Source: Bacteroidota bacterium
GTDB taxonomy: Bacteria; Bacteroidota; Bacteroidia; Flavobacteriales_F; PHOS-HE28
DNA: 58,754 bases
Direction of reading: 5' to 3'
NCBI GenBank assembly: GCA_023412755.1
Contig: JAEZCB010000015.1
Location: 1-58,754 of the forward strand
Shown: piece after piece, positions 1-58,754 of the stretch
Position numbering within the stretch: the first letter of the stretch is position 1
Layout of the letters: the number at the start of each line of letters is the position of its first letter
The notes under the pieces: model-generated
Databases searched by the model: none
What the model was told of the DNA's origin: nothing
What the model saw: the letters and a program-made list of their open reading frames with translations, nothing else
Program-made: the position numbers and the translations under genes

Positions 1-1416
1 CGTATCATGGTCCACGGTGATGCAGTACGGCGTTCCGATCGCATCCTGCCTGCGGTAGCGTTTTCCGATCGAATCCTTCTCGTCATACTGGCAGTTGTGG
101 TCGATCTTCAATCGATCGATGATCTCGCGCGCTTTCTCGGGCAAGCCATCCTTCTTCACCAACGGCAACACGGCGATCTTCACGGGCGCTAAAGGCGCCG
201 GTATGCGCAACACTTCGCGCTCGCTGCCATCGGCCAGCTTCTCCACTTCAAAAGCCGCGCTCAGGATCGCGAGGAACATCCGATCAAGACCGATCGATGT
301 TTCCACCACATATGGCACATAGCTCTCGTTCGTCTCCGTGTCGAAGAACTGAAGTTTCTTCCCGCTGAATTTCTCGTGGCTCCCCAGGTCGAAATCGGTG
401 CGGCTGTGGATCCCTTCAAGCTCCTTGAAACCCATCGGGAACTGGAACTCGATATCGGCCGCGGCATTCGCGTAGTGCGCCAGTTTGATATGGTCATGGA
501 AGCGGTAATGATCCACCGGCAGACCGAGCGCGCGGTGCCATTTCATACGCTTCTCCTTCCAGTGTTCGTACCACTCCATCTCCGTGCCTGGCTTCACGAA
601 GAATTGCATCTCCATCTGTTCGAATTCGCGCATGCGGAACACGAACTGCCGCGCCACGATCTCGTTGCGGAACGCCTTCCCGGTCTGCGCGATGCCGAAC
701 GGCAGTTTCATCCGCGCGCTCTTCTGTACGTTCAGGAAATTCACGAAGATCCCCTGCGCCGTCTCAGGCCGCAGGTAGATCGTGCTGCTCTCGCCGCTCA
801 CGCTTCCGAGCTCCGTGGCGAACATCAGGTTGAACTGGCGCACTTCGGTCCAATTAGCGGTGCCGCTCACCGGGCACTTGATCTCCTCATCGATGATCAG
901 CTGGCGCACGCCCTCCAGATCGTTCGCCTCCAGCACCTCCTTCATCCGGCCTTCCACCTTGTCGATACGCTCCTGGCTGCGCTTCACATTCGGATTTGTC
1001 GATCGGAATTGCGCTTCATCAAAGGCATCGCCGAATTTCTTCCGCGCCTTCTCAACCTCCTTGTTGATCTTGTCCTGGTACATCGCCATGTGCTCCTCCA
1101 GAAGCACATCCGCGCGATAGCGTTTTTTGCTGTCCTTGTTGTCGATCAGCGGATCGTTGAACGCATCCACGTGGCCACTGGCTTTCCACACAGTGGGATG
1201 CATGAAGATCGCCGCATCGATCCCCACGATGTTCTCGTTCAACTTCACCATCGCCTCCCACCAATAGCGACGGATGTTGTTCTTCAACTCCACGCCATAC
1301 GGCCCGTAATCATACGTGGCGCTCAGCCCGTCGTAGATCTCGCTGCTGGGGAACACAAAACCATACTCTTTCGCATGGCCGATCAGGGTCTTAAACTTGT
1401 CTTCGTTGGTGCTCAT
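1..1416 (-). CDS. glyQS: Glycine--tRNA ligase (class II, homodimeric GlyQS type); the C-terminus runs off the left window edge
   Basis: It is missing from the ORF track because no stop lies inside the window. The reverse frame is open from the ATG (complement of 1414-1416) to base 1. My translation begins MSTNEDKFKTLIGHAKEYGFVFPSSEIYDGLSATYDYGPYGVELKNNIRRYWWEAMV. It continues through LRPETAQGIFVNFLNV and GKAFRNEIVARQFVFRMREFEQMEMQFF, which are hallmark GlyRS segments. The + ORF 376..1497 is its antisense shadow. Confidence 0.9.
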   Translation of the reverse strand, partial: MSTNEDKFKTLIGHAKEYGFVFPSSEIYDGLSATYDYGPYGVELKNNIRRYWWEAMVKLNENIVGIDAAIFMHPTVWKASGHVDAFNDPLIDNKDSKKRYRADVLLEEHMAMYQDKINKEVEKARKKFGDAFDEAQFRSTNPNVKRSQERIDKVEGRMKEVLEANDLEGVRQLIIDEEIKCPVSGTANWTEVRQFNLMFATELGSVSGESSTIYLRPETAQGIFVNFLNVQKSARMKLPFGIAQTGKAFRNEIVARQFVFRMREFEQMEMQFFVKPGTEMEWYEHWKEKRMKWHRALGLPVDHYRFHDHIKLAHYANAAADIEFQFPMGFKELEGIHSRTDFDLGSHEKFSGKKLQFFDTETNESYVPYVVETSIGLDRMFLAILSAAFEVEKLADGSEREVLRIPAPLAPVKIAVLPLVKKDGLPEKAREIIDRLKIDHNCQYDEKDSIGKRYRRQDAIGTPYCITVDHDT

Positions 1417-1573
1417 TTTCGATCACGATCATCCTGGAAACCTTCGATGTCGCGGGCGCAAAGATGCGGAGAGGAGGGTGAAAAGGTGAAAGAGTGAAAG
1501 AGTGAGAAAGTCTTCTCATCTGTCTCGTCCTGAAAAAGGTTGGCGGTTTAGTGACGTTGGTCCTGTGTTAGGG

Positions 1574-1915
1574 TTACAAGTTCGGATTTGTCTGGTTCAG
1601 GTTTACAGCATGGTAATTCTTCCAGCGCTGGGGTAGACGATGGTCCAGTTCATGGGCCTTTGATGGTATTTCGAAGTCGATGCTCATGTGCAAGCGTTCC
1701 TCGTTGTAGATCTAGACCGCTTCATCCAACATCGCCTTGGTGGCCATCTTCCTCTTGTTAAGGGATACCGCCATTCATGCATAGCTGATCGGATCGCCGT
1801 AGAGTTGTAGCATGGATATGAGTTGGGATCGCGCACGCTCGACCCATCCATGGGTGAAGCGATCGAGGAAGGTGTGAAGGCCCTGGACAATGCAGGCCGT
1901 TTCGTGAAGCGGATC
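1574..1915 (-). pseudogene. Remnant of an IS3-family-like transposase (integrase-core C-terminus), disrupted
   Basis: Reverse-strand translation reads ...KRKMATKAMLDEAV*IYNEERLHMSIDFEIPSKAHELDHRLPQRWKNYHAVNLNQTNPNL*. YNxERxHxS(I/L)xxxxP is the conserved tail of rve-type transposases. There is an in-frame TAG (complement of 1712-1714) and another stop further upstream. No intact N-terminal part or inverted repeats were seen. Confidence 0.45.
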
Positions 1916-1940
1916 CTACGCGGCAGAAAGTGATCGTTAT

Positions 1941-2699
1941 TCAGGCACAGGCGGCAGTGAAGATGCTCAGCTTCACGCCAGGTATGTCCAGCAGGGATCG
2001 GGCGCAGGCTTCCAAAGTGGCGCCGGTGGTAACCACATCATCCACCAGCAGTATGTGGCGTCCCTCCAGTAGGTCCGGCCGCTTCACTTGAAAGGCTTCG
2101 CGCACATTGGTCCAACGATCCCAACCGCCTCTGCGGGTCTGTGTCCGGGTGGTGCGGGTGCGCACCACTCCATCGGAAGCATCCTCCAGATGGTTTATAC
2201 TACGCATACCCTCCACTAGTAATCTACTCTGGTTGTATCCTCTTTGGTACTCGCGTTTTGGATGGAGGGGTAGAGCCACAAGGAGGTCGACCTCGCTGAA
2301 GCGTTCGCTTTTTGCCAGGTCCTCGGCCATCATGCGGCCCAGCTCGAGACCAAGGTCCGTTTCTCCCTTGTATTTCAACCTATGGAGCATCCTTTGCACC
2401 ATTCCCGTACGATTGAACAATAGGAAGGAGCTCGCGGCATGCAAGGGTAGCCGTCCCTGGAATAGTTTTTCAACCCTGTTCTCCGGATCATCATGGAAAC
2501 GTGTAAGAGGCAGGTCTCCATGGCAATGCTGGCACAAGATGCGTTCATGCAGGTACAAGGCCTCATCACACGAAGCGCAGCGGCGCGGGTAGAGCAGACC
2601 CAGCAGGTCGTTCAACCATACCTTCAAAGGTGCCTTTAGCGGATCCAAATACCCAATACTTTGTTGATAAGCGATGCGTTGACTGAAATACGGCGACAA
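1941..2699 (-). CDS. comF: ComF family protein (phosphoribosyltransferase-fold, ComFC-like)
   Basis: N-terminal Cys cluster CASCDEALYLHERILCQHCHGDL and C-terminal PRTase motif HILLVDDVVTTGATLEAC. The longest-ORF start is TTG, so the start codon is uncertain. Confidence 0.8.
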   Translation of the reverse strand: MSPYFSQRIAYQQSIGYLDPLKAPLKVWLNDLLGLLYPRRCASCDEALYLHERILCQHCHGDLPLTRFHDDPENRVEKLFQGRLPLHAASSFLLFNRTGMVQRMLHRLKYKGETDLGLELGRMMAEDLAKSERFSEVDLLVALPLHPKREYQRGYNQSRLLVEGMRSINHLEDASDGVVRTRTTRTQTRRGGWDRWTNVREAFQVKRPDLLEGRHILLVDDVVTTGATLEACARSLLDIPGVKLSIFTAACA

Positions 2700-2750
2700 A
2701 GTGCACCTCTAATTTAGCGCTGCCTGCCGGTGGATACCGGTTCCCTGCCA

Positions 2751-3674
2751 ATGGAGAATACGAACGACCGAGGAATAGCTTCCGACAACAAGAAGAACCG
2801 CTCGAACACCGGTCTGCTTTTGCTGGTGGTCCTGCTGTTGATCAGCAATGTGGTGATGCTCTGGATGCTGATGCAGCGCAACCGTGCTGTGGAACAGAGC
2901 CAACAACAGCTGGAAACGGTCTCCACCGAAAAGGAAAATGTGACCCATTTGCTTGAGAACATGCTCGCTTCATATGATACATTGAAGACGGAGAACGAGC
3001 AGATCACCACCGAAATGGAGGCCCAGCGTGCGCAGATCGAGCAGTTGCTGGAACAGGTGAAGCGTGGCAATTACGACCTCTCCAAGGCCAAGAAGGAAGC
3101 GGAGACCCTGCGTCGGATCATGAAAGGTTATGTGGTGACCATCGATTCGTTGAATCAGGCGAACCAGTTGCTTACGGCGGAGAATGTTACCATGCGCCAG
3201 GAGTTGGGCGAGGTCATGGGTCAACGCCAGGCGCTGCAATCAAAGGCCGAGGACCTGGAAGGGAAGATCGCCGCCGGCAGTGTATTGCATACCACCAGCA
3301 TCAATGCCGGGGCCCTCTTCATGCGCAACAACGGCAAACAGGTGGATACCGATAGGGCCAAGCGCGCTGAAATGGTGAAATGCTGCTTCACACTGGGCGA
3401 GAACCGGGTGACCAGCGCGGGTGACAAGGTGCTCTATATGCGGGTGATCAGCCCTGATGGCAAGGTACTCCCCGCGAACGACGCCGATAACAGGTTCCGC
3501 TTCAACGGAGTGGAAGGTGAATACAGCGCACGCCGCGAGGTGAACTATCAGAATCAGCCGGTGGATATCTGCATCTTCTGGAACGGGACCGCCGAGTTGC
3601 GCTCCGGACAGTACTTGGTGGAGGTCTATGAAAGTGGCTCGCTGATCTCCAAGGCTTCCTTCAACTTGAAGTGA
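2751..3674 (+). CDS. Hypothetical membrane-anchored coiled-coil protein
   Basis: ORF 2730..3674. The first ATG is at 2751 (MENTNDRG). One TM helix (LLLLVVLLLISNVVMLWML) is followed by a long heptad-like, Q/E/L-rich stretch and a beta-rich C-terminal domain. I recognise no family. Confidence 0.6.
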   Translation: MENTNDRGIASDNKKNRSNTGLLLLVVLLLISNVVMLWMLMQRNRAVEQSQQQLETVSTEKENVTHLLENMLASYDTLKTENEQITTEMEAQRAQIEQLLEQVKRGNYDLSKAKKEAETLRRIMKGYVVTIDSLNQANQLLTAENVTMRQELGEVMGQRQALQSKAEDLEGKIAAGSVLHTTSINAGALFMRNNGKQVDTDRAKRAEMVKCCFTLGENRVTSAGDKVLYMRVISPDGKVLPANDADNRFRFNGVEGEYSARREVNYQNQPVDICIFWNGTAELRSGQYLVEVYESGSLISKASFNLK

Positions 3675-3689
3675 TCCTTTAGGGACCGT

Positions 3690-3730
3690 AAGGCCCGGTT
3701 CGCCCACGGCGTCCGGGCTTTTCTTTTTCA
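3690..3730 (+). terminator. Rho-independent terminator candidate
   Basis: aaggcccgg (3690-3698) pairs with ccgggcttt (3713-3721), with an inner cgcc/ggcg pairing, followed by a T-rich run ttttctttttc. It lies between convergent genes. Confidence 0.6.
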
Positions 3731-3736
3731 GCCAGA

Positions 3737-6700
3737 TCAGAAGAAGGCCCTCACTTGAGCGCCTCCTACATGTACGATCGATAAACCTTCGGACCGACGT
3801 CCATTGTAGGTAAGGTCCACTTGCAAATTGTTGCTCAGGTTACGTTGGATGCTCACACTCCAGGTGAGATTGCCGCCAGGACGCAGCCCGGTGAGCATTT
3901 CATTGCCGAGCGATGAATTCGGTTCACCATCGTAGGCGATATCCACCAGGTTCATGTTCATCAGCACACTTCCTTTGCCGGCGGTATTGTAACGCAGCTC
4001 GGTACCGAGATCCTGGATCTGGGCTTTTTCGCCGCCGAATTCCTCCAGGTTCTTCTTTTCGGTATATCGGTAGTAGAGGATCACCCTAAAGGAAGTATTC
4101 GGTTGCCAGGTAACACGCGGCCGGAGGCCCTGCTGTTCAATGGCGAAAGTGCGGCCGGCCAGTATATCGGAATTGCTGGATATCCGGCCCTGCTCGCTTT
4201 CAATGTCGGTGGTCCATTGCCGGGTGGTGTTCCAGCGTACCCGTAATGTATTGAAGGTGCGTGATCGCCCTTCGAAACCGTTCACGAGAAGGGTGCGGCT
4301 TTGATCGCTCTGCCATGTATGGTCCACGCTCCAGGATCGGCTGGTGCGATCGTAATAGAATGTGTTCCGTGCCGAGGAGTTGTACGCGCTCATGGTGGTA
4401 TCGGAGCCTTGTATGCTGAAGGGATCCAGCGCCTGCAACAGATCATCAACCCCTGTTTTCCTGTCCACCCGGAAGGATGCCAGATCGGAGAATTTGGCAA
4501 GGAAATTCTTGAAACCTTCCTTTTCTGCCCACAGCACGGCCGGCCGCAGGTCCAGTGATGCACTCACCTGATTGCTGAAGGTGCGCACGTAGGTATCGCT
4601 GGGAACGAAGACGCGTACATGGTCCGCCTCATACCCGAACGGTGCGATCTCGAATTCATTCAGTTCCTTTACCCCGTTGCTGTTGTAGTCTATCCAGATA
4701 TAGAGGCCCTGGCCTGCGGGCACCTCCAGATAGATGTACTCCCTGCGCTGCTCCAATCCGGAGCCGAACTCATAGAATACATCCAGCACCGCCGCACCTT
4801 TGAGCATGGTCAAGTCATAGTCCACCCTGGCCAGATAGGTGTCCTCCGGGCGCTGGGAGGTAAGTGTGCTGTCCATGATGGTGAGCCTGCGATAGGTGAA
4901 AGTGGTGTTCAGCCGGTTTCGCGGGTTTCGTGCCAGGTCCAGGTTGAAGCTATATGCATTGGCCAGTGTGGTAAGCACTAGGCTCCCATCGCGCAGGGCG
5001 TGATCCTGGCGCTGCCCGGCGGAAAGCATCCACTTGTTTCGAAAAGTATCCGGGCTTTGCACGAATACTTCGTGATCATGGAACATATAACTGGGCGCGA
5101 GCAGCTGATCGGTTGTGTCCGACTGGAAAAGATTTCGTTCATATTCGCTACGGTAGCCCACGGTGATGCTCTTCATTCGGCGGCGTACCTGGCTCTTCTG
5201 CCTAAGAAAATCGCTTTCCACGGGCATGGTGGTGTTCAACCAGCTGGCGGAACCCAGCAGATCCCACTTTCCTGCACGGAGATCCGATGTCAATTCCTGC
5301 CGATAGCCTTTGTACCGATCGGTAACATGGAAAAGACTTGATCCCAACACGAACTGGCCTATTTTCTTTCCACGGATCCCTACCTGGGCACCAGTAAGCA
5401 GTTGATCATGCTGCAGGTCCAACCCCATGGCATTCCAATTACGCTCGAATTCCACGGCACGGTAGCGCTCGATGAATTTGAAGTTCCTGCTCAGTGATTC
5501 CACATCCCCGCCCAGAAGCAATTTCAAGGTGCTATCCTCCTTGCTTATCGGTATGGCGTGTTCAACACGGGACATGATGCCAAGGCCTTGGTCATCACGC
5601 TCATCCAGATCGCTGAACGTGTTCCTGTCCTCGTTGCTCAAGGCCAGTTCCACCGTGGCGTTGGTGTTCTTTCCGAAACGATGATCGAATCCCAGAGTGA
5701 AGAGCTGCTGGGTCCTCGGGGGAATGAGCACGCGCATTGGCACGTGATCGCCACGCCTGATCAGCTGGCCATTCACAGTATCCGGGGCCACCCAGCGGAA
5801 TACCCGCCCATTGGGTGTGAAATCCTGCTGCACATAATCGCCCTGCCCGGGTGCCACCTGCGTGAATGAGATCCGGTAGGCCGCGCTCTCTGGATCGGTG
5901 CTGTACACGTACACCGGATCATAACCCAATGAATCGGTGCGCCGGTATAACACCTGGTCGTTGGCATATCCCACACTGTCTATGCCATTCACCATGGCAG
6001 CAAAAGGGTCGTCGCCGGCCTGTGAGAGCGCTTCCTTGTCCTCATCACTAAGCTGTTGCTGCAATGGCTGATCCCGATGGTCCTGCTCACTGTAGAGGTT
6101 CAATCGGAGCTTGCTCCTGCCCAGATCCGTGATGTTCTCCAGGCGCACCAGCGAACGGGCGTAATTCTTATCGGAGTATTGGAATTCCACAATGATCCTC
6201 CGATCCTTGGTGATCATCCGTTTGGCCGTGAAGGTGAGTTCCGCGGTGTTGTAGTCGATAACATAATCGTTCTCCTGCCCGCGTACCATCAATTGCCCAT
6301 CTATGAATACGCGCTCGGTCCCGGAAAGCACCACAATGAAGGTTTCCCCATCATTCCCTCGCAACCGGTATGGGCCCTGCACCCCTTCCACCCCCTGCAC
6401 CAATTGACGTGCGAATTTGCCTTTGCTTATGGCCACACTGGCACCCACATGGTTCACCACCCCGCCGCCAAGCTTCATTGGTGTTTCGAAACTGAGCCCC
6501 TTGGTCTTCTTCATGTAGGTGAGAAAGTGACTTTTGGGCCGCAGCAGCACAAAATCCCCTGCGATCAATTGCCAAAGAGTTCCCGAACGTTCGGGATCAT
6601 CTTCATATAGTTTGATGAATACCTGATCGAAATCCTGGAGCTCCTGTGTGTTTCCGCCGGCCTGTATGGGAATATTGTTGTCCGTTACCGAAGCCAGCAC

Positions 6701-7270
6701 TTTGATCCTGTCGGTAAGATGTCCGCTCAATTCCAGGTTCAAGGTGGAATTCACCGAAAGATCCTGGTTGTTGCCAAAAAGCACGCCGCGTGAAATGCTA
6801 CCGCTGCGATCGAGTGTGCGTTCACTCATTAGTGAGCTTTCCTGCCTGGGTATCTCATACTTGAACGGATCATTGCGATCCCCACTGGGGGTGAGCAGGC
6901 TTGCATGGTCTTTATGGAAGTATCGGCGACCCAACATGAGGGGCAGCACACGGTACCGCACCAGCACACTATCGGGCGCACCTGGCCAGACCACGAGGCC
7001 CAGGTAAGGCTCCACTTCGTAGCGGGAAGTATCCACCAACGTATCACCATCGTATAATCGCACACTCCCGGGTACCAGGCTCAACGTGTCTATACGCAGG
7101 GTGTCCCTGTCAGATAGTACCCAGCGTTCGCGCAGATTGGACCCCGTTTGGCCAGGAGCCTGAAGGATGCCGAGAAGGAGGAACAGCAACACGCCAACCG
7201 ACCGGATGCTCGGATCCGACCGGCCGCGGTGGCTTTTCCTGGGCACGCGGCCAGTGGGCACTATGTACAT
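3737..7270 (-). CDS. Large putative outer-membrane beta-barrel protein of unknown function
   Basis: 1177 aa. A signal-like N-terminus (VGVLLFLLLGILQAPGQ), alternating beta-strand-like composition throughout, and a C-terminal aromatic residue (...GGAQVRAFF) are typical of OMP barrels. I recognise no specific family. Confidence 0.6.
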   Translation of the reverse strand: MYIVPTGRVPRKSHRGRSDPSIRSVGVLLFLLLGILQAPGQTGSNLRERWVLSDRDTLRIDTLSLVPGSVRLYDGDTLVDTSRYEVEPYLGLVVWPGAPDSVLVRYRVLPLMLGRRYFHKDHASLLTPSGDRNDPFKYEIPRQESSLMSERTLDRSGSISRGVLFGNNQDLSVNSTLNLELSGHLTDRIKVLASVTDNNIPIQAGGNTQELQDFDQVFIKLYEDDPERSGTLWQLIAGDFVLLRPKSHFLTYMKKTKGLSFETPMKLGGGVVNHVGASVAISKGKFARQLVQGVEGVQGPYRLRGNDGETFIVVLSGTERVFIDGQLMVRGQENDYVIDYNTAELTFTAKRMITKDRRIIVEFQYSDKNYARSLVRLENITDLGRSKLRLNLYSEQDHRDQPLQQQLSDEDKEALSQAGDDPFAAMVNGIDSVGYANDQVLYRRTDSLGYDPVYVYSTDPESAAYRISFTQVAPGQGDYVQQDFTPNGRVFRWVAPDTVNGQLIRRGDHVPMRVLIPPRTQQLFTLGFDHRFGKNTNATVELALSNEDRNTFSDLDERDDQGLGIMSRVEHAIPISKEDSTLKLLLGGDVESLSRNFKFIERYRAVEFERNWNAMGLDLQHDQLLTGAQVGIRGKKIGQFVLGSSLFHVTDRYKGYRQELTSDLRAGKWDLLGSASWLNTTMPVESDFLRQKSQVRRRMKSITVGYRSEYERNLFQSDTTDQLLAPSYMFHDHEVFVQSPDTFRNKWMLSAGQRQDHALRDGSLVLTTLANAYSFNLDLARNPRNRLNTTFTYRRLTIMDSTLTSQRPEDTYLARVDYDLTMLKGAAVLDVFYEFGSGLEQRREYIYLEVPAGQGLYIWIDYNSNGVKELNEFEIAPFGYEADHVRVFVPSDTYVRTFSNQVSASLDLRPAVLWAEKEGFKNFLAKFSDLASFRVDRKTGVDDLLQALDPFSIQGSDTTMSAYNSSARNTFYYDRTSRSWSVDHTWQSDQSRTLLVNGFEGRSRTFNTLRVRWNTTRQWTTDIESEQGRISSNSDILAGRTFAIEQQGLRPRVTWQPNTSFRVILYYRYTEKKNLEEFGGEKAQIQDLGTELRYNTAGKGSVLMNMNLVDIAYDGEPNSSLGNEMLTGLRPGGNLTWSVSIQRNLSNNLQVDLTYNGRRSEGLSIVHVGGAQVRAFF

Positions 7271-7391
7271 ACGGTGCAGCAGCCCGAAAATTATCCCTTA
7301 TGTCACCAGTGGACGAAAAATGCCGATCCGTTCACCAATGGACTGTTGGTAGTTCATCCAGCCACTCTACTCCCCTGGCCATTGGGCGGAA

Positions 7392-7399
7392 TAAATTTG
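7392..7399 (+). promoter_or_regulatory. Bacteroidota sigma-A -7 box (TAnnTTTG) candidate for the solute-binding protein gene
   Basis: TAAATTTG ends 10 nt upstream of the ATG at 7410. Confidence 0.45.
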
Positions 7400-7409
7400 G
7401 CGGAACACC

Positions 7410-9134
7410 ATGAGATCCGCGCATAGATCCCTGCGATCGGCCCTTCCGTTCCTGCTCCTTCCGGCCATCATGGCGTGTTCCAGCACGCTGCAGCCTCGGG
7501 AGCGTGCCGGAGATGGAGGAAAATACTATGGCGGAGTATTCAACGCCAATGAAGCTGAGGAATTGCGCGGGCTTTTCCCCCTCAGCCTCACACAGGCCGC
7601 CTCACATCGCATAGCGGCCCAGATGTATGAAGGGCTGGTCACTTTCGATCAGGCCGATCTTTCGATCCGTCCGGCCCTGGCCACACATTGGGAGACCGAT
7701 CCCACCAATACCATCTACACATTCCACATTCGCCCGGATGTGCGCTTCCACGTTGATCCCTGTTTCAAGGATGGAAAGGGCCGGGAATTGAGTGCGCAGG
7801 ATGTGGTGGAATGCTTCACCCGTCTCTGCACAGCGGATCCCATGAATCAGATGAGTTGGCTCTTCCGAGGCCGGGTGTTGGGCGCCGAAGAGCATTACCA
7901 GGCCACAGCCCAGGGCCGTCCGAGTGCTGGTGTGAAGGGCATAGAAGCGTTGGGTGATGACCGGGTACGCCTCACCCTGACTTCGGTATCTCCCAGTTTC
8001 CTGCAGTTGCTGGCCCACCAGGGCTGCTGGATCTACCCACGGGAATTGGTGGACCATTATGGCGCGGACGCACGTTGGCAGCCGGTGGGCACAGGCGCTT
8101 TTCGTTTGCGCAACTTCAGGCGTGGCGAAGCCCTGGTGATGGAACGCAACCATGACTATTGGGGCAAGGATGAATTCGGCAACGAGCTTCCTTTCCTGGA
8201 TGCCATCCGCTACACTTTCGCAGCCGATAAGGTGCGTGAGCTGGAAGAGTTCCAAAAGGGCAACCTCACTGTGATGTACGAGTTGCCGGTGGATCGTACC
8301 GATTTCCTGACCGAGGCTTCAGCGTTGTATCAGGTACAGTCCATTCCGCAGTATTCCGTGCAGTTCTATGGGTTCAATTCCCGCAGGAGACCTTTCGATG
8401 ATGTGCGGATAAGGCGGGCGGTATCCCTGGCGGTGGATAGGCAGCTGATCGTGGACAGTGTGCTGGCCGGATTGGCCGTTCCTGCGGCAAGGGGAGTGGT
8501 GGCGCCGGGTTTCCAGGATTACCCGTATGATTCCTTGCCGCCCTTGCGGCATGATCCAGAAGAGGCCCGGCGGTTGCTGGCACAAGCCGGGCATCCAGGA
8601 GGTAAAGGACTGCCTACCATTTTCCTGCAGGTCAATGGGGATGGCTTCGGTTACATCAAAGTGGCCGGTCTTATCCAATCCATGTTGGAAAAGGAGCTCG
8701 GGGCCCGCGTTGTTTCTTCCGTATTGCCGGTGAAACAACATTTCGAGAAGATCGAGAGAGGTGAGGCGGCCTTTTGGAGGGAAGGATGGATCGTGGACCA
8801 TCCGGATCCCGAGAATGTGCTGGCTTTGTTCCACGGCCGCAGTGTACCGCAGGATACCAATGAGATATCCTATATGAACAGTACCCGCTATGTGAATGAC
8901 AGTTTCGATGGCTGGTTCACCCTGGCACAGGGTACTGCGGATCGTGAGCGTCGCATGCGCATGCTGGCCAATGCGGAAAAGCAATTGATGAAAGATGCCA
9001 TGGTGCTGCCGCTTTACCACGAGCGTTCGGTCAGGTTGCTGCAGCCCTACGTGCGCGATCTTCCCATCAACGCCATGGAGTTCCGGGACCTGCGTACCGT
9101 GTGGTTCGACCCTAAGGCCAGATCGCCTGCCTAG
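7410..9134 (+). CDS. ABC-transporter substrate-binding protein, family 5 (peptide/nickel type) lipoprotein; no adjacent permease or ATPase genes
   Basis: Lipobox LLLPAIMACSS. The length (574 aa) and segments such as GTGAFRLRNFRRGEALVMERNHDYWG and YGFNSRRRPFDDVRIRRAVSLAVDR resemble OppA/DppA-like SBP_bac_5 proteins. Confidence 0.75.
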   Translation: MRSAHRSLRSALPFLLLPAIMACSSTLQPRERAGDGGKYYGGVFNANEAEELRGLFPLSLTQAASHRIAAQMYEGLVTFDQADLSIRPALATHWETDPTNTIYTFHIRPDVRFHVDPCFKDGKGRELSAQDVVECFTRLCTADPMNQMSWLFRGRVLGAEEHYQATAQGRPSAGVKGIEALGDDRVRLTLTSVSPSFLQLLAHQGCWIYPRELVDHYGADARWQPVGTGAFRLRNFRRGEALVMERNHDYWGKDEFGNELPFLDAIRYTFAADKVRELEEFQKGNLTVMYELPVDRTDFLTEASALYQVQSIPQYSVQFYGFNSRRRPFDDVRIRRAVSLAVDRQLIVDSVLAGLAVPAARGVVAPGFQDYPYDSLPPLRHDPEEARRLLAQAGHPGGKGLPTIFLQVNGDGFGYIKVAGLIQSMLEKELGARVVSSVLPVKQHFEKIERGEAAFWREGWIVDHPDPENVLALFHGRSVPQDTNEISYMNSTRYVNDSFDGWFTLAQGTADRERRMRMLANAEKQLMKDAMVLPLYHERSVRLLQPYVRDLPINAMEFRDLRTVWFDPKARSPA

Positions 9135-9865
9135 GCATTGGCCTTGGAAATATGTTCGTATACCAGTTGCTTGGCCAGCGGCATAAAGGTCTCTATATGC
9201 GGCAGGGGCACTTCGGCCTCGAATACGAAAGTGGCTGGATTGGGTCTTTCCTTATGCATGCTGCGCAACTGCGAACGGATGTGCTCATAAGTGCAGGTCA
9301 TGCTTAGCCCATAGGTGGTGGCGAAGCGGGTGTTCACGCTGCGGTACTGCAATTCCTCATTCGCCTCCCGCAGCAGCGGCATGGCATAACCATACACCCG
9401 CACTTCACTACCCGTGCGCAGGAGAAGCCAGCCTTCGGTGGCATTCAAGGGTTGTATGCCCACCGGGAAGAAATTGATCCGTTCACTGATCTCCTGGCGC
9501 AACTCTTTTCCCTCGGAAAGGGCTTTGCGCATGCCGGGGATGGAAAAGTCGATCACCTCATCGATCATGGCCAGTAACTCATCCTCCTCAGGCCTTTCAT
9601 GTATGGCTTCGCCAGTGCGTGGATCGAAGCCCAAGAGGGGGCCGGCGACCAGACGGGCCAACTCGTCCTTGCTCTTCCGCAACCGGACCAGTTCAACCAC
9701 ATGGTCCTGCAGATCCTCGAGATAGGGGTAAAGTTTGCGTTCCGCGAAACGGTGCCCCACCCGCTGCAGATAGGCGAGGAGGATGTATCGCTTCAGTTCG
9801 GGATCGATGGCCGGAAGCACCACCCAATCCCTTGGCAGACCCGTATTGCCGATATCCCTCATCAT
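9131..9865 (-). CDS. Hypothetical protein (soluble, 244 aa)
   Basis: A clean ORF with ordinary globular composition. It overlaps the previous gene end by 4 nt in convergent orientation. No recognisable motif. Confidence 0.55.
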   Translation of the reverse strand: MMRDIGNTGLPRDWVVLPAIDPELKRYILLAYLQRVGHRFAERKLYPYLEDLQDHVVELVRLRKSKDELARLVAGPLLGFDPRTGEAIHERPEEDELLAMIDEVIDFSIPGMRKALSEGKELRQEISERINFFPVGIQPLNATEGWLLLRTGSEVRVYGYAMPLLREANEELQYRSVNTRFATTYGLSMTCTYEHIRSQLRSMHKERPNPATFVFEAEVPLPHIETFMPLAKQLVYEHISKANA

Positions 9866-9884
9866 GGAATTGGAACGGACTGTT

Positions 9885-9892
9885 CAAAAATA
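9885..9892 (-). promoter_or_regulatory. -7 box candidate (TATTTTTG on the minus strand)
   Basis: The plus strand reads caaaaata, 20 nt upstream of the minus-strand start at 9865. Confidence 0.4.
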
Positions 9893-9963
9893 ATGTTGCC
9901 TTTTGGCGAGCTTGGTATGCCGCTGGAGGAACTTTGAACCAAGTTATCTTTAAAGCCACAAGT

Positions 9964-10935
9964 ATGCCGATCCAACGACTGTTCCTTCTGTTCATGGTAT
10001 CTGTACTGGTACTTACTTCCTGCGTACCTGCCAGAAAGTGGGAGGAGGCCAACCAGCGTGCACAAACATTACAAGCGGAATTGGATGCGGCGAACGCACG
10101 GTCCCGTGATGCGCAGGCCGCACTTGAGGAAATGAATTCACGCAACCAGGATCTGGATCGACGGATAAAGGAACTACAGCGGGACACCTCGGTGATGGCC
10201 ACCTCCCTTCGCCATATGACCACGCAGTATGACAAGATCAACTCCTTGAACAACGAATTGCTGGAGAAGTACAACAAGCTTCTCGCTGGGGATAGAAGCG
10301 AAAACCAGAAACTGGTGCGGGACCTGGAAGGGCTGCGTATGGATCTTATCGCCAAGGAGGACTCCTTGAACGCGCTGGCCAAAAGGGTGGAAGAGAAACA
10401 GGCGGCCCTGGCGGATAGGGAGTCCAAACTCGCTGAATTACAAGCCGAGATCGCGGCCAAAGATGCTGCCATGCGGGGGCTAAAGGACAGGGTGAGTCAG
10501 GCATTGACCGGTTTTGAGGGCCGTGGTCTAACAGTAGAGCAGCGCGGTGGCCGCATCTATGTGAGCATGGAGAACAAGCTGCTGTTCCCCAGTGGCAGCG
10601 CCACAGTGGATCCCAAAGGGAAACAGGCCCTGCAGCAACTGGCCACCGCGATCGAGAATGAGAAGGACCTCGACATCATCGTGGAGGGCCATACGGACAC
10701 AGACCGGGTGCAACCCGGATCGGCGTTCAAGGACAATTGGGACCTCAGTGTGATGCGGGCCACCAGTGTGGTGCGCATACTACAAGAGAACACCCGTATC
10801 GATCCACTGAGGATCACTGCGTCCGGACGTGGCGAGTACCTGCCAGTGGACCCGAATGATAAGGCCAAGAACCGGCGGATCGAGGTGATACTCGCACCGG
10901 ATCTGAAGGAATTGTACGAGCTGGTGCGGGATTAG
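9964..10935 (+). CDS. OmpA/MotB-family lipoprotein with an N-terminal coiled coil
   Basis: The track ORF 9619..10935 has an implausible Arg/Pro-rich leader. The in-frame ATG at 9964 gives MPIQRLFLLFMVSVLVLTSC (lipobox). This is followed by a coiled coil and the OmpA C-terminal signature ...NWDLSVMRATSVVRIL...NRRIEVIL. Confidence 0.8.
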   Translation: MPIQRLFLLFMVSVLVLTSCVPARKWEEANQRAQTLQAELDAANARSRDAQAALEEMNSRNQDLDRRIKELQRDTSVMATSLRHMTTQYDKINSLNNELLEKYNKLLAGDRSENQKLVRDLEGLRMDLIAKEDSLNALAKRVEEKQAALADRESKLAELQAEIAAKDAAMRGLKDRVSQALTGFEGRGLTVEQRGGRIYVSMENKLLFPSGSATVDPKGKQALQQLATAIENEKDLDIIVEGHTDTDRVQPGSAFKDNWDLSVMRATSVVRILQENTRIDPLRITASGRGEYLPVDPNDKAKNRRIEVILAPDLKELYELVRD

Positions 10936-10936
10936 T

Positions 10937-11806
10937 TCAGTGCCGGTGGCCCGGCTCCCAGATCAACCGTGTGAACATGCTGAAGCGTTCATTCTCACGC
11001 TCCACAGGAATGCCCGTGACTATGCCCACCAGGAAGTTCTCAGCAAGGCTCACACGCATTTGCGGCCGCAGCACCATATCGAGGTCGTCATCTTCATAAG
11101 CCTTGTTCACCTCCAACCCGACAAAATTGCGGGTGCCGGGGATCATCCAATGGAGGTTGGTGTTCAGCTGGTATGATACATCCGTATGGGATGAACCCAC
11201 ATGATGTAGCATCCGCGGTCCGGTGTATATCAGCGTATGGAAATTGCGACCCCAGCGCTTGGCAGCGACCAGGAACGGGTTGTAGCTGTTCCCGGAAAGC
11301 AAGGGGTCCCCGAACTCTTCGAAGGATGAAAGCTCGAATTCGTGGATGTAACCCAATGCGAGGGAAGTATTCGCCCGTTCATTCACCAGAAAGGTCCACT
11401 GAGCGGCCAGTTTGAGACTTTCCATCCGATCCGATGGGCGTTGCGCCCCCCTGCCATTTCGTGCAGGGCCGTAGAACAGGAAGGGAGCCTCTATCTCCAA
11501 CCCCAATCGATCAACTGGTGCCCATTCATACTCCACGAGCATTTCGTACACATTATAGCCGAGGTTATCCGTGATGCCAAAACCAAGGTTCCATTCCTTT
11601 TCGCCTTTCCGGGCGCCGAGGTCACGGATCAGGTCGATGTAGAGCGGTTCCGCATGGAGCACCTTCGGTGATCCTTCCATTATCTCGACCTCTGCGATAA
11701 AAAGACTGTCCAGCCGCTCTTTCAGATCCACTGTGGACGTATCCGGATCTTGCGCCAGGAGTATGCCCGGCAGTAAAATCAGGATGATGATACTGAACCG
11801 GCCCAT
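10937..11806 (-). CDS. Hypothetical secreted protein, possibly a small outer-membrane barrel
   Basis: Signal peptide MGRFSIIILILLPGILLAQ and alternating beta-like segments. No known motif. Confidence 0.55.
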   Translation of the reverse strand: MGRFSIIILILLPGILLAQDPDTSTVDLKERLDSLFIAEVEIMEGSPKVLHAEPLYIDLIRDLGARKGEKEWNLGFGITDNLGYNVYEMLVEYEWAPVDRLGLEIEAPFLFYGPARNGRGAQRPSDRMESLKLAAQWTFLVNERANTSLALGYIHEFELSSFEEFGDPLLSGNSYNPFLVAAKRWGRNFHTLIYTGPRMLHHVGSSHTDVSYQLNTNLHWMIPGTRNFVGLEVNKAYEDDDLDMVLRPQMRVSLAENFLVGIVTGIPVERENERFSMFTRLIWEPGHRH

Positions 11807-11897
11807 TCACTTGGGAAGTCCACAAAGATGCCCTCCAACATCATGGATGATGGTGAAAGATGCGTGACGTTCAGAAAGGTTAACGATCCCAACGCCG

Positions 11898-12539
11898 CTA
11901 CTGCTGCGGATGCCAGATGTCGTTGGAGGGCCTTTGACCCGTGCTGGATGTTAGCAATTCCATCAGCCATTCGTCCCCAGCTTCGCCGCGGCGTGCGCCC
12001 ATCTGTTCAAAGGCCATGCGTGAAATGGTGAAGAGCGGAGTTATGTCGATCTTCCATTGTTCACCTTCCCTGCGAAAATGGAACTTGGCGGGCACCGGAA
12101 AGCCTCCAAGCTTCATGGGTGCCGAGGCCTCATCACCATCCACGGAGATGTTTCCGATATCCAACGCCTTGAGTTGTTCACCGCCCAGCATTCCATTCGC
12201 CGCCCCGGCAGCGATCGCATCTTTTGCGGACATCTTGGTCAGACCGGATCCGGATGCATGCATACGTAATCCAAGCACGGTGATCTTGTCCATCAGATCC
12301 GCACGTGAGACCTCCACGCTATCAGCGGATCGAGCCATTTCCAACATGCGATCATAATAGGAGAGCGTGTTGCTATCAACCAGTGCCGCTGCTGTCTTTC
12401 CTTCACCTTGCGTAAGGGCCTGCACGTAGTTGTTGAATGTGTTGCGGATATCCGCCACATCATCCTTTGGCCCCTGATCCCTGCATGAAGTAGAGAGGAG
12501 CATGATCGCGCACACAATGCCCACGTAATGGTTCAGCAT
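11898..12539 (-). CDS. Hypothetical lipoprotein
   Basis: N-terminus MLNHYVGIVCAIMLLSTSC (lipobox-like), 213 aa, globular composition. Confidence 0.55.
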   Translation of the reverse strand: MLNHYVGIVCAIMLLSTSCRDQGPKDDVADIRNTFNNYVQALTQGEGKTAAALVDSNTLSYYDRMLEMARSADSVEVSRADLMDKITVLGLRMHASGSGLTKMSAKDAIAAGAANGMLGGEQLKALDIGNISVDGDEASAPMKLGGFPVPAKFHFRREGEQWKIDITPLFTISRMAFEQMGARRGEAGDEWLMELLTSSTGQRPSNDIWHPQQ

Positions 12540-12592
12540 GGGCGCAATTTAATTCGGTACTTGACCTGTTGATCAGGCATATGCATGCTCGG

Positions 12593-12940
12593 CTATGCTA
12601 CTACGGTGCGCTTCCATGCGATCGAATTGCGCTCCAGGTTGATCGGCTGGTCCGGTAGCAACTCCCATTGGTCGAAAAGAACGTCGATCCGACGAATGGA
12701 TCTTGTAGCCCGGGCTATATGCCCATGATCCCGATTAAGGTAGGATACTTCCCGTTCAAATACTCTGAAACCCGCGTCATTCCAGCATGTCCGATACAGG
12801 ACCGCCTCCATCCAAGGATAATTTCGTGCCGCTCCGGAACACAGGTGTTCCACCCCACTCCCATGAAGCCGAAGGATCAGCAATCCCTGGATATGCACAT
12901 GATGCGCGGAGTGGTCCATTCGAACCCGCCATACGCCCAA
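12593..12940 (-). pseudogene. Possible N-terminally truncated GNAT-type acetyltransferase remnant
   Basis: The translation ends ...NDAGFRVFEREVSYLNRDHGHIARATRSIRRIDVLFDQWELL. This resembles the GF..EG....dG...D..y.lL..eW tail of RimJ/RimL-like GNATs. Only 115 aa are open, and the frame abuts the start of the giant gene at 12945. Confidence 0.3.
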
Positions 12941-12944
12941 CTAC

Positions 12945-15900
12945 ATGAAGGATCGTTTCCTATTGTTGCTCGCAGTCGCACTGTTGCCCCTGCAAATATT
13001 GGCCCAAAGCCCATCGCAGAAAGCAGCGGTGCTGGTGAGTGCCACAGTGCAAAGCTCTCCGGCACGCATCACGTTACAGTGGGAGTCTTTTAGCGGCACG
13101 TCCTCGCTTACGATCTACCGTAAACTCAAGACGTCCTCCAGTTGGGGCAGTGCCATCGCCACCCCATCGTCATCTTCCACACAGTATCAAGATGATAATG
13201 TCCAGGTCGGTGTGGCCTATGAATATAAAGTTGTACGTGTGGCGAACGGTGTCACTGGAACCGGCTACATAGCCAGTGGTATACACGTTCAACTTCCAGA
13301 CTATCGGGGTAAGATCGTCCTTCTGGTGGACAACACACTTGCACCACAGATGGTGCAGGAACTGGCGCAATTGACCTATGATCTGCGCGCGGATGGCTGG
13401 GCCGTGGTGCGCAGCGATGTGAGCCCCACAGCTACTCCTGCCAGTGTGCGCAACATCGTGATCGGCCATTATAACAGTGACCCATCTAATGTGAAAGCCG
13501 TGTACATGGTGGGCCATGTGCCGGTGCCCTACTCGGGCAACCATGCGCCAGATGGACATACGGAACATCAGGGAGCCTGGCCATGTGATGGCTACTACGG
13601 CGAAATGAATGGCACCTGGACGGACAACTCCGTGAACAACAATGGTGCAATGCGGCCTGCCAACAAGAACATCCCGGGAGATGGCAAATTCGATCAAAGC
13701 AATTTCCCTTCGGATCTGGAATTGCAGGTGGGGCGCGTGGATTTGAACAACATGCCCGCATTCTCACAGAGCGAGGTGCAATTGGTGAAGAATTATTTGA
13801 ACCGCGCCCATGGTTTCAAGGTGAAGGCCTGGACCCCACTGGTGCGCGGTCTTATGTTCGATAATCTGCAATGGGTGTCCAACCCGATAGCTGGGAGCGG
13901 ATGGCGTAACATGGCGCCGCTTGTGGGCGCATCCAACATCACTAATGCCAACCAGAACGGCACGGCTTTTCACCATCTGGTGAATGGTGAAAGCTACCTA
14001 TGGACATACTCCAGCGGGGGAGGTGCGCTCACCTGGGAAGGCAATGAATACACCTATAATGGCGCCGGCAATGTGGGCACCACGCAGAACTACGCCGCCA
14101 ATACGAGCATGGGGGGCGTGTTCAACATGTCGTGCGGCAGCTACTTCGGAGATTGGGACAACAAGAACAACTTTCTCCGCGCTCCTATCGCGAAGGGGGA
14201 TGCGCTGACCAGCGTTTGGGCCGGCATCCCCGCGTGGTATTTCCATCACATGGGCCTGGGTGACAACATTGGTTATAGCACCTGGATGACCATGAATAAT
14301 TCCAGCCTTTATACTCCGCTCACCGAAGGGTGGCAGGGATCCATTGGCCGCACACATCTTGGCTTGTTGGGTGATCCATCCCTGCGAATGCAGATGGTGG
14401 CACCGCCAACAGCGCTTTCGATCTCCAATTCGAATGGACTCGCCTCTTTCAATTGGACGCCTTCACCAGAAAGTGGTGTGATCGGATATCACATCTATCG
14501 TTTCTCAAGTACAGGGAATATCACGAGGCTCACCACCAACCCCGTGACAGGCACCAGCCATGTGGATCCGGCCATCCCCTTCGAAGCGGGCAGGGACTAT
14601 ATGGTGCGGGCGGTGAAGCTGCAGGTGAACGGAAGTGGCAGCTACTACAACCAGTCGCTTGGTTCGATCGCGACCGCGGCTGGTACGGCCACTGCGGATT
14701 GCCAGGGCGTTGTAGGCGGTCCTGCTGTTCCAGGTTCATCTTGTAATGACAATGATCCCTGCACCATCAATGACACATGGAACACGAATTGCCAGTGCAT
14801 TGGCACTCCAGTAAGTGTTTCCGCGAGCCTCACCGCTGCTGGCCCCACCACTTTCTGCGGTGGCGGCAGCGTGGTGCTGAACGCGAACACCGGCAGTGGC
14901 CTCAGCTATGTATGGCGCCGGGATGGTACCACGATCAGCGGTGCCTCCAGCAGCAGCTACACCGCAACGCAAAGTGGAGTGTACACCGTGCAGGTGAGCA
15001 ACGGCGGCTGCCAGGCCACATCCTCAGGGATCACCGTTGCTGTGACCGCGGCACCAAGCGCTTCGATCACACCGGGTGGTCCCACCACCTTCTGCACAGG
15101 CGGCAGCGTGGTGTTGAATGCCAACACGGGCAGTGGCCTCAGCTATGTATGGCGCCGCGATGGTACCACGATCAGCGGTGCCACCAGCAGCAGTTACACC
15201 GCGACCCAGTCAGGCAGTTATACTGTGCAGGTCTCCAGTGGTTCATGCTCCACCACCTCATCGGTGGTCGGTGTCACGGTCACCTCCACACCGGCAGCTG
15301 GCCTCACCGCTGCTGGCCCCACCACTTTCTGCGGTGGTGGCAGCGTGGTGCTGAACGCGAACACCGGCAGCGGCCTCAGCTATGTATGGCGCCGGGATGG
15401 CACCACGATCAGCGGTGCCACCAGCAGCAGCTACACCGCAACGCAAAGTGGAGTGTATACCGTGCAGGTGAGCAACGGCGGCTGCCAGGCCACATCCTCA
15501 GGGATCACCGTTGCTGTTACACCATTGCCTGCTGTAACGGTCACATCCAGCGGTGCTACTGATTTCTGTGAAGGAGGCAGCGTTGTGCTGACGGCGAATG
15601 CAGGCAGCGGACTCACTTTCACTTGGTCGAAGAATGGTGCTTCGATACCTGGTGCGACCTCAAATACGTACACAGCCACCAGCAGCGGGAGCTACACGGT
15701 GCAAGTGTCCAATGCTACATGTTCGAACACTTCCACGCCCCTATTGGTCAATGTGAATGCCGGACCGGTGGCGGAGATCACAACCGAGGATCCAACGCAT
15801 TTCTGTATGGGTGCCAGTGTACTGCTCCAGGCTAATTCAGGCACTGGTCTCACATATGCATGGTTTGTTGATGGGGCCATGATCCCTGGCGCCGTCGGTC

Positions 15901-18674
15901 AATCCTGGGAGGCCAGTGAAGCCGGCTCATACACAGTGATCGTGAGTGGCAATGGCTGCAGTGACACCTCCGACCCATTGCTCGTTACCACATATCAGAC
16001 CACTGCTCCCTCATTGTTCATCGATGGTTCCACCATGCTTTGTTCCGGGGATAGCACGATCATATCCACGAACAGCGTTGCCGACGCCTACCTCTGGACT
16101 TTGGATGGTGGATCGATCGGAAACAGCTCTCCGGCCATCTCCATCGATGACGGTGGACAGTATGCATTGCAGGTTATGGCCGATGGATGTCTTTCCTCTC
16201 CTGCGGTTTTGGATGTATTGCTGATGGAGCGGCCTTCCGCGGACATCATGGCGCCTTCCGTCACCACCATTTGTGTTGGTGATAGTGTGACTTTGGAGGC
16301 TGATGCCGGTGAGGATGTTTCCTACCAGTGGACATTGAATGGCCAGGATATCTCTGGCGCGGAGGGTCCGCTATATCATGCCACCGTTTCTGGCGCGTAT
16401 GCGCTGATCGTTGGCACCGCCTTCTGCGAAAGTGTTTCGGACGTGATCGAGATCACCGTGCTCCCGCAATTGGACCTTATGGTGAATGGCGCCATCGCAT
16501 TCTGCGAAGGGGATAGCGTCACCATCAGTGCATCTGAGATCGACGGGTACCAATATCTATGGTCCAAGGATGGCGAGGCCCTGGAAGGGAATGATCAGGC
16601 AAGCATCACAGTCGGCGCATCGGGTTCGTATGCCGTGGAGATCATGGGTGATGGCTGCGTTGCCACATCTGGATCGATCGATGTCGGCGTGTTCTCCATT
16701 CCAGATGCCACTGTCCTGGCTAGTGGTCCGGTGACATTCTGCTTCGGTGATAGTGTGGTGCTCAGCGCGGTTTCCGATACCACTTGGACCTATCAGTGGT
16801 CGGTGGATGGCGCCGAAATAGAAGCTGCGATCGCGGATACCCTTGTTGCCACACAGGGTGGCGCTTATGTAGTGATGGTCACCAACGGTGGCTGCACGGT
16901 CGGGTCGGAAGAGATGATGGTCACCACATTACCGGATGTCTCGCTGCAGTTCAGCGGCCCTTTGTCATTCTGCGAAGGTGATAGCGTTGTGATCACAGCG
17001 ATGGGCGACAGCACCTACACGTTCACATGGTCCAAGGACAACGATACACTCGATCTTGCGGGTCCTACCCTGGTGGCATATGAAAGTGGAGTGTATGGAG
17101 TGATGATCGATGATGGCAGCTGCCAGGCTTCGAGTGAAGCGATCATGATCGTTGCCGATCCCGTACCACTCTTCGATGTGTCCATCCTTGGTGATACCAC
17201 TTTCTGCGCAGGTGATTCGGTGATGCTGGTGATGCAGGCGAATGGCGCATCATGGGAGTGGACACTGGATGATCAGTCCATCTCCGTCGCGGACACGCTT
17301 GTGGTCCAGCAGTCGGGTATCCTTGTGGCCAACATCATCAATGGAGGATGCATTGTTCAATCCCAGCCCTTTACGATCATTTCGTTGCCGGATGTGACCA
17401 TCGCTTTGGATGGACAGGTGAAATTCTGTGACGGCGAACAGGTGGTGTTCACAGCGCCACTTCAGGAAGGATACGAATACCAATGGATGCTTGATGGTGG
17501 ACCGATCGAGGGAGCCACGGAGCATTCCTATACGGCGGATTCACCTGGCGGATACAGTGTGCATGTTGAGGGAGCCGGGTGCATGGCCACCTCAGAACCG
17601 ATCTTCCTGGAAGTTTTCACACCTCCTACTATCGCGTGTACTTCGGATGCGGGTACATCATCGGTAAGTGTGGAAGTGATCGAGGGAGAAGGTCCGTTCA
17701 GCTTCGTCTGGAACGAGGATCAGGAACTTGATGGGCCGGAAATGCAGGTGGATAATAGTGGCGTGTATGGTGTGCAGGTCACCGATATGAACGGCTGCTC
17801 ATCGCATTGCGAGACCACCATCACATTGAGCGTGGAAGATGATTGCATCGGTCTGCGTAGTGAGCAACAGTCCTACTGGCCGGGCTCGGCTTTGTTGATG
17901 GATCAATTCAATGAGGCCTTCCCCAATGGCTTGTACATCGGATGTGGTTTCCGGCTGATGAGACTCACCAATGCTGATGCAGTGGCACAATTCCTTCCTT
18001 CACAAGGTCCTTCAGTTCGCCTGCCTTTTGGGTTGATGGTGGATCCGGGAGATACCTATAACAACTCACTCGCTGGTGAATTGGTGGCGCTTAAGCTCGC
18101 GGTACGATTCGATGAGATGGATGAGGATTTCAGCGAAGCGGGGATCCAGTTGAAGAACGCCGTGGTGGCTGGAGGACTTTTCCAGGGAATGACAGTGGAG
18201 GATCTGATATGGGAAGCCGATAAGAAGATCGGAGGCTGTTTCTCCTGGTACAGCCGTCTGCAGCTGCGCAATGCATTGGCGGCGATCAACGTAGGCTATT
18301 CAGGCGGTACAGTAGCGAGCGGCTACCTGGAATGTCCTGGAACGTCACCAGCACCCATTTCCACTGAAGCACCGATGGTGATCGAATTGGAGGATGCCCC
18401 GGAGGTGACCGGTCATGCAATTACGACCACGGCTCTTCCCAATCCATTCCGCGATCGCACCACCATCCTGGTAGATGGTGTCCCAGAGAAGGAACGGATC
18501 ACCGTTGAGATCCTCACTGCGGATGGCATTCTTCTGGAGCGTCTCTTCGATGGTGAGGCCGAAGAGCAGGAGTTGCGCTTCGATTGGAACGCTTCAGGCA
18601 GGGCCACGGGTGTTTACATCTATCGGGTGATAAGCATGCATGGCGTGGAAACGGGCAGGCTGATCCTGCAATGA
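12945..18674 (+). CDS. Giant T9SS-secreted surface protein (1909 aa): signal peptide, FN3-like module, ~500-aa unknown domain, 12-13 Ig-like Cys-containing repeats, ~190-aa unknown domain, Por-type C-terminal sorting domain
   Basis: Signal peptide MKDRFLLLLAVALLPLQILAQ. The repeat motif is FCxG(D/G)SVxLxA...YxWxxDGxxIxGA...Y.A..SG.Y.V.V...GC...S. The C-terminus LPNPFRDRTTILV...GVYIYRVISMHGVETGRLILQ is typical of T9SS type A sorting domains. Confidence 0.85.
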   Translation: MKDRFLLLLAVALLPLQILAQSPSQKAAVLVSATVQSSPARITLQWESFSGTSSLTIYRKLKTSSSWGSAIATPSSSSTQYQDDNVQVGVAYEYKVVRVANGVTGTGYIASGIHVQLPDYRGKIVLLVDNTLAPQMVQELAQLTYDLRADGWAVVRSDVSPTATPASVRNIVIGHYNSDPSNVKAVYMVGHVPVPYSGNHAPDGHTEHQGAWPCDGYYGEMNGTWTDNSVNNNGAMRPANKNIPGDGKFDQSNFPSDLELQVGRVDLNNMPAFSQSEVQLVKNYLNRAHGFKVKAWTPLVRGLMFDNLQWVSNPIAGSGWRNMAPLVGASNITNANQNGTAFHHLVNGESYLWTYSSGGGALTWEGNEYTYNGAGNVGTTQNYAANTSMGGVFNMSCGSYFGDWDNKNNFLRAPIAKGDALTSVWAGIPAWYFHHMGLGDNIGYSTWMTMNNSSLYTPLTEGWQGSIGRTHLGLLGDPSLRMQMVAPPTALSISNSNGLASFNWTPSPESGVIGYHIYRFSSTGNITRLTTNPVTGTSHVDPAIPFEAGRDYMVRAVKLQVNGSGSYYNQSLGSIATAAGTATADCQGVVGGPAVPGSSCNDNDPCTINDTWNTNCQCIGTPVSVSASLTAAGPTTFCGGGSVVLNANTGSGLSYVWRRDGTTISGASSSSYTATQSGVYTVQVSNGGCQATSSGITVAVTAAPSASITPGGPTTFCTGGSVVLNANTGSGLSYVWRRDGTTISGATSSSYTATQSGSYTVQVSSGSCSTTSSVVGVTVTSTPAAGLTAAGPTTFCGGGSVVLNANTGSGLSYVWRRDGTTISGATSSSYTATQSGVYTVQVSNGGCQATSSGITVAVTPLPAVTVTSSGATDFCEGGSVVLTANAGSGLTFTWSKNGASIPGATSNTYTATSSGSYTVQVSNATCSNTSTPLLVNVNAGPVAEITTEDPTHFCMGASVLLQANSGTGLTYAWFVDGAMIPGAVGQSWEASEAGSYTVIVSGNGCSDTSDPLLVTTYQTTAPSLFIDGSTMLCSGDSTIISTNSVADAYLWTLDGGSIGNSSPAISIDDGGQYALQVMADGCLSSPAVLDVLLMERPSADIMAPSVTTICVGDSVTLEADAGEDVSYQWTLNGQDISGAEGPLYHATVSGAYALIVGTAFCESVSDVIEITVLPQLDLMVNGAIAFCEGDSVTISASEIDGYQYLWSKDGEALEGNDQASITVGASGSYAVEIMGDGCVATSGSIDVGVFSIPDATVLASGPVTFCFGDSVVLSAVSDTTWTYQWSVDGAEIEAAIADTLVATQGGAYVVMVTNGGCTVGSEEMMVTTLPDVSLQFSGPLSFCEGDSVVITAMGDSTYTFTWSKDNDTLDLAGPTLVAYESGVYGVMIDDGSCQASSEAIMIVADPVPLFDVSILGDTTFCAGDSVMLVMQANGASWEWTLDDQSISVADTLVVQQSGILVANIINGGCIVQSQPFTIISLPDVTIALDGQVKFCDGEQVVFTAPLQEGYEYQWMLDGGPIEGATEHSYTADSPGGYSVHVEGAGCMATSEPIFLEVFTPPTIACTSDAGTSSVSVEVIEGEGPFSFVWNEDQELDGPEMQVDNSGVYGVQVTDMNGCSSHCETTITLSVEDDCIGLRSEQQSYWPGSALLMDQFNEAFPNGLYIGCGFRLMRLTNADAVAQFLPSQGPSVRLPFGLMVDPGDTYNNSLAGELVALKLAVRFDEMDEDFSEAGIQLKNAVVAGGLFQGMTVEDLIWEADKKIGGCFSWYSRLQLRNALAAINVGYSGGTVASGYLECPGTSPAPISTEAPMVIELEDAPEVTGHAITTTALPNPFRDRTTILVDGVPEKERITVEILTADGILLERLFDGEAEEQELRFDWNASGRATGVYIYRVISMHGVETGRLILQ
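14826..17830 (+). repeat. Tandem coding repeats, unit ~237 nt (79 aa), 12 clear copies plus one degenerate copy
   Basis: Counted from the translated protein: each unit carries one FC.G.S and one GC...S motif. Divergence increases toward the 3' copies. Confidence 0.8.
14828..15522 (+). repeat. Recent duplication inside the repeat array: copies 1 and 3 are near-identical at the DNA level (474-nt offset)
   Basis: I aligned 14828-15048 with 15302-15522 by eye and found about 6 substitutions in ~220 nt, only one of them nonsynonymous (S to T). The intervening copy 2 is clearly more diverged. Confidence 0.85.
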
Positions 18675-18679
18675 TGGCT

Positions 18680-18712
18680 GCTCGGGAGGTTTAGCCAAAA
18701 AGCCTCCCGAGC
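18680..18712. terminator. Hairpin shared by two convergent gene ends (possible bidirectional terminator)
   Basis: gctcgggagg (18680-18689) pairs with cctcccgagc (18703-18712). The 3' arm lies inside the last codons of radA. Confidence 0.45.
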
Positions 18713-20058
18713 ACCTCATCCACCCGGCCCACCTGCACCACCTCGATCTGGTTCCTCGCTGGAATGCCTTTGGTGTTCTTCGGGATGAAGATCCGTGAGA
18801 AGCCCAATTTCGCGGCTTCAGCGATACGCTGTTCGGCACGGGCCACCGGGCGTACTTCACCGGTCAATCCCACTTCGCCAGCGAAGCAGGTATCCATGGG
18901 TACGGGTATATCCGCATTGGAACTGAGTACGGCACAGACCACGGCAAGATCGATCGCCGGCTCTTCCACCCGAAATCCTCCTGCGAGATTGAGGAAAACA
19001 TCCTTCTGCCCCAGCCTGAAGCCACAGCGCTTTTCCATTACCGCAAGCAGCATGTTCAGGCGCCGCAGATCGAAGCCTGTGGAACTGCGCTGCGGGGTGC
19101 CATAGACCGCACTGCTTACCAACGCCTGCACTTCGATCAGCAAAGGACGCATACCTTCCATGGTGCCGGCCACCACCACCCCACTCGGTCTGTCCTCACG
19201 GCCGCTCAGCAGTATACTGCTTGGATCTTCGACCTCGGCAAGACCATCACCCTGCATTTCGTAGATGCCCAGCTCATTGGTACTGCCAAAGCGATTCTTC
19301 AGCGGCCGCAGCAGGCGGTACGCATGATCCCGATCACCTTCGAACTGGAGCACACAGTCGACCATATGCTCCAGCACCTTCGGACCAGCGATAGAACCAT
19401 CCTTGGTTATATGGCCGATCAAGATCATGGGTATGCCGGTCGCCTTCGCGTACCGCATGAGTTCCGCGGTGCATTCGCGTACCTGCCCCACACTGCCAGG
19501 GCTGCTATCGAGCGCCGGTGTATGCAAGGTCTGCACACTGTCTATCACCACCAGGGCGGGGCGTAATGCATTGATGTGGCCGAAAATGCCATGTGTATTC
19601 GTCTCGGTGAGCACATGGCAACCTTCAGCACCCTTCAAGATGCCGATGCGCCCGGCACGCATGCGTATCTGTTGTTCACTCTCTTCGCCACTTACATAGA
19701 GTATGCGCATGTCCGGTTCGCGCAAAGCGGTCTGCAGCAGCAGGGTACTTTTGCCTATGCCCGGTTCGCCGCCAAGGAGGATCATGCTCCCCGATACCAG
19801 GCCCCCGCCGAGCACGCGCATAAGCTCACGATCCTTCAGCGGTATGCGCGGACCATCCTGTGCGGATATCTTGTCGATGGGGATGGGTATCGGACCCTGG
19901 TCCATGCGTCCTGCGGGTCTGTGGCCTACGATCATGCGATCCACCACCCCTTCCACCAGCGAATTCCATTGTTTGCAATTGCCGCATTGCCCATGCCATT
20001 GTGCATGGCTTGCACCACATTCCTGGCATACGTACTGGGTCCGGATCTTAGCCGCCAT
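18691..20058 (-). CDS. radA: DNA repair protein RadA/Sms
   Basis: N-terminal zinc finger [23 protein letters not shown], Walker [15 protein letters not shown], the KNRFG motif and a Lon-like C-terminal domain. Confidence 0.95.
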
Positions 20059-20554
20059 GGCGGATCCGCTCTACCAATGCGGTGGTGGAAAAGCCTTCCA
20101 CCAGCTTCAACGAGCGTACTTCGCCGCCGTAACTGCGCACATAACCCGCACCTACTATGCGTTCCTCGCTCCAGTCGCCACCCTTCACCAGCACATCAGG
20201 ACCAAGGGCCTGGATCAATTCCAGAGGGGTGTCTTCCTCAAAGATCACCACGGCGTCCACATGACGTATGGCGGATAACACCTTGGCACGGCTGTCCTGG
20301 TCATTGAGGGGCCGGTCCGGGCCTTTACCCTGCCGGCGCACACTCGCATCGCTATTCAAGCCGATCACAAGGCGATCACCCAAGGCAGCGGCCTCCTCCA
20401 GGTATTCCACATGCCCACGGTGCAGAATGTCGAAACATCCGTTGGTGAACACGATCCTGTCTCCCTTCATACGCCAGATGTTGGCCATGCGCTGCACCCT
20501 AACAAGATCCAAAATGCGCTTGTCGGTGGAAGGGAGTGCCAGATCGGTGGTCAT
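20048..20554 (-). CDS. rfaE2: D-glycero-beta-D-manno-heptose 1-phosphate adenylyltransferase (RfaE domain II type cytidylyltransferase)
   Basis: [35 protein letters not shown] is the nucleotidyltransferase HxGH signature. 168 aa. Confidence 0.8.
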
Positions 20555-21576
20555 GCGATTGCCGTGCGCCGTTTACGGGAGATCAAAAGTAATGAGATAC
20601 CGCCGAGCAGGATGACCATGATGGTCTGTGCGAACCAAAGGAGCCATCCCATGGCCAATGCATCGGGTGTTAAATGGCCACCCCCTTCTGGAGGCGCCAT
20701 GTATATGCTCACGATAAGGGCTACGAAGGCCGGATAGGCACCGATACCACCCTGCACGAGCACAATGCCCACTGAACCTGCTATGAATCCCGCCATGACC
20801 CCTGCGAAGGGCACATCCATGGTGCTTGGGAGTGCGAAGAAACCTACCCAGAACATGGCCAGATAGAGCGCCCAGATAAGCACGGTATGTCCGATGAATG
20901 CCACCTTATCCTTGGTGCGGAGTACTGAACGAAGCCCTTCAAAAAAGCCGTAAGCGGCTTTGAGGATACGCGCCCGCAGCAACGGCCGTGTAAAAATGAC
21001 CCAGCTGATCAAGAGCACTACGACCACCGCACCTGCCGCGATCCAGATCCATGGCATTTCAGGGGTGGTGCCCTCAGCGATGGTCTGGCTGGAGCGATAG
21101 CGTGTTATTCGCTCTTCGAATAGGTGCAATTTATCTATCTGCAGGAGCACGGTGATCGCAGCGATGGAAAGCAGGATGAGCATGTCCACGGTGCGTTCTG
21201 CCATGATGGTGCCGAAGCCCTTGTCAAAAGGAACACCTTCGGCACGATACAACATCACCGCCCGCGATGCCTCTCCGGCGCGCGGTAGAAGCATGTTCAT
21301 AAAGTATCCGGTCATGGTGGAATTGTAGGAGTTCCAATAGTCTACGTGATAACCCATGTGGCCCAGCAGATAGCGCCAGCGCCATGCCCGGCTCAAGTGG
21401 CTGCACCAGCCCAGGAACATGCTTACCCCCAACCACCACCAATTGGCCTGTCTGAAAGCTAGAAATAGATCCTGCCGTTGCTGTTCATCCAGCTGCCGGT
21501 AGAAATAGATCACCAGCCAGACACCCAGCACCAGGGGAATGAGGACCTTCAGCCCATTCACCACGGCCTTTTTCAT
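20551..21576 (-). CDS. Flippase-like / lysylphosphatidylglycerol-synthase-TM-region family membrane protein
   Basis: 341 aa with about 8 TM helices and an N-terminal [20 protein letters not shown]. The layout matches the UPF0104 family. It overlaps rfaE2 by 4 nt, which suggests an operon. Confidence 0.6.
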
Positions 21577-21579
21577 GGA

Positions 21580-21933
21580 TCAGGGCTTCAGGCGATTTGT
21601 TCGTTCGTCAGGGAAAACGACCATGGGACGGAAAGCACGGGCCTCTTCCAACCCCATGCGCGCATAGGCAACTATGATCACCACATCGCCTACCCGGGCC
21701 TTGTGCGCGGCCGGGCCATTCAGGCACACGTGTCCGGAACCCCGTACGCCTTTGATGACATAGGTCTCCAAACGTTCACCGTTGTTCACGTTCAACACTT
21801 GCACCTTCTCCCCTTCAATGAAACCGGCCGCATCGATGAGATCCTCATCTATGGTGATGCTGCCAATGTAATCGAGGTTCGCTTCGGTGATCTTGACCCG
21901 GTGCAGTTTAGCACGGAGCACTTCAATGGTCAT
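21580..21933 (-). CDS. panD: Aspartate 1-decarboxylase
   Basis: [32 protein letters not shown], with the G-S self-cleavage site, and [16 protein letters not shown]. Confidence 0.95.
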
Positions 21934-21980
21934 TCCAGGCCCATCGGCTTGTGCCGTTCGGGGCCGCGAAATTACAAGCT

Positions 21981-22871
21981 TTACCGGACCAGAGTCATAT
22001 TGTCTATCAGCCTCACCGCACCCAACCTGGCGGCGATCATGGCGATCACCTTGTCTCTGGCGATCATGCCCTGCAATGGACGCAGGTCTTCCGGAGCCGC
22101 GAGGCCGAAATATTCAAGGGATACACCAGCGGTTTCGCCAAGAAGGGCCTCCACATGCCGTTCCACCTCTTCAGCAGTGGTTTGGAACGCCAGATCCTGC
22201 GCAAGTGTAAGGGCACGGAACAATACGGTGGCCTGTTCGCGTTGCTCAGCATCCAGCCGTGCGTTCCGGGAACTCAGCGCCAGGCCATCCTCGGCTCTGG
22301 CGGTAGGGCAGGGTATGATCCGCTCCGGCCACCTTAGTGTATGGGCCACATGTTGCAGGATGACCAATTGCTGGCGATCCTTTTCCCCAAAGTAGGCCTG
22401 ATCTGGACGCACGAAGAAGAAAAGCCGTTCCACTATGCTCACCACGCCTTGGAAATGCCCGGGCCGTAATGGACCTTCCCAATGCCGATCCAATCCACCA
22501 AGGTCGACCTCCCCAAGCGGCCGATCCTCCAGGATCTTTTCCTTTTCTGGGGAAAATAGCAGGTGGCAGCCGGCCTGCTCCAGCATGGAGCGATCTATCT
22601 CCGGCTGGCGCGGATAACTTTCCAGGTCGCGTGGATCGTTGAACTGCAGGGGGTTCACAAAGATGCTCGCAACCGCTATATCATTCTCGTAAAGCGCCTG
22701 GCGGACCAACCCCAGGTGCCCTTCATGCAAAGCTCCCATGGTGGGTACGAAGCCAATGCGTGCGCCGTTCCTTCTTTGTAAGGCCACCCATTCTGTGGCT
22801 TCGGCAGGGGTGGTGATGATATGCACGCGGAGACTGCCCAATCGGACCGAAGGGGCCCAAGCTATGGCCAA
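21981..22871 (-). CDS. panC: Pantoate--beta-alanine ligase
   Basis: [17 protein letters not shown] motif. A GTG at 22826 ([10 protein letters not shown]) is a plausible alternative start. Confidence 0.9.
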
Positions 22872-22897
22872 AGGTTGATATATCGGTCCGGAGTGCG

Positions 22898-22905
22898 TAT
22901 TTTTG
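22898..22905 (+). promoter_or_regulatory. -7 box candidate TATTTTTG
   Basis: A perfect TAnnTTTG 20 nt upstream of the ATG at 22925. Its context TTTTGTACTC is the same as at 30755. Confidence 0.5.
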
Positions 22906-22924
22906 TACTCGAATTTCCCACGAT

Positions 22925-23749
22925 ATGAGCTTGAAGAACGTGAAGGTCTTGACCATTTCCCAATCCATTCATCCCTTTATGGACGAGCCGGAGGAAATGG
23001 CCAAGCTCACCCGGCAGTTACCTCAGGGGATCCTGGATTGCGGCAATGAGATCCGGGTATTCATGCCGAAGTTCGGCTGCATCAACGAGCGCAGGCATCA
23101 GCTGCATGAAGTGATCCGCCTCAGCGGAATGAACCTTATTATCAACGACACCGATCATGCGTTGTTGATCAAGGTGGCCAGTGTGCCAAGCGCACGTATG
23201 CAGGTCTACTTCATTGATAACGAGGAGTACTTCAAGCGCAAGGCCGATACACATGATGCGGACGGCAATTTCTTCCCGGATAACGATGAGCGCGCCCTGT
23301 TCTTTGGCCGGGGTGTACTGGAAACGGTGCGCAAGCTGGGGTGGGTACCCGATATCATCCACTGCCATGGTTGGATGACAGCGTTCGTGCCCCTTTACGT
23401 GCGGCATCATTTCAATGATGATCCACACTTCGAGAACGCGAAGCTTGTGTACACCGTGTATGATCAGAAGTGCGAGCCGCTGGATAAGAACCTCCCCAAG
23501 AAACTCGCCATGGAAGGTTTCGATCCGGAGTTGTTGAAAGGGCTGGCCAAGCCGAATACCGATGAGCTGAACAAGTTCGCCATGGGTCTTTCCGATGGTG
23601 TGGTCAGGGGGAATGCCAAGTTTGGCAAAGCCATGGAAACAGCTGTGAAGTCGATGGACAAGCCTTCCATGGGGTATGTTCCTTTTGGAGAGCATGTGAA
23701 GGCACACGCTGATTTCTATCATAGCGTTCTGGAAGAGGCCCTCGTCTGA
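22925..23749 (+). CDS. Short glycogen/starch-synthase-like protein (GT5 N-terminal domain only)
   Basis: 274 aa. VLTISQSIHPFMDEPEEMAKL...GNEIRVFMPKFGCINERRHQLHEV...VYFIDNEEYFKRK resembles the N-terminal half of GlgA. Its position between panC and a DUF4270-like gene fits a common Bacteroidota arrangement. Confidence 0.7.
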   Translation: MSLKNVKVLTISQSIHPFMDEPEEMAKLTRQLPQGILDCGNEIRVFMPKFGCINERRHQLHEVIRLSGMNLIINDTDHALLIKVASVPSARMQVYFIDNEEYFKRKADTHDADGNFFPDNDERALFFGRGVLETVRKLGWVPDIIHCHGWMTAFVPLYVRHHFNDDPHFENAKLVYTVYDQKCEPLDKNLPKKLAMEGFDPELLKGLAKPNTDELNKFAMGLSDGVVRGNAKFGKAMETAVKSMDKPSMGYVPFGEHVKAHADFYHSVLEEALV

Positions 23750-23756
23750 CCGAACA

Positions 23757-25091
23757 TTGACAACATCCACCCACGTAACGCAGGCACGGTCCACCCAGTG
23801 GACCGTGTCTTTTATTTTGTGCCTGGTACTTCTGGCTGGCTGTCGCAAGCCCGACCCGGACCTGGGCCTGGAGCTGCTGCCCGGGGATCCACTAGGTGTG
23901 GAGGCCACCACTACACCAGTGAAAGCCTTTTCATTCGTGGACGGTCCGATCCGCACCACCGGCCTTACCCGGAACCTGGTTGGATCCTATGTGGATCCCC
24001 AATTCGGAAGGTCAAGGGCTGGCATTGTCACGCAGATCCGGTTGAGCAGCGCCAATGTGGGTGCCGGCATGGATACATCCGGCCTTCAGGCGGATAGTCT
24101 GGTGCTTTCGCTGGCCTATGATGCGTCCAGCTATGGATATGGAGGGTTGGCAGCGCAGCATTTTCGGGTGTTCGAGGTGGCGGAGCCGCTGTCTGTGGAT
24201 TCTCTATACGAGACCGACGATGTTCCCGAAGTTGTGCCGGTGGATCTGGTAACAGGCCGTGATGCCATACTTACACCTCGACCATTGATGCCCGTGCAGA
24301 TCGGAGAGGAAACAATGGCTCCGCAATTGCGGATCAAACTGGATCGGGCTTTGGCGGAGCGATTCATGGATGCGTTCGGCACACCGATCCTCAATGACAA
24401 CAATTCCTTCCTTGATCATTTCCGTGGACTGTACATCACAGTGGACAATGGAGAACAGGTGCCATTCCAGCAAGGCATCCTCTACTTCGACCTGCTGAAT
24501 GCAGCCTCCAAAGTGACACTTTACTACCATGATGCCGTGGACATGATCCCGCGCACCTACGACTTCCCGATCAACGAGAATTCGGTGAGGTATACCGTAG
24601 CGGAATTCGATCGATCCACTGTGCCGGTGTTGGAGCAGGCGCTGAACGACTCCACGTTGGTGACCGAGGCCTTATATCTGCAAGCACTTGGCGGCCCACG
24701 CATTGCGGTACGATTGCCAGATGTGATGGAACTGGCCCAGGAAGGGCAGGCCATTTCCAGGGCCGAATTGATCGTACCGGTCCAGGGCACCTTCAACCCA
24801 TACCTGCCTCCGCCCGGGCAGATCTTTCTTTTCCGGCGTGGTGCCGATGGGGAGGAGGAGTTCCTGCCCGATCAATTGGGCGGCATTGGATCCATTGATG
24901 GCGTATACCGGACTGCCACATCGGAATACCGATTCAATATAACCCGATACGTGCAGCATGTGCTGGCCGGCACACTGCCCAACAACGGGTTCGAATTGGT
25001 GGCTGGCTCCAGTGGTGTGACCGCCAACCGCGTGGTGCTGCGGCCCCCTGGGGAGGGTATGAGGCTGGCTCTTACCTTTACCACATACTGA
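23757..25091 (+). CDS. DUF4270-like lipoprotein
   Basis: Lipobox VSFILCLVLLAGC, 444 aa. The call rests mainly on its position after the short glycogen-synthase-like gene. The longest-ORF start is TTG. Confidence 0.5.
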   Translation: MTTSTHVTQARSTQWTVSFILCLVLLAGCRKPDPDLGLELLPGDPLGVEATTTPVKAFSFVDGPIRTTGLTRNLVGSYVDPQFGRSRAGIVTQIRLSSANVGAGMDTSGLQADSLVLSLAYDASSYGYGGLAAQHFRVFEVAEPLSVDSLYETDDVPEVVPVDLVTGRDAILTPRPLMPVQIGEETMAPQLRIKLDRALAERFMDAFGTPILNDNNSFLDHFRGLYITVDNGEQVPFQQGILYFDLLNAASKVTLYYHDAVDMIPRTYDFPINENSVRYTVAEFDRSTVPVLEQALNDSTLVTEALYLQALGGPRIAVRLPDVMELAQEGQAISRAELIVPVQGTFNPYLPPPGQIFLFRRGADGEEEFLPDQLGGIGSIDGVYRTATSEYRFNITRYVQHVLAGTLPNNGFELVAGSSGVTANRVVLRPPGEGMRLALTFTTY

Positions 25092-25098
25092 TAGTGGC

Positions 25099-26943
25099 AT
25101 GTGTGGGATAGTGGCCTATATGGGAAGCAAGCAGGCTTACCCGATCCTGATCAATGGTCTAAGGCGGCTGGAATACCGTGGGTATGACAGTGCGGGCGTG
25201 GCCTTGCTGGACGGCGATGATCTGCATATCCATAAATGCCAGGGCAAGGTGAGTGATCTGGAGCGGCATGTGGTGGGTAAGAATTTGCAAGGTGGCCTCG
25301 GTATAGGCCATACCCGATGGGCCACCCACGGTCCGCCCAATGATGTGAATGCCCACCCGCACCAGGGTACCAGTGGCGATCTGGCCATGATCCACAATGG
25401 GATCATCGAGAACTATGCGGCCATCAAGGAGGAGTTGATCCATCGCGGACATGTCTTCAAGAGCGAGACGGATACCGAGGTGTTGGTGCACCTGATCGAT
25501 GATATCCAACGAACGGATGGCCTTGATCTGGCGCAGGCGGTAAGGCTGGCCTTGGACAGTGTGGTGGGTGCCTATGCCATTGTGGTGATCGATCGCAAGG
25601 ATCCAGATGTGATGGTGGCGGCAAGGAAGAGTTCTCCGTTGGTGATCGGCATCGGAGAGGATGGCGATCACTTCATCGCCAGCGATGCAACGCCTATCGT
25701 AGAGCATACCAAGAACGTGGTGTACCTGGAGGATGGCGAGATCGCGGTGATCCACCGCGACAAGCCTTTGAAGATCCGCAACATCAAGAACCAGGACAAG
25801 ACGCCTTTCATCCAGGAGCTTGAAATGCATTTGGAGGCCTTGGAGAAGGGCGGCTATGACCATTTCATGCTGAAGGAAATACATGAGCAGCCGCGCAGTA
25901 TCCGGGACAGCATGCGGGGCCGGATCGATCTGGTGAAGGGTAAGGTGGTATTGGGCGGCATCAAGGATTACGAGCAGAAGTTCATCAACGCCAAACGGAT
26001 CCTGATCGTGGGTTGCGGCACCAGTTGGCATGCCGGGTTGGTGGGCGAATACCTGTTCGAGGAGCTTGCACGCATCCCTGTGGAAGTGGAATACGCAAGT
26101 GAGTTCCGCTACCGCAATCCGATCGTTGGTGAGCATGATATCGTGATCGCCATCAGCCAGAGTGGCGAAACGGCCGATACTCTCGCGGCCATTGAGCTGG
26201 CACGTTCCCGGGGTGCCACGATCATAGGCATATGCAATGTGGTCGGTAGCAGCATAGCCCGCGTTACGCACGCTGGATCATACACACACGCAGGTCCGGA
26301 GATCGGTGTGGCCAGCACAAAGGCGTTCACCGCGCAGGTCACCGTTCTTACCCTTATGGCCCTGATGATCGGCCATAAGCGGGGCACCATCAGCGGAAGC
26401 AATTTCTACCGCTTGTTGAATGAATTGGATTCCATCCCAGACAAGGTGCAGAAGGTTCTGGGAGTTGAAGCCCAGATCAAGTACATCGCCGACATCTATA
26501 AGGATGCGACCAATGCCCTTTACCTGGGCCGTGGGTTCTCCTTTCCTGTAGCACTTGAAGGTGCATTGAAACTGAAGGAGATCAGTTATATCCATGCGGA
26601 AGGATACCCAGCCGCTGAGATGAAGCATGGTCCCATCGCGTTGATCGATGAGGCCATGCCCGTATTCGTGATCGCCACCAAGGGTGCCAGTTACGAGAAG
26701 GTGGTGAGCAACATCCAGGAAGTGAAGGCCCGGAAGGGCAAGATCATCGCCATCATCACTGAAGGTGACAGTGTGGTCCGATCACTGGCCGATCATGCTA
26801 TTGAGATACCCGACACACCCGATGTGCTCGTGCCACTGTTGAGTGTGATCCCTTTGCAGTTGATCAGTTACCATATCGCCGTCATGCGCGGCTGCAATGT
26901 GGATCAGCCGCGCAACCTGGCAAAGAGTGTTACTGTGGAGTAG
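25099..26943 (+). CDS. glmS: Glutamine--fructose-6-phosphate aminotransferase (isomerizing)
   Basis: MCGIVAY N-terminal nucleophile, two SIS domains, C-terminal ...DQPRNLAKSVTVE. Confidence 0.97.
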   Translation: MCGIVAYMGSKQAYPILINGLRRLEYRGYDSAGVALLDGDDLHIHKCQGKVSDLERHVVGKNLQGGLGIGHTRWATHGPPNDVNAHPHQGTSGDLAMIHNGIIENYAAIKEELIHRGHVFKSETDTEVLVHLIDDIQRTDGLDLAQAVRLALDSVVGAYAIVVIDRKDPDVMVAARKSSPLVIGIGEDGDHFIASDATPIVEHTKNVVYLEDGEIAVIHRDKPLKIRNIKNQDKTPFIQELEMHLEALEKGGYDHFMLKEIHEQPRSIRDSMRGRIDLVKGKVVLGGIKDYEQKFINAKRILIVGCGTSWHAGLVGEYLFEELARIPVEVEYASEFRYRNPIVGEHDIVIAISQSGETADTLAAIELARSRGATIIGICNVVGSSIARVTHAGSYTHAGPEIGVASTKAFTAQVTVLTLMALMIGHKRGTISGSNFYRLLNELDSIPDKVQKVLGVEAQIKYIADIYKDATNALYLGRGFSFPVALEGALKLKEISYIHAEGYPAAEMKHGPIALIDEAMPVFVIATKGASYEKVVSNIQEVKARKGKIIAIITEGDSVVRSLADHAIEIPDTPDVLVPLLSVIPLQLISYHIAVMRGCNVDQPRNLAKSVTVE

Positions 26944-27295
26944 GCGGTGCCCACATGAACACCCTGTTGTTGTCTCGGAAAGGCCCCAGATCCTTCGCGA
27001 AGAGCAGATGCCCCAGGTCTATGAGCGGTAGGAGCCCGAATCCACCGAATGTGATCCCATAGATCACGGCCACTTTCACATCCGTTCCCAGGTAGAGCCT
27101 GTGGGCGCCAAAAGTGCCAAGCATCACCGCCAGAAGACCTCCGATCAGACGCTGGTCCTCTTTTTCGTACGCGGGTAGATCCCTCAGATGGCGCAGCATT
27201 TCTTCCGATCGCACATCCTGGTATGGGCCACCAGCCTGCACGCAGCGCACCATGATCATGAACAGCAGAAGGAAGATGCAGTGGCGCATGAGCAC
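26930..27295 (-). CDS. TM2 domain-containing membrane protein
   Basis: LLAVMLGTFGAHRLYLGTDVKVAVIYGITFGGFGLLPLIDLGHLLF is the TM2 signature. The track start is GTG; the ATG at 27289 (MRHCIF...) is an alternative. Confidence 0.75.
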   Translation of the reverse strand: MLMRHCIFLLLFMIMVRCVQAGGPYQDVRSEEMLRHLRDLPAYEKEDQRLIGGLLAVMLGTFGAHRLYLGTDVKVAVIYGITFGGFGLLPLIDLGHLLFAKDLGPFRDNNRVFMWAPPTPQ

Positions 27296-27329
27296 AAAAT
27301 AAAAAGGGCGCCGGTACTCCAGCGCCCTT
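27293..27329 (-). terminator. Rho-independent terminator of the sod gene
   Basis: aaagggcgc (27302-27310) pairs with gcgcccttt (27321-27329). On the minus strand the hairpin is followed by TTTTTATTTTG. Confidence 0.65.
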
Positions 27330-27345
27330 TCTTCATTCCATAGTC

Positions 27346-27954
27346 TTATTTTCCTTCAGCGTAGAGCTTCGCCACTTCGTCCCAATTCACCACATTCCAG
27401 AAGGCTTTGGTGTAATCCGGGCGTTTGTTCTGGTACTTCAGATAGTAGGCATGCTCCCAAACATCCAGGCCAAGCACAGGTGTGCCACCACAGCCGGTGT
27501 TGGGCATAAGCGGATTGTCCTGGTTCGGTGTGCTGCATATTTCCAGCTTTCCGCCGGCATGCACACAAAGCCATGCCCAGCCACTTCCGAACCGGGAGGT
27601 GGCGGCCTGCTCGAATTTCTCCTTGAATGAATCGAAGGAGCCGAATTCGCGATCGATGGCCTGTGCGAGTTCGCCACCTGGTTTGCCCCCTTTACCTGGT
27701 GCCATGATCCTCCAGAAAAGGCTGTGGTTGTAATGGCCGCCCCCGTTGTTGCGCACGGCATTGTTGTTCATGTCCATGCCTTTCATCAGATCCTCCAGGG
27801 ATCTATCCGCCATGGGAGTGCCTTCCACCGCCTTGTTCAAGTTGGTGACATAGGCGTTGTGGTGCTTGCCATGATGGATCTCCATGGTCTCCTTATCGAT
27901 GTGTGGCTCCAGCGCGTCGGAAGGGTAGGGTAGGTCTGGTAGTTTGAATGCCAT
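27346..27954 (-). CDS. Superoxide dismutase (Fe/Mn family)
   Basis: [14 protein letters not shown] and [20 protein letters not shown] motifs. 202 aa. Confidence 0.95.
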
Positions 27955-27992
27955 TCTTTATCAGGATTTTTGATGATCGTTGATCAGGAGGA

Positions 27993-28000
27993 CAAAGATA
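27993..28000 (-). promoter_or_regulatory. -7 box candidate (TATCTTTG on the minus strand) for sod
   Basis: The plus strand reads caaagata, 39 nt upstream of the start at 27954. Confidence 0.45.
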
Positions 28001-28048
28001 GTTCGATGAATAGGGGGTGGAGCTTTGATGGTCCGCTTGCAAACCACA

Positions 28049-28056
28049 TACATTTG
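28049..28056 (+). promoter_or_regulatory. -7 box candidate TACATTTG
   Basis: It ends 29 nt upstream of the ATG at 28085. Confidence 0.45.
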
Positions 28057-28084
28057 CGCGCAACATCCCAAACACCAAACCGAT

Positions 28085-28342
28085 ATGATCAAGAAGTTCG
28101 CCCTCGTTGCCACCGTGGCCGCCCTGTTCGTTGCTTGCAGCAGCGAGGATACCGGAGCGATGGAAGAAAAGGCCCAGACCGATGCCAATGCCCAGGAAAT
28201 GCTGGACGCTGCCGCTGCTGATGCGGAGGTGGTTGTAGCCCCGGAGACCACCGAGGCCGAGGAGGTGGTGATCGAAGAGACCGAAGCACCAGCTGAAGGC
28301 GTGGAAGCGGAGACCGAGGTGGAAGTGGAGGAAGCCAAGTGA
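28085..28342 (+). CDS. Small acidic low-complexity lipoprotein
   Basis: An in-frame ATG inside ORF 28025..28342 gives MIKKFALVATVAALFVACSS (lipobox), followed by an E/A/T/V-rich tail. Confidence 0.55.
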   Translation: MIKKFALVATVAALFVACSSEDTGAMEEKAQTDANAQEMLDAAAADAEVVVAPETTEAEEVVIEETEAPAEGVEAETEVEVEEAK

Positions 28343-28365
28343 TCGGGCAACAAGATCAGCATGTT

Positions 28366-28394
28366 ACAAAGGGCCCTATTCCGGGGCCCTTTGT
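28366..28394. terminator. Hairpin between convergent genes
   Basis: acaaagggcc (28366-28375) pairs with ggccctttgt (28385-28394). There is no clear U-tract on either side. Confidence 0.4.
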
Positions 28395-28397
28395 CAT

Positions 28398-30041
28398 TCA
28401 ATACCCTGGCAGGAAAGCATGCGATCTAGCCAATTCCTCATTGGCACGCCGGTAAATGCGGTCACCGCCGAGCATGATCTCATAATAACCGGCATTACCC
28501 CAGATGTTACGTGCTATACCGGCCTTCAGCCGCATGCGGATCTGCGAGCGGGATGCTTCCTTTTCCGTGGGCCGTTCTTCAATACCCAGGGTCCTGGCGT
28601 AGCCATCCAATTCATTCAATAGCTGTTCGGAGATCTCATATCGCCTGGCGAAATCCTGTGCCGAGCCCATAGCCATCAGCCTGGCTCGATCCCTGTCCGC
28701 TACATCGAACGCGAATTGGTTGAGGGCACCGCTGAAGAAGAGTTGCGTGAGATATCCGGAAGCCTCGCTGGTATCCGCCGGTACGAAGATGTCCGGCATT
28801 ATGCCGCCACCACCATAGACGGTCCGTCCCTTTACCGTAGTGAAGACCTGGGATGAATCCAGCCGGATGCTGTCGATGGAGATCAATTCACCATGATCGA
28901 ACCGATCATCCAGATCCTGCCCATAATCGATACCATCGCCATAGGGGCGTTGTATGGAGCGGCCGCTTGGGGTGTAATAGCGGGCGGTCGTGAGTCTTAC
29001 CGCGCTATGATCCGGCAGGTCCACATGCTCCTGCACCAGCCCTTTTCCAAAGGATCGCCGCCCCACGATGAGGCCTCTGTCATTGTCCTGTACTGCGCCA
29101 GCTATGATCTCACTTGCGCTGGCCGATCCTTCATCGATCAAGACCGCCAGCCGCAGATCGTGAAGATGACCGCGGGATGTGGCGGTGATATCCCTGCGCG
29201 GTGAATTGCGCCCTTTGGTATACACGATCACACTGCCACGCTCCAGGAATTCATCCGCGAGTTCAACGGCGGAAGTAAGATAGCCGCCACCATTGCCGCG
29301 CAGATCGAGCACCAACTGCCGCATACCCTGCTCCTGCAAGGCCATCGCCGCTTCCAGGAACTCCGCGTGCGTATTCTTGGCGAAACGGGTGAGTTTGATG
29401 TATCCCGTGCCGTCAGCATCAAGCATGGATACCGCCACACTATGGATCGGGATCGTGCCTCTGGGAATGGTCACTTCGAACGGGTTGCTCCGCCCAGAAC
29501 GAAGGATCTCCACCTTCACTTCACTGCCTTGCGGACCACGGAGGCTGCGCATAACATCCTCGTTGGAGATGTTCACTCCGGCCAATGCTTTGCCATCCGC
29601 GGAAATGATCCTGTCTCCCGCACGGATGCCAACGGAGGCGCTGGGTCCGCCATCAACAGGGGCTATCACCACGATGGTGTCCCGCTGTATGGCGAATTCC
29701 ACACCGATGCCCTCGAAACTGCCTTCAAGTGGTTCCTGTGCAGCGCGTAGTTCTGCCGTGGTTATGTAATAGCTGTGCGGATCCAGCCGTTGCAGGATGT
29801 CCTGCAGTACTTCATCCACCAGCTTGTTCTTTTCCACGGTGTCCACATACTGCCTATCGATCAACTCCAGCACCTGGCCGATCTTGTCCGCAGCACTGGC
29901 GTCGCGCATTCTGAATACGGTGAGCGCACCACCATTCGCAGAGCTCCCGCTCAGGTGCTGCCCGATGAACAGGCCGGCCACCATGGCCAGTGCGAGGAAA
30001 AGCGGAATAAATGGTGAAACAGGACGTGGCTGATGCTTCAT
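28398..30041 (-). CDS. ctp: S41-family carboxyl-terminal processing peptidase
   Basis: PDZ-like region and catalytic segment DEGSASASEIIAGAVQDNDRGLIVGRRSFGKGLVQ. N-terminal TM anchor. Confidence 0.9.
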   Translation of the reverse strand: MKHQPRPVSPFIPLFLALAMVAGLFIGQHLSGSSANGGALTVFRMRDASAADKIGQVLELIDRQYVDTVEKNKLVDEVLQDILQRLDPHSYYITTAELRAAQEPLEGSFEGIGVEFAIQRDTIVVIAPVDGGPSASVGIRAGDRIISADGKALAGVNISNEDVMRSLRGPQGSEVKVEILRSGRSNPFEVTIPRGTIPIHSVAVSMLDADGTGYIKLTRFAKNTHAEFLEAAMALQEQGMRQLVLDLRGNGGGYLTSAVELADEFLERGSVIVYTKGRNSPRRDITATSRGHLHDLRLAVLIDEGSASASEIIAGAVQDNDRGLIVGRRSFGKGLVQEHVDLPDHSAVRLTTARYYTPSGRSIQRPYGDGIDYGQDLDDRFDHGELISIDSIRLDSSQVFTTVKGRTVYGGGGIMPDIFVPADTSEASGYLTQLFFSGALNQFAFDVADRDRARLMAMGSAQDFARRYEISEQLLNELDGYARTLGIEERPTEKEASRSQIRMRLKAGIARNIWGNAGYYEIMLGGDRIYRRANEELARSHAFLPGY

Positions 30042-30496
30042 GCTCCGGTGGCGGTATCCAATCTACATACCATCAGGCCGCCGCGCTCCAGAAGCCGCAG
30101 ACCGGATAGGTCTTTGTACTCATCCAGATACACCAGCCTGATGACGCCCGCCTGGAGTATGAGTTTACTGCACTCCTTGCAGGGCGAATGTGTCAAGTAT
30201 AACGTGGCTCCATTCGCATTGTTGGTGCTGCGTGCCACCTTCATTATGGCATTTGCCTCAGCATGGAGTACATACCAATGTGTGAGCCCTTCGGCATCTT
30301 CACAATCATTGGGAAATCCAGTTGGGGTTCCATTGTATCCATCGCTGATGATCATGCCATCCTTCACCAACAACGCACCTACTTTCTTCCTTTTGCAATG
30401 GCTCAACTTCGCCCATTCCAAGGCCATGCGCATATAGGCCCGATCGTATCGCTCTTGTTTCGCGGGATCGGCGTACACCATTTGATCCTTCTGCAT
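30038..30496 (-). CDS. Deoxycytidylate (dCMP) deaminase, ComEB-like
   Basis: Zinc motifs HAEANAI and PCKECSKLI. It overlaps ctp by 4 nt. Confidence 0.9.
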   Translation of the reverse strand: MQKDQMVYADPAKQERYDRAYMRMALEWAKLSHCKRKKVGALLVKDGMIISDGYNGTPTGFPNDCEDAEGLTHWYVLHAEANAIMKVARSTNNANGATLYLTHSPCKECSKLILQAGVIRLVYLDEYKDLSGLRLLERGGLMVCRLDTATGA

Positions 30497-30558
30497 GTGG
30501 TAAGTTGGCCGGAAAGGGCCGGGACCATGAAAGGTGCCGGAGACACCTCAGGTGGAAG

Positions 30559-30640
30559 TACCCAGGGCGGGACTCGAACCCGCACGAATTGCTTCACTGG
30601 TGTTTGAGACCAGCGCGTCTACCGATTCCGCCACCTGGGT
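30559..30640 (-). tRNA. tRNA-Leu (anticodon CAA)
   Basis: The minus strand reads ACCCAGGTGGCGGAATCGGTAGACGCGCTGGTCTCAAACACCAGTGAAGCAATTCGTGCGGGTTCGAGTCCCGCCCTGGGTA. It folds with a 7-bp acceptor stem, a GCG/CGC D stem, anticodon stem CTGGT/ACCAG with loop CTCAAAC, a long variable arm GAAgcaaTTC, and a T arm GCGGG-TTCGAGT-CCCGC. CCA is not encoded. Confidence 0.95.
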
Positions 30641-30754
30641 AGGTGTTGTTGAAAGAACTTGCCCCTGTTCTGGGGGACGCGAAGATAACCAACAACACCG
30701 ATCTCTTCCATTGGCATGGCTGCCCAAAGGGATGATCAGGTGGGATGGGGTCCG

Positions 30755-30762
30755 TAATTTTG
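30755..30762 (+). promoter_or_regulatory. -7 box candidate TAATTTTG for the bacilliredoxin gene
   Basis: A perfect TAnnTTTG 55 nt upstream of the ATG at 30817. Confidence 0.5.
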
Positions 30763-30816
30763 TACTCCTGCCAACACGGCGATGAGGCCGTGGCACCAAC
30801 GGAACTTTAGAAGACC

Positions 30817-31227
30817 ATGTACCCAGCTGAATTAGTAGCACCGATGAAGGCGGATCTTACCACATCCGGCTTCGAAGATCTGAAGACCCCAGAGCAAGTG
30901 GACAAGGCCCTTACCCAACCGGGCACTGTGCTTTGCGTGGTGAATAGTGTATGCGGCTGTGCTGCCGGCGCAGCAAGGCCGGGGGTAAAGATGTCCCTGC
31001 AGGGTGAGCACCGGCCGGATAAATTGGTGACAGTGTTCGCAGGTGTGGACACCGATGCCACTGCCCAGGCCCGAAAGCATTTCCTGCCGTATCCGCCCAG
31101 CAGCCCGAGTATGGCGCTGTTCAAGGATGGCAAACTGGTGCATTTTCTGGAACGGCATCACATTGAAGGAAGATCAGCGGAGATGATCGCTGAGAATCTC
31201 ATGATGGCCTACGAGGAATTCTGTTGA
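30817..31227 (+). CDS. BrxA/BrxB-family bacilliredoxin (YphP/YqiW-like)
   Basis: MYPAELVAPMKADLTTSGFEDLKTPEQVD...VVNSVCGCAAGAARPG carries the CGC redox motif. 136 aa. Confidence 0.85.
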   Translation: MYPAELVAPMKADLTTSGFEDLKTPEQVDKALTQPGTVLCVVNSVCGCAAGAARPGVKMSLQGEHRPDKLVTVFAGVDTDATAQARKHFLPYPPSSPSMALFKDGKLVHFLERHHIEGRSAEMIAENLMMAYEEFC

Positions 31228-31243
31228 ATCAGTAAGCGATATC

Positions 31244-31283
31244 AAAAAGGAGAGGCGGCCCGCCAGGCCGCCTCTCCTTTTTA
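31244..31283. terminator. Bidirectional rho-independent terminator
   Basis: aaaaaggagaggcggcc / ggccgcctctccttttt is a perfect stem of at least 12 bp, flanked by an A-run and a T-run, between convergent genes. Confidence 0.8.
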
Positions 31284-31307
31284 ATATCCAGGCCCTCGGT
31301 GCTCCTA

Positions 31308-31595
31308 TTAAAGATCACTGGTGGTGGGCTGTGTGATCCGTGGCGGAACAGCCGGAAGTGTATCGGTATCAGGGAGCGGTTGGCCGGATGCCTCTACGGT
31401 ATTCTCGATCTGATCAGGAGGCGCTAACTGCGTACCACTTGGTGAACCCAGCGGACCCGTTTCCGGCGCATGTTCACCACTTCTGCCAAGTGTGACGAAG
31501 ATACCCGCCACGACCAGCAGAACGATAATTAGCACCCACCATGTTCCTGATACCCTGGGGGTACGATCGCGCATGGGGTTATTCTCGTTCGTCAT
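31308..31595 (-). CDS. Small single-pass membrane protein with a Pro-rich tail
   Basis: An in-frame ATG at 31595 gives MTNENNPMRDRTPRVSGTWWVLIIVLLVVAGIFV, followed by a P/T/G-rich tail. Confidence 0.45.
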   Translation of the reverse strand: MTNENNPMRDRTPRVSGTWWVLIIVLLVVAGIFVTLGRSGEHAPETGPLGSPSGTQLAPPDQIENTVEASGQPLPDTDTLPAVPPRITQPTTSDL

Positions 31596-31714
31596 GGCCT
31601 CATTCTTTCCCAGTTCAAGTCCAACCAGCGTGCCGGACCGTAAAATCTCCATTCAGGTTCGATCTCCTTCGTTATGGCATCGCATTGGTACGCTTAATGA
31701 TCAAATCATTCATT

Positions 31715-31942
31715 ATGAAGATAGCGATCTTTGAAACACCGGGTCCAGGGCAGCCTGGCGATCCCGTACCAGAACCCGCGAAACAGCCGGACATGCCGCA
31801 ACCCAAGCGTTCGCCGGTACCAGGTGCACCTAGTGAAACGCCTCAGGAGCGGCCCAGCGATCCAGGTCAGAGGCCGGATACGACGCGGGAGCACCCGACC
31901 GACCCTGACCCACAGGAGCCGAAGGCTCCGATCGGTTATTGA
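31715..31942 (+). CDS. Small Pro-rich disordered protein (tentative)
   Basis: MKIAIFETPGPGQPGDPVPEPAKQPDMPQPKRSP... Its stop TGA (31940-31942) directly abuts the ATG of the next gene at 31943. Confidence 0.35.
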   Translation: MKIAIFETPGPGQPGDPVPEPAKQPDMPQPKRSPVPGAPSETPQERPSDPGQRPDTTREHPTDPDPQEPKAPIGY

Positions 31943-32620
31943 ATGCAGGGCGGTCCAGTGCGGCCGCTCTTGTGGTTACAGGGCGGCTACTTCGTGATCA
32001 CCGGCATATGGCCACTGGCCCATATGCCCAGTTTCCTTGATGTCACTGGGTACAAGGTGGAGTTGTGGTTGGTGGAGACCGTAGGTGTGCTCGTGCTCGC
32101 TATAGGTCTCGCCCTTTTGTTGAGTGCATCACGACCATTGCCACCGCTTTCAGTGATCACAATGGCCATGGTTTCGTCCGCTGGCCTGGCCGTGATAGAG
32201 GTGCAGTATGTTCTGAAGGGAATAATTCTTCCGATCTATTTGGCCGATGTTGTCGTGGAAGTGATCTTTCTGGTCTGGTGGAGTATGCTCCTGATCAAAT
32301 TCAGGGATCCAAATCCGCAGGTGAGATCCGGCTTGCGATCTACTGCGCTTTGTACCGGGGGGCACGGATCATTTCATCGGCGGCATCTCACCTTTATCCA
32401 AGCCACTCAGATCGTCATTCCTGCCGCGATCCAGATGCCCCAGATCATCATTGGCTTCTGTAGGCGGCCGCTGCTCATCGCGCCTATCATCATATCCAGC
32501 TTGTGTACCCGGGAATTGCTCATGTTCCGAGCGGCCACTTACTATATCGCCGCTTTTGCGCTCGTTGTCGGCATCCGGACTGGGACGATCCTTATTCTGA
32601 TCCAACACGGCATCCGGTGA
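31943..32620 (+). CDS. Small multi-pass membrane protein; the last ~100 codons look like read-through antisense to the next gene
   Basis: The first ~125 aa contain about 4 TM helices (YFVITGIWPLA, VGVLVLAIGLALLL, AMVSSAGLAVI, VVVEVIFLVWWSMLLI). The remainder is Ile-rich and mirrors the D/R/E-rich minus-strand ORF. Confidence 0.5.
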   Translation: MQGGPVRPLLWLQGGYFVITGIWPLAHMPSFLDVTGYKVELWLVETVGVLVLAIGLALLLSASRPLPPLSVITMAMVSSAGLAVIEVQYVLKGIILPIYLADVVVEVIFLVWWSMLLIKFRDPNPQVRSGLRSTALCTGGHGSFHRRHLTFIQATQIVIPAAIQMPQIIIGFCRRPLLIAPIIISSLCTRELLMFRAATYYIAAFALVVGIRTGTILILIQHGIR

Positions 32621-32869
32621 GGGCGGCGACGGATCCCCTTTCATGGGCGCATCCCGAAGACCCGAAGGAGTTGCATCCTTACGATCGTTTTCAAGGATGC
32701 GCTTGCGGTTCTCGGCGATCTTCTGATCATGGTCCGCGTTGGTGGCTTTCTTCTCACCTTGTGCACCACCACGTGGATCCTCCGGCCGCTTGTGCGTGGA
32801 GCCCATGCCGCCAGGTGTCATCTTCCCCGACTCATCGGAGCGCATATCTCGTTGCTTATCGCTTGGCAT
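32369..32869 (-). CDS. Highly charged, low-complexity hydrophilic protein (166 aa)
   Basis: D/R/K/E/P/G-rich with no hydrophobic core (MPSDKQRDMRSDESGKMTPGG...). Its ATG lies 1 nt after the stop of the upstream gene 32871..33311. Confidence 0.55.
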   Translation of the reverse strand: MPSDKQRDMRSDESGKMTPGGMGSTHKRPEDPRGGAQGEKKATNADHDQKIAENRKRILENDRKDATPSGLRDAPMKGDPSPPSPDAVLDQNKDRPSPDADNERKSGDIVSGRSEHEQFPGTQAGYDDRRDEQRPPTEANDDLGHLDRGRNDDLSGLDKGEMPPMK

Positions 32870-32870
32870 T

Positions 32871-33311
32871 TTATAATGGATCTTTTCTCGTTTGTTCGGC
32901 CACGTGATCAGGCTTGGTATTCTCCGGCTGTGTCCTGTCTTTCGGGATCATGGCGTGCACATCAAGCCGGCTCACCATGCGGTCCACTACGCCTGATGCG
33001 TAAGTACCAAAAGCATTCACCACGATACCCTTGATACCCAGTTCTTCCGATGAGATCGCATACACGATGGACATGTCCGCTGGATCACTGGTCCCTTCGA
33101 ACCGGTAGAATTCATCTATGGTGAATTTCTCCGGATCCAATGGTGTTTCCCGCACGCGGCTATAGAGCCCACGTTCGTTTATCTCCAGATCGGTATCGTA
33201 CCCACGCTTCTGCAGATCATTAACGCAAGTGGATAGCGTTCCATAGGAATGTTTGGCGCCTGTGATGTCCATGACCGTCGCATCGCAATAACCGGACCTT
33301 GTGAAAGACAA
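32871..33311 (-). CDS. Conserved hypothetical protein
   Basis: LSTCVNDLQKRGYDTDLEINERGLYS...PEKFTIDEFYRFEGTSDPADMSIVYAISSEELGIKGIVVNAFGTYAS matches a small family I recall from many Bacteroidota genomes. Its function is unknown. Confidence 0.6.
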   Translation of the reverse strand: MSFTRSGYCDATVMDITGAKHSYGTLSTCVNDLQKRGYDTDLEINERGLYSRVRETPLDPEKFTIDEFYRFEGTSDPADMSIVYAISSEELGIKGIVVNAFGTYASGVVDRMVSRLDVHAMIPKDRTQPENTKPDHVAEQTRKDPL

Positions 33312-33582
33312 CGAGCGCTATGATGGCAGAATAATGGAATGGAACTAAAACGTGCACACAAGCGCCTTTTGAGGATAAAGTTTTGGCACCTTGTCCGCTT
33401 GCCCTCTCTTTGTTGCATGAGAACCTCCCGATCGTAGTAGTGCTTCCCCAGCGAAGTGGATGCACTTATCGCATGGAAGCCAGTTGTTGTCAAGGGCCTG
33501 CGATCTGTGGAGATCGAATGACCTTGTATCCGTGCCCGGGCATTGTGCCTTGGGCGGTGCATGGCGGCAAAAATTCAACACA

Positions 33583-33933
33583 ATGGCGGATCAGAATAGA
33601 GAACGGGGTATGGAGAATAATGAAAGGAACCAACGCGAAGATCGCGAAAGAACAAGTGGAATGAGGGCGGAAGGTGGATCACCATCTTCTGCTTCCCGCG
33701 GCGCCGGGGGCGAAGACCAAGGCCTGGGAAGGAATGCCGGCCAGGAGCAGCGCAGTGGTACCCAGGGAACGGGGAATGAGAGCCGCGGTCAAGGCGGCAA
33801 TACCGGTGGCCAAAGCAGCGGTATGAGCAGCGGCCAAAGTGGAACGTCAGGAAGCGGCCGTGGCTCGCAGGAGCAGGGGCGCGGTGACTCGCAAGGCGGC
33901 GGCAACATGGGCGGCCAGCGCAGAGATCAATAG
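33583..33933 (+). CDS. Gly/Gln/Ser/Arg-rich hydrophilin-like protein
   Basis: An in-frame ATG in ORF 33460..33933 gives MADQNRERGMENNERNQREDRERTSG...GQGGNTGGQSSGMSSGQSGTSGSGRGSQEQGRGDSQGGGNMGGQRRDQ. Confidence 0.5.
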   Translation: MADQNRERGMENNERNQREDRERTSGMRAEGGSPSSASRGAGGEDQGLGRNAGQEQRSGTQGTGNESRGQGGNTGGQSSGMSSGQSGTSGSGRGSQEQGRGDSQGGGNMGGQRRDQ

Positions 33934-34055
33934 ATAGACCGATCGGCGAAAGCTCGTTCCCAGTGGTGGCATGATTCGATCATGCACGTGGGGATGAGCA
34001 TTCGTCGATAGGGGCTTCAAAGTTTATTCATCAGATACCAATACACGAGAATTCC

Positions 34056-34808
34056 ATGGCGAAGACCAGATCAGGATCCAGCGGGTCGAAGAGCCGCGCT
34101 GGAAAGAACAGCACAGGCTCAAAAAGCGGTTCCAACACAAAGTCCTCCAAGAGCCGCAGTTCCAACAACAACAGCCGTAAAATGGCCACAGCAAGCGCCG
34201 GCCGTTCCAATGGCAGCGCGGCATCATCCCGCGGCAAGAATACGAAGAGCAGCAATGGTGGTTTCTCCAGCGGAGCGAATGAAGGGTTGATGAAACTCTT
34301 TACAGAACAGCTGCAGGATGTTTATTACGTGGAGAAGCAGCTTATGCGCGGGCTGGCTCGCATGGCAAAGGCCGCTAACAGTGATGAGCTCCGCGCAGCA
34401 TTCGAAGAACATCGCGAGGAGACAGCCACTCAGATGGAGCGGTTGGAAGAGGTCTTCGAGATGTTGGATCGCAGCCCCAAGGGCAAGAAGTGCGAAGCCA
34501 TGGATGGCTTGATGGACGAGGCGAAGGAACTGATGGAGGATTTCTCCGATGATCCGGCTTTGGATGCTGCACTGGTGGCCGCGGCCCAAAAGGTGGAGCA
34601 TTATGAGATCGCCACCTATGGCAGCCTTTGCGCCTGGGCCGAGCAGCTGGGTCTTGAAGAAGCGATCCCACTGCTGGAGGAGACTTTGCAGGAGGAAAAG
34701 AAGACCGACCAGACCTTGACGGAACTGGCGGTAAGCATGATCAACGAAGAAGGCGAGGAAGGCCGCATGGAAACATCCGGCCGTGGCAACTCCTCGCGTT
34801 CCCGCTAA
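34056..34808 (+). CDS. DUF892 (YciE/YciF-like ferritin-fold) protein with a ~75-aa Ser/Lys/Asn-rich N-terminal extension
   Basis: Core LFTEQLQDVYYVEKQLMRGLARMAKAANSDELRAAFEEHREETATQMERLEEVFEML...KVEHYEIATYGSLCAWAEQLG is typical of DUF892. Confidence 0.8.
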   Translation: MAKTRSGSSGSKSRAGKNSTGSKSGSNTKSSKSRSSNNNSRKMATASAGRSNGSAASSRGKNTKSSNGGFSSGANEGLMKLFTEQLQDVYYVEKQLMRGLARMAKAANSDELRAAFEEHREETATQMERLEEVFEMLDRSPKGKKCEAMDGLMDEAKELMEDFSDDPALDAALVAAAQKVEHYEIATYGSLCAWAEQLGLEEAIPLLEETLQEEKKTDQTLTELAVSMINEEGEEGRMETSGRGNSSRSR

Positions 34809-34821
34809 AGAAGGAGCGGAT

Positions 34822-35976
34822 ATGTTGGCCATGAACTACAGAGGCCCCCAACGGATAAGGGTCTCCCACAAACCGATGCCCGAAATACGCCATCCGCAGG
34901 ATGCGATCGTGCGGGTCACCAGATCATGCATCTGTGGCTCCGATCTGCATCTTTACAATGGCAACGTACCCGATACCCGTGTGGGAATGACATTTGGTCA
35001 TGAGTTCACGGGTATCGTGGAAGAGATCGGTGCGGACGTGCACAAGTTGAAGGTGGGCGATCATGTGATCGTCCCCTTCAACATCGCATGCGGCAAATGC
35101 CACTACTGCAGGCAGGGTCTCTTTGGCTGCTGCCACGAATCCAACTCCCAGGCCACCGCCGTTGGTGGGATCTTCGGTTACTCCCATACCGCTGGTGGCT
35201 ATGATGGGGGCCAGGCCGAATATGTGCGTGTGCCATACGCCGATGTAGGTCCCACGGTGATACCGGAAGGAATGGACCTGGATGATGCGGTGATGCTGAC
35301 CGATGTGGTGCCCACCGGCTACCAGGCCGCTGAGATGGGCGGCATACAGGAAGGGGATACCGTAGTGGTGTTCGGAGCAGGCCCCGTTGGCATTATGGCC
35401 GCACGCTGCTCCTGGTTGTTCGGTGCGGGCCGGGTTATCGTGATCGATGAAGTCGATCATCGCCTTGAATTCGTGAAGAACTATGCGAAGTGCGAAGTGT
35501 ACAACTTCAACGAGATCGGTGATCCCGTGGTCTTCCTGAAACGTGCTACGGATTGGATGGGTGCCGATGTATGCATCGATGCTGTCGGTGCCGAAGCGGC
35601 CGGCAATGCCATGCAGACCATAACAGGGCGCAAGCTGCTGTTGCAGGCCGGTTCCGCCACGGCACTTCATTGGGCCATTAATTCGGTGAAGAAAGGCGGC
35701 ATCGTATCCATCGTAGGTGTCTACGGCCCCACGGACAATCTCATACCCATAGGCAACGTAGTGAACAAGGGGATCACCATCCGGGCCGGACAGGCCTCGG
35801 TGAAACGGCTTCTTCCCAGGCTCATCGATCATGTGCGCAACGGGATCCTGGATCCCAAGGCTTTGATCACGCACCGGTTGCCCCTGGAGGAAGTGGCCGA
35901 TGGATACCGCATCTTCTCAGACAAATTGGACGAGTGCATCAAGCCCGTGTTGATCCCGCCCAGAGCCCAAGCATGA
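34822..35976 (+). CDS. Zinc-dependent alcohol dehydrogenase family (glutathione-independent formaldehyde-dehydrogenase-like)
   Basis: VTRSCICGSDLHLYNG, GHEFTGIVEEIG, the CGKCHYCRQG structural zinc site and the GAGPVG NAD fold. The ATG at 34822 is preceded by AAGGAG. Confidence 0.85.
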   Translation: MLAMNYRGPQRIRVSHKPMPEIRHPQDAIVRVTRSCICGSDLHLYNGNVPDTRVGMTFGHEFTGIVEEIGADVHKLKVGDHVIVPFNIACGKCHYCRQGLFGCCHESNSQATAVGGIFGYSHTAGGYDGGQAEYVRVPYADVGPTVIPEGMDLDDAVMLTDVVPTGYQAAEMGGIQEGDTVVVFGAGPVGIMAARCSWLFGAGRVIVIDEVDHRLEFVKNYAKCEVYNFNEIGDPVVFLKRATDWMGADVCIDAVGAEAAGNAMQTITGRKLLLQAGSATALHWAINSVKKGGIVSIVGVYGPTDNLIPIGNVVNKGITIRAGQASVKRLLPRLIDHVRNGILDPKALITHRLPLEEVADGYRIFSDKLDECIKPVLIPPRAQA

Positions 35977-36470
35977 TAGATGATATGGAAACAGCGACAC
36001 GTAATGATATAAAGGGATGGGGAATGGATGCGGATCGGAAGAACGATCCCACTTATCCCATGAAGAAACGCACGGATGCCGAGCAAACAGGATACAGTTG
36101 GGATAGACCGGCGCAACAGCCCGTAACGGAAGAGGTCCTTCGTTCCATCGAACGTCCAAATATCTCGGCTGTTCATGGTACTTCCGCCCCACCCAGTGGT
36201 TTGAGCGGGGCCATAAGGCGGGCCGCATTCAAACAGAGTGAATCCAGCTATGGCCGATGGCTGCCCTTGATCCTGGCGGATCGTGTTAATGTGGTGGAAG
36301 GTGTATTGGATGATCTGATCCATGGACACTTCCCGAATTTCTTCAAGGAGAAGGGTTTCGGGGCGCGCTGGAAGTACGATCGGCAGAATGCCATGATATC
36401 GTTGGCTACTACGGTAGTCATCACTGCGGCAGTGGTAGGCCTGTTCATCCGACGGCGGGGTCGTCGTTGA
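35973..36470 (+). CDS. Hypothetical C-terminally membrane-anchored protein, translationally coupled to the dehydrogenase
   Basis: The ATG at 35973 overlaps the ADH stop (ATGA). MIDDMETATRNDIKGWGMDADRKNDPTYPMKKR... The C-terminal TM is ISLATTVVITAAVVGLFI, followed by RRRGRR. Confidence 0.55.
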   Translation: MIDDMETATRNDIKGWGMDADRKNDPTYPMKKRTDAEQTGYSWDRPAQQPVTEEVLRSIERPNISAVHGTSAPPSGLSGAIRRAAFKQSESSYGRWLPLILADRVNVVEGVLDDLIHGHFPNFFKEKGFGARWKYDRQNAMISLATTVVITAAVVGLFIRRRGRR

Positions 36471-36495
36471 ATCCAACATACTGATCAACGGAGGG

Positions 36496-36526
36496 GCAGG
36501 GCGAACATCACCCTGCTCTTTTTGTT
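36496..36526 (+). terminator. Terminator candidate
   Basis: gcaggg (36496-36501) pairs with ccctgc (36511-36516), followed by tctttttgtt. It overlaps the 3' end of the convergent gene. Confidence 0.45.
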
Positions 36527-37437
36527 CCCCGGCCTGGGAGCCAATGGCCTTCCTTCTGTAGTTCTTGAACAATGTTCAAAGCGGCCTTCACACCGTCCGC
36601 AGCGGCCACCACCACCATATTCGGGTCGGCGGCCGCATCGCCTACCACATAAAGACCTGGGACCTCTGTTCGCTGTTTCTTGTCGGTGCGGATCGCACCT
36701 GTTCTGGTGGTTCGGCATCCCATCTTCCGTGCTATGTCCCATTGTTGCCGCGTGGGGCCATCGAAGAATAGCGCATCCCGTTCCACGAGTTGTCCATCCT
36801 GAAGTTCCATGGCATGCATGCGATCATCATCACCAACAAGGCGGCGGATCTTTTCCTGGCGGATCGGGATCCCGGCATCAGAGGCACTCACCCTATCGTC
36901 GTGCTTCACCGAGACGCCGTTCGTGAAGAGGATCACATCCGGGCTCCAGGTAAGAAGCCCTTTCGCGATGGCCACACCCTTGTGTGGTGTGGTGGAGTAG
37001 ACCGCCAGGCGCTTATCCCGTACTTCCCAACCGTCGCAGAAAGGACAATGGAAGACGCTGGTGCCATAGTATTTGTCCATGCCGATCACCGGCGGCAGCT
37101 CATCCGTTTTACCGGTGGCAAGCACGATCCGGGGCGATTGGTACTGTTCTCCATTTTCCAGCGTAACGATAAAGCCATCCGGAATGCCTTGAAGGTCACT
37201 GGCGACCGCATCGATGATGCGTACGCCCAGCGCGAGCACCTCCGCATGTGCGGAGCGGCGCAGGTCCAACGGCGGCATACCGTCACGGCTTATGAAGCCA
37301 TGGATGCCATGCGCACGGATGTTGCGCGGTGTGGCCTTGTCGATCATCAAAACGTGCAGCCTGCTCCGCCCGAGGATCAGGGCGGAACTGGAACCGGCGG
37401 GACCTCCGCCGATCACGATCACATCATATGTATTCAC
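36508..37437 (-). CDS. Thioredoxin-reductase-like NAD(P)/FAD-dependent oxidoreductase
   Basis: YDVIVIGGGPAGSSSA FAD fold and the redox motif HCPFCDGWE. 309 aa. Starts with GTG. Confidence 0.8.
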   Translation of the reverse strand: MNTYDVIVIGGGPAGSSSALILGRSRLHVLMIDKATPRNIRAHGIHGFISRDGMPPLDLRRSAHAEVLALGVRIIDAVASDLQGIPDGFIVTLENGEQYQSPRIVLATGKTDELPPVIGMDKYYGTSVFHCPFCDGWEVRDKRLAVYSTTPHKGVAIAKGLLTWSPDVILFTNGVSVKHDDRVSASDAGIPIRQEKIRRLVGDDDRMHAMELQDGQLVERDALFFDGPTRQQWDIARKMGCRTTRTGAIRTDKKQRTEVPGLYVVGDAAADPNMVVVAAADGVKAALNIVQELQKEGHWLPGRGTKRAG

Positions 37438-37465
37438 TGGTCGGGGCGTTGAAGGGTTACGGTAC

Positions 37466-37498
37466 GTGAAAGCCCCGCCGGGGAGGGCGGGGCTTCAC
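37466..37498 (-). terminator. GC-rich hairpin downstream of the TG-rich LTXXQ gene
   Basis: gtgaaagccccgcc pairs with ggcggggcttcac (one bulge). There is no obvious U-tract. Confidence 0.4.
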
Positions 37499-37532
37499 GC
37501 CAAACGGAGGTTGAAGAACAACCTCACCAAAC

Positions 37533-38162
37533 CTAACGGTCCATATCGGTCTCGCGATCCCCACGGGTGTTGTCATGATCCTGACACCACTCCTGATAGA
37601 GATCGAATTGTGCAGTGGTCAAAACGGTACGCAGTTCACGTTCCATGGCTTCCTGCGTATTATCATCATAGCCAAGCTGGCCTGAAGAGTCGCCAGTTTT
37701 GTTCGTGCCTGTACCAGTAGCTCCAGTGGTGTTCCCAGTGGTCCGGTCGATCTCCGTGGTCCCTGTTGTTCCAGTGGTCCCAGTCGTGTGATCGGTGCCA
37801 GTGCCAGTGGTCCCTGTAGTGCGATCGGAATTCGTGCCCGTGCCCCGATCCATGCCAGTGGTTCCGGTGGTGGGGGTGGCCCGGTCTTCCTGGGTACCAC
37901 GCATGGTCTCCTCAGTGCCTCGAACGCCCTGGTGGTAATTATCGGTCTTGTATCGATGCTGGATGTCCTTCACCCTGTTGATCTGGTCCTGGGTCAAGCC
38001 AAGGTTGGACCAGGTCTTATCATCCGCTTGCACAAGGCAATTCTGGTCCGTGCTATTTCGGTCTTCCGTGCTGTTGGTACCTGTTGTATCAGTGGAGCCT
38101 GTTTGCGCTGTGACAGTTGCGCATAGGGCCAACATCGCTATGGAGGTCGATACGTTCTTCAT
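37533..38162 (-). CDS. Secreted LTXXQ-motif (Spy/CpxP-like) protein with a long Thr-Gly-rich low-complexity insert
   Basis: The in-frame ATG at 38162 gives signal peptide MKNVSTSIAMLALCATVTAQ. The motifs are WSNLGLTQDQINRVKDIQHRY and ELRTVLTTAQFDLYQEW. The middle is TTGTTGMDRGTGTNSDRTTGTTGTGTDHTTGTTGTTGTT. Confidence 0.55.
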   Translation of the reverse strand: MKNVSTSIAMLALCATVTAQTGSTDTTGTNSTEDRNSTDQNCLVQADDKTWSNLGLTQDQINRVKDIQHRYKTDNYHQGVRGTEETMRGTQEDRATPTTGTTGMDRGTGTNSDRTTGTTGTGTDHTTGTTGTTGTTEIDRTTGNTTGATGTGTNKTGDSSGQLGYDDNTQEAMERELRTVLTTAQFDLYQEWCQDHDNTRGDRETDMDR

Positions 38163-38383
38163 TTTGGGTCTCTGGTTTCGTGAAATGCTAAAATGAATGC
38201 CATATTGGCGCAGCAAAGCCACCAACCCTTGTTCCAACTATGATCCAAGGGAGATGTATTCGTTTTGATCATCAAAGAACGACCTCAGCTAGGAGGCTCT
38301 TCTGCGGATGCTTTACCACGGCTCTTCCCCGATCTTGGGGAAATAGTGTGGAAAGCCTGCCGGATAAAGCCCGCCATTATTGC

Positions 38384-38713
38384 TCATTGCATGGTCCGGG
38401 TAAGGAAGAGACTGATGGTGAAACTGGGCCTCTCTACACCCTGCTCCTTTGCGGACCTGGCGATCAATTGAGTGAACTGGTCGCTGGGCTGATGGAAAAC
38501 CGCGATCACATGCAGCCCAAAGGATTCATAAGGTACGTGTACGGTCTCCGCAGCGGTATCCGGTTCCCTGGCCAACAATTCAAGTGCTTTCGCATGCAGG
38601 TCCATCAAGCGCTCGTCCAGATCCCGGCGTAACTGCAGCACGATCTCTGGTGCCTCAGGATCATTGATCAATGGGAGGTAGTTCGCCAGCATGCTGCGCC
38701 AGTTCCCATTCAC
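38384..38713 (-). CDS. Hypothetical protein, possibly frameshifted at its 3' end
   Basis: MNGNWRSMLANYLPLINDPEAPEIVLQLRRDLDERLMDLHAKALELL... looks protein-like. Another frame continues with LYPAGFPHYFPKIGEEPW after the stop. Confidence 0.35.
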   Translation of the reverse strand: MNGNWRSMLANYLPLINDPEAPEIVLQLRRDLDERLMDLHAKALELLAREPDTAAETVHVPYESFGLHVIAVFHQPSDQFTQLIARSAKEQGVERPSFTISLFLTRTMQ

Positions 38714-38773
38714 ATGCCAGCGCCCGTGGCATGGCTTTGTGACCCGAAACGATGATCTAAAATTCAGAAGACC

Positions 38774-39097
38774 ATGAGCGAAAAAAAGGATAAGAATAGA
38801 ACGGTGCAGGACCTGAGTGATGATGCTGAACGATGGACGAACAATGCTTCTTCACAAGCTGACCTGCCGGAACCACGCGTGAAGAAGGAGGATCTTCCCC
38901 AGGCCGATCAGGATCGATTCAAGGATGGAGTCTACTCGGGTACGGGAACAGGTGCCGGGCCAGGGGGATCCACCAATACCGGTGGTGCGGACACCACTAC
39001 AATGGAAGGCCAGCCCCGGCTTGGCACTACGGATAAACTACCCAACGAGCAGACCCTGGGTTCCAGCGAACGCGATGGTACTAACAGAACAAAGTGA
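38774..39097 (+). CDS. Small hydrophilic low-complexity protein
   Basis: MSEKKDKNRTVQDLSDDAERW...GTGTGAGPGGSTNTGGADTTT...SSERDGTNRTK. No hydrophobic segment. Confidence 0.5.
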   Translation: MSEKKDKNRTVQDLSDDAERWTNNASSQADLPEPRVKKEDLPQADQDRFKDGVYSGTGTGAGPGGSTNTGGADTTTMEGQPRLGTTDKLPNEQTLGSSERDGTNRTK

Positions 39098-39138
39098 TGA
39101 ACCTTTTCGATCGGATCAAGCGTGGAACATTCAGGGTC

Positions 39139-39570
39139 ATGAAAAGTTCCGACCCCAAGAAACTCCTGCTCTGCTCGATAGCATGTATCGCCATATCCAT
39201 CACAGTAGCCCAGACCACCACCACTGGATGGATGATGTATACCGATACGGTCGGAAGAGAACTGGGAGTGACACCACAGCAGGAGGAGCGCTTACGCGAT
39301 TGGGAGGTTCGTTACCAGCGGGATCTTCAGCGCATGGGGCCGGATGCCGTCGATCGGGCTCCTTTGCGGGAGCAGCGGGACCGGGAGCTGCAGGGAATAC
39401 TTACACCAGACCAGTATCAGCGTTGGAATGAATTGGATGTGGCCCGCAGTGGAAGAACTGATCCAACAGGTGGAGCCCCTGGACCGCAGATGCGCGAAGT
39501 GGGCACACCAGCCGGGCAGCAGCCAACCGAGGGTGGGGATCGGAACAAAGCGACGCGACCAACCCCATGA
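39139..39570 (+). CDS. Secreted LTXXQ-motif (Spy/CpxP-like) protein
   Basis: Signal peptide MKSSDPKKLLLCSIACIAISITVAQ (the track ORF starts at 39094). The motifs are ELGVTPQQEERLRDWEVRYQRDL and ELQGILTPDQYQRWNEL. The tail is disordered. Confidence 0.55.
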   Translation: MKSSDPKKLLLCSIACIAISITVAQTTTTGWMMYTDTVGRELGVTPQQEERLRDWEVRYQRDLQRMGPDAVDRAPLREQRDRELQGILTPDQYQRWNELDVARSGRTDPTGGAPGPQMREVGTPAGQQPTEGGDRNKATRPTP

Positions 39571-39595
39571 TCCAAATAATAAGAATAGATCAGCA

Positions 39596-39796
39596 ATGGA
39601 AGAGAAGAAGGAACAAGGACAGGATGAAGGCCGGTCCTTCGGCGAACAAAAGCACCGTCGAGAAGAGGAGGAGAGGGGCAATTCCATTCAAACTTATCCG
39701 GACCTCATGGGTCCGTTCCCACATAGTATCCCCAGTAAAAGCAAGCTAATGGGGAAGGAGGAGCAACGTCCTCCAGATAAGGACGATGCTCCATGA
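39596..39796 (+). CDS. Small highly charged protein (66 aa, tentative)
   Basis: MEEKKEQGQDEGRSFGEQKHRREEEERGNS... It lies 25 nt after the preceding stop on the same strand. Confidence 0.35.
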   Translation: MEEKKEQGQDEGRSFGEQKHRREEEERGNSIQTYPDLMGPFPHSIPSKSKLMGKEEQRPPDKDDAP

Positions 39797-39811
39797 TCCC
39801 TCACACCAGGT

Positions 39812-40108
39812 TCAGTAGGCTGGTGCTTCTTCGTGTTCCCAGTCTGGATCCTGGCGTGCATCATCACCGCCCGTAGGACCGATCTGATCATTCACACCTT
39901 GCCTGGCGTTCACCCCCGCGGTATCACCCGGAGGTGCTGTTCCCGTGGTGCTTCGGCTTCCCTCCTGTTCGAAAGTGGTGCCCACGGCTGGTTGTGGCCT
40001 GTCCGAGGTTCCCTCGCGCTTATCCTCTCCAGTGGCACAACCCGAAAGAAGGCCAAGAAAGAGGATGAAGCTAACCACGCTATGGATACTGTTCATTCCT
40101 TTAAACAT
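39812..40108 (-). CDS. Small low-complexity lipoprotein
   Basis: The in-frame ATG gives MFKGMNSIHSVVSFILFLGLLSGC (lipobox), followed by a G/T/D/P-rich tail. Confidence 0.5.
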   Translation of the reverse strand: MFKGMNSIHSVVSFILFLGLLSGCATGEDKREGTSDRPQPAVGTTFEQEGSRSTTGTAPPGDTAGVNARQGVNDQIGPTGGDDARQDPDWEHEEAPAY

Positions 40109-40231
40109 GTCTTTGGTTTTATCTCTATGAATGATGACCTGTGATCGCAATGTGTGGACGATCCCACTACGACATGCATGCCAACTGTTCGGCTTCATCC
40201 TGTTATGTGATCCCACGTCACCGCCAGTCGT

Positions 40232-41761
40232 TCATTTTTCCGAGGGGGGCTCCATGCGCCGGAGATCATGAGTGGAAGGCCCTGTAAGGAGGCTACCATC
40301 CATATTGAAGCGTGAGCCATGGCAAGGGCAATCCCAGGTCCGTTCAGCATCGTTCCATTTCACAGTACACTTCGCGTGAGGGCATACGGGGTCTATCACA
40401 TGTGCGTCACCATTCCGGTCCTTGTATATCCCCACTTTGCGCCCATCCAGATCCACCAGCTTTCCCTGGTCCAATGGAAGATCGTTGAGACTGGATAGAT
40501 CCTGATATAGGAATGGTTTGGATAGCATATGTCCGACAACATCCGCGTTCTCTTTCACGAAGTCGGTGAAACCCGCTACGGGAGAAACACGCTTAGGATC
40601 GAAGAGCGAGGTGAGTTCGTTGTTGCCATGCACCAACCGATCGGTGAACGCGAGGCTGGCAACTACGCCCAATGTGATACCGTTGCCACTAAAGCCCGTT
40701 GCCACCTGCACATTGTCTCCATGCCCCGGTAATGTACCGATGTAAGGTAGGCCATCCGTGGTCTCAAAATACTGGGAAGACCAACGATGGGTAACCTCCG
40801 AGATATTGAAGACATTTCGAGCGTGATCGGTCAATCGCCGAAGATGTTCCATGTGATCTTCGGAGTGGCCGGTCTTATGATCCTCACCTCCGATGATCAG
40901 TAAATCCCTCCCATCGATCTGTTGGCTGCGGTAATAGTGGTACGGGTCTTCCATATCATAGATCAATTCCTGGAGTGGCATATTATCGTGCGTTCGGGCT
41001 GCAAGAGCGTAACTCCGGTAAGGCGCACACCTGAAATGCAGCAGGTTTATGCCCATGGGTATGTGCGTGGCGTGAATGATGTTCTTCGCCTTGAACTCAC
41101 CCGCGCTTGTATGGATCGTTATGATGTCACCACCATCATATCCCGTCATGCGGCAACCTTCCAACAAGGTGCCTCCCATCCGCTGGAATTCCTCGGTGAG
41201 GGCAATGATGTACCGGAGCGGGTGTATCTGGGCCTGTCCAGCTATGCGAAGTACTTTTTCGTATGTCCGTTCAATGGGTAGGGCATCATTCCATGAGACC
41301 ATCACACCTGCCTTCAGGGTCGCATCATGGATCTCTTCCAGCATGCTGGTCTGCTTCTTATCCTGGCTGAAGAGCAGGGCGTCCTTCCATGTGTGGATAC
41401 CCGCCAGACCCAGTTGCTTCACATTCTCGTCCACGCGTTTCAATGCTCGGCCCAGAGCTGTAGCGAGCTGCAGCGCGGTGCCTTCATCGAAATGCTGGAT
41501 GATCTCCGGATACGTGTGGTCAAGTATGGTGTTCAAATGGGCAGTGGTTCCGCCCGTGGTGCCGAAGCCGATGTTCCGTGCTTCGATCAACAAACATTCC
41601 AGCCCCGCTTTTGCCAATTCATAGGCGGTGGAACACCCGGTGATGCCAGCACCCACGATCGCAACATCATACTGCTTGTTGGAGGGGGCGGCTCGCCGGG
41701 AAGTGGTTGCTGGCGCTGTATCCTGCCATAGACTCTCTTGTAGACCATCTCTTGGGATCAT
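40232..41761 (-). CDS. FAD-dependent oxidoreductase fused to a C-terminal Rieske [2Fe-2S] domain
   Basis: YDVAIVGAGITGCSTAYEL dinucleotide fold and C-terminal CPHAKCTVKWN...WDCPCHGSRF (CxH...CxxH). Confidence 0.85.
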   Translation of the reverse strand: MIPRDGLQESLWQDTAPATTSRRAAPSNKQYDVAIVGAGITGCSTAYELAKAGLECLLIEARNIGFGTTGGTTAHLNTILDHTYPEIIQHFDEGTALQLATALGRALKRVDENVKQLGLAGIHTWKDALLFSQDKKQTSMLEEIHDATLKAGVMVSWNDALPIERTYEKVLRIAGQAQIHPLRYIIALTEEFQRMGGTLLEGCRMTGYDGGDIITIHTSAGEFKAKNIIHATHIPMGINLLHFRCAPYRSYALAARTHDNMPLQELIYDMEDPYHYYRSQQIDGRDLLIIGGEDHKTGHSEDHMEHLRRLTDHARNVFNISEVTHRWSSQYFETTDGLPYIGTLPGHGDNVQVATGFSGNGITLGVVASLAFTDRLVHGNNELTSLFDPKRVSPVAGFTDFVKENADVVGHMLSKPFLYQDLSSLNDLPLDQGKLVDLDGRKVGIYKDRNGDAHVIDPVCPHAKCTVKWNDAERTWDCPCHGSRFNMDGSLLTGPSTHDLRRMEPPSEK

Positions 41762-41987
41762 TTCGCTTTTAGGATAAGTATGTTGTGTTGTTCATTGTCG
41801 ATCGGGGTATATCTCCCCAGTATGGGGAATCATGGCACGGTGAAACGTTTGCTGGAGTTCAGTGGGAGGTTGTATCGGGCCCGGCAGTAGCGGCCTAGCG
41901 GATGGTTGATCGGTACTACTGGTGTCGACATGGCACGCGCTATGCCGGACAGTGAAACACCTGATCAATTAAAAAAACAAATAGAAC

Positions 41988-42326
41988 ATGTCCACGAAAG
42001 GCAACATCACCTTATGCTTGACCTCCCTTGCGGCCGGCGCCGTACTGGGTCTACTTCTCGCACCTGCCTCAGGCCGAGAAACCAGGCAGAATCTCGTACG
42101 CCGGGGGGAGGAAATGAAGGACAAGCTGAATGACCTTTACGAAGAGGGTACACAGCTTGTCAACCGTGGCCGGCAGCAGCTGGCCGATGTTGCCGACCGT
42201 ACCCGAGAGCAAGCCAGGAACGCGGCCGGTAACATTGCCGAAGATGTTAAAGGAACGGGCAAACGTGCCGCCAGCGAAGTATCCAAGGCGGGATCATCAG
42301 CAGCCAATGGCGGCAGCCGCGTCTGA
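41988..42326 (+). CDS. YtxH domain-containing protein
   Basis: An N-terminal TM followed by LLLAPASGRETRQNLVRRGEEMKDKL, the YtxH signature. The rest is helical and charged. Confidence 0.8.
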   Translation: MSTKGNITLCLTSLAAGAVLGLLLAPASGRETRQNLVRRGEEMKDKLNDLYEEGTQLVNRGRQQLADVADRTREQARNAAGNIAEDVKGTGKRAASEVSKAGSSAANGGSRV

Positions 42327-42358
42327 TAGATAACGGAACGGAGGATGTCGAAGCGCGG

Positions 42359-42380
42359 GTCCGGAGGCTCACCTCCGGAC
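42359..42380 (+). terminator. Terminator-like hairpin after ytxH
   Basis: gtccggagg-ctca-cctccggac, a 9-bp stem. Only a weak T-run follows. Confidence 0.45.
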
Positions 42381-42414
42381 AGCGCTTTATCCGGAAAGCG
42401 GAGCACGACTCGTT

Positions 42415-42573
42415 ATGCTATCTCATAAGAAAGACCCCGCCGAGATCGACCGACTGATCCAACGGTTGTTGATCGAAGAACTCATTGACGTACATACTGC
42501 GGCCATGGCATATTCCACATTGCGCGACCCTGAAGGAGATCGTGATGCGGCCGATGATATGAATGATGAATGA
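42415..42573 (+). CDS. Candidate small ORF (52 aa), below the track cutoff
   Basis: My translation is MLSHKKDPAEIDRLIQRLLIEELIDVHTAAMAYSTLRDPEGDRDAADDMNDE*. It ends just before the cupredoxin signal peptide. Confidence 0.3.
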   Translation: MLSHKKDPAEIDRLIQRLLIEELIDVHTAAMAYSTLRDPEGDRDAADDMNDE

Positions 42574-42583
42574 TCAATTGCCC

Positions 42584-43189
42584 ATGAGAATATATCTACT
42601 CTCTTTCTTCCTGACGCCTCTGCTGCCGGTCTTCGGGCAGACAACACATTTGCTTGTGATGGATGGGACCGGGTTCGATCCGGATACGATCCACATGATC
42701 CAAGGAGACAGCATCCACCTGGTGTTCGATACCACCGGGCATTCCATGGTCCAGGTACCGGAAACATCCTGGATGGATGAAGTGCCTGCACCTTTGATCG
42801 GGATCGCATTGGGTGAAGGCACCACGAACTGGGGGCTGGAACACACTTTCGTCATCGACTCCCTGGTAACGATCTATTATCTCTGCCAACAGCATCCAGA
42901 GGAAAAGGGTGTGTTGATCGTGGAGGAGGGCATGGCCATACCTCAGCATACACTCCCTGGGATCCATCTTCATCCCATGCCTGTCTCAGATGTATTGTAT
43001 ATCGAGGCGCCAATGGCATATACTTCACTGCGGTTCGAGGATCGGCAGGGGAGGGTGGTACGTGAAGTCGCTTCCAATAACGGGAGAGGATTGGATGTGT
43101 CACAAATGGATGCTGGTCTTTATTTCATCTCACTCATCGATGCTCATGGATCACCATTGGCAAGGGAGCGGATCTTGATCGTGCGATGA
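42584..43189 (+). CDS. Cupredoxin-like (plastocyanin-type) domain protein with a T9SS C-terminal sorting domain
   Basis: Signal peptide MRIYLLSFFLTPLLPVFGQ. The candidate copper site is TTGHSMVQV ... YYLCQQHPEEKGV (C-x2-H). The tail is LHPMPVSDVLYIEAP...GLYFISLIDAHGSPLARERILIVR. Confidence 0.6.
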   Translation: MRIYLLSFFLTPLLPVFGQTTHLLVMDGTGFDPDTIHMIQGDSIHLVFDTTGHSMVQVPETSWMDEVPAPLIGIALGEGTTNWGLEHTFVIDSLVTIYYLCQQHPEEKGVLIVEEGMAIPQHTLPGIHLHPMPVSDVLYIEAPMAYTSLRFEDRQGRVVREVASNNGRGLDVSQMDAGLYFISLIDAHGSPLARERILIVR

Positions 43190-43389
43190 TCGGGCGCAAG
43201 GACAAAGGATCGGTGGATGGTGATCAGGTACGCATACGTACCGGAAGCGTGCGGCGTGACCCCTTGCCAGATGATCGTCCACAGCGCATGAGGCAGGCTT
43301 TTCCCCTAAGCGGAACAGAAGATATCAGTGGATCCGGCAAGGATGCCACACTGGAGCAGGCGAAGAAACGCGGACATCGGGGCCGCTGA
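43186..43389 (+). CDS. Small charged ORF (tentative)
   Basis: Its ATG overlaps the previous stop (ATGA). MIGRKDKGSVDGDQVRIRTGSVRRDP...GSGKDATLEQAKKRGHRGR. Confidence 0.25.
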   Translation: MIGRKDKGSVDGDQVRIRTGSVRRDPLPDDRPQRMRQAFPLSGTEDISGSGKDATLEQAKKRGHRGR

Positions 43390-43457
43390 GATCCTGGAGC
43401 AGGATGATGATAACAGAAGAGGTGGCCGCGGCCCCCTCTTCTGTTATCATTATGTCT

Positions 43458-43862
43458 TCATTCCTCTGGCACACGGCTGCCCGGGCCTCCCATGCCGCGC
43501 TGCCTGTTCCATTCCGCTCCATCATGGGGTCCATCCAGTCCATCACCATCATGATCGCTGATGTTGATCCCACTGCCTCCGGTACGCCCTGGTTTGCCTG
43601 CTTTGGAAGGCCGGATATCCGATGTGGTAGGACTGGGAGCGGGGCCGCGAGCGCCGTCACGCTGTTGGTCCGATGCTTCTCCAGTGGTTCTTCCTCCGGA
43701 ATCCGATGTGCCACCCATGCCCTTGCCGGGCCGTCCCTTGTCCCGTGCTTCTTCGGGCATGCCCGCTGCGGTCTCGCGCCCTTGTCCCAGACCTCCACCG
43801 CTTCGGGCGCGATCCAGATCCTGTTCTTTTCCTGTGTCCGGCCTGTTCTTGTTATCGTTCAT
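43458..43862 (-). CDS. Gly/Arg/Asp-rich hydrophilin-like protein
   Basis: The in-frame ATG at 43862 gives MNDNKNRPDTGKEQDLDRARSGGGLGQGRETAAGMPEEARDKGRPGKGMGGTSDSGGRTTGE... No hydrophobic segments. Confidence 0.45.
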   Translation of the reverse strand: MNDNKNRPDTGKEQDLDRARSGGGLGQGRETAAGMPEEARDKGRPGKGMGGTSDSGGRTTGEASDQQRDGARGPAPSPTTSDIRPSKAGKPGRTGGSGINISDHDGDGLDGPHDGAEWNRQRGMGGPGSRVPEE

Positions 43863-44259
43863 GATCGAGTGGGTTTTAGCGGCCGCGGCGCAAAGAGGGT
43901 GCCTACTCCCGGGTACGGCATGTGATCGGCCCCATATCTCGCAGAAATAGCCAATGGTGATATGGATAAGATCATGATCGGAATTATTGGATCGATGCAA
44001 TGCCCTGAAGATGTGCGGACTTCCGCGGATACGTGGGGCGTATGCTTATATGATGACAGCCACGGCGCAGGAGCTTTTCGTGGCAGTTGGTACTCAAAGC
44101 AAAGGGCATGGGTTTCCCATTGAAACAGCTGTTGGCGGATCCATTTCTCCTGATGCCTGCGGCGCAGGGGATCCCGGAACAACCAAGAAAGAAGCAGCGT
44201 AAGGAACGCCGTGGCCGTGGCCGGAATTGGAGGCCTACCTGGACGGGAGGCCGTTCCCG

Positions 44260-47205
44260 TTAAGCAGCATACCGCGGGTCCGGCCGATAGCTCATCCGCT
44301 CGACCGTTTCAGCCTGCAGGCTCCAATGTCCGAACTCCTGCTCCACCCGACCGGTGATCAGGTGTATGCCTCTGCCCAGGATCGGATGGCGCCTGGCCAC
44401 TTCCGGAAAGTGGGTGCTGTCCCAGAGGCGTCCTTCGGGATCCATGAAACACCCGAATTCCATGCGCTGGCCGGTGATGGTAGTGGTGGGTTTCACATGC
44501 ACCACGTATCCAAGCATACGCACGCGACGGCCTTCATATAGAGGCATTTCCCGTGCGAGTATGTGGTCATCCGGCATGGATCCGAGCAGGGTGTAGGGAT
44601 CGCATAAAGGGAACCCGATCAACTCCAGTTCATCGAATGCATCGGTGTTATGCGGGTACCTCAATTCCGGCAGCATGAACTCCTTTTCCGGCGTCGTGAA
44701 GAGGTCCGGATCCGCCGATGGCCGCATGGATCCCTGCCGTTTCACCAATTCCCAAAGCAATTCCGCCTTGGAACCGCCGGTATGATCGAATGCGCCCACG
44801 CGTATGAGTATGCGCGCCTGTTGTGGGTGGATGGGTACTCTGCGAAGGAATTCTTCCAGGGAAGAAAATGGGCCATCCTTCGCACGTGCATGAAGTATGC
44901 TCCGCACCGTTCGTTCCTCCAATTGGTGCACCATGGAGAGACCGATGTGGATCGCTTTGCCGTGCAGGGTGCATAATTCATCGCTTCTATTCACGCATGG
45001 CGGCAGTATGTGCGCACCATAACGCCGCGCCTCGTTCAGGTAGAATTCCGTGTGGTAGAAGCCGCCGAAGTTGTTGGCCACCGCCACCATGAATTCCAAC
45101 GGGTGGTATGCTTTCAGATAGAGGCTTTGATAGCTTTCCACAGCATAGCTGGCGCTGTGGCCTTTGGCGAAACTGTAGCCGGCGAAGCTTTCCACCTGGC
45201 GCCAGATCTCCGCGGCCTCCGCATCCGGATGGCCTTTGCTGCGGCAGTTGGCGGCCCATTTTTCCTTGACCCGCTCGAATTCCATCCGGCTGCGGTATTT
45301 GCCACTCATCCCCCGGCGCAGGATGTCCGCATCGGAGAAGGAGAGCCCCGCATAATGATGCGCCACCTTGATGACATCCTCCTGGTACACCATTACGCCA
45401 TAGGTTTCCGGCATTATGGCCAGCATGGCAGGGTGTGCCTGTTTTCGCCGCTCTGGATCATGGTGTCTCAATATGTATTCCCGCATCATGCCGCTGCTGC
45501 TCACTCCCGGCCGGATTATGCTGCTGGCGGCCACCAGCTCCGGATAGCTTTTCACCCGCAGTTTTTTCAGCAGCATGCGCATGGCCGGGCTCTCCACATA
45601 GAAGGCGCCGATGGTGTCCCCGCTGGAAAGCAACGCGTGGATGGCGGGATCAGAGCGAAAGCGGGGTATGTCATGTATATCGATATGTTCGCCTTTCTGG
45701 TGTGCCACTAACTCCACGGTGTCCCTGATGTGGCCCAGACCCCGCTGGCTGAGTATGTCGAATTTGTGAAGGCCGAGGTCTTCCGCCTCGAACATGCTGA
45801 ATTGTGTTGTGGCGAAACCCTTGGGCGGCATGTGCAGCGCGGTGTAATAAGTGAGCGGTCTTTCGCTGATCAACACGCCACCCACATGTATGCTCAAATG
45901 TGAGGGGATGTCCAGCAGGTGTGGCACGTAGCGCATGATGGTGCGGCCCACCCCATCCATCTCCTGCCGCCCCTGCCCGCGGCGATCCAGGAGCCCATCG
46001 ATCTCCTGCGGCGGCAGGCCGAACACCTTTCCCAGCTCGCGTACCACCGCCCGGCTCTGGTAGGTGCTGTAGGTGGCCAGCAGTGCCACACGATCACCTT
46101 CGCCATACGTATCGAACAGGTATTGGATCACCTGATCACGGTCCTTCCAGCTGAAGTCGATGTCGAAATCCGGCGGGCTGCTGCGGCTGGGGTTGATGAA
46201 ACGCTCGAAGTACAGGTCCAGGTCCAGTGGGTCCACATCGGTTATGCCCAGGCAATAGGCGGTAAGGCTGTTGGCGCCACTGCCACGGCCCACATGGAAG
46301 AAGCCTTTGTGCCGGGCGAACCGCACCAGATCCCAATTGATGAGGAAGTAGCTCATCATATCCTTCTGGGTGATCACGGTGAGTTCCCGTTCCAGCCGTT
46401 CCTGCGCTGCGGCATGGCCTTTTCCATACCGCACCTCCAGCCCGCGCTGCGCCTCCTCCAACAGCACACGCCGGTCTTCCGATACGCTGCCGCTCCAGGT
46501 GCGCCGGTTCTTGTTGCGCCCCAGGTCCAGATGCAGGGCGCATCGATCCATGAGCCGGCGTGTGTTCTGGATCAGCTCCGGCATGCTGGCGAAGGCCGCA
46601 CACAATTCCTCTTCGGTGAAGAAGCGCTCCCCGGGTGGCGCCACCTCTTCCCTTGGCGTGGTCGAGAGCAATGTGTTGGTGCCGATGGCGCGAAGCAGGC
46701 GGTGTATGTTATGATCACGTTTATGGCGGAAGGTGACGGGGGCGAGGGCCACGAGTTTATCCGGGTCCATACGCAGCGGGTGGTGGCGCCACCAGGGTAT
46801 CCGCTCCGCCCGCACGCCGATGTATTCATTCGGCCGTAGTTTTCGATCTGGCGCGCTCTCCAGTGGATAAATGATGAACGCATCGGACATTTCAGGAGGA
46901 TCCGCTGGCAATGGCCTGCCATGTAATAAGTACGATGTGAGCAGCTGGTCCAGCTGATGCAGCCCTTCATTATTCCGGGCTATTCCAATGTAAAGGGTCC
47001 TGGCTCCCTGCTTGAATTCGATCCCCGCCAATGGGCGTACCTGGTATTGGGGTGCCAGCCGGAAAAGATCGCACCAGCCTGCCGTGCAATTGATGTCCGT
47101 AAGCGCCACTGCGGTGATGCCCTGCGCCTGCGCTGCCTGCAGGAGCTGCTCGGGGCTCATTACGCCATGGTTGAAGCTGAACCAGCTATGGCAGTTCAAG
47201 ATCAT
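44260..47205 (-). CDS. dnaE2: Error-prone DNA polymerase, DnaE2-type Pol III alpha paralogue
   Basis: The in-frame ATG at 47205 gives MILNCHSWFSFNHGVMSPEQLLQAAQAQGITAVALTDINCTAG (PHP domain). ~981 aa, shorter than replicative DnaE. It has palm/fingers segments (FERFINPSRSSPPDFDIDF) and a C-terminal OB-like region. Confidence 0.8.
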   Translation of the reverse strand: MILNCHSWFSFNHGVMSPEQLLQAAQAQGITAVALTDINCTAGWCDLFRLAPQYQVRPLAGIEFKQGARTLYIGIARNNEGLHQLDQLLTSYLLHGRPLPADPPEMSDAFIIYPLESAPDRKLRPNEYIGVRAERIPWWRHHPLRMDPDKLVALAPVTFRHKRDHNIHRLLRAIGTNTLLSTTPREEVAPPGERFFTEEELCAAFASMPELIQNTRRLMDRCALHLDLGRNKNRRTWSGSVSEDRRVLLEEAQRGLEVRYGKGHAAAQERLERELTVITQKDMMSYFLINWDLVRFARHKGFFHVGRGSGANSLTAYCLGITDVDPLDLDLYFERFINPSRSSPPDFDIDFSWKDRDQVIQYLFDTYGEGDRVALLATYSTYQSRAVVRELGKVFGLPPQEIDGLLDRRGQGRQEMDGVGRTIMRYVPHLLDIPSHLSIHVGGVLISERPLTYYTALHMPPKGFATTQFSMFEAEDLGLHKFDILSQRGLGHIRDTVELVAHQKGEHIDIHDIPRFRSDPAIHALLSSGDTIGAFYVESPAMRMLLKKLRVKSYPELVAASSIIRPGVSSSGMMREYILRHHDPERRKQAHPAMLAIMPETYGVMVYQEDVIKVAHHYAGLSFSDADILRRGMSGKYRSRMEFERVKEKWAANCRSKGHPDAEAAEIWRQVESFAGYSFAKGHSASYAVESYQSLYLKAYHPLEFMVAVANNFGGFYHTEFYLNEARRYGAHILPPCVNRSDELCTLHGKAIHIGLSMVHQLEERTVRSILHARAKDGPFSSLEEFLRRVPIHPQQARILIRVGAFDHTGGSKAELLWELVKRQGSMRPSADPDLFTTPEKEFMLPELRYPHNTDAFDELELIGFPLCDPYTLLGSMPDDHILAREMPLYEGRRVRMLGYVVHVKPTTTITGQRMEFGCFMDPEGRLWDSTHFPEVARRHPILGRGIHLITGRVEQEFGHWSLQAETVERMSYRPDPRYAA

Positions 47206-47312
47206 TGATGGAAAAATTGTCGATCTGCTGACCATAAGTTAGTCATGCGGGGGGCTTTCGCAAGCAGACCGGGGTTCCCGATCGGAATATGGTTTGCCTA
47301 TAGCGAGCTATC

Positions 47313-47663
47313 ATGAAGCCCAGGTATGAGTTGGTCGATAGGATCCGCGAGATAGCTGAACGGAAGACCCGGTTCAGTTATGACCTCCGAGGACGCGCTT
47401 TTGTGGATACCGGCATTGTTGCTGCATACCGGGCCACGCAGGAAAGCGAGCGCTTCTCAGACCTGCCGGATGTCGTACGGCATGCACTTGATCATGAGGG
47501 GATAATAGGTGGATGGAGGGATCCGGAGACCGGCCGATTCTATTTCGATAGCTGCAGGGTGTTCACTGATGCGGGCAGCGCCATCCGATTCGCGATCGCG
47601 CAGAAACAGCGATCCATTTTCAACCTTAACCGCAACGAAGAGATACCGGTCAACGCGGCCTGA
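47313..47663 (+). CDS. Hypothetical protein (116 aa)
   Basis: Globular composition. IIGGWRDPETGRFYFDSCRVFTDAGSAIRFAIAQKQRSIFNL. I recognise no family. Confidence 0.5.
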   Translation: MKPRYELVDRIREIAERKTRFSYDLRGRAFVDTGIVAAYRATQESERFSDLPDVVRHALDHEGIIGGWRDPETGRFYFDSCRVFTDAGSAIRFAIAQKQRSIFNLNRNEEIPVNAA

Positions 47664-47836
47664 ACGGATCGTTCCGCTGGCTCCACAGCTACCGGGAAAA
47701 CAATCCTCGATCGTACCCGTACCGCATTATAGGAGGAAGGCATCGGCCCCCGATAAACGGAATGTGGCAAGATGTGGCGTGACTGGTCCGGGCATTGCTT
47801 CGTTGCCATGCGGATCATCAGATCCCATTGAAGCAG

Positions 47837-48142
47837 ATGGACAAGAAGGATGTAGGTAAACCTTTGGGCGATCCGGATCGCCGGGGTAATGGTGGCGCCC
47901 GTCCAGAAGGAGCAGGGGCTGAAGGAGGATCGGGTTTTCTGGGTGATCAACGGCAGGAGCGGCCAGAGATGCCGCCAACACCTCGCGAAAAGCAAGAACC
48001 ACCATTGGATGGCACCATCTCACAAGAGGATATCGAAGGCGATACTGATGAGAAGGAACCAGGCGCATGGACCGCATCCATGTGGAATGGGCCCCGGCTC
48101 AGTATGGAAGCACGCAAGCGGCAGCCGTTGATCATCTGGTGA
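47837..48142 (+). CDS. Small hydrophilic low-complexity protein (tentative)
   Basis: The in-frame ATG gives MDKKDVGKPLGDPDRRGNGGARPEGAGAEGGSGFLGDQRQERPEMPPTPREKQEPP... Confidence 0.35.
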   Translation: MDKKDVGKPLGDPDRRGNGGARPEGAGAEGGSGFLGDQRQERPEMPPTPREKQEPPLDGTISQEDIEGDTDEKEPGAWTASMWNGPRLSMEARKRQPLIIW

Positions 48143-48162
48143 TCTTCAACCGTGGAGGCACC

Positions 48163-48585
48163 ATGAAACGTGGAACCCTCATCATGGCCGTGGCCATGAT
48201 CCATGCTGTGGTCTTTACCGCAGGTGGGTCCTGGCCATGGGTGCATCTCGCCTCGTATCAGGATCTTTTGGGACTGCAAGGTTCGGGGTGGGTGGCCCGT
48301 GGCTTCGGCGGCATGCAGTTCTTCATAGGGTGCGGACTGTTCATTAGCATACACCGTGGCCTGGTGGAACCCCCTGTACGGCTTATAGCAGCTGGTGCCG
48401 GCGCATTCGGCGCGTTCACCTTCTTTCTCACCACCCCACAGACCGGGTCCGCGCCAATAGCTCTGGCCATTGCCGCCACGCACATCTTACTCGCGCTGGC
48501 CTGGACCGGTATCATGCTCACCGGCGGTTCCCCTTATAGGCCACGCCCCGTGATGGACGTGAAGAGACAGAAGGCACGGCTCTAG
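48163..48585 (+). CDS. Small 4-TM membrane protein
   Basis: The in-frame ATG gives MKRGTLIMAVAMIHAVVFTAGG... Four hydrophobic helices and a basic C-terminus. Confidence 0.5.
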   Translation: MKRGTLIMAVAMIHAVVFTAGGSWPWVHLASYQDLLGLQGSGWVARGFGGMQFFIGCGLFISIHRGLVEPPVRLIAAGAGAFGAFTFFLTTPQTGSAPIALAIAATHILLALAWTGIMLTGGSPYRPRPVMDVKRQKARL

Positions 48586-48628
48586 GATAGGTGATCCGCG
48601 ATCGGCACATTCTTAGGATTGTGCGCAT

Positions 48629-49000
48629 GTGAACATGAGCAATTCTACACATCCCATCAGCGGCATTGCGGAAAGCATCGACCGCATTACCGGCAGATTC
48701 GAACCAGGCACACGGCCCTATGAGGAAGTGGTGGTGCAGGCGAGGGCCGGCGTGGACAAGGCCAGGGATCGGGATGATCTGGTAAGGGTGGTCGATGCTT
48801 TGGAAGCGAAGGTGCTTCCCCATCTTACCGATGATGAACTTGGACCGTTCAAGGCGGCATTGGAACAGTTGCGTAAGTATGATGGTCCATGGCCGGTGGA
48901 AGCATTCAAGGAGGCGTTCAATATTGGCACGGGTAAAGAGCTGCCTGATGATGGCCATGCGGCAGGACGGGGGGTGGATCCACGAGGTGCACAGCCATGA
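48629..49000 (+). CDS. Hypothetical protein (123 aa)
   Basis: Helical, charged composition. It overlaps the next ORF by 4 nt (ATGA). Confidence 0.5.
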   Translation: MNMSNSTHPISGIAESIDRITGRFEPGTRPYEEVVVQARAGVDKARDRDDLVRVVDALEAKVLPHLTDDELGPFKAALEQLRKYDGPWPVEAFKEAFNIGTGKELPDDGHAAGRGVDPRGAQP

Positions 49001-49293
49001 AGAGCGATCCACGCACAGAAGAGTTGAAGAATGCCCTAACACCTCTGGGTAAGGTCCACATTGCGGAAGAGACAAAGGATGAAGTGAGTGTGGTGGTGGA
49101 CAAACCTGTGGACATCCAAGCGGTGGATGATGCGTTATTGAGTGTTCTAACAGCGGAACCATTTGACCGCATGGAACGGCAGGAGAGCTGGCACATACGC
49201 GTGTTGAAGCGCGAACGGGACCGGCCGCAGGATCTGCGATACGATGCGGTGCGCGTTGTGGATAGCTACTATGAGTACAGGCCGAGAGTGTAG
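48997..49293 (+). CDS. Hypothetical protein (98 aa)
   Basis: Translationally coupled to the preceding ORF. MKSDPRTEELKNALTPLGKVHIAEETKDEVSVVVDKPVDIQAVDDALL... Confidence 0.5.
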   Translation: MKSDPRTEELKNALTPLGKVHIAEETKDEVSVVVDKPVDIQAVDDALLSVLTAEPFDRMERQESWHIRVLKRERDRPQDLRYDAVRVVDSYYEYRPRV

Positions 49294-49306
49294 TAGGCAG
49301 GCCTTT

Positions 49307-49909
49307 TCAACGCACGTAGGCCGCATACAGACTCAAGGGCCGTATGTTCTTTATAGCTCCGGTGGTCTTGGCCATTAGGGTCAACGTTCCGAAGAACAGC
49401 CTTTGCATCCAGGCAGGCCACCATGCCAGACGGTATTCATTCCTCAAAGCATAATGGATGGTTCCAGCTTCCAGCCAGGGCACGTCCTGCCAGGATCCGC
49501 CATTGCGAATGGCGCTGCACGCCAGCTGTGTGAAATACCACTCGATGTTGAGTCCCGGGCTGAAGGAGACCTTGGCGACCAGTGGAACTTCCTGGGAAGC
49601 ATTACCGAACGTATGGGCCACACCTCTCGGGATCGATATAGTCTCACCTGCCGAGACCTGCATTCGCCTGCCGTTCAGCCTTAGATCCATGCTGCCGGCC
49701 AGCACCTGCACTTCTTCATGTTGCTTTGGATGCAGGTGCATAGGGGGTGGTGTGCCCCCCGCTGGAATGGTGAAGATCATTTCCGAGAGTGCACCACGTG
49801 TATCCTGGGATGTGGAAAGGAATTGAAGGGTCTCGCCCTCTTTACGAAGAAATAGTACCCGGTGGGTCCGGCTCCTCTTCGGATGGGTCGATAATGAATG
49901 TACCTGCAT
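49307..49909 (-). CDS. Cupin domain-containing protein
   Basis: The in-frame ATG at 49909 is the likely start. IPAGGTPPPMHLHPKQHEEVQVLAGSMDLRLNGRRMQVSAGETISIPRGVAHTF is a cupin metal-site pattern. The upstream 96 codons of the track ORF look non-coding. Confidence 0.7.
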   Translation of the reverse strand: MQVHSLSTHPKRSRTHRVLFLRKEGETLQFLSTSQDTRGALSEMIFTIPAGGTPPPMHLHPKQHEEVQVLAGSMDLRLNGRRMQVSAGETISIPRGVAHTFGNASQEVPLVAKVSFSPGLNIEWYFTQLACSAIRNGGSWQDVPWLEAGTIHYALRNEYRLAWWPAWMQRLFFGTLTLMAKTTGAIKNIRPLSLYAAYVR

Positions 49910-49987
49910 AATGGAATGATGGTGCACCAGGTACGCCAAGGCTGTGCCAAATGGTCCGTTGCTTGCTCGTAAGGTTTCTGTCCACAA

Positions 49988-50836
49988 ATGGAAACAGCGA
50001 CCCATGCAGGCCCTCCTTCGCCACAAGGATCCTATTCTGTTGCGGACTTGCGGTCCAGACACAAGGAATTCATGGCACTTGATCGTGAAGGCATGTCTCC
50101 TTCCGAAGTGGCTGAAAGCTTCACCCGGTGTTATGGTTTGCTTCCCATCGTGGTAATGAAATGCGACGCAAGCATACTGGGCTGCGACCTGCTGCATAGG
50201 GCAAGATGGGTGGATGCATCGAATGAGGATGTAGGTTCACTGGATACATACTGTTATCCGCGTTCGCTGGATAAACAGGTCATGGGCAGGGAGAACCTTG
50301 CGGGCTGCCCGGTCTTCTATACTTGCGCAGATGCACGGAGTTCCATTCGCGAGGCAAGCCACAGCAGGCGCAATGGCCACGACCTCTTCCGCAGCGAATG
50401 GGCTTTCAGTGATGGGGAGCCATGGCAGATGGCACCACTCATACCGCATGATCGCGTGGAAAGCATGGGGATCCCATTCCAGGCGGCATGGCGTGAAGCC
50501 ATGGCGGAATACACCTTACGGACAGGGTCCATGCCTTCGGATCATTTGATCGCCCTGCACAACTGTATCGCCGAACTCTTCCTTTCCCAGAGCTATGAGG
50601 TCACCTCATGGGTCGCACACCGGATCATGCAGGAACTCGGTGCTGCGGAAATGCTCATATACCCCAGCCTCATGGCCGATGAAAAGGATCTCTGTCATGC
50701 CTTCCACACCAGACCGATCGATCAACATCGTGTGGAGCTGAAGCGGGTGGTACAGCTTCATCCTGAGCAGGGGGAACTAACACCGTTGAAGGTGGGGACG
50801 GCGAATGGCGGAGTGGTGCACTGGACTTCCATCTGA
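49988..50836 (+). CDS. RES-domain-like protein (putative NAD+-targeting toxin family), no partner antitoxin seen
   Basis: LHRARWVDAS...YPRSLDKQVMGRENLAGCPVFYTCADARSSIREA (R...GRxN..G.PvfY......E) and AEMLIYPSLMAD (PS) match the R-E-S signature order. The start is uncertain (alternative ATG at 50072). Confidence 0.5.
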   Translation: METATHAGPPSPQGSYSVADLRSRHKEFMALDREGMSPSEVAESFTRCYGLLPIVVMKCDASILGCDLLHRARWVDASNEDVGSLDTYCYPRSLDKQVMGRENLAGCPVFYTCADARSSIREASHSRRNGHDLFRSEWAFSDGEPWQMAPLIPHDRVESMGIPFQAAWREAMAEYTLRTGSMPSDHLIALHNCIAELFLSQSYEVTSWVAHRIMQELGAAEMLIYPSLMADEKDLCHAFHTRPIDQHRVELKRVVQLHPEQGELTPLKVGTANGGVVHWTSI

Positions 50837-50994
50837 ATGAGCCGCCTGGATCGTGGCAACATCACTACGGATCGTGTCGCACCTACCACGAGATGATCGT
50901 TCATAAGGTGTTGGATCAGTGTTGATCGATAAGGAATTCAGCGTGAAAGCCTATTTGGCCAAGGATCGGTAAACGATCTGCTTCACGGAACCTC

Positions 50995-51555
50995 GTGGCG
51001 ATCCGCATATACTTCAAACCAGGAGCGAAACAAGCACGCGCTGCTGCCGACTATTACCAGGAGGTCATCCGCTCCTTCGTGGCCGAGCAGGTGGATCATC
51101 TGAAACCCGAACATTTCCTGGTAGTACAGGAAGGACAACGGGATACCGCCCTGCGCATCTGGTCACCTTTCGGAACGGAAGGTTCCGCAGTGGCCGACCA
51201 TACCCAGATACTGCAGTCCACATCAACGTGTTTCAAGCGATTGCGCAGGGGGCATGGATCCATTACTGAAGTCACTGATGTCTGGCAACAACTGAAGGAG
51301 GATCTTTTGAGGGATGGGAAACAGGTGGTACTGTTGGAGAGGCTGGTGCTGCGCAGCGAAAAGGTGACACAGGTCGCGGGCGTACGCGGAGACGACCTTG
51401 TTTTTGTGAATGGCCCAGGGTATGTTTTCACCGCGTTGGGTGATGGATTGTACGGCCTTGCTTTGGAGGGAAGAGGAAGTTACCTCATAGAAAAGCCGCA
51501 GAATGATGTGGGCCAGGAGGTCTCTTTCATGAGGCAGGGAAATGCCGAGGCATGA
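50995..51555 (+). CDS. Hypothetical protein (186 aa, GTG start)
   Basis: Globular composition with no motif recognised. It ends 50 nt before the otsA-otsB fusion gene. Confidence 0.45.
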   Translation: MAIRIYFKPGAKQARAAADYYQEVIRSFVAEQVDHLKPEHFLVVQEGQRDTALRIWSPFGTEGSAVADHTQILQSTSTCFKRLRRGHGSITEVTDVWQQLKEDLLRDGKQVVLLERLVLRSEKVTQVAGVRGDDLVFVNGPGYVFTALGDGLYGLALEGRGSYLIEKPQNDVGQEVSFMRQGNAEA

Positions 51556-51604
51556 TCCGGCGCACAGTTTGTGGACCGGACAGTACTCTACTCATCACCC
51601 TCGC

Positions 51605-53869
51605 ATGGATCGAACCTCTTCCGACAAGCCAGGAGATCAACGGCTTGTCATCATCGCCAATCGTCTTCCATACCGGATATCCGAACGGAACAATGTGCTA
51701 ACCGTAGTTCCCAGTGCAGGCGGTCTGGTCAGCAGCATAGGCTCATACATCTCCAAGAATGAAAATGCCAAGGATATACTCTGGGTCGGTGCATCCGATC
51801 TATCCGAGCGTAAATTGAGGAAGCACCTCGGGCCTCAGGGAGAATTGCAGGAAGGCCGTTATACCCTCCATCCCGTGTTCCTCCCGGGCGATGTGCAGGA
51901 TAATTTCTACAATGGATTCTGCAATTCCACCCTATGGCCTTTGTTCCACTACTTCACTTCTTATGTGAAGTATGACGAGGCCGAATACGAGGATTACAAA
52001 AAGGCTAACGAGATCTTCGCCGAGAAACTTGCTGGCATCCTGCTTCCCAATGACAAGATCTGGGTGCATGACTACCATTTGATGCTGTTGCCCGCCATGC
52101 TGCGCGAATTGCGGCCGGAAGCGGAGATCGGGTTCTTTCTACACATCCCTTTCCCCTCATCGGAAGTATTCCGTTCACTGCCCGATCGCTGGCGCAGGGA
52201 TCTGTTGCAGGGCGTGCTCAGTTCGGACCTCATCGGTTTCCATACACACGATTATGCCCAGCATTTCAAGCGCTCCGTTCAACACCTGCTCGGCTATGAT
52301 CACCACCTGCGCACCATTCGCACACCCGATCACGTGGCGGTGGTGGATGCATTCCCCATCAGCATAGACACCGCCTCGTTCCGCAACGCTTACAGCGATC
52401 CCACGGTGAAACGCGAACGGCAGCGGATCGAGCGCCAATGCAAGGGCAAGCGGATCCTCTTTTCCGTGGACCGCCTGGACTATACCAAGGGCTTGCTAAG
52501 CAGGCTGCATGCGTTCGAACATTTCCTTGAAAAGGAGAAGTGGGCTCAGGGGAATGTGATGTTCGTGATGGTGGTGGTCCCTTCCCGGGATGTGGTGAGC
52601 ACATACGCGGATCTGCGGCGCGAGATCGAAATGTTGGTAAGCCGCATCAATGGCAAGTACGGGAACATCGACTGGACCCCCGTGGTGTACCAGTATCGTT
52701 CGGTGGACCATGCGCATCTCGTAGCCTTGTACAGTTCCGCGGATGTCGCACTCATCACGCCGCTTCGCGATGGTATGAATCTCGTGGCGAAGGAATTCGC
52801 GGCCAGCCGAAAGGATAGGCGGGGCGTGTTGGTCCTGAGCGAAACAGCGGGTGCGGCGGCCGAACTGAGTGGGGCCATCCTTGTGAATCCGAATGACAAG
52901 GAGGCCATCGCTTCGGCCATTTCGCGCGCACTCTCCATGCCTCCGGAAGAACAGGAGGAACGCCATGAGGCCATGGCGAAACGTTTGGATCAATACGATG
53001 TGGATCGTTGGGCCAAGGATTTTCTGGATGAATTGCATGATGCCCGTGATCGCCAGGAAAGGATGCGTGCGAAAGAGGTGACCCCGGCGATCGAATCGGA
53101 TATCCTGAAGCGTTTCCACCAAGCCGGGTCACGCTTGTTGTTGCTCGACCATGATGGCACGTTGGTACCCTTCTCCAAGGAACCGAATAAGGCGGTGCCT
53201 ACCCCGGAGGTGCTGGACCTGTTGGAAGAGCTTACCAGGGATGATAGCAACGACCTGGTGGTGATCAGTGGAAGAGGGTCCGATGAATTGACCAGATGGT
53301 ATGGCCATTTGCCTGTGATCCTTTGTGCGGAGCATGGGGTCTTCTTCAGGGATCCGAAAGGGAAATGGCGCAGAACCATCCCCGATCAGAGGGACTGGCT
53401 GCATCGGGTGCAACCCATGTTCGAAGCGTTGGCGGAAAGATGCCCAGGTGCGCTGGTGGAAGAGAAACGCAACTCCATTGCCTGGCACTATCGCGGAGCT
53501 GATCGGGATCTTGGTTTTTTACGGAGCCGGGAATTGGTGGATCGCCTGAACGATATTGCCCCGGAACTGGGTTTCCGTGTCACGGAAGGCGATAGGGTGG
53601 TGGAGGCCCGCCCGCTCGGAGCGGACAAGGGCACACTTGTACGAGCCATGACCGGAGAAGGGAAGATCGATTTTATATTAGCGATGGGCGATGATCGTAC
53701 GGATGAGGACATGTTCGCGGCATTACCTCGGGACGCCTTCTCCATTTGCATCGGACTGCGGCCCACCCTCGCACGTTTCAATCTGCGCAATCAAAAGGAT
53801 GTTGTGCCTTTCCTGAGCCGCGTGCTGCGACCTGTAAGCGAACTGCATCAGCTCAAACATGATCGCTGA
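51605..53869 (+). CDS. otsAB: Bifunctional trehalose-6-phosphate synthase / trehalose-6-phosphate phosphatase (OtsA-OtsB fusion)
   Basis: The in-frame ATG at 51605 is the likely start. The GT20 part has VIIANRLPYRI, FCNSTLWPLFHY, WVHDYHLMLLP and DGMNLVAKEF. The HAD part has LLLLDHDGTL and AMGDDRTDEDMF. Confidence 0.9.
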   Translation: MDRTSSDKPGDQRLVIIANRLPYRISERNNVLTVVPSAGGLVSSIGSYISKNENAKDILWVGASDLSERKLRKHLGPQGELQEGRYTLHPVFLPGDVQDNFYNGFCNSTLWPLFHYFTSYVKYDEAEYEDYKKANEIFAEKLAGILLPNDKIWVHDYHLMLLPAMLRELRPEAEIGFFLHIPFPSSEVFRSLPDRWRRDLLQGVLSSDLIGFHTHDYAQHFKRSVQHLLGYDHHLRTIRTPDHVAVVDAFPISIDTASFRNAYSDPTVKRERQRIERQCKGKRILFSVDRLDYTKGLLSRLHAFEHFLEKEKWAQGNVMFVMVVVPSRDVVSTYADLRREIEMLVSRINGKYGNIDWTPVVYQYRSVDHAHLVALYSSADVALITPLRDGMNLVAKEFAASRKDRRGVLVLSETAGAAAELSGAILVNPNDKEAIASAISRALSMPPEEQEERHEAMAKRLDQYDVDRWAKDFLDELHDARDRQERMRAKEVTPAIESDILKRFHQAGSRLLLLDHDGTLVPFSKEPNKAVPTPEVLDLLEELTRDDSNDLVVISGRGSDELTRWYGHLPVILCAEHGVFFRDPKGKWRRTIPDQRDWLHRVQPMFEALAERCPGALVEEKRNSIAWHYRGADRDLGFLRSRELVDRLNDIAPELGFRVTEGDRVVEARPLGADKGTLVRAMTGEGKIDFILAMGDDRTDEDMFAALPRDAFSICIGLRPTLARFNLRNQKDVVPFLSRVLRPVSELHQLKHDR

Positions 53870-54186
53870 CCAATGGTGGTCTTTCTTCACGCATGGTGAG
53901 GTTCACTGGCCCCAATGGACCTGATCATGGGTCAATGGCTCTAGTTCGGTAAAAGCGCGCCTTTGTGGCCGATCCCTCCGGATCTTTGCCTCGATCCAGC
54001 TGCGGAAGCATCCAGGTGATGCGGCTGTCCATGCGCTGCGGCTTAAATGGCGCATGTATTGCCGAGAAAAGGTGGACCACTTGAGCATGAGCATCGCCTT
54101 CTTGGAACGGTTTGTTTCCCGGATGTATATGCGAATGATTCAGGTTGTCCGGAAACAAGATGCACACATAACTAAAACAGAGAACA

Positions 54187-55017
54187 ATGGCGGAATATCC
54201 AAGAGATCCTGGCACAACAGGCACCGGGCATAGCGGGGCCACAGGAGGAACAGGCTATACAGGTGGCACCGGTCATACAGGTGGCACCGGATACACAGGA
54301 GGTACAGGTCATACCGGGGGTACCGGTCCGGGAGGTCCGGGTCATAGGCGTAATGATCGCGAACCGAAGAGTTCAGCTGCGATATGGATCGTAGGTATCG
54401 TGGTGGTGGTAGGTGCGCTCGCGATCTGGATAGCACGGAATACCGTGGACGAATCGGATCGCATGCAGGCGAGGCCCGGAATGGAGCAAACGGGTTCGGA
54501 AAGGGATTTCGATCGCAACAATACGGCAGCACCATATGGTACAGATGGTGATCGAGACTTCGAGAACCGGCGAGGTGATCAAGGTTCCTTTGGAACCGAT
54601 GGCCGTGTAGGTACATCCACGGACGGTCGCTCCATGGATGATCGAGGCACCCTGGATGCACAAGAAGGTACTGGAACGATCCGTGGAGATTTCGAAGATC
54701 CCAGATTCGAAGAGGGTGACCAACGAGGTACGGGCACACAAGGTACCGGTACGGTAGGAACCCAGGGTGGTGGCACGGGAACAACCGGTGGTGGCACCAT
54801 GGGAACCGGCACAGCTACTGAAGGTGTGGGAACACAGGGCCAGACCAGTCCTCGAACGGGTACCACAGGTACAGGTGATACAGGCACTCAAAACAACATG
54901 AACACCGAGGGTGGAACGAATACCGGAACCGGGACCTCCGGAACGAATGCGGGCGGACAAGGCACAGGCGGTACGGGATCCCAGGGAACTGGCTCCGGTA
55001 CTACCACCACACCGTGA
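54187..55017 (+). CDS. Single-pass membrane protein with an N-terminal collagen-like G-X-T run and a C-terminal Thr-Gly-rich low-complexity region
   Basis: MAEYPRDPGTTGTGHSGATGGTGYTGGTGHTGGTGYTGGTGHTGGTGPGGPGH. The TM is AAIWIVGIVVVVGALAIWIA. A D/R/G-rich stretch is followed by GTGTQGTGTVGTQGGGTGTTGGGTMGTGTA...GSGTTTTP. Confidence 0.6.
   Translation: MAEYPRDPGTTGTGHSGATGGTGYTGGTGHTGGTGYTGGTGHTGGTGPGGPGHRRNDREPKSSAAIWIVGIVVVVGALAIWIARNTVDESDRMQARPGMEQTGSERDFDRNNTAAPYGTDGDRDFENRRGDQGSFGTDGRVGTSTDGRSMDDRGTLDAQEGTGTIRGDFEDPRFEEGDQRGTGTQGTGTVGTQGGGTGTTGGGTMGTGTATEGVGTQGQTSPRTGTTGTGDTGTQNNMNTEGGTNTGTGTSGTNAGGQGTGGTGSQGTGSGTTTTP
54226..54342 (+). repeat. Imperfect 18-nt tandem repeat (GGN ACN GGN YAY ACN GGN) encoding 13 consecutive Gly-X-Y triplets
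   Basis: Read directly: ggc acc ggt cat aca ggt / ggc acc gga tac aca gga / ggt aca ggt cat acc ggg / ggt acc ggt ccg gga ggt ... Confidence 0.75.
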
Positions 55018-55030
55018 TCATTGGTCCGGC

Positions 55031-55071
55031 AAAAGGAAAAGGCCCTGGGGATACCAGGGCCTTTTCCTTTT
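55031..55071. terminator. Bidirectional rho-independent terminator
   Basis: aaaaggaaaaggccctgg / ccagggccttttcctttt is an 18-bp stem between convergent genes, with A- and T-runs. Confidence 0.8.
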
Positions 55072-55088
55072 GCTTTATCTGCGGTGGA

Positions 55089-56249
55089 TCATTTGTCTTT
55101 TTCCTTATCACCACCGAATAGGCGCTTGAAGAACCCCCGTTCATCCTTCTCATGCCCTTCATCCACCTGCCCGATATTTATATCCCGGTCCAACTGGGGT
55201 TCCAATGCCTTGATGAACGCGTTCCTTAGCAGATCCACAACCGCATACCAGGTCAATACATTGGGGTCTTCGAGATCCCCCTCCAACGGTACCCTCGTGG
55301 CGATCTGCTGCTCATTCGGGTTACGGATCAAACTCGTGCCCAAGGCCACCAACCCCTGCCATATCTGCTCGCCAAGAGGTTTGTCACGATCCTTTGGTCC
55401 CAATACCTGCAGATCCTCGATCACCGGTTTCACATAGCCGATGAATTTTCCTTGGTTGGAAGCGATCTCCGTGAATAAGCTGATGCGGCCTTGCTGGATA
55501 TCAAAGTTGCCATAAGCCTGGAAGAATTCATTGAAAAGGGTCATGTCCGCATTCTCCAGGCGTACAGCCATATCGAAGGTTGGCGAGCTGGCAATGGGAT
55601 CGAGCCCCATGTCCAGATCGAAAGTGCCACCATAGACATTGGCGTTCATGCGCACACTGCCGGGAAGCAGATCGTTCGTGTCCTTCTCTGTGGTAAGACC
55701 CTCCGCCACCAATTCTATATGCTCCATGGCGAGGAATACTTCCGGGCTGGTGGTGGGATCGCGGAATTGAAAGGATCCATTCCGGATCTCGAATCGCTCG
55801 ATCTCTATGGGCATGAAATCCTCGAATAGATCGGCCAGCTCAGTTGTGTCCTGGGCCACTTCCTTCGGCTCTACTTCATCTTTTGTGAACCTTACCATGG
55901 GCCGATCAAGGATCACCTGTCCGGCGATACGTCCATTGAAAATCGCCTCCCACTCCAAGGGATGATCGATGTTGTCCACCGCCACGAACGGGCTCCTTAC
56001 GCCGGAGGTGGTATCCTGCTTGTCAAGGAATGCGGAGTGTATCTGGTACGCACCACGCAGTATCGCCAGGGATAGATCATCGATATGCCCGTAGTATCCG
56101 GGCATCTCTTTCAAGCGCTTGTTCGCCTGGTCCAATAGCACATATGGCAGGGCTATCCTAACTGCCAGTATGATCACTACCAGGACCAGGAGTATCTTCC
56201 AGATGGTCCCTTTCCGGCGTTTTTTACCGTTGTCGTTCTTACTACTCAT
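55089..56249 (-). CDS. DUF748-like membrane-anchored protein
   Basis: The in-frame ATG at 56249 gives MSSKNDNGKKRRKGTIWKILLVLVVIILAVRIALPYVLLDQANKRLKEMPGYYGHIDD, which resembles the DUF748 N-terminus. The family assignment is from memory only. Confidence 0.5.
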   Translation of the reverse strand: MSSKNDNGKKRRKGTIWKILLVLVVIILAVRIALPYVLLDQANKRLKEMPGYYGHIDDLSLAILRGAYQIHSAFLDKQDTTSGVRSPFVAVDNIDHPLEWEAIFNGRIAGQVILDRPMVRFTKDEVEPKEVAQDTTELADLFEDFMPIEIERFEIRNGSFQFRDPTTSPEVFLAMEHIELVAEGLTTEKDTNDLLPGSVRMNANVYGGTFDLDMGLDPIASSPTFDMAVRLENADMTLFNEFFQAYGNFDIQQGRISLFTEIASNQGKFIGYVKPVIEDLQVLGPKDRDKPLGEQIWQGLVALGTSLIRNPNEQQIATRVPLEGDLEDPNVLTWYAVVDLLRNAFIKALEPQLDRDINIGQVDEGHEKDERGFFKRLFGGDKEKDK

Positions 56250-56468
56250 GCCGCTGGCTTGGCAACTGTCATTCCTCAAGTAACGGAAAGCCGGTTCAAT
56301 TGGATGAACTTGTGGTCCATAAGGCGGGATGAGCGTATACGGTTCGCCATCGATCGGGGAGCGCAATCCACGATCGATCGTTAATTATGAAAGAGCTCTT
56401 CTTCCGCTCCCTTCAGTAATAGGATCGGCATAAGCTTCGCCCATTGTAAGGATCATAAGCGATCACAG

Positions 56469-56618
56469 ATGGAGAAGCATAATTCCAAGAGAGTGACAAG
56501 GCGTGGTGTAGGAAGCAATGATCAGCGGGCACTGAAGTGGAAGGAGCAGGCCATCCTGGATGCCATCCGCGCGAAAGGCTATAAAGCGGATGAGATCGTG
56601 GTAAGGTTTGAAGAATAG
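56469..56618 (+). CDS. Candidate small basic ORF (49 aa) immediately upstream of ku, below the track cutoff
   Basis: My translation is MEKHNSKRVTRRGVGSNDQRALKWKEQAILDAIRAKGYKADEIVVRFEE*. Its stop lies 3 nt before the ku ATG. Confidence 0.35.
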   Translation: MEKHNSKRVTRRGVGSNDQRALKWKEQAILDAIRAKGYKADEIVVRFEE

Positions 56619-56621
56619 GTC

Positions 56622-57398
56622 ATGAGAGCGATTTGGAAAGGAGCGATCGCGTTCGGATTGGTGAACATTCCTGTGAAGCTTTTCAGTGCTTCACAGGGAA
56701 GTGAACTCGATCTTGATATGCTGGACGCGAAGGATCATGCGCGCATCCGTTTTCGTCGTGTGAATGAGAACACTGGGAAGGAGGTTCCCTATGAGCGCAT
56801 CGTTCGCGCATTCAACAGTGAAGGTCGGTATGTTGTGGTCTCCGATGAGGATATGAAGAAGGCCGCTGCGGAAAAGACCGGCACCATATCGATCCAGGAT
56901 TTCATACCAGAGGAACAGGTGCCTGGCAAATACTTCGAGAAGCCATACTATCTCGCACCGGAAAAAAGCGGAGAGCGGGCGTACGCCCTGTTGCGCGAGG
57001 CGTTGAAGAAGAGCAAGAAGGTGGCCGTGGCGACCTTTGTCATGCGCACCAAGGAACATCCGGGCCTGCTTGTTCCAGATGGTGATGTGCTCATCCTTAA
57101 TCAGCTTCGCTATGCGGAGGAGGTCCGCGATCCCAATGAACTGAATGTGCCCCGTGATGTGAAGATCCCACCGGCGGAGCTCAAGCTGGCCATGTCACTC
57201 ATCGATCAGGGAACAGGTGAGTTCGATATCAAACGGTATAAGGACACCTATTCCGAACAGCTCATGAAGATGATCCACGCCAAGGCCAAGGGCAAACCCA
57301 TTCCACAGAAGGAATTGAAGGTGGTTCATACCAAGGGGGATGATCTCATGGATCAGCTCAAGGCGAGCTTGAATACGCGTAAGAAAAAGTCTTCATGA
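56622..57398 (+). CDS. ku: Ku protein (bacterial non-homologous end-joining)
   Basis: MRAIWKGAIAFGLVNIPVKLFSA..., ...YFEKPYYLAPEKSGERAYALLREAL... and a basic C-terminal tail. Confidence 0.95.
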   Translation: MRAIWKGAIAFGLVNIPVKLFSASQGSELDLDMLDAKDHARIRFRRVNENTGKEVPYERIVRAFNSEGRYVVVSDEDMKKAAAEKTGTISIQDFIPEEQVPGKYFEKPYYLAPEKSGERAYALLREALKKSKKVAVATFVMRTKEHPGLLVPDGDVLILNQLRYAEEVRDPNELNVPRDVKIPPAELKLAMSLIDQGTGEFDIKRYKDTYSEQLMKMIHAKAKGKPIPQKELKVVHTKGDDLMDQLKASLNTRKKKSS

Positions 57399-57988
57399 GC
57401 CGCCTTTCAAACTATCAGCAGAAGCGGGATCTATCCCGCACTCCGGAACCGCCCGCGCGCCCGCATCGCCAGCAAAAGGGCCATACCATTTTCGTGATAC
57501 AGAGGCATAAGGCCACGCGGCTCCATTATGATCTCCGGCTGGAGATGGAAGGCGTGCTGAAGAGTTGGGCCGTTCCAAAAGGCCCATCATTGGATCCGAA
57601 ACATCGCAGGTTGGCCATCAGGGTGGAGGATCATCCGTATGACTACAAGGATTTCGAAGGCGTGATCCCTCCTGGTAATTATGGGGCCGGCATAGTAGAG
57701 TTATGGGATAAGGGCACGTATGAACCTGTGGATGCCGAAGGGAATGTCATAACCGCTAACAAAGCGTTGAAGGATCTTGAGAAGGGCTCCCTGAAATTCC
57801 GGCTCAATGGTTCCAAGTTGAAAGGTGGCTTCGCGCTGGTCCACATGTCTGGCAGTGATGATGAGAATGCCTGGTTGTTGATCAAACACCGGGATGAAGC
57901 AGCCGTTCCCGGTTATGACAGCGAGGAGCATGTTCCGGCGGATTCTCCCATAAACAAGGAGCGGGCGAAGAAGAAGCGGCGCCCTTAA
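57395..57988 (+). CDS. Stand-alone LigD 3'-phosphoesterase (PE) domain protein
   Basis: FVIQRHKATRLHYDLRLEMEGVLKSWAVPKGPSLDP...VEDHPYDYKDFEGVIPPGNYGAGIVELWDKGTY. It overlaps ku by 4 nt (ATGA). There is no ligase or polymerase domain in the ORF. Confidence 0.9.
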   Translation: MSRLSNYQQKRDLSRTPEPPARPHRQQKGHTIFVIQRHKATRLHYDLRLEMEGVLKSWAVPKGPSLDPKHRRLAIRVEDHPYDYKDFEGVIPPGNYGAGIVELWDKGTYEPVDAEGNVITANKALKDLEKGSLKFRLNGSKLKGGFALVHMSGSDDENAWLLIKHRDEAAVPGYDSEEHVPADSPINKERAKKKRRP

Positions 57989-58264
57989 GCGCCGCTGGCG
58001 AGGGTCTTCCGTTCATCTATTGCTGCGAACAATGGTACGCTATACACGAGCGTGTGGAATGGGCGTGGCGTTCCATTCTCAGCACTCGGCTGCGGATCAT
58101 TTACGGTAGTGTATAGGCTTGTGCGCATCCTTTCTTGTGATCCTCCCGGCCAGTAGGGCATGGACCGGTCCCGGTGCAATTGGATCTGGATCCAGCGGAT
58201 CCCGGTGGCATGGATCATGTACCCCGCAGCAACGATCGCCATCGATCCTTAAAAGACCAAGAGA

Positions 58265-58732
58265 ATGGATAATAATGCTACCAGATCAGCGCTGAAGGAC
58301 ATCGCTGAACTATTGATCGACAGCAGGAAAGGTTATCAGGAAGCGGCTGAAAGAGTGGAAGCTCCGCATCTGAAGCAGCTGCTGACAAAGTTGAGTTCTG
58401 AACGCTCACCGCTGGTCAACGAGATCGAGTCCCAGTTGCGGATGTTCGGTGAGGATGCGATGCCCAAGGATGGCACCATGAAGGGTGATCTGCACCGGGC
58501 CTGGATCGATATCCGGGATTCACTCACCGGCAGCTCCAACGCCAATGTGCTGAATGAATGTGAACGCGGTGAAAAATATCTGCTGGAGCGTTATGATGAG
58601 TACATCAATGACCAGGATGTCTCAGCGAATGTGAAGAGCATGCTGAACCAGCAGCGCTCAAAAGTGCAGAGCAATATCAACGAAGTGCAGGCCTTGCACG
58701 CAACGCATGAGGCCAGCGAAAAGAACAAGTGA
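58265..58732 (+). CDS. PA2169-family (DUF2383) four-helix-bundle ferritin-like protein
   Basis: LKDIAELLIDSRKGYQEAAERVEAPHLKQLLTKLSSERSPLVNEIESQLRMFGE and a second half with NECERGEKYLLERYDEY fit that family. Confidence 0.65.
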   Translation: MDNNATRSALKDIAELLIDSRKGYQEAAERVEAPHLKQLLTKLSSERSPLVNEIESQLRMFGEDAMPKDGTMKGDLHRAWIDIRDSLTGSSNANVLNECERGEKYLLERYDEYINDQDVSANVKSMLNQQRSKVQSNINEVQALHATHEASEKNK

Positions 58733-58754
58733 ATGAACTGACCCGGTCCCGGAA

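Follow-up and report, generated by a model that had tools for sequence, protein, structure and literature searches.

The right-hand part of the analysed window, a stretch of 58,754 nucleotides, is a lineage-specific patchwork of gene modules (Table 1), neither a fixed locus nor a mobile island. We consider it probable that this block belongs to the chromosome of an uncultured Flavobacteriales-like bacterium and was inherited vertically, and that in it at least three separately conserved protective modules lie side by side around a DnaE2-type polymerase gene. The original prediction had described one organised cluster of stress, dormancy and DNA-damage genes. As an observation this was confirmed as a whole, as the families are present where they had been placed and no mobility or regulator gene was found. 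As an interpretation it held in part: the block is chromosomal and non-mobile and its co-localisation is recurrent, but a single locus, the membership of DnaE2 and a common motif were not supported.

Table 1. Coordinates of the modules, genes and promoter-like elements
Feature	Position	Strand	Basis or remark
tRNA-Leu(caa)	30558-30640	-	ARAGORN and Rfam; landmark of the backbone, bordering the block on the left; no att site of the block
brx, bacilliredoxin-type thiol-disulfide gene	30844-31227	+	PF06491, 8.7e-60; last backbone gene
brx terminator hairpin	31238-31288
Module L	31308-39570		Pfam; collinear with L176
DUF892	34056-34808		PF05974, 1.6e-58
Zn-ADH	34876-35976
Pyr_redox_2/TrxR-like flavoprotein	36508-37437
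Module A	39812-43389		Pfam
DAO+Rieske oxidoreductase	40232-41761	-	Pfam
Upstream block, DAO/ytxH divergent region	41816-41849	+	Palindrome CCCCAGTATGGGG and GGAAT-N15-CGTT; L169 alignment
Sigma-54-type -24/-12 element TGGCACGCGCTATGCC	41931-41946	+	57 nt upstream of ytxH ATG; pattern and PWM scans
YtxH	41988-42326	+	PF12732
T9SS cupredoxin	42563-43189	+	Tail 24 bits vs Pfam cut-off 27
Gly-rich hydrophilin-like ORF, 134 aa	43458-43862	-
Sigma-54-type element GGCACCCTCTTTGC	43890-43903	-	41 nt upstream of 43458-43862 ATG; no orthologue for footprinting
PolIII-alpha, DnaE2 type	44260-47205	-	Pfam
Module R	47313-58732		Pfam and NCBIfam; collinear with L170
Cupin_2	49307-50005/50197
Bifunctional OtsA-OtsB	51605-53869		NF011071, 930 bits vs cut-off 634
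DUF748	55089-56279	-
Weaker sigma-54-type element CGGCATAAGCTTCGCC	56425-56442	+	PWM 11.6
Ku	56622-57398		TIGR02772, 291 vs 150
LigD, PE domain only	57395-57988		TIGR02777, 216 vs 144
Sigma-54-type conserved island GGTGGCATGGATCATGTACCCCG	58203-58225	+	59 nt upstream of DUF2383
DUF2383	58265-58732

Gene content of the block

The protection, trehalose and DNA-break-repair families were all recovered by Pfam and NCBIfam at the coordinates in Table 1. Module L contains a transmembrane/Pro-rich ORF, three hydrophilin-like ORFs (32369-32845, 33583-33933 and 38774-39097), an unknown conserved family (32871-33272), DUF892, Zn-ADH, a 178-aa transmembrane protein, the TrxR-like flavoprotein, two LTXXQ-motif secreted proteins and a 109-aa ORF. 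Module A has a 94-aa lipoprotein-like disordered ORF and the DAO+Rieske oxidoreductase on the minus strand and, divergent from both, a plus-strand operon of ytxH, a 52-aa ORF, the T9SS cupredoxin and a 67-aa ORF. Module R consists of four unknown ORFs, the cupin, a 254-aa ORF, a 186-aa ORF (50995-51555) and OtsA-OtsB, and then a 276-aa Gly/Thr-rich transmembrane protein, DUF748 on the minus strand, a 49-aa ORF, Ku, the LigD phosphoesterase and DUF2383. Its right end, DUF748-Ku-LigD_PE (55089-57988), is referred to as module C. A reading of brx as BREX was rejected, as the gene is of the bacilliredoxin type.

Several assignments have to be read with their scores. The T9SS tail of the cupredoxin falls under the Pfam cut-off, and the protein at the matching position in a relative with 70% Ku identity weakly matches Cupredoxin_1 and Por_Secre_tail. 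The LTXXQ proteins (37533-38162 and 39094-39570) carry the motif and signal peptides, with weak matches to Spy/CpxP (E 0.007). Doubt attaches to the 78-residue low-complexity N-terminus of DUF892, since gene calling gives the identical sequence a length of 172 aa elsewhere and the protein of the relative a length of 183 aa. NCBIfam did not separate DnaE from DnaE2 for the polymerase, both models being under their cut-offs.

Small hydrophilic, low-complexity ORFs had also been predicted, and seven to ten ORFs of the block are hydrophilin-like: six have GRAVY < -1 and Gly > 6%, and a seventh has GRAVY -0.97 and 27% Gly. Codon positions were compared for seven low-complexity or hydrophilic ORFs, each having an orthologue in relatives (32369-32845, 33583-33933, 37533-38162, 38774-39097, 39094-39570, 39812-40096 and 54187-55017). 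Differences per aligned codon were 0.56-0.69 at the third position versus 0.19-0.37 at positions 1 and 2, and therefore these ORFs are translated, real genes. The substitution pattern indicates in-frame purifying selection on the disordered ORFs with orthologues.

Modular synteny in relatives

Directly 3' of brx, whose orthologue in L176 lies in the same place and is 84% identical, module L is collinear with L176 gene for gene at 42-87% amino-acid identity. Its DNA identity to the syntenic relative, 70-78%, is similar to that of the backbone. L088, a more distant relative, has no such module, its tRNA-Leu and DnaE2 being 1.7 kb apart. The genes of module A are found in L168 and L169 at 48-67% identity, inverted and immediately after Ku-LigD_PE; module C is also present in L169, where modules A and C are fused. 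The gene order of module R is kept in L170, with 33-84% identity, although L170 has no cupin and a full LigD. A contig from the same species that extends further (L165) shows at least 8 kb more of such genes beyond the window edge, among them another DUF892, Csp, TopIB, SDR, RidA and AKR.

On the one hand, modules L and R are thus each collinear in a relative. On the other hand, the block as a whole is split, and the scattering of orthologues that would speak against a single locus was found in part. In the nearest relative, whose Ku is 87-88% identical, the block genes form at least two clusters, with no gene shared within the 10-kb flanks. The 31.3-39.6 kb part occupies the same backbone site there, while the YtxH/Rieske and Ku/LigD genes are elsewhere, joined to each other; other genes intervene between the clusters, and DnaE2 and OtsAB are unlinked.

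DnaE2 itself was rejected as a member of the stress block; it is an old backbone gene whose place beside tRNA-Leu and dCMP deaminase is ancestral. It adjoins these genes in L088, where the tRNA follows dCMP deaminase, and in L074, where the same tRNA adjoins DnaE2. In 160 related loci, no block gene was found within 10 kb of DnaE2, except four weak DUF2383 matches. The polymerase is homologous (47% identical) to the DnaE2-type gene of the lexA-dnaE2-Y-family (imuB-like) mutagenesis cassette of L074, where that gene lies between lexA-like and dinB-like genes, but it stands alone in the window, with no LexA-like or Y-family polymerase gene or remnant found.

Recurrence of the families around Ku

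Ku is an equivalog-level match and is translationally linked to the LigD 3'-phosphoesterase domain protein, as in a Ku-LigD NHEJ operon. The window differs from such an operon by the absence of the ligase and primase-polymerase domains, which are present in L170, L173, L174 and L177; 276 nt of non-coding DNA are found where they would be. Phosphoesterase-only LigD partners also occur in L169 and L175, and a 49-53-aa ORF 5' of Ku is conserved.

In five independent lineages Ku is again surrounded by the same families, and therefore their co-localisation is no accident of one contig. The neighbours include DJ-1, Usp, Csp and CsbD in L171; PNPOx, BrkB, DUF2383, TopIB, DUF892 and a homologue of 32871-33272 in L172; KatE, TopIB and SDR in L173; and cupredoxin, DUF2383, TopIB, TspO and homologues of 32871-33272 and 50995-51555 in L177. 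Since several Bacteroidota at a greater distance also have these families close to Ku, the association is a real one, though modular.

Considering this recurrence, we regard it as unlikely that the block is mostly a coincidental aggregation, in which a variable region gathers accessory genes and "stress" is read from DUF labels by association. Such a reading would agree with the about 22 of about 37 ORFs without any family match, with the Ku genes of L174 and L175, near which no stress neighbours were found, and with a module order that is different in every relative compared. However, DUF2383, DUF892, TopIB, Csp, cupredoxin and the families of 32871-33272 and 50995-51555 recur beside Ku at 63-70% Ku identity, and modules A and C re-associated after rearrangement in L169.

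Promoter-like elements

The block had been described as having no visible regulator. This holds for genes, as no ORF matched an HTH or sigma family and neither rpoN nor an activator gene was found in the window, but not for sites: conserved -24/-12 elements lie in front of ytxH, DUF2383 and the Ku operon, and a fourth element, seen in the window sequence alone, lies in front of 43458-43862. These sigma-54-type elements give a candidate regulator for part of the block. Three of them are conserved islands within diverged intergenic DNA. The ytxH element is kept as TGGCACGCACTATGCC in L169 between diverged flanks. The Ku-operon element, 43 nt upstream of the 49-aa ORF heading the Ku-LigD_PE operon, is conserved at aligned positions in L170 (CGGCATGGCCATGGCT) and L169 (CGGCACGAGCATGGTT). 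The critical -12 GC of the DUF2383 element is GT in this genome, and L170 has the canonical -12 (GGTGGCATGGATCATGCACCCCG) amid unalignable DNA.

Two of the four window matches to a strict GGCAY-N5-WTGC pattern, which was set post hoc with the sites already seen, have a correctly oriented start 41-57 nt downstream (probability about 0.0035, with 2.4% of positions qualifying), while the total of four is not above the five expected by chance. An equally high-scoring match is located inside the radA zinc-finger coding sequence (19984-19999), and therefore a high score does not by itself discriminate. In L171, Csp and a 72-aa ORF have similar elements 40-45 nt upstream; scans of the L172, L173 and L177 Ku clusters, and of module L in both the window and L176, gave none. 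The conserved elements are palindromic in part and may alternatively be repressor operators. The 41816-41849 block, the single intergenic match to GGAAY-N14-17-CGTY in the window, could serve to bind an activator or as a further promoter.

One co-regulated general-stress locus under a single master regulator, as originally proposed, is quite unlikely, considering that the de novo check revealed no motif common to the 25 upstream regions of the block, that the ECF-like motif occurs once and that only modules A and R have sigma-54-like sites. The clusters of the nearest relative and the isolation of DnaE2 argue in the same direction. This proposal does accord with the density of families that belong to RpoS, SigB and EcfG regulons elsewhere, with their presence near Ku in distant Bacteroidota, and with the signal-transduction genes that border such clusters in relatives: module L is followed by a HATPase_c protein in L176, the L171 cluster has an OmpR-type pair and that of L177 a CheB/CheR/PAS giant, and rpoN with an NtrC-type activator adjoins the Ku cluster of L172.

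A horizontally acquired or once-mobile island beside tRNA-Leu is highly improbable: the tRNA at the left border, the 13.6 kb from it to DnaE2 compared with the shorter distance in L088 and the differing gene content of relatives would suit it, but no ORF matched an integrase or transposase family, no conjugation or phage gene and no direct repeats of the tRNA or att repeats were found, the tRNA has the block on its 5' side and a backbone gene in between, the composition of the block is indistinguishable from the backbone (tetranucleotide correlation with the housekeeping half 0.88-0.94, uniform GC), and a relative keeps module L in synteny at backbone-like identity.

Proposed role and comparison with known systems

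For the patchwork of modules, we infer both the physiological role and the reason for the clustering. Modules L, A and R, the last with about 8 kb more, would have been brought together around the old DnaE2 and would jointly serve the survival of non-growing, dry or oxidised cells. OtsA-OtsB would synthesise trehalose, the hydrophilin-like disordered proteins and YtxH would be protectants, the ferritin-like DUF892 and DUF2383 with the redox enzymes would act against oxidative damage, and Ku with the LigD phosphoesterase would process broken DNA ends. The stress roles of DUF892, DUF2383, YtxH and DUF748 are presumed from regulon membership in other phyla rather than from known biochemistry. Regulation would be non-unitary: as modules A and R carry conserved putative sigma-54-type promoters, they would be switched on by RpoN and an enhancer-binding activator encoded elsewhere, whereas module L has no such signal.

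The general stress regulons of RpoS (Gammaproteobacteria), SigB (Bacillota) and EcfG/PhyR (Alphaproteobacteria) comprise dispersed genes under one sigma factor with a common promoter. The window resembles them in otsBA, YciE/YciF-type DUF892, YtxH and Ku/LigD, its relatives in catalase, CsbD and a PNPOx-like protein, and both in the presumed protection of non-growing cells. In contrast, the window genes are physically clustered, without a common promoter or such a sigma gene, and the sole recognisable signal is of the sigma-54 type and concerns a subset of genes.

Sigma-54 is already documented as a stress sigma factor in Flavobacteriia: in Flavobacterium psychrophilum, a member of the same class, its promoters drive genes of envelope stress and protein quality control, and grpE/groES depend on it in Bacteroidota (PMC9723704; PMC12316311). 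The window shares with the F. psychrophilum SM4 promoters a -24/-12 element before stress genes and exported unknowns. The reported targets are chaperones, proteases, envelope-stress and gliding genes, and the passages considered here name no Ku/LigD, YtxH, DUF2383 or hydrophilin-like gene as a target (PMC9723704; PMC12316311); the window elements, for their part, are known from sequence conservation alone.

In Acinetobacter baumannii, the hydrophilins DtpA/DtpB and the dtpC-katE operon are desiccation-tolerance factors (PMC13232832). Both systems combine disordered hydrophilic and oxidative-stress proteins, in the window as presumed protectants of dried cells, with some of the genes adjacent (PMC13232832). 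The window ORFs have no sequence relationship to these factors, and many more such ORFs, with a predicted protectant role, are clustered here.

Modular organisation of the block

The 27-kb block (approximately 31308-58732) had been predicted to be one organised locus of stress, dormancy and DNA-damage genes. In related genomes its parts are scattered, so this reading was abandoned. On the one hand, contig L176 of the nearest relative, whose DUF892 is 84% identical, runs collinear with the window, gene by gene, from 23.8 to 39.6 kb. All genes of module L (31308-39570) stand there immediately behind the bacilliredoxin gene, and beyond them come a HATPase_c protein, Rce1, DUF4349 and an aminotransferase. 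On the other hand, in contigs L168/L169 of the same organism, DUF748 (minus strand), Ku and LigD_PE are followed at once by an inverted cupredoxin-48aa-YtxH operon, DAO+Rieske and two small ORFs, between flanks of PorP/CHU_C and ribonucleotide reductase. The 20-kb loci L176 and L169 have no gene in common. A further relative, L170 (Ku 84%), is collinear with the window at 47.3-58.7 kb and carries the additional 180-aa gene; it has a full-length LigD and no cupin, and its flanks are frr and pyrH. The synteny of these three loci indicates that the 27 kb are a juxtaposition of module L, module A (39812-43389) and module R (47313-58732) around DnaE2. Judged from the compared sequences, this juxtaposition is specific to the species or to a narrow clade.

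These closer relatives came from homologues of Ku and DUF892. Relatives of DnaE2 were sought in 185,579 species genomes (GTDB) and JGI metagenomes, where the best identity was 60%. A conserved block around DnaE2 was rejected because, in the 160 loci taken with 10-kb flanks, no block genes lay within 10 kb except four weak DUF2383 matches. The polymerase itself (44260-47205) scored 494 bits with NF004225 (cut-off 939) and 572 bits with the DnaE model (cut-off 1002), NCBIfam being unable to separate DnaE from DnaE2. In locus L074 (9155-14190), DnaE2 lies between lexA-like and dinB-like genes and adjoins the same tRNA and deaminase. Locus L088 shares the backbone panC-glgA-DUF4270-glmS-TM2-sodA-S41-dCMP deaminase-tRNA-Leu with the window at 52-86% identity, and there just 1.7 kb separate the backbone and tRNA-Leu from DnaE2, whose orientation relative to tRNA-Leu is inverted in the window. 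Both arrangements argue that DnaE2 belongs to the old backbone. No LexA-like or Y-family gene adjoins it in the window, where remnants of lexA or dinB were not detectable either; the gene has apparently lost its lexA-like and dinB-like partners.

The absence of mobility genes was borne out: no integrase, recombinase or transposase was found among all window ORFs (Pfam/NCBIfam), nor in the 8 kb past the window edge on the same-species contig L165. A search for att repeats matching the tRNA 3' end gave only short chance-level pairs and no long repeats, and the block is located 5' of tRNA-Leu. Considering that GC is 0.52-0.59 along the whole window and that the tetranucleotide correlation of block and backbone is 0.88-0.94, nothing in the composition points to a foreign origin. 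The block is not a mobile island.

Features of the window and of related loci
Feature	Position	Content or context
Ordinary housekeeping half	1-31227	proS, ComF-like, SBP_5, OmpA, 1909-aa T9SS Ig protein, radA, panD/panC, glgA, glmS, sodA, S41 peptidase, dCMP deaminase
tRNA-Leu(caa)	30558-30640	
Bacilliredoxin-type gene	30844-31227	PF06491
Terminator hairpin of bacilliredoxin-type gene	31238-31288	
Sigma-54-type element TGGCACGCGCTATGCC	41931	57 nt upstream of ytxH
Sigma-54-type element GGCACCCTCTTTGC	43890-43903	41 nt upstream of hydrophilin-like ORF 43458-43862
Sigma-54-type element GGTGGCATGGATCATGTACCCC		59 nt upstream of DUF2383; -12 reads GT in window
Weaker sigma-54-type element CGGCATAAGCTTCGCC	56425	43 nt upstream of 49-aa ORF heading Ku operon
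L165 beyond DUF2383		180-aa paralogue of ORF 50995-51555, second DUF892, Csp four-helix protein, two unknown ORFs (one strongly hydrophilic), topoisomerase IB, SDR, RidA, aldo-keto reductase
L171 Ku neighbourhood		DJ-1, Usp, Csp, CsbD
L172 Ku neighbourhood		PNPOx-like, BrkB, DUF2383, DUF6496, TopIB, DUF892, homologue of 32871-33272
L173 Ku neighbourhood		KatE, TopIB, SDR
L177 Ku neighbourhood		T9SS cupredoxin, DUF2383, TspO, TopIB, homologues of 32871-33272 and 50995-51555

Gene families of the block

Genes were called by a codon-usage model trained on long ORFs, and all block ORFs were scanned against Pfam and NCBIfam. Every family named in the original prediction was found where it had been placed, among them DUF892 (with a doubtful low-complexity N-terminus), Zn-ADH, a Pyr_redox_2/TrxR-like flavoprotein, DAO+Rieske, YtxH, the PolIII-alpha polymerase, cupin, DUF748 and DUF2383. 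Two descriptions stood in part. Motif and signal peptides are present in both LTXXQ proteins, and their similarity to Spy/CpxP is weak; the sorting tail of the presumed T9SS cupredoxin is sub-threshold in the window, and a protein at the corresponding position in L177 matches Cupredoxin_1. The OtsA-OtsB protein is bifunctional at equivalog level (NF011071, 930 bits against a cut-off of 634, with residues 12-741 spanning both domains). Approximately 22 block ORFs had no family match, and Rfam at gathering and permissive thresholds returned tRNA only. Two stretches, 31653-32368 (716 nt) and 47664-48066 (403 nt), hold no convincing ORF, Rfam match or DNA conservation with L176, which at the position of the first stretch has a gap of comparable length.

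Ku was identified at equivalog level (TIGR02772, 291 bits against a cut-off of 150), and the LigD protein of the window is the 3'-phosphoesterase (PE) domain alone (197 aa, TIGR02777). In L170 the ligase and primase-polymerase parts occupy the same place (10774-13364), where the window (57395-58264) has 276 nt of non-coding DNA. A tblastn search of the window with this part of L170 found neither, and a copy may lie elsewhere in the genome. Since the ligase and polymerase domains are absent, the block has no complete NHEJ operon. Ku is paired with a PE-only protein in L169 and in the distant Ku neighbourhood L175 as well. Directly upstream of Ku lies a 49-aa basic ORF (56469-56618) without a family match, which has counterparts of 47-54% identity in L169 and L170; the one in L170 overlaps the Ku start codon.

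By the definition of hydrophilins used here (Gly >6%, GRAVY approximately -1 or lower), ORFs 32369-32845, 33583-33933, 37533-38162, 38774-39097, 43186-43389 and 43458-43862 qualify, each with GRAVY below -1 and all belonging to the ORFs that lack a family match, and ORF 54187-55017 is borderline. When seven low-complexity or hydrophilic ORFs were aligned with their orthologues, differences per aligned codon amounted to 0.56-0.69 at third positions and 0.19-0.37 at positions 1 and 2, and this third-position excess indicates translated genes under relaxed purifying selection. For five of the seven hydrophilin-like ORFs the relatives supplied an orthologue for comparison, and all five showed the coding substitution pattern; 43186-43389 and 43458-43862 lack one.

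Recurrence of the families near Ku

Ku neighbourhoods at 63-70% Ku identity again hold members of the family set of the block (Table), and none of these families was found in neighbourhoods L174 and L175. Co-localisation at the family level is probably meaningful. Two recurrent families deserve mention. The family of ORF 32871-33272 is small, confined to Bacteroidota, and has the invariant core RFEG..P.D...YA; it stands beside Ku or DUF2383 in four lineages (the window, L176 8480-8929, L177 9629-9997 and L172 15720-16064), and a cultivable Fluviicola species carries it too. It had no sequence match in Pfam, NCBIfam or PDB, and Foldseek against PDB with its AlphaFold model (mean pLDDT 68) returned nothing better than E 0.05. 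The NCBI label "phosphoribosylpyrophosphate synthetase" on some of its records looks like a propagated misannotation.

The family of ORF 50995-51555 (180-186 aa) is rare: in a set of 1.84 billion representative proteins, approximately 40 clusters (50% identity) match it at E <= 0.001, and a few of these are long multi-domain proteins; a search for its function gave no matches. Two paralogues exist in the species, the one upstream of OtsA-OtsB and a second downstream of DUF2383 (L165 12180-12722), which share the C-terminal motif LEDDLYGLALxGRGSYLIE, and a homologue lies in L177 at 4640-5194.

Regulation

The original prediction saw no regulator. This holds for genes, as sigma, anti-sigma and HTH genes were absent (Pfam/NCBIfam), and fails for promoter-like signals, as sigma-54-type (-24/-12) elements were present. 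De novo motif discovery in 25 upstream regions (k-mers, gapped dyads, EM) yielded only GATC/CGATCG-type words and start-codon context. The CGATCG palindrome occurs 53 times in the window against 23.6 +/- 4.7 expected from dinucleotide shuffles, and is spread evenly over housekeeping and block DNA, GATC-containing words being generally common; this over-representation is window-wide and therefore not specific to the block. GGCATG ("TGGCATG") was discarded as a block motif since it is frequent everywhere, and so was an ECF-type GGAAY-N14-17-CGTY promoter (four matches, one intergenic, against 7.5 expected). The perfect palindrome GCATGAT-TCG-ATCATGC (7+3+7, 33969-33985) upstream of the long DUF892 ORF was also rejected, as it is not kept in L176 and its spacing is unfit for sigma-54; its halves look like the boxes of the DUF2383 element set 4 nt further apart. 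A scan for sigma-70 and terminator consensus gave counts below shuffle expectation, that consensus being unsuited to Bacteroidota promoters. Neither mark of a single-sigma general stress regulon, a common promoter motif or a linked sigma/anti-sigma gene, was found in the block. Considering that the common motif is lacking, the block belongs to none of the single-sigma regulons (RpoS, SigB, EcfG).

Sigma-54-type elements were defined as GG and GC dinucleotides 10 nt apart (TGGCAC-N5-TTGC-like) upstream of a gene on its coding strand, and were found by inspection and pattern scans. Elements of this definition precede ytxH, ORF 43458-43862 and the Ku operon, and the DUF2383 element has the canonical -12 TGC in L170. 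Within diverged intergenic DNA, the elements of ytxH (against L169), DUF2383 (against L170) and the Ku operon (against L169 and L170) form islands of identity. In L171, Csp and a small ORF are each preceded by a similar element at a distance of 40-45 nt. The window holds four strict matches, of which two are at promoter-competent positions, a class that makes up 2.4% of all positions (P ~0.0035, for a pattern chosen post hoc); the total count of strict matches is not above chance. An equally good match, TGGCATGGGCAATGC at 19984-19999 (-), lies inside the zinc-finger coding sequence of radA (W-H-G-Q-C-G-N-C) and is a useful false-positive control.

The elements do not cover the whole block: sites of this type were absent from module L in both the window and L176, and a sigma-54 PWM gave no convincing sites in the L172, L173 and L177 clusters. 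The window encodes neither RpoN nor an enhancer-binding activator; next to the Ku cluster of L172 lie rpoN and an NtrC-type activator gene. Ahead of the ytxH element, at a distance of 85-125 nt, a conserved stretch (41816-41849) combines the palindrome CCCCAGTATGGGG with an ECF-like GGAAT-N15-CGTT; an activator may bind there, or the stretch may act as a second promoter. Signal-transduction genes edge several related clusters, namely HATPase_c after module L in L176 (15847-17340), an OmpR-type pair in L171 (18999-20780), CHASE3 kinase-rpoN-NtrC-PAS kinases in L172 (1064-9039) and a giant CheB/CheR/PAS protein in L177 (1-3529); none of these bordering genes is in the window.

Proposed role

Observed are the genes themselves, their modular synteny, the lack of mobility features and the conservation of promoter-like elements; what the block does we infer from its genes. 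Its products may jointly protect non-growing, dry or oxidised cells, with trehalose, YtxH and disordered proteins as protectants, ferritin-like and redox proteins, and Ku for the processing of DNA ends. Modules A and R would be switched on via RpoN and an unlinked enhancer-binding protein, and module L would be under other control. The clustering may have arisen because a variable region was rearranged again and again and linkage was to some degree favoured by selection. According to PMC9723704 and PMC12316311, genes for protein quality control, envelope stress and exported proteins are transcribed from sigma-54 promoters in Flavobacterium psychrophilum, and grpE and groES are reported to depend on sigma-54 in Bacteroidota. 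With such targets in the class, sigma-54 control fits known biology.

The wider proposal is that sigma-54 with a dedicated enhancer-binding activator runs a desiccation/dormancy programme in this Flavobacteriales lineage, its genes having been physically drawn together. The programme would comprise Ku/LigD phosphoesterase end repair, YtxH, ferritin-like DUF2383, a secreted cupredoxin and fast-evolving hydrophilin-like proteins, with families 32871-33272 and 50995-51555 at its core. We consider this proposal rather unlikely. If true, Bacteroidota would have their own equivalent of the general stress response, with sigma-54 in the place of RpoS, SigB or EcfG; if the sigma-54 link fails, the block would be no more than a variable stretch of chromosome, of an ordinary kind, with many stress-associated accessory genes. 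Among known systems, the closest are the general stress regulons of RpoS, SigB and EcfG in content, the sigma-54 stress regulon of Flavobacteriia in promoter type, Ku-LigD among operons, and the desiccation factors of Acinetobacter in concept (PMC13232832). Full-text searches, which cannot prove absence, found no described general stress response or regulator in Bacteroidota, no described Bacteroidota stress locus, and no report of DUF892, DUF2383 and YtxH together.

The contig and its relatives offer a testable gene set of re-associating protective modules, real hydrophilin-like proteins, two recurrent unknown families and a phosphoesterase-only Ku partner, together with a concrete regulatory hypothesis, sigma-54 promoters ahead of ytxH, Ku and DUF2383. 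Its notable points are that the genes are physically clustered, that so many real hydrophilin-like genes are among them, that two uncharacterised families recur, and that Ku may be under sigma-54 control.

Extent of the block and the housekeeping half

The window is a metagenomic contig whose right edge is the contig end, and the block outruns it, as the 39-kb contig L165 extends beyond DUF2383. Identical copies of window proteins are present on ENA, NCBI (GCA_023412375.1) and Logan contigs. The gene called "brx" at the left border is a bacilliredoxin gene and has nothing of BREX. The 1909-aa protein encoded in the housekeeping half (12945-18674) is secreted, contains Ig/PKD repeats, ends in a T9SS sorting tail and is unrelated to the stress block.
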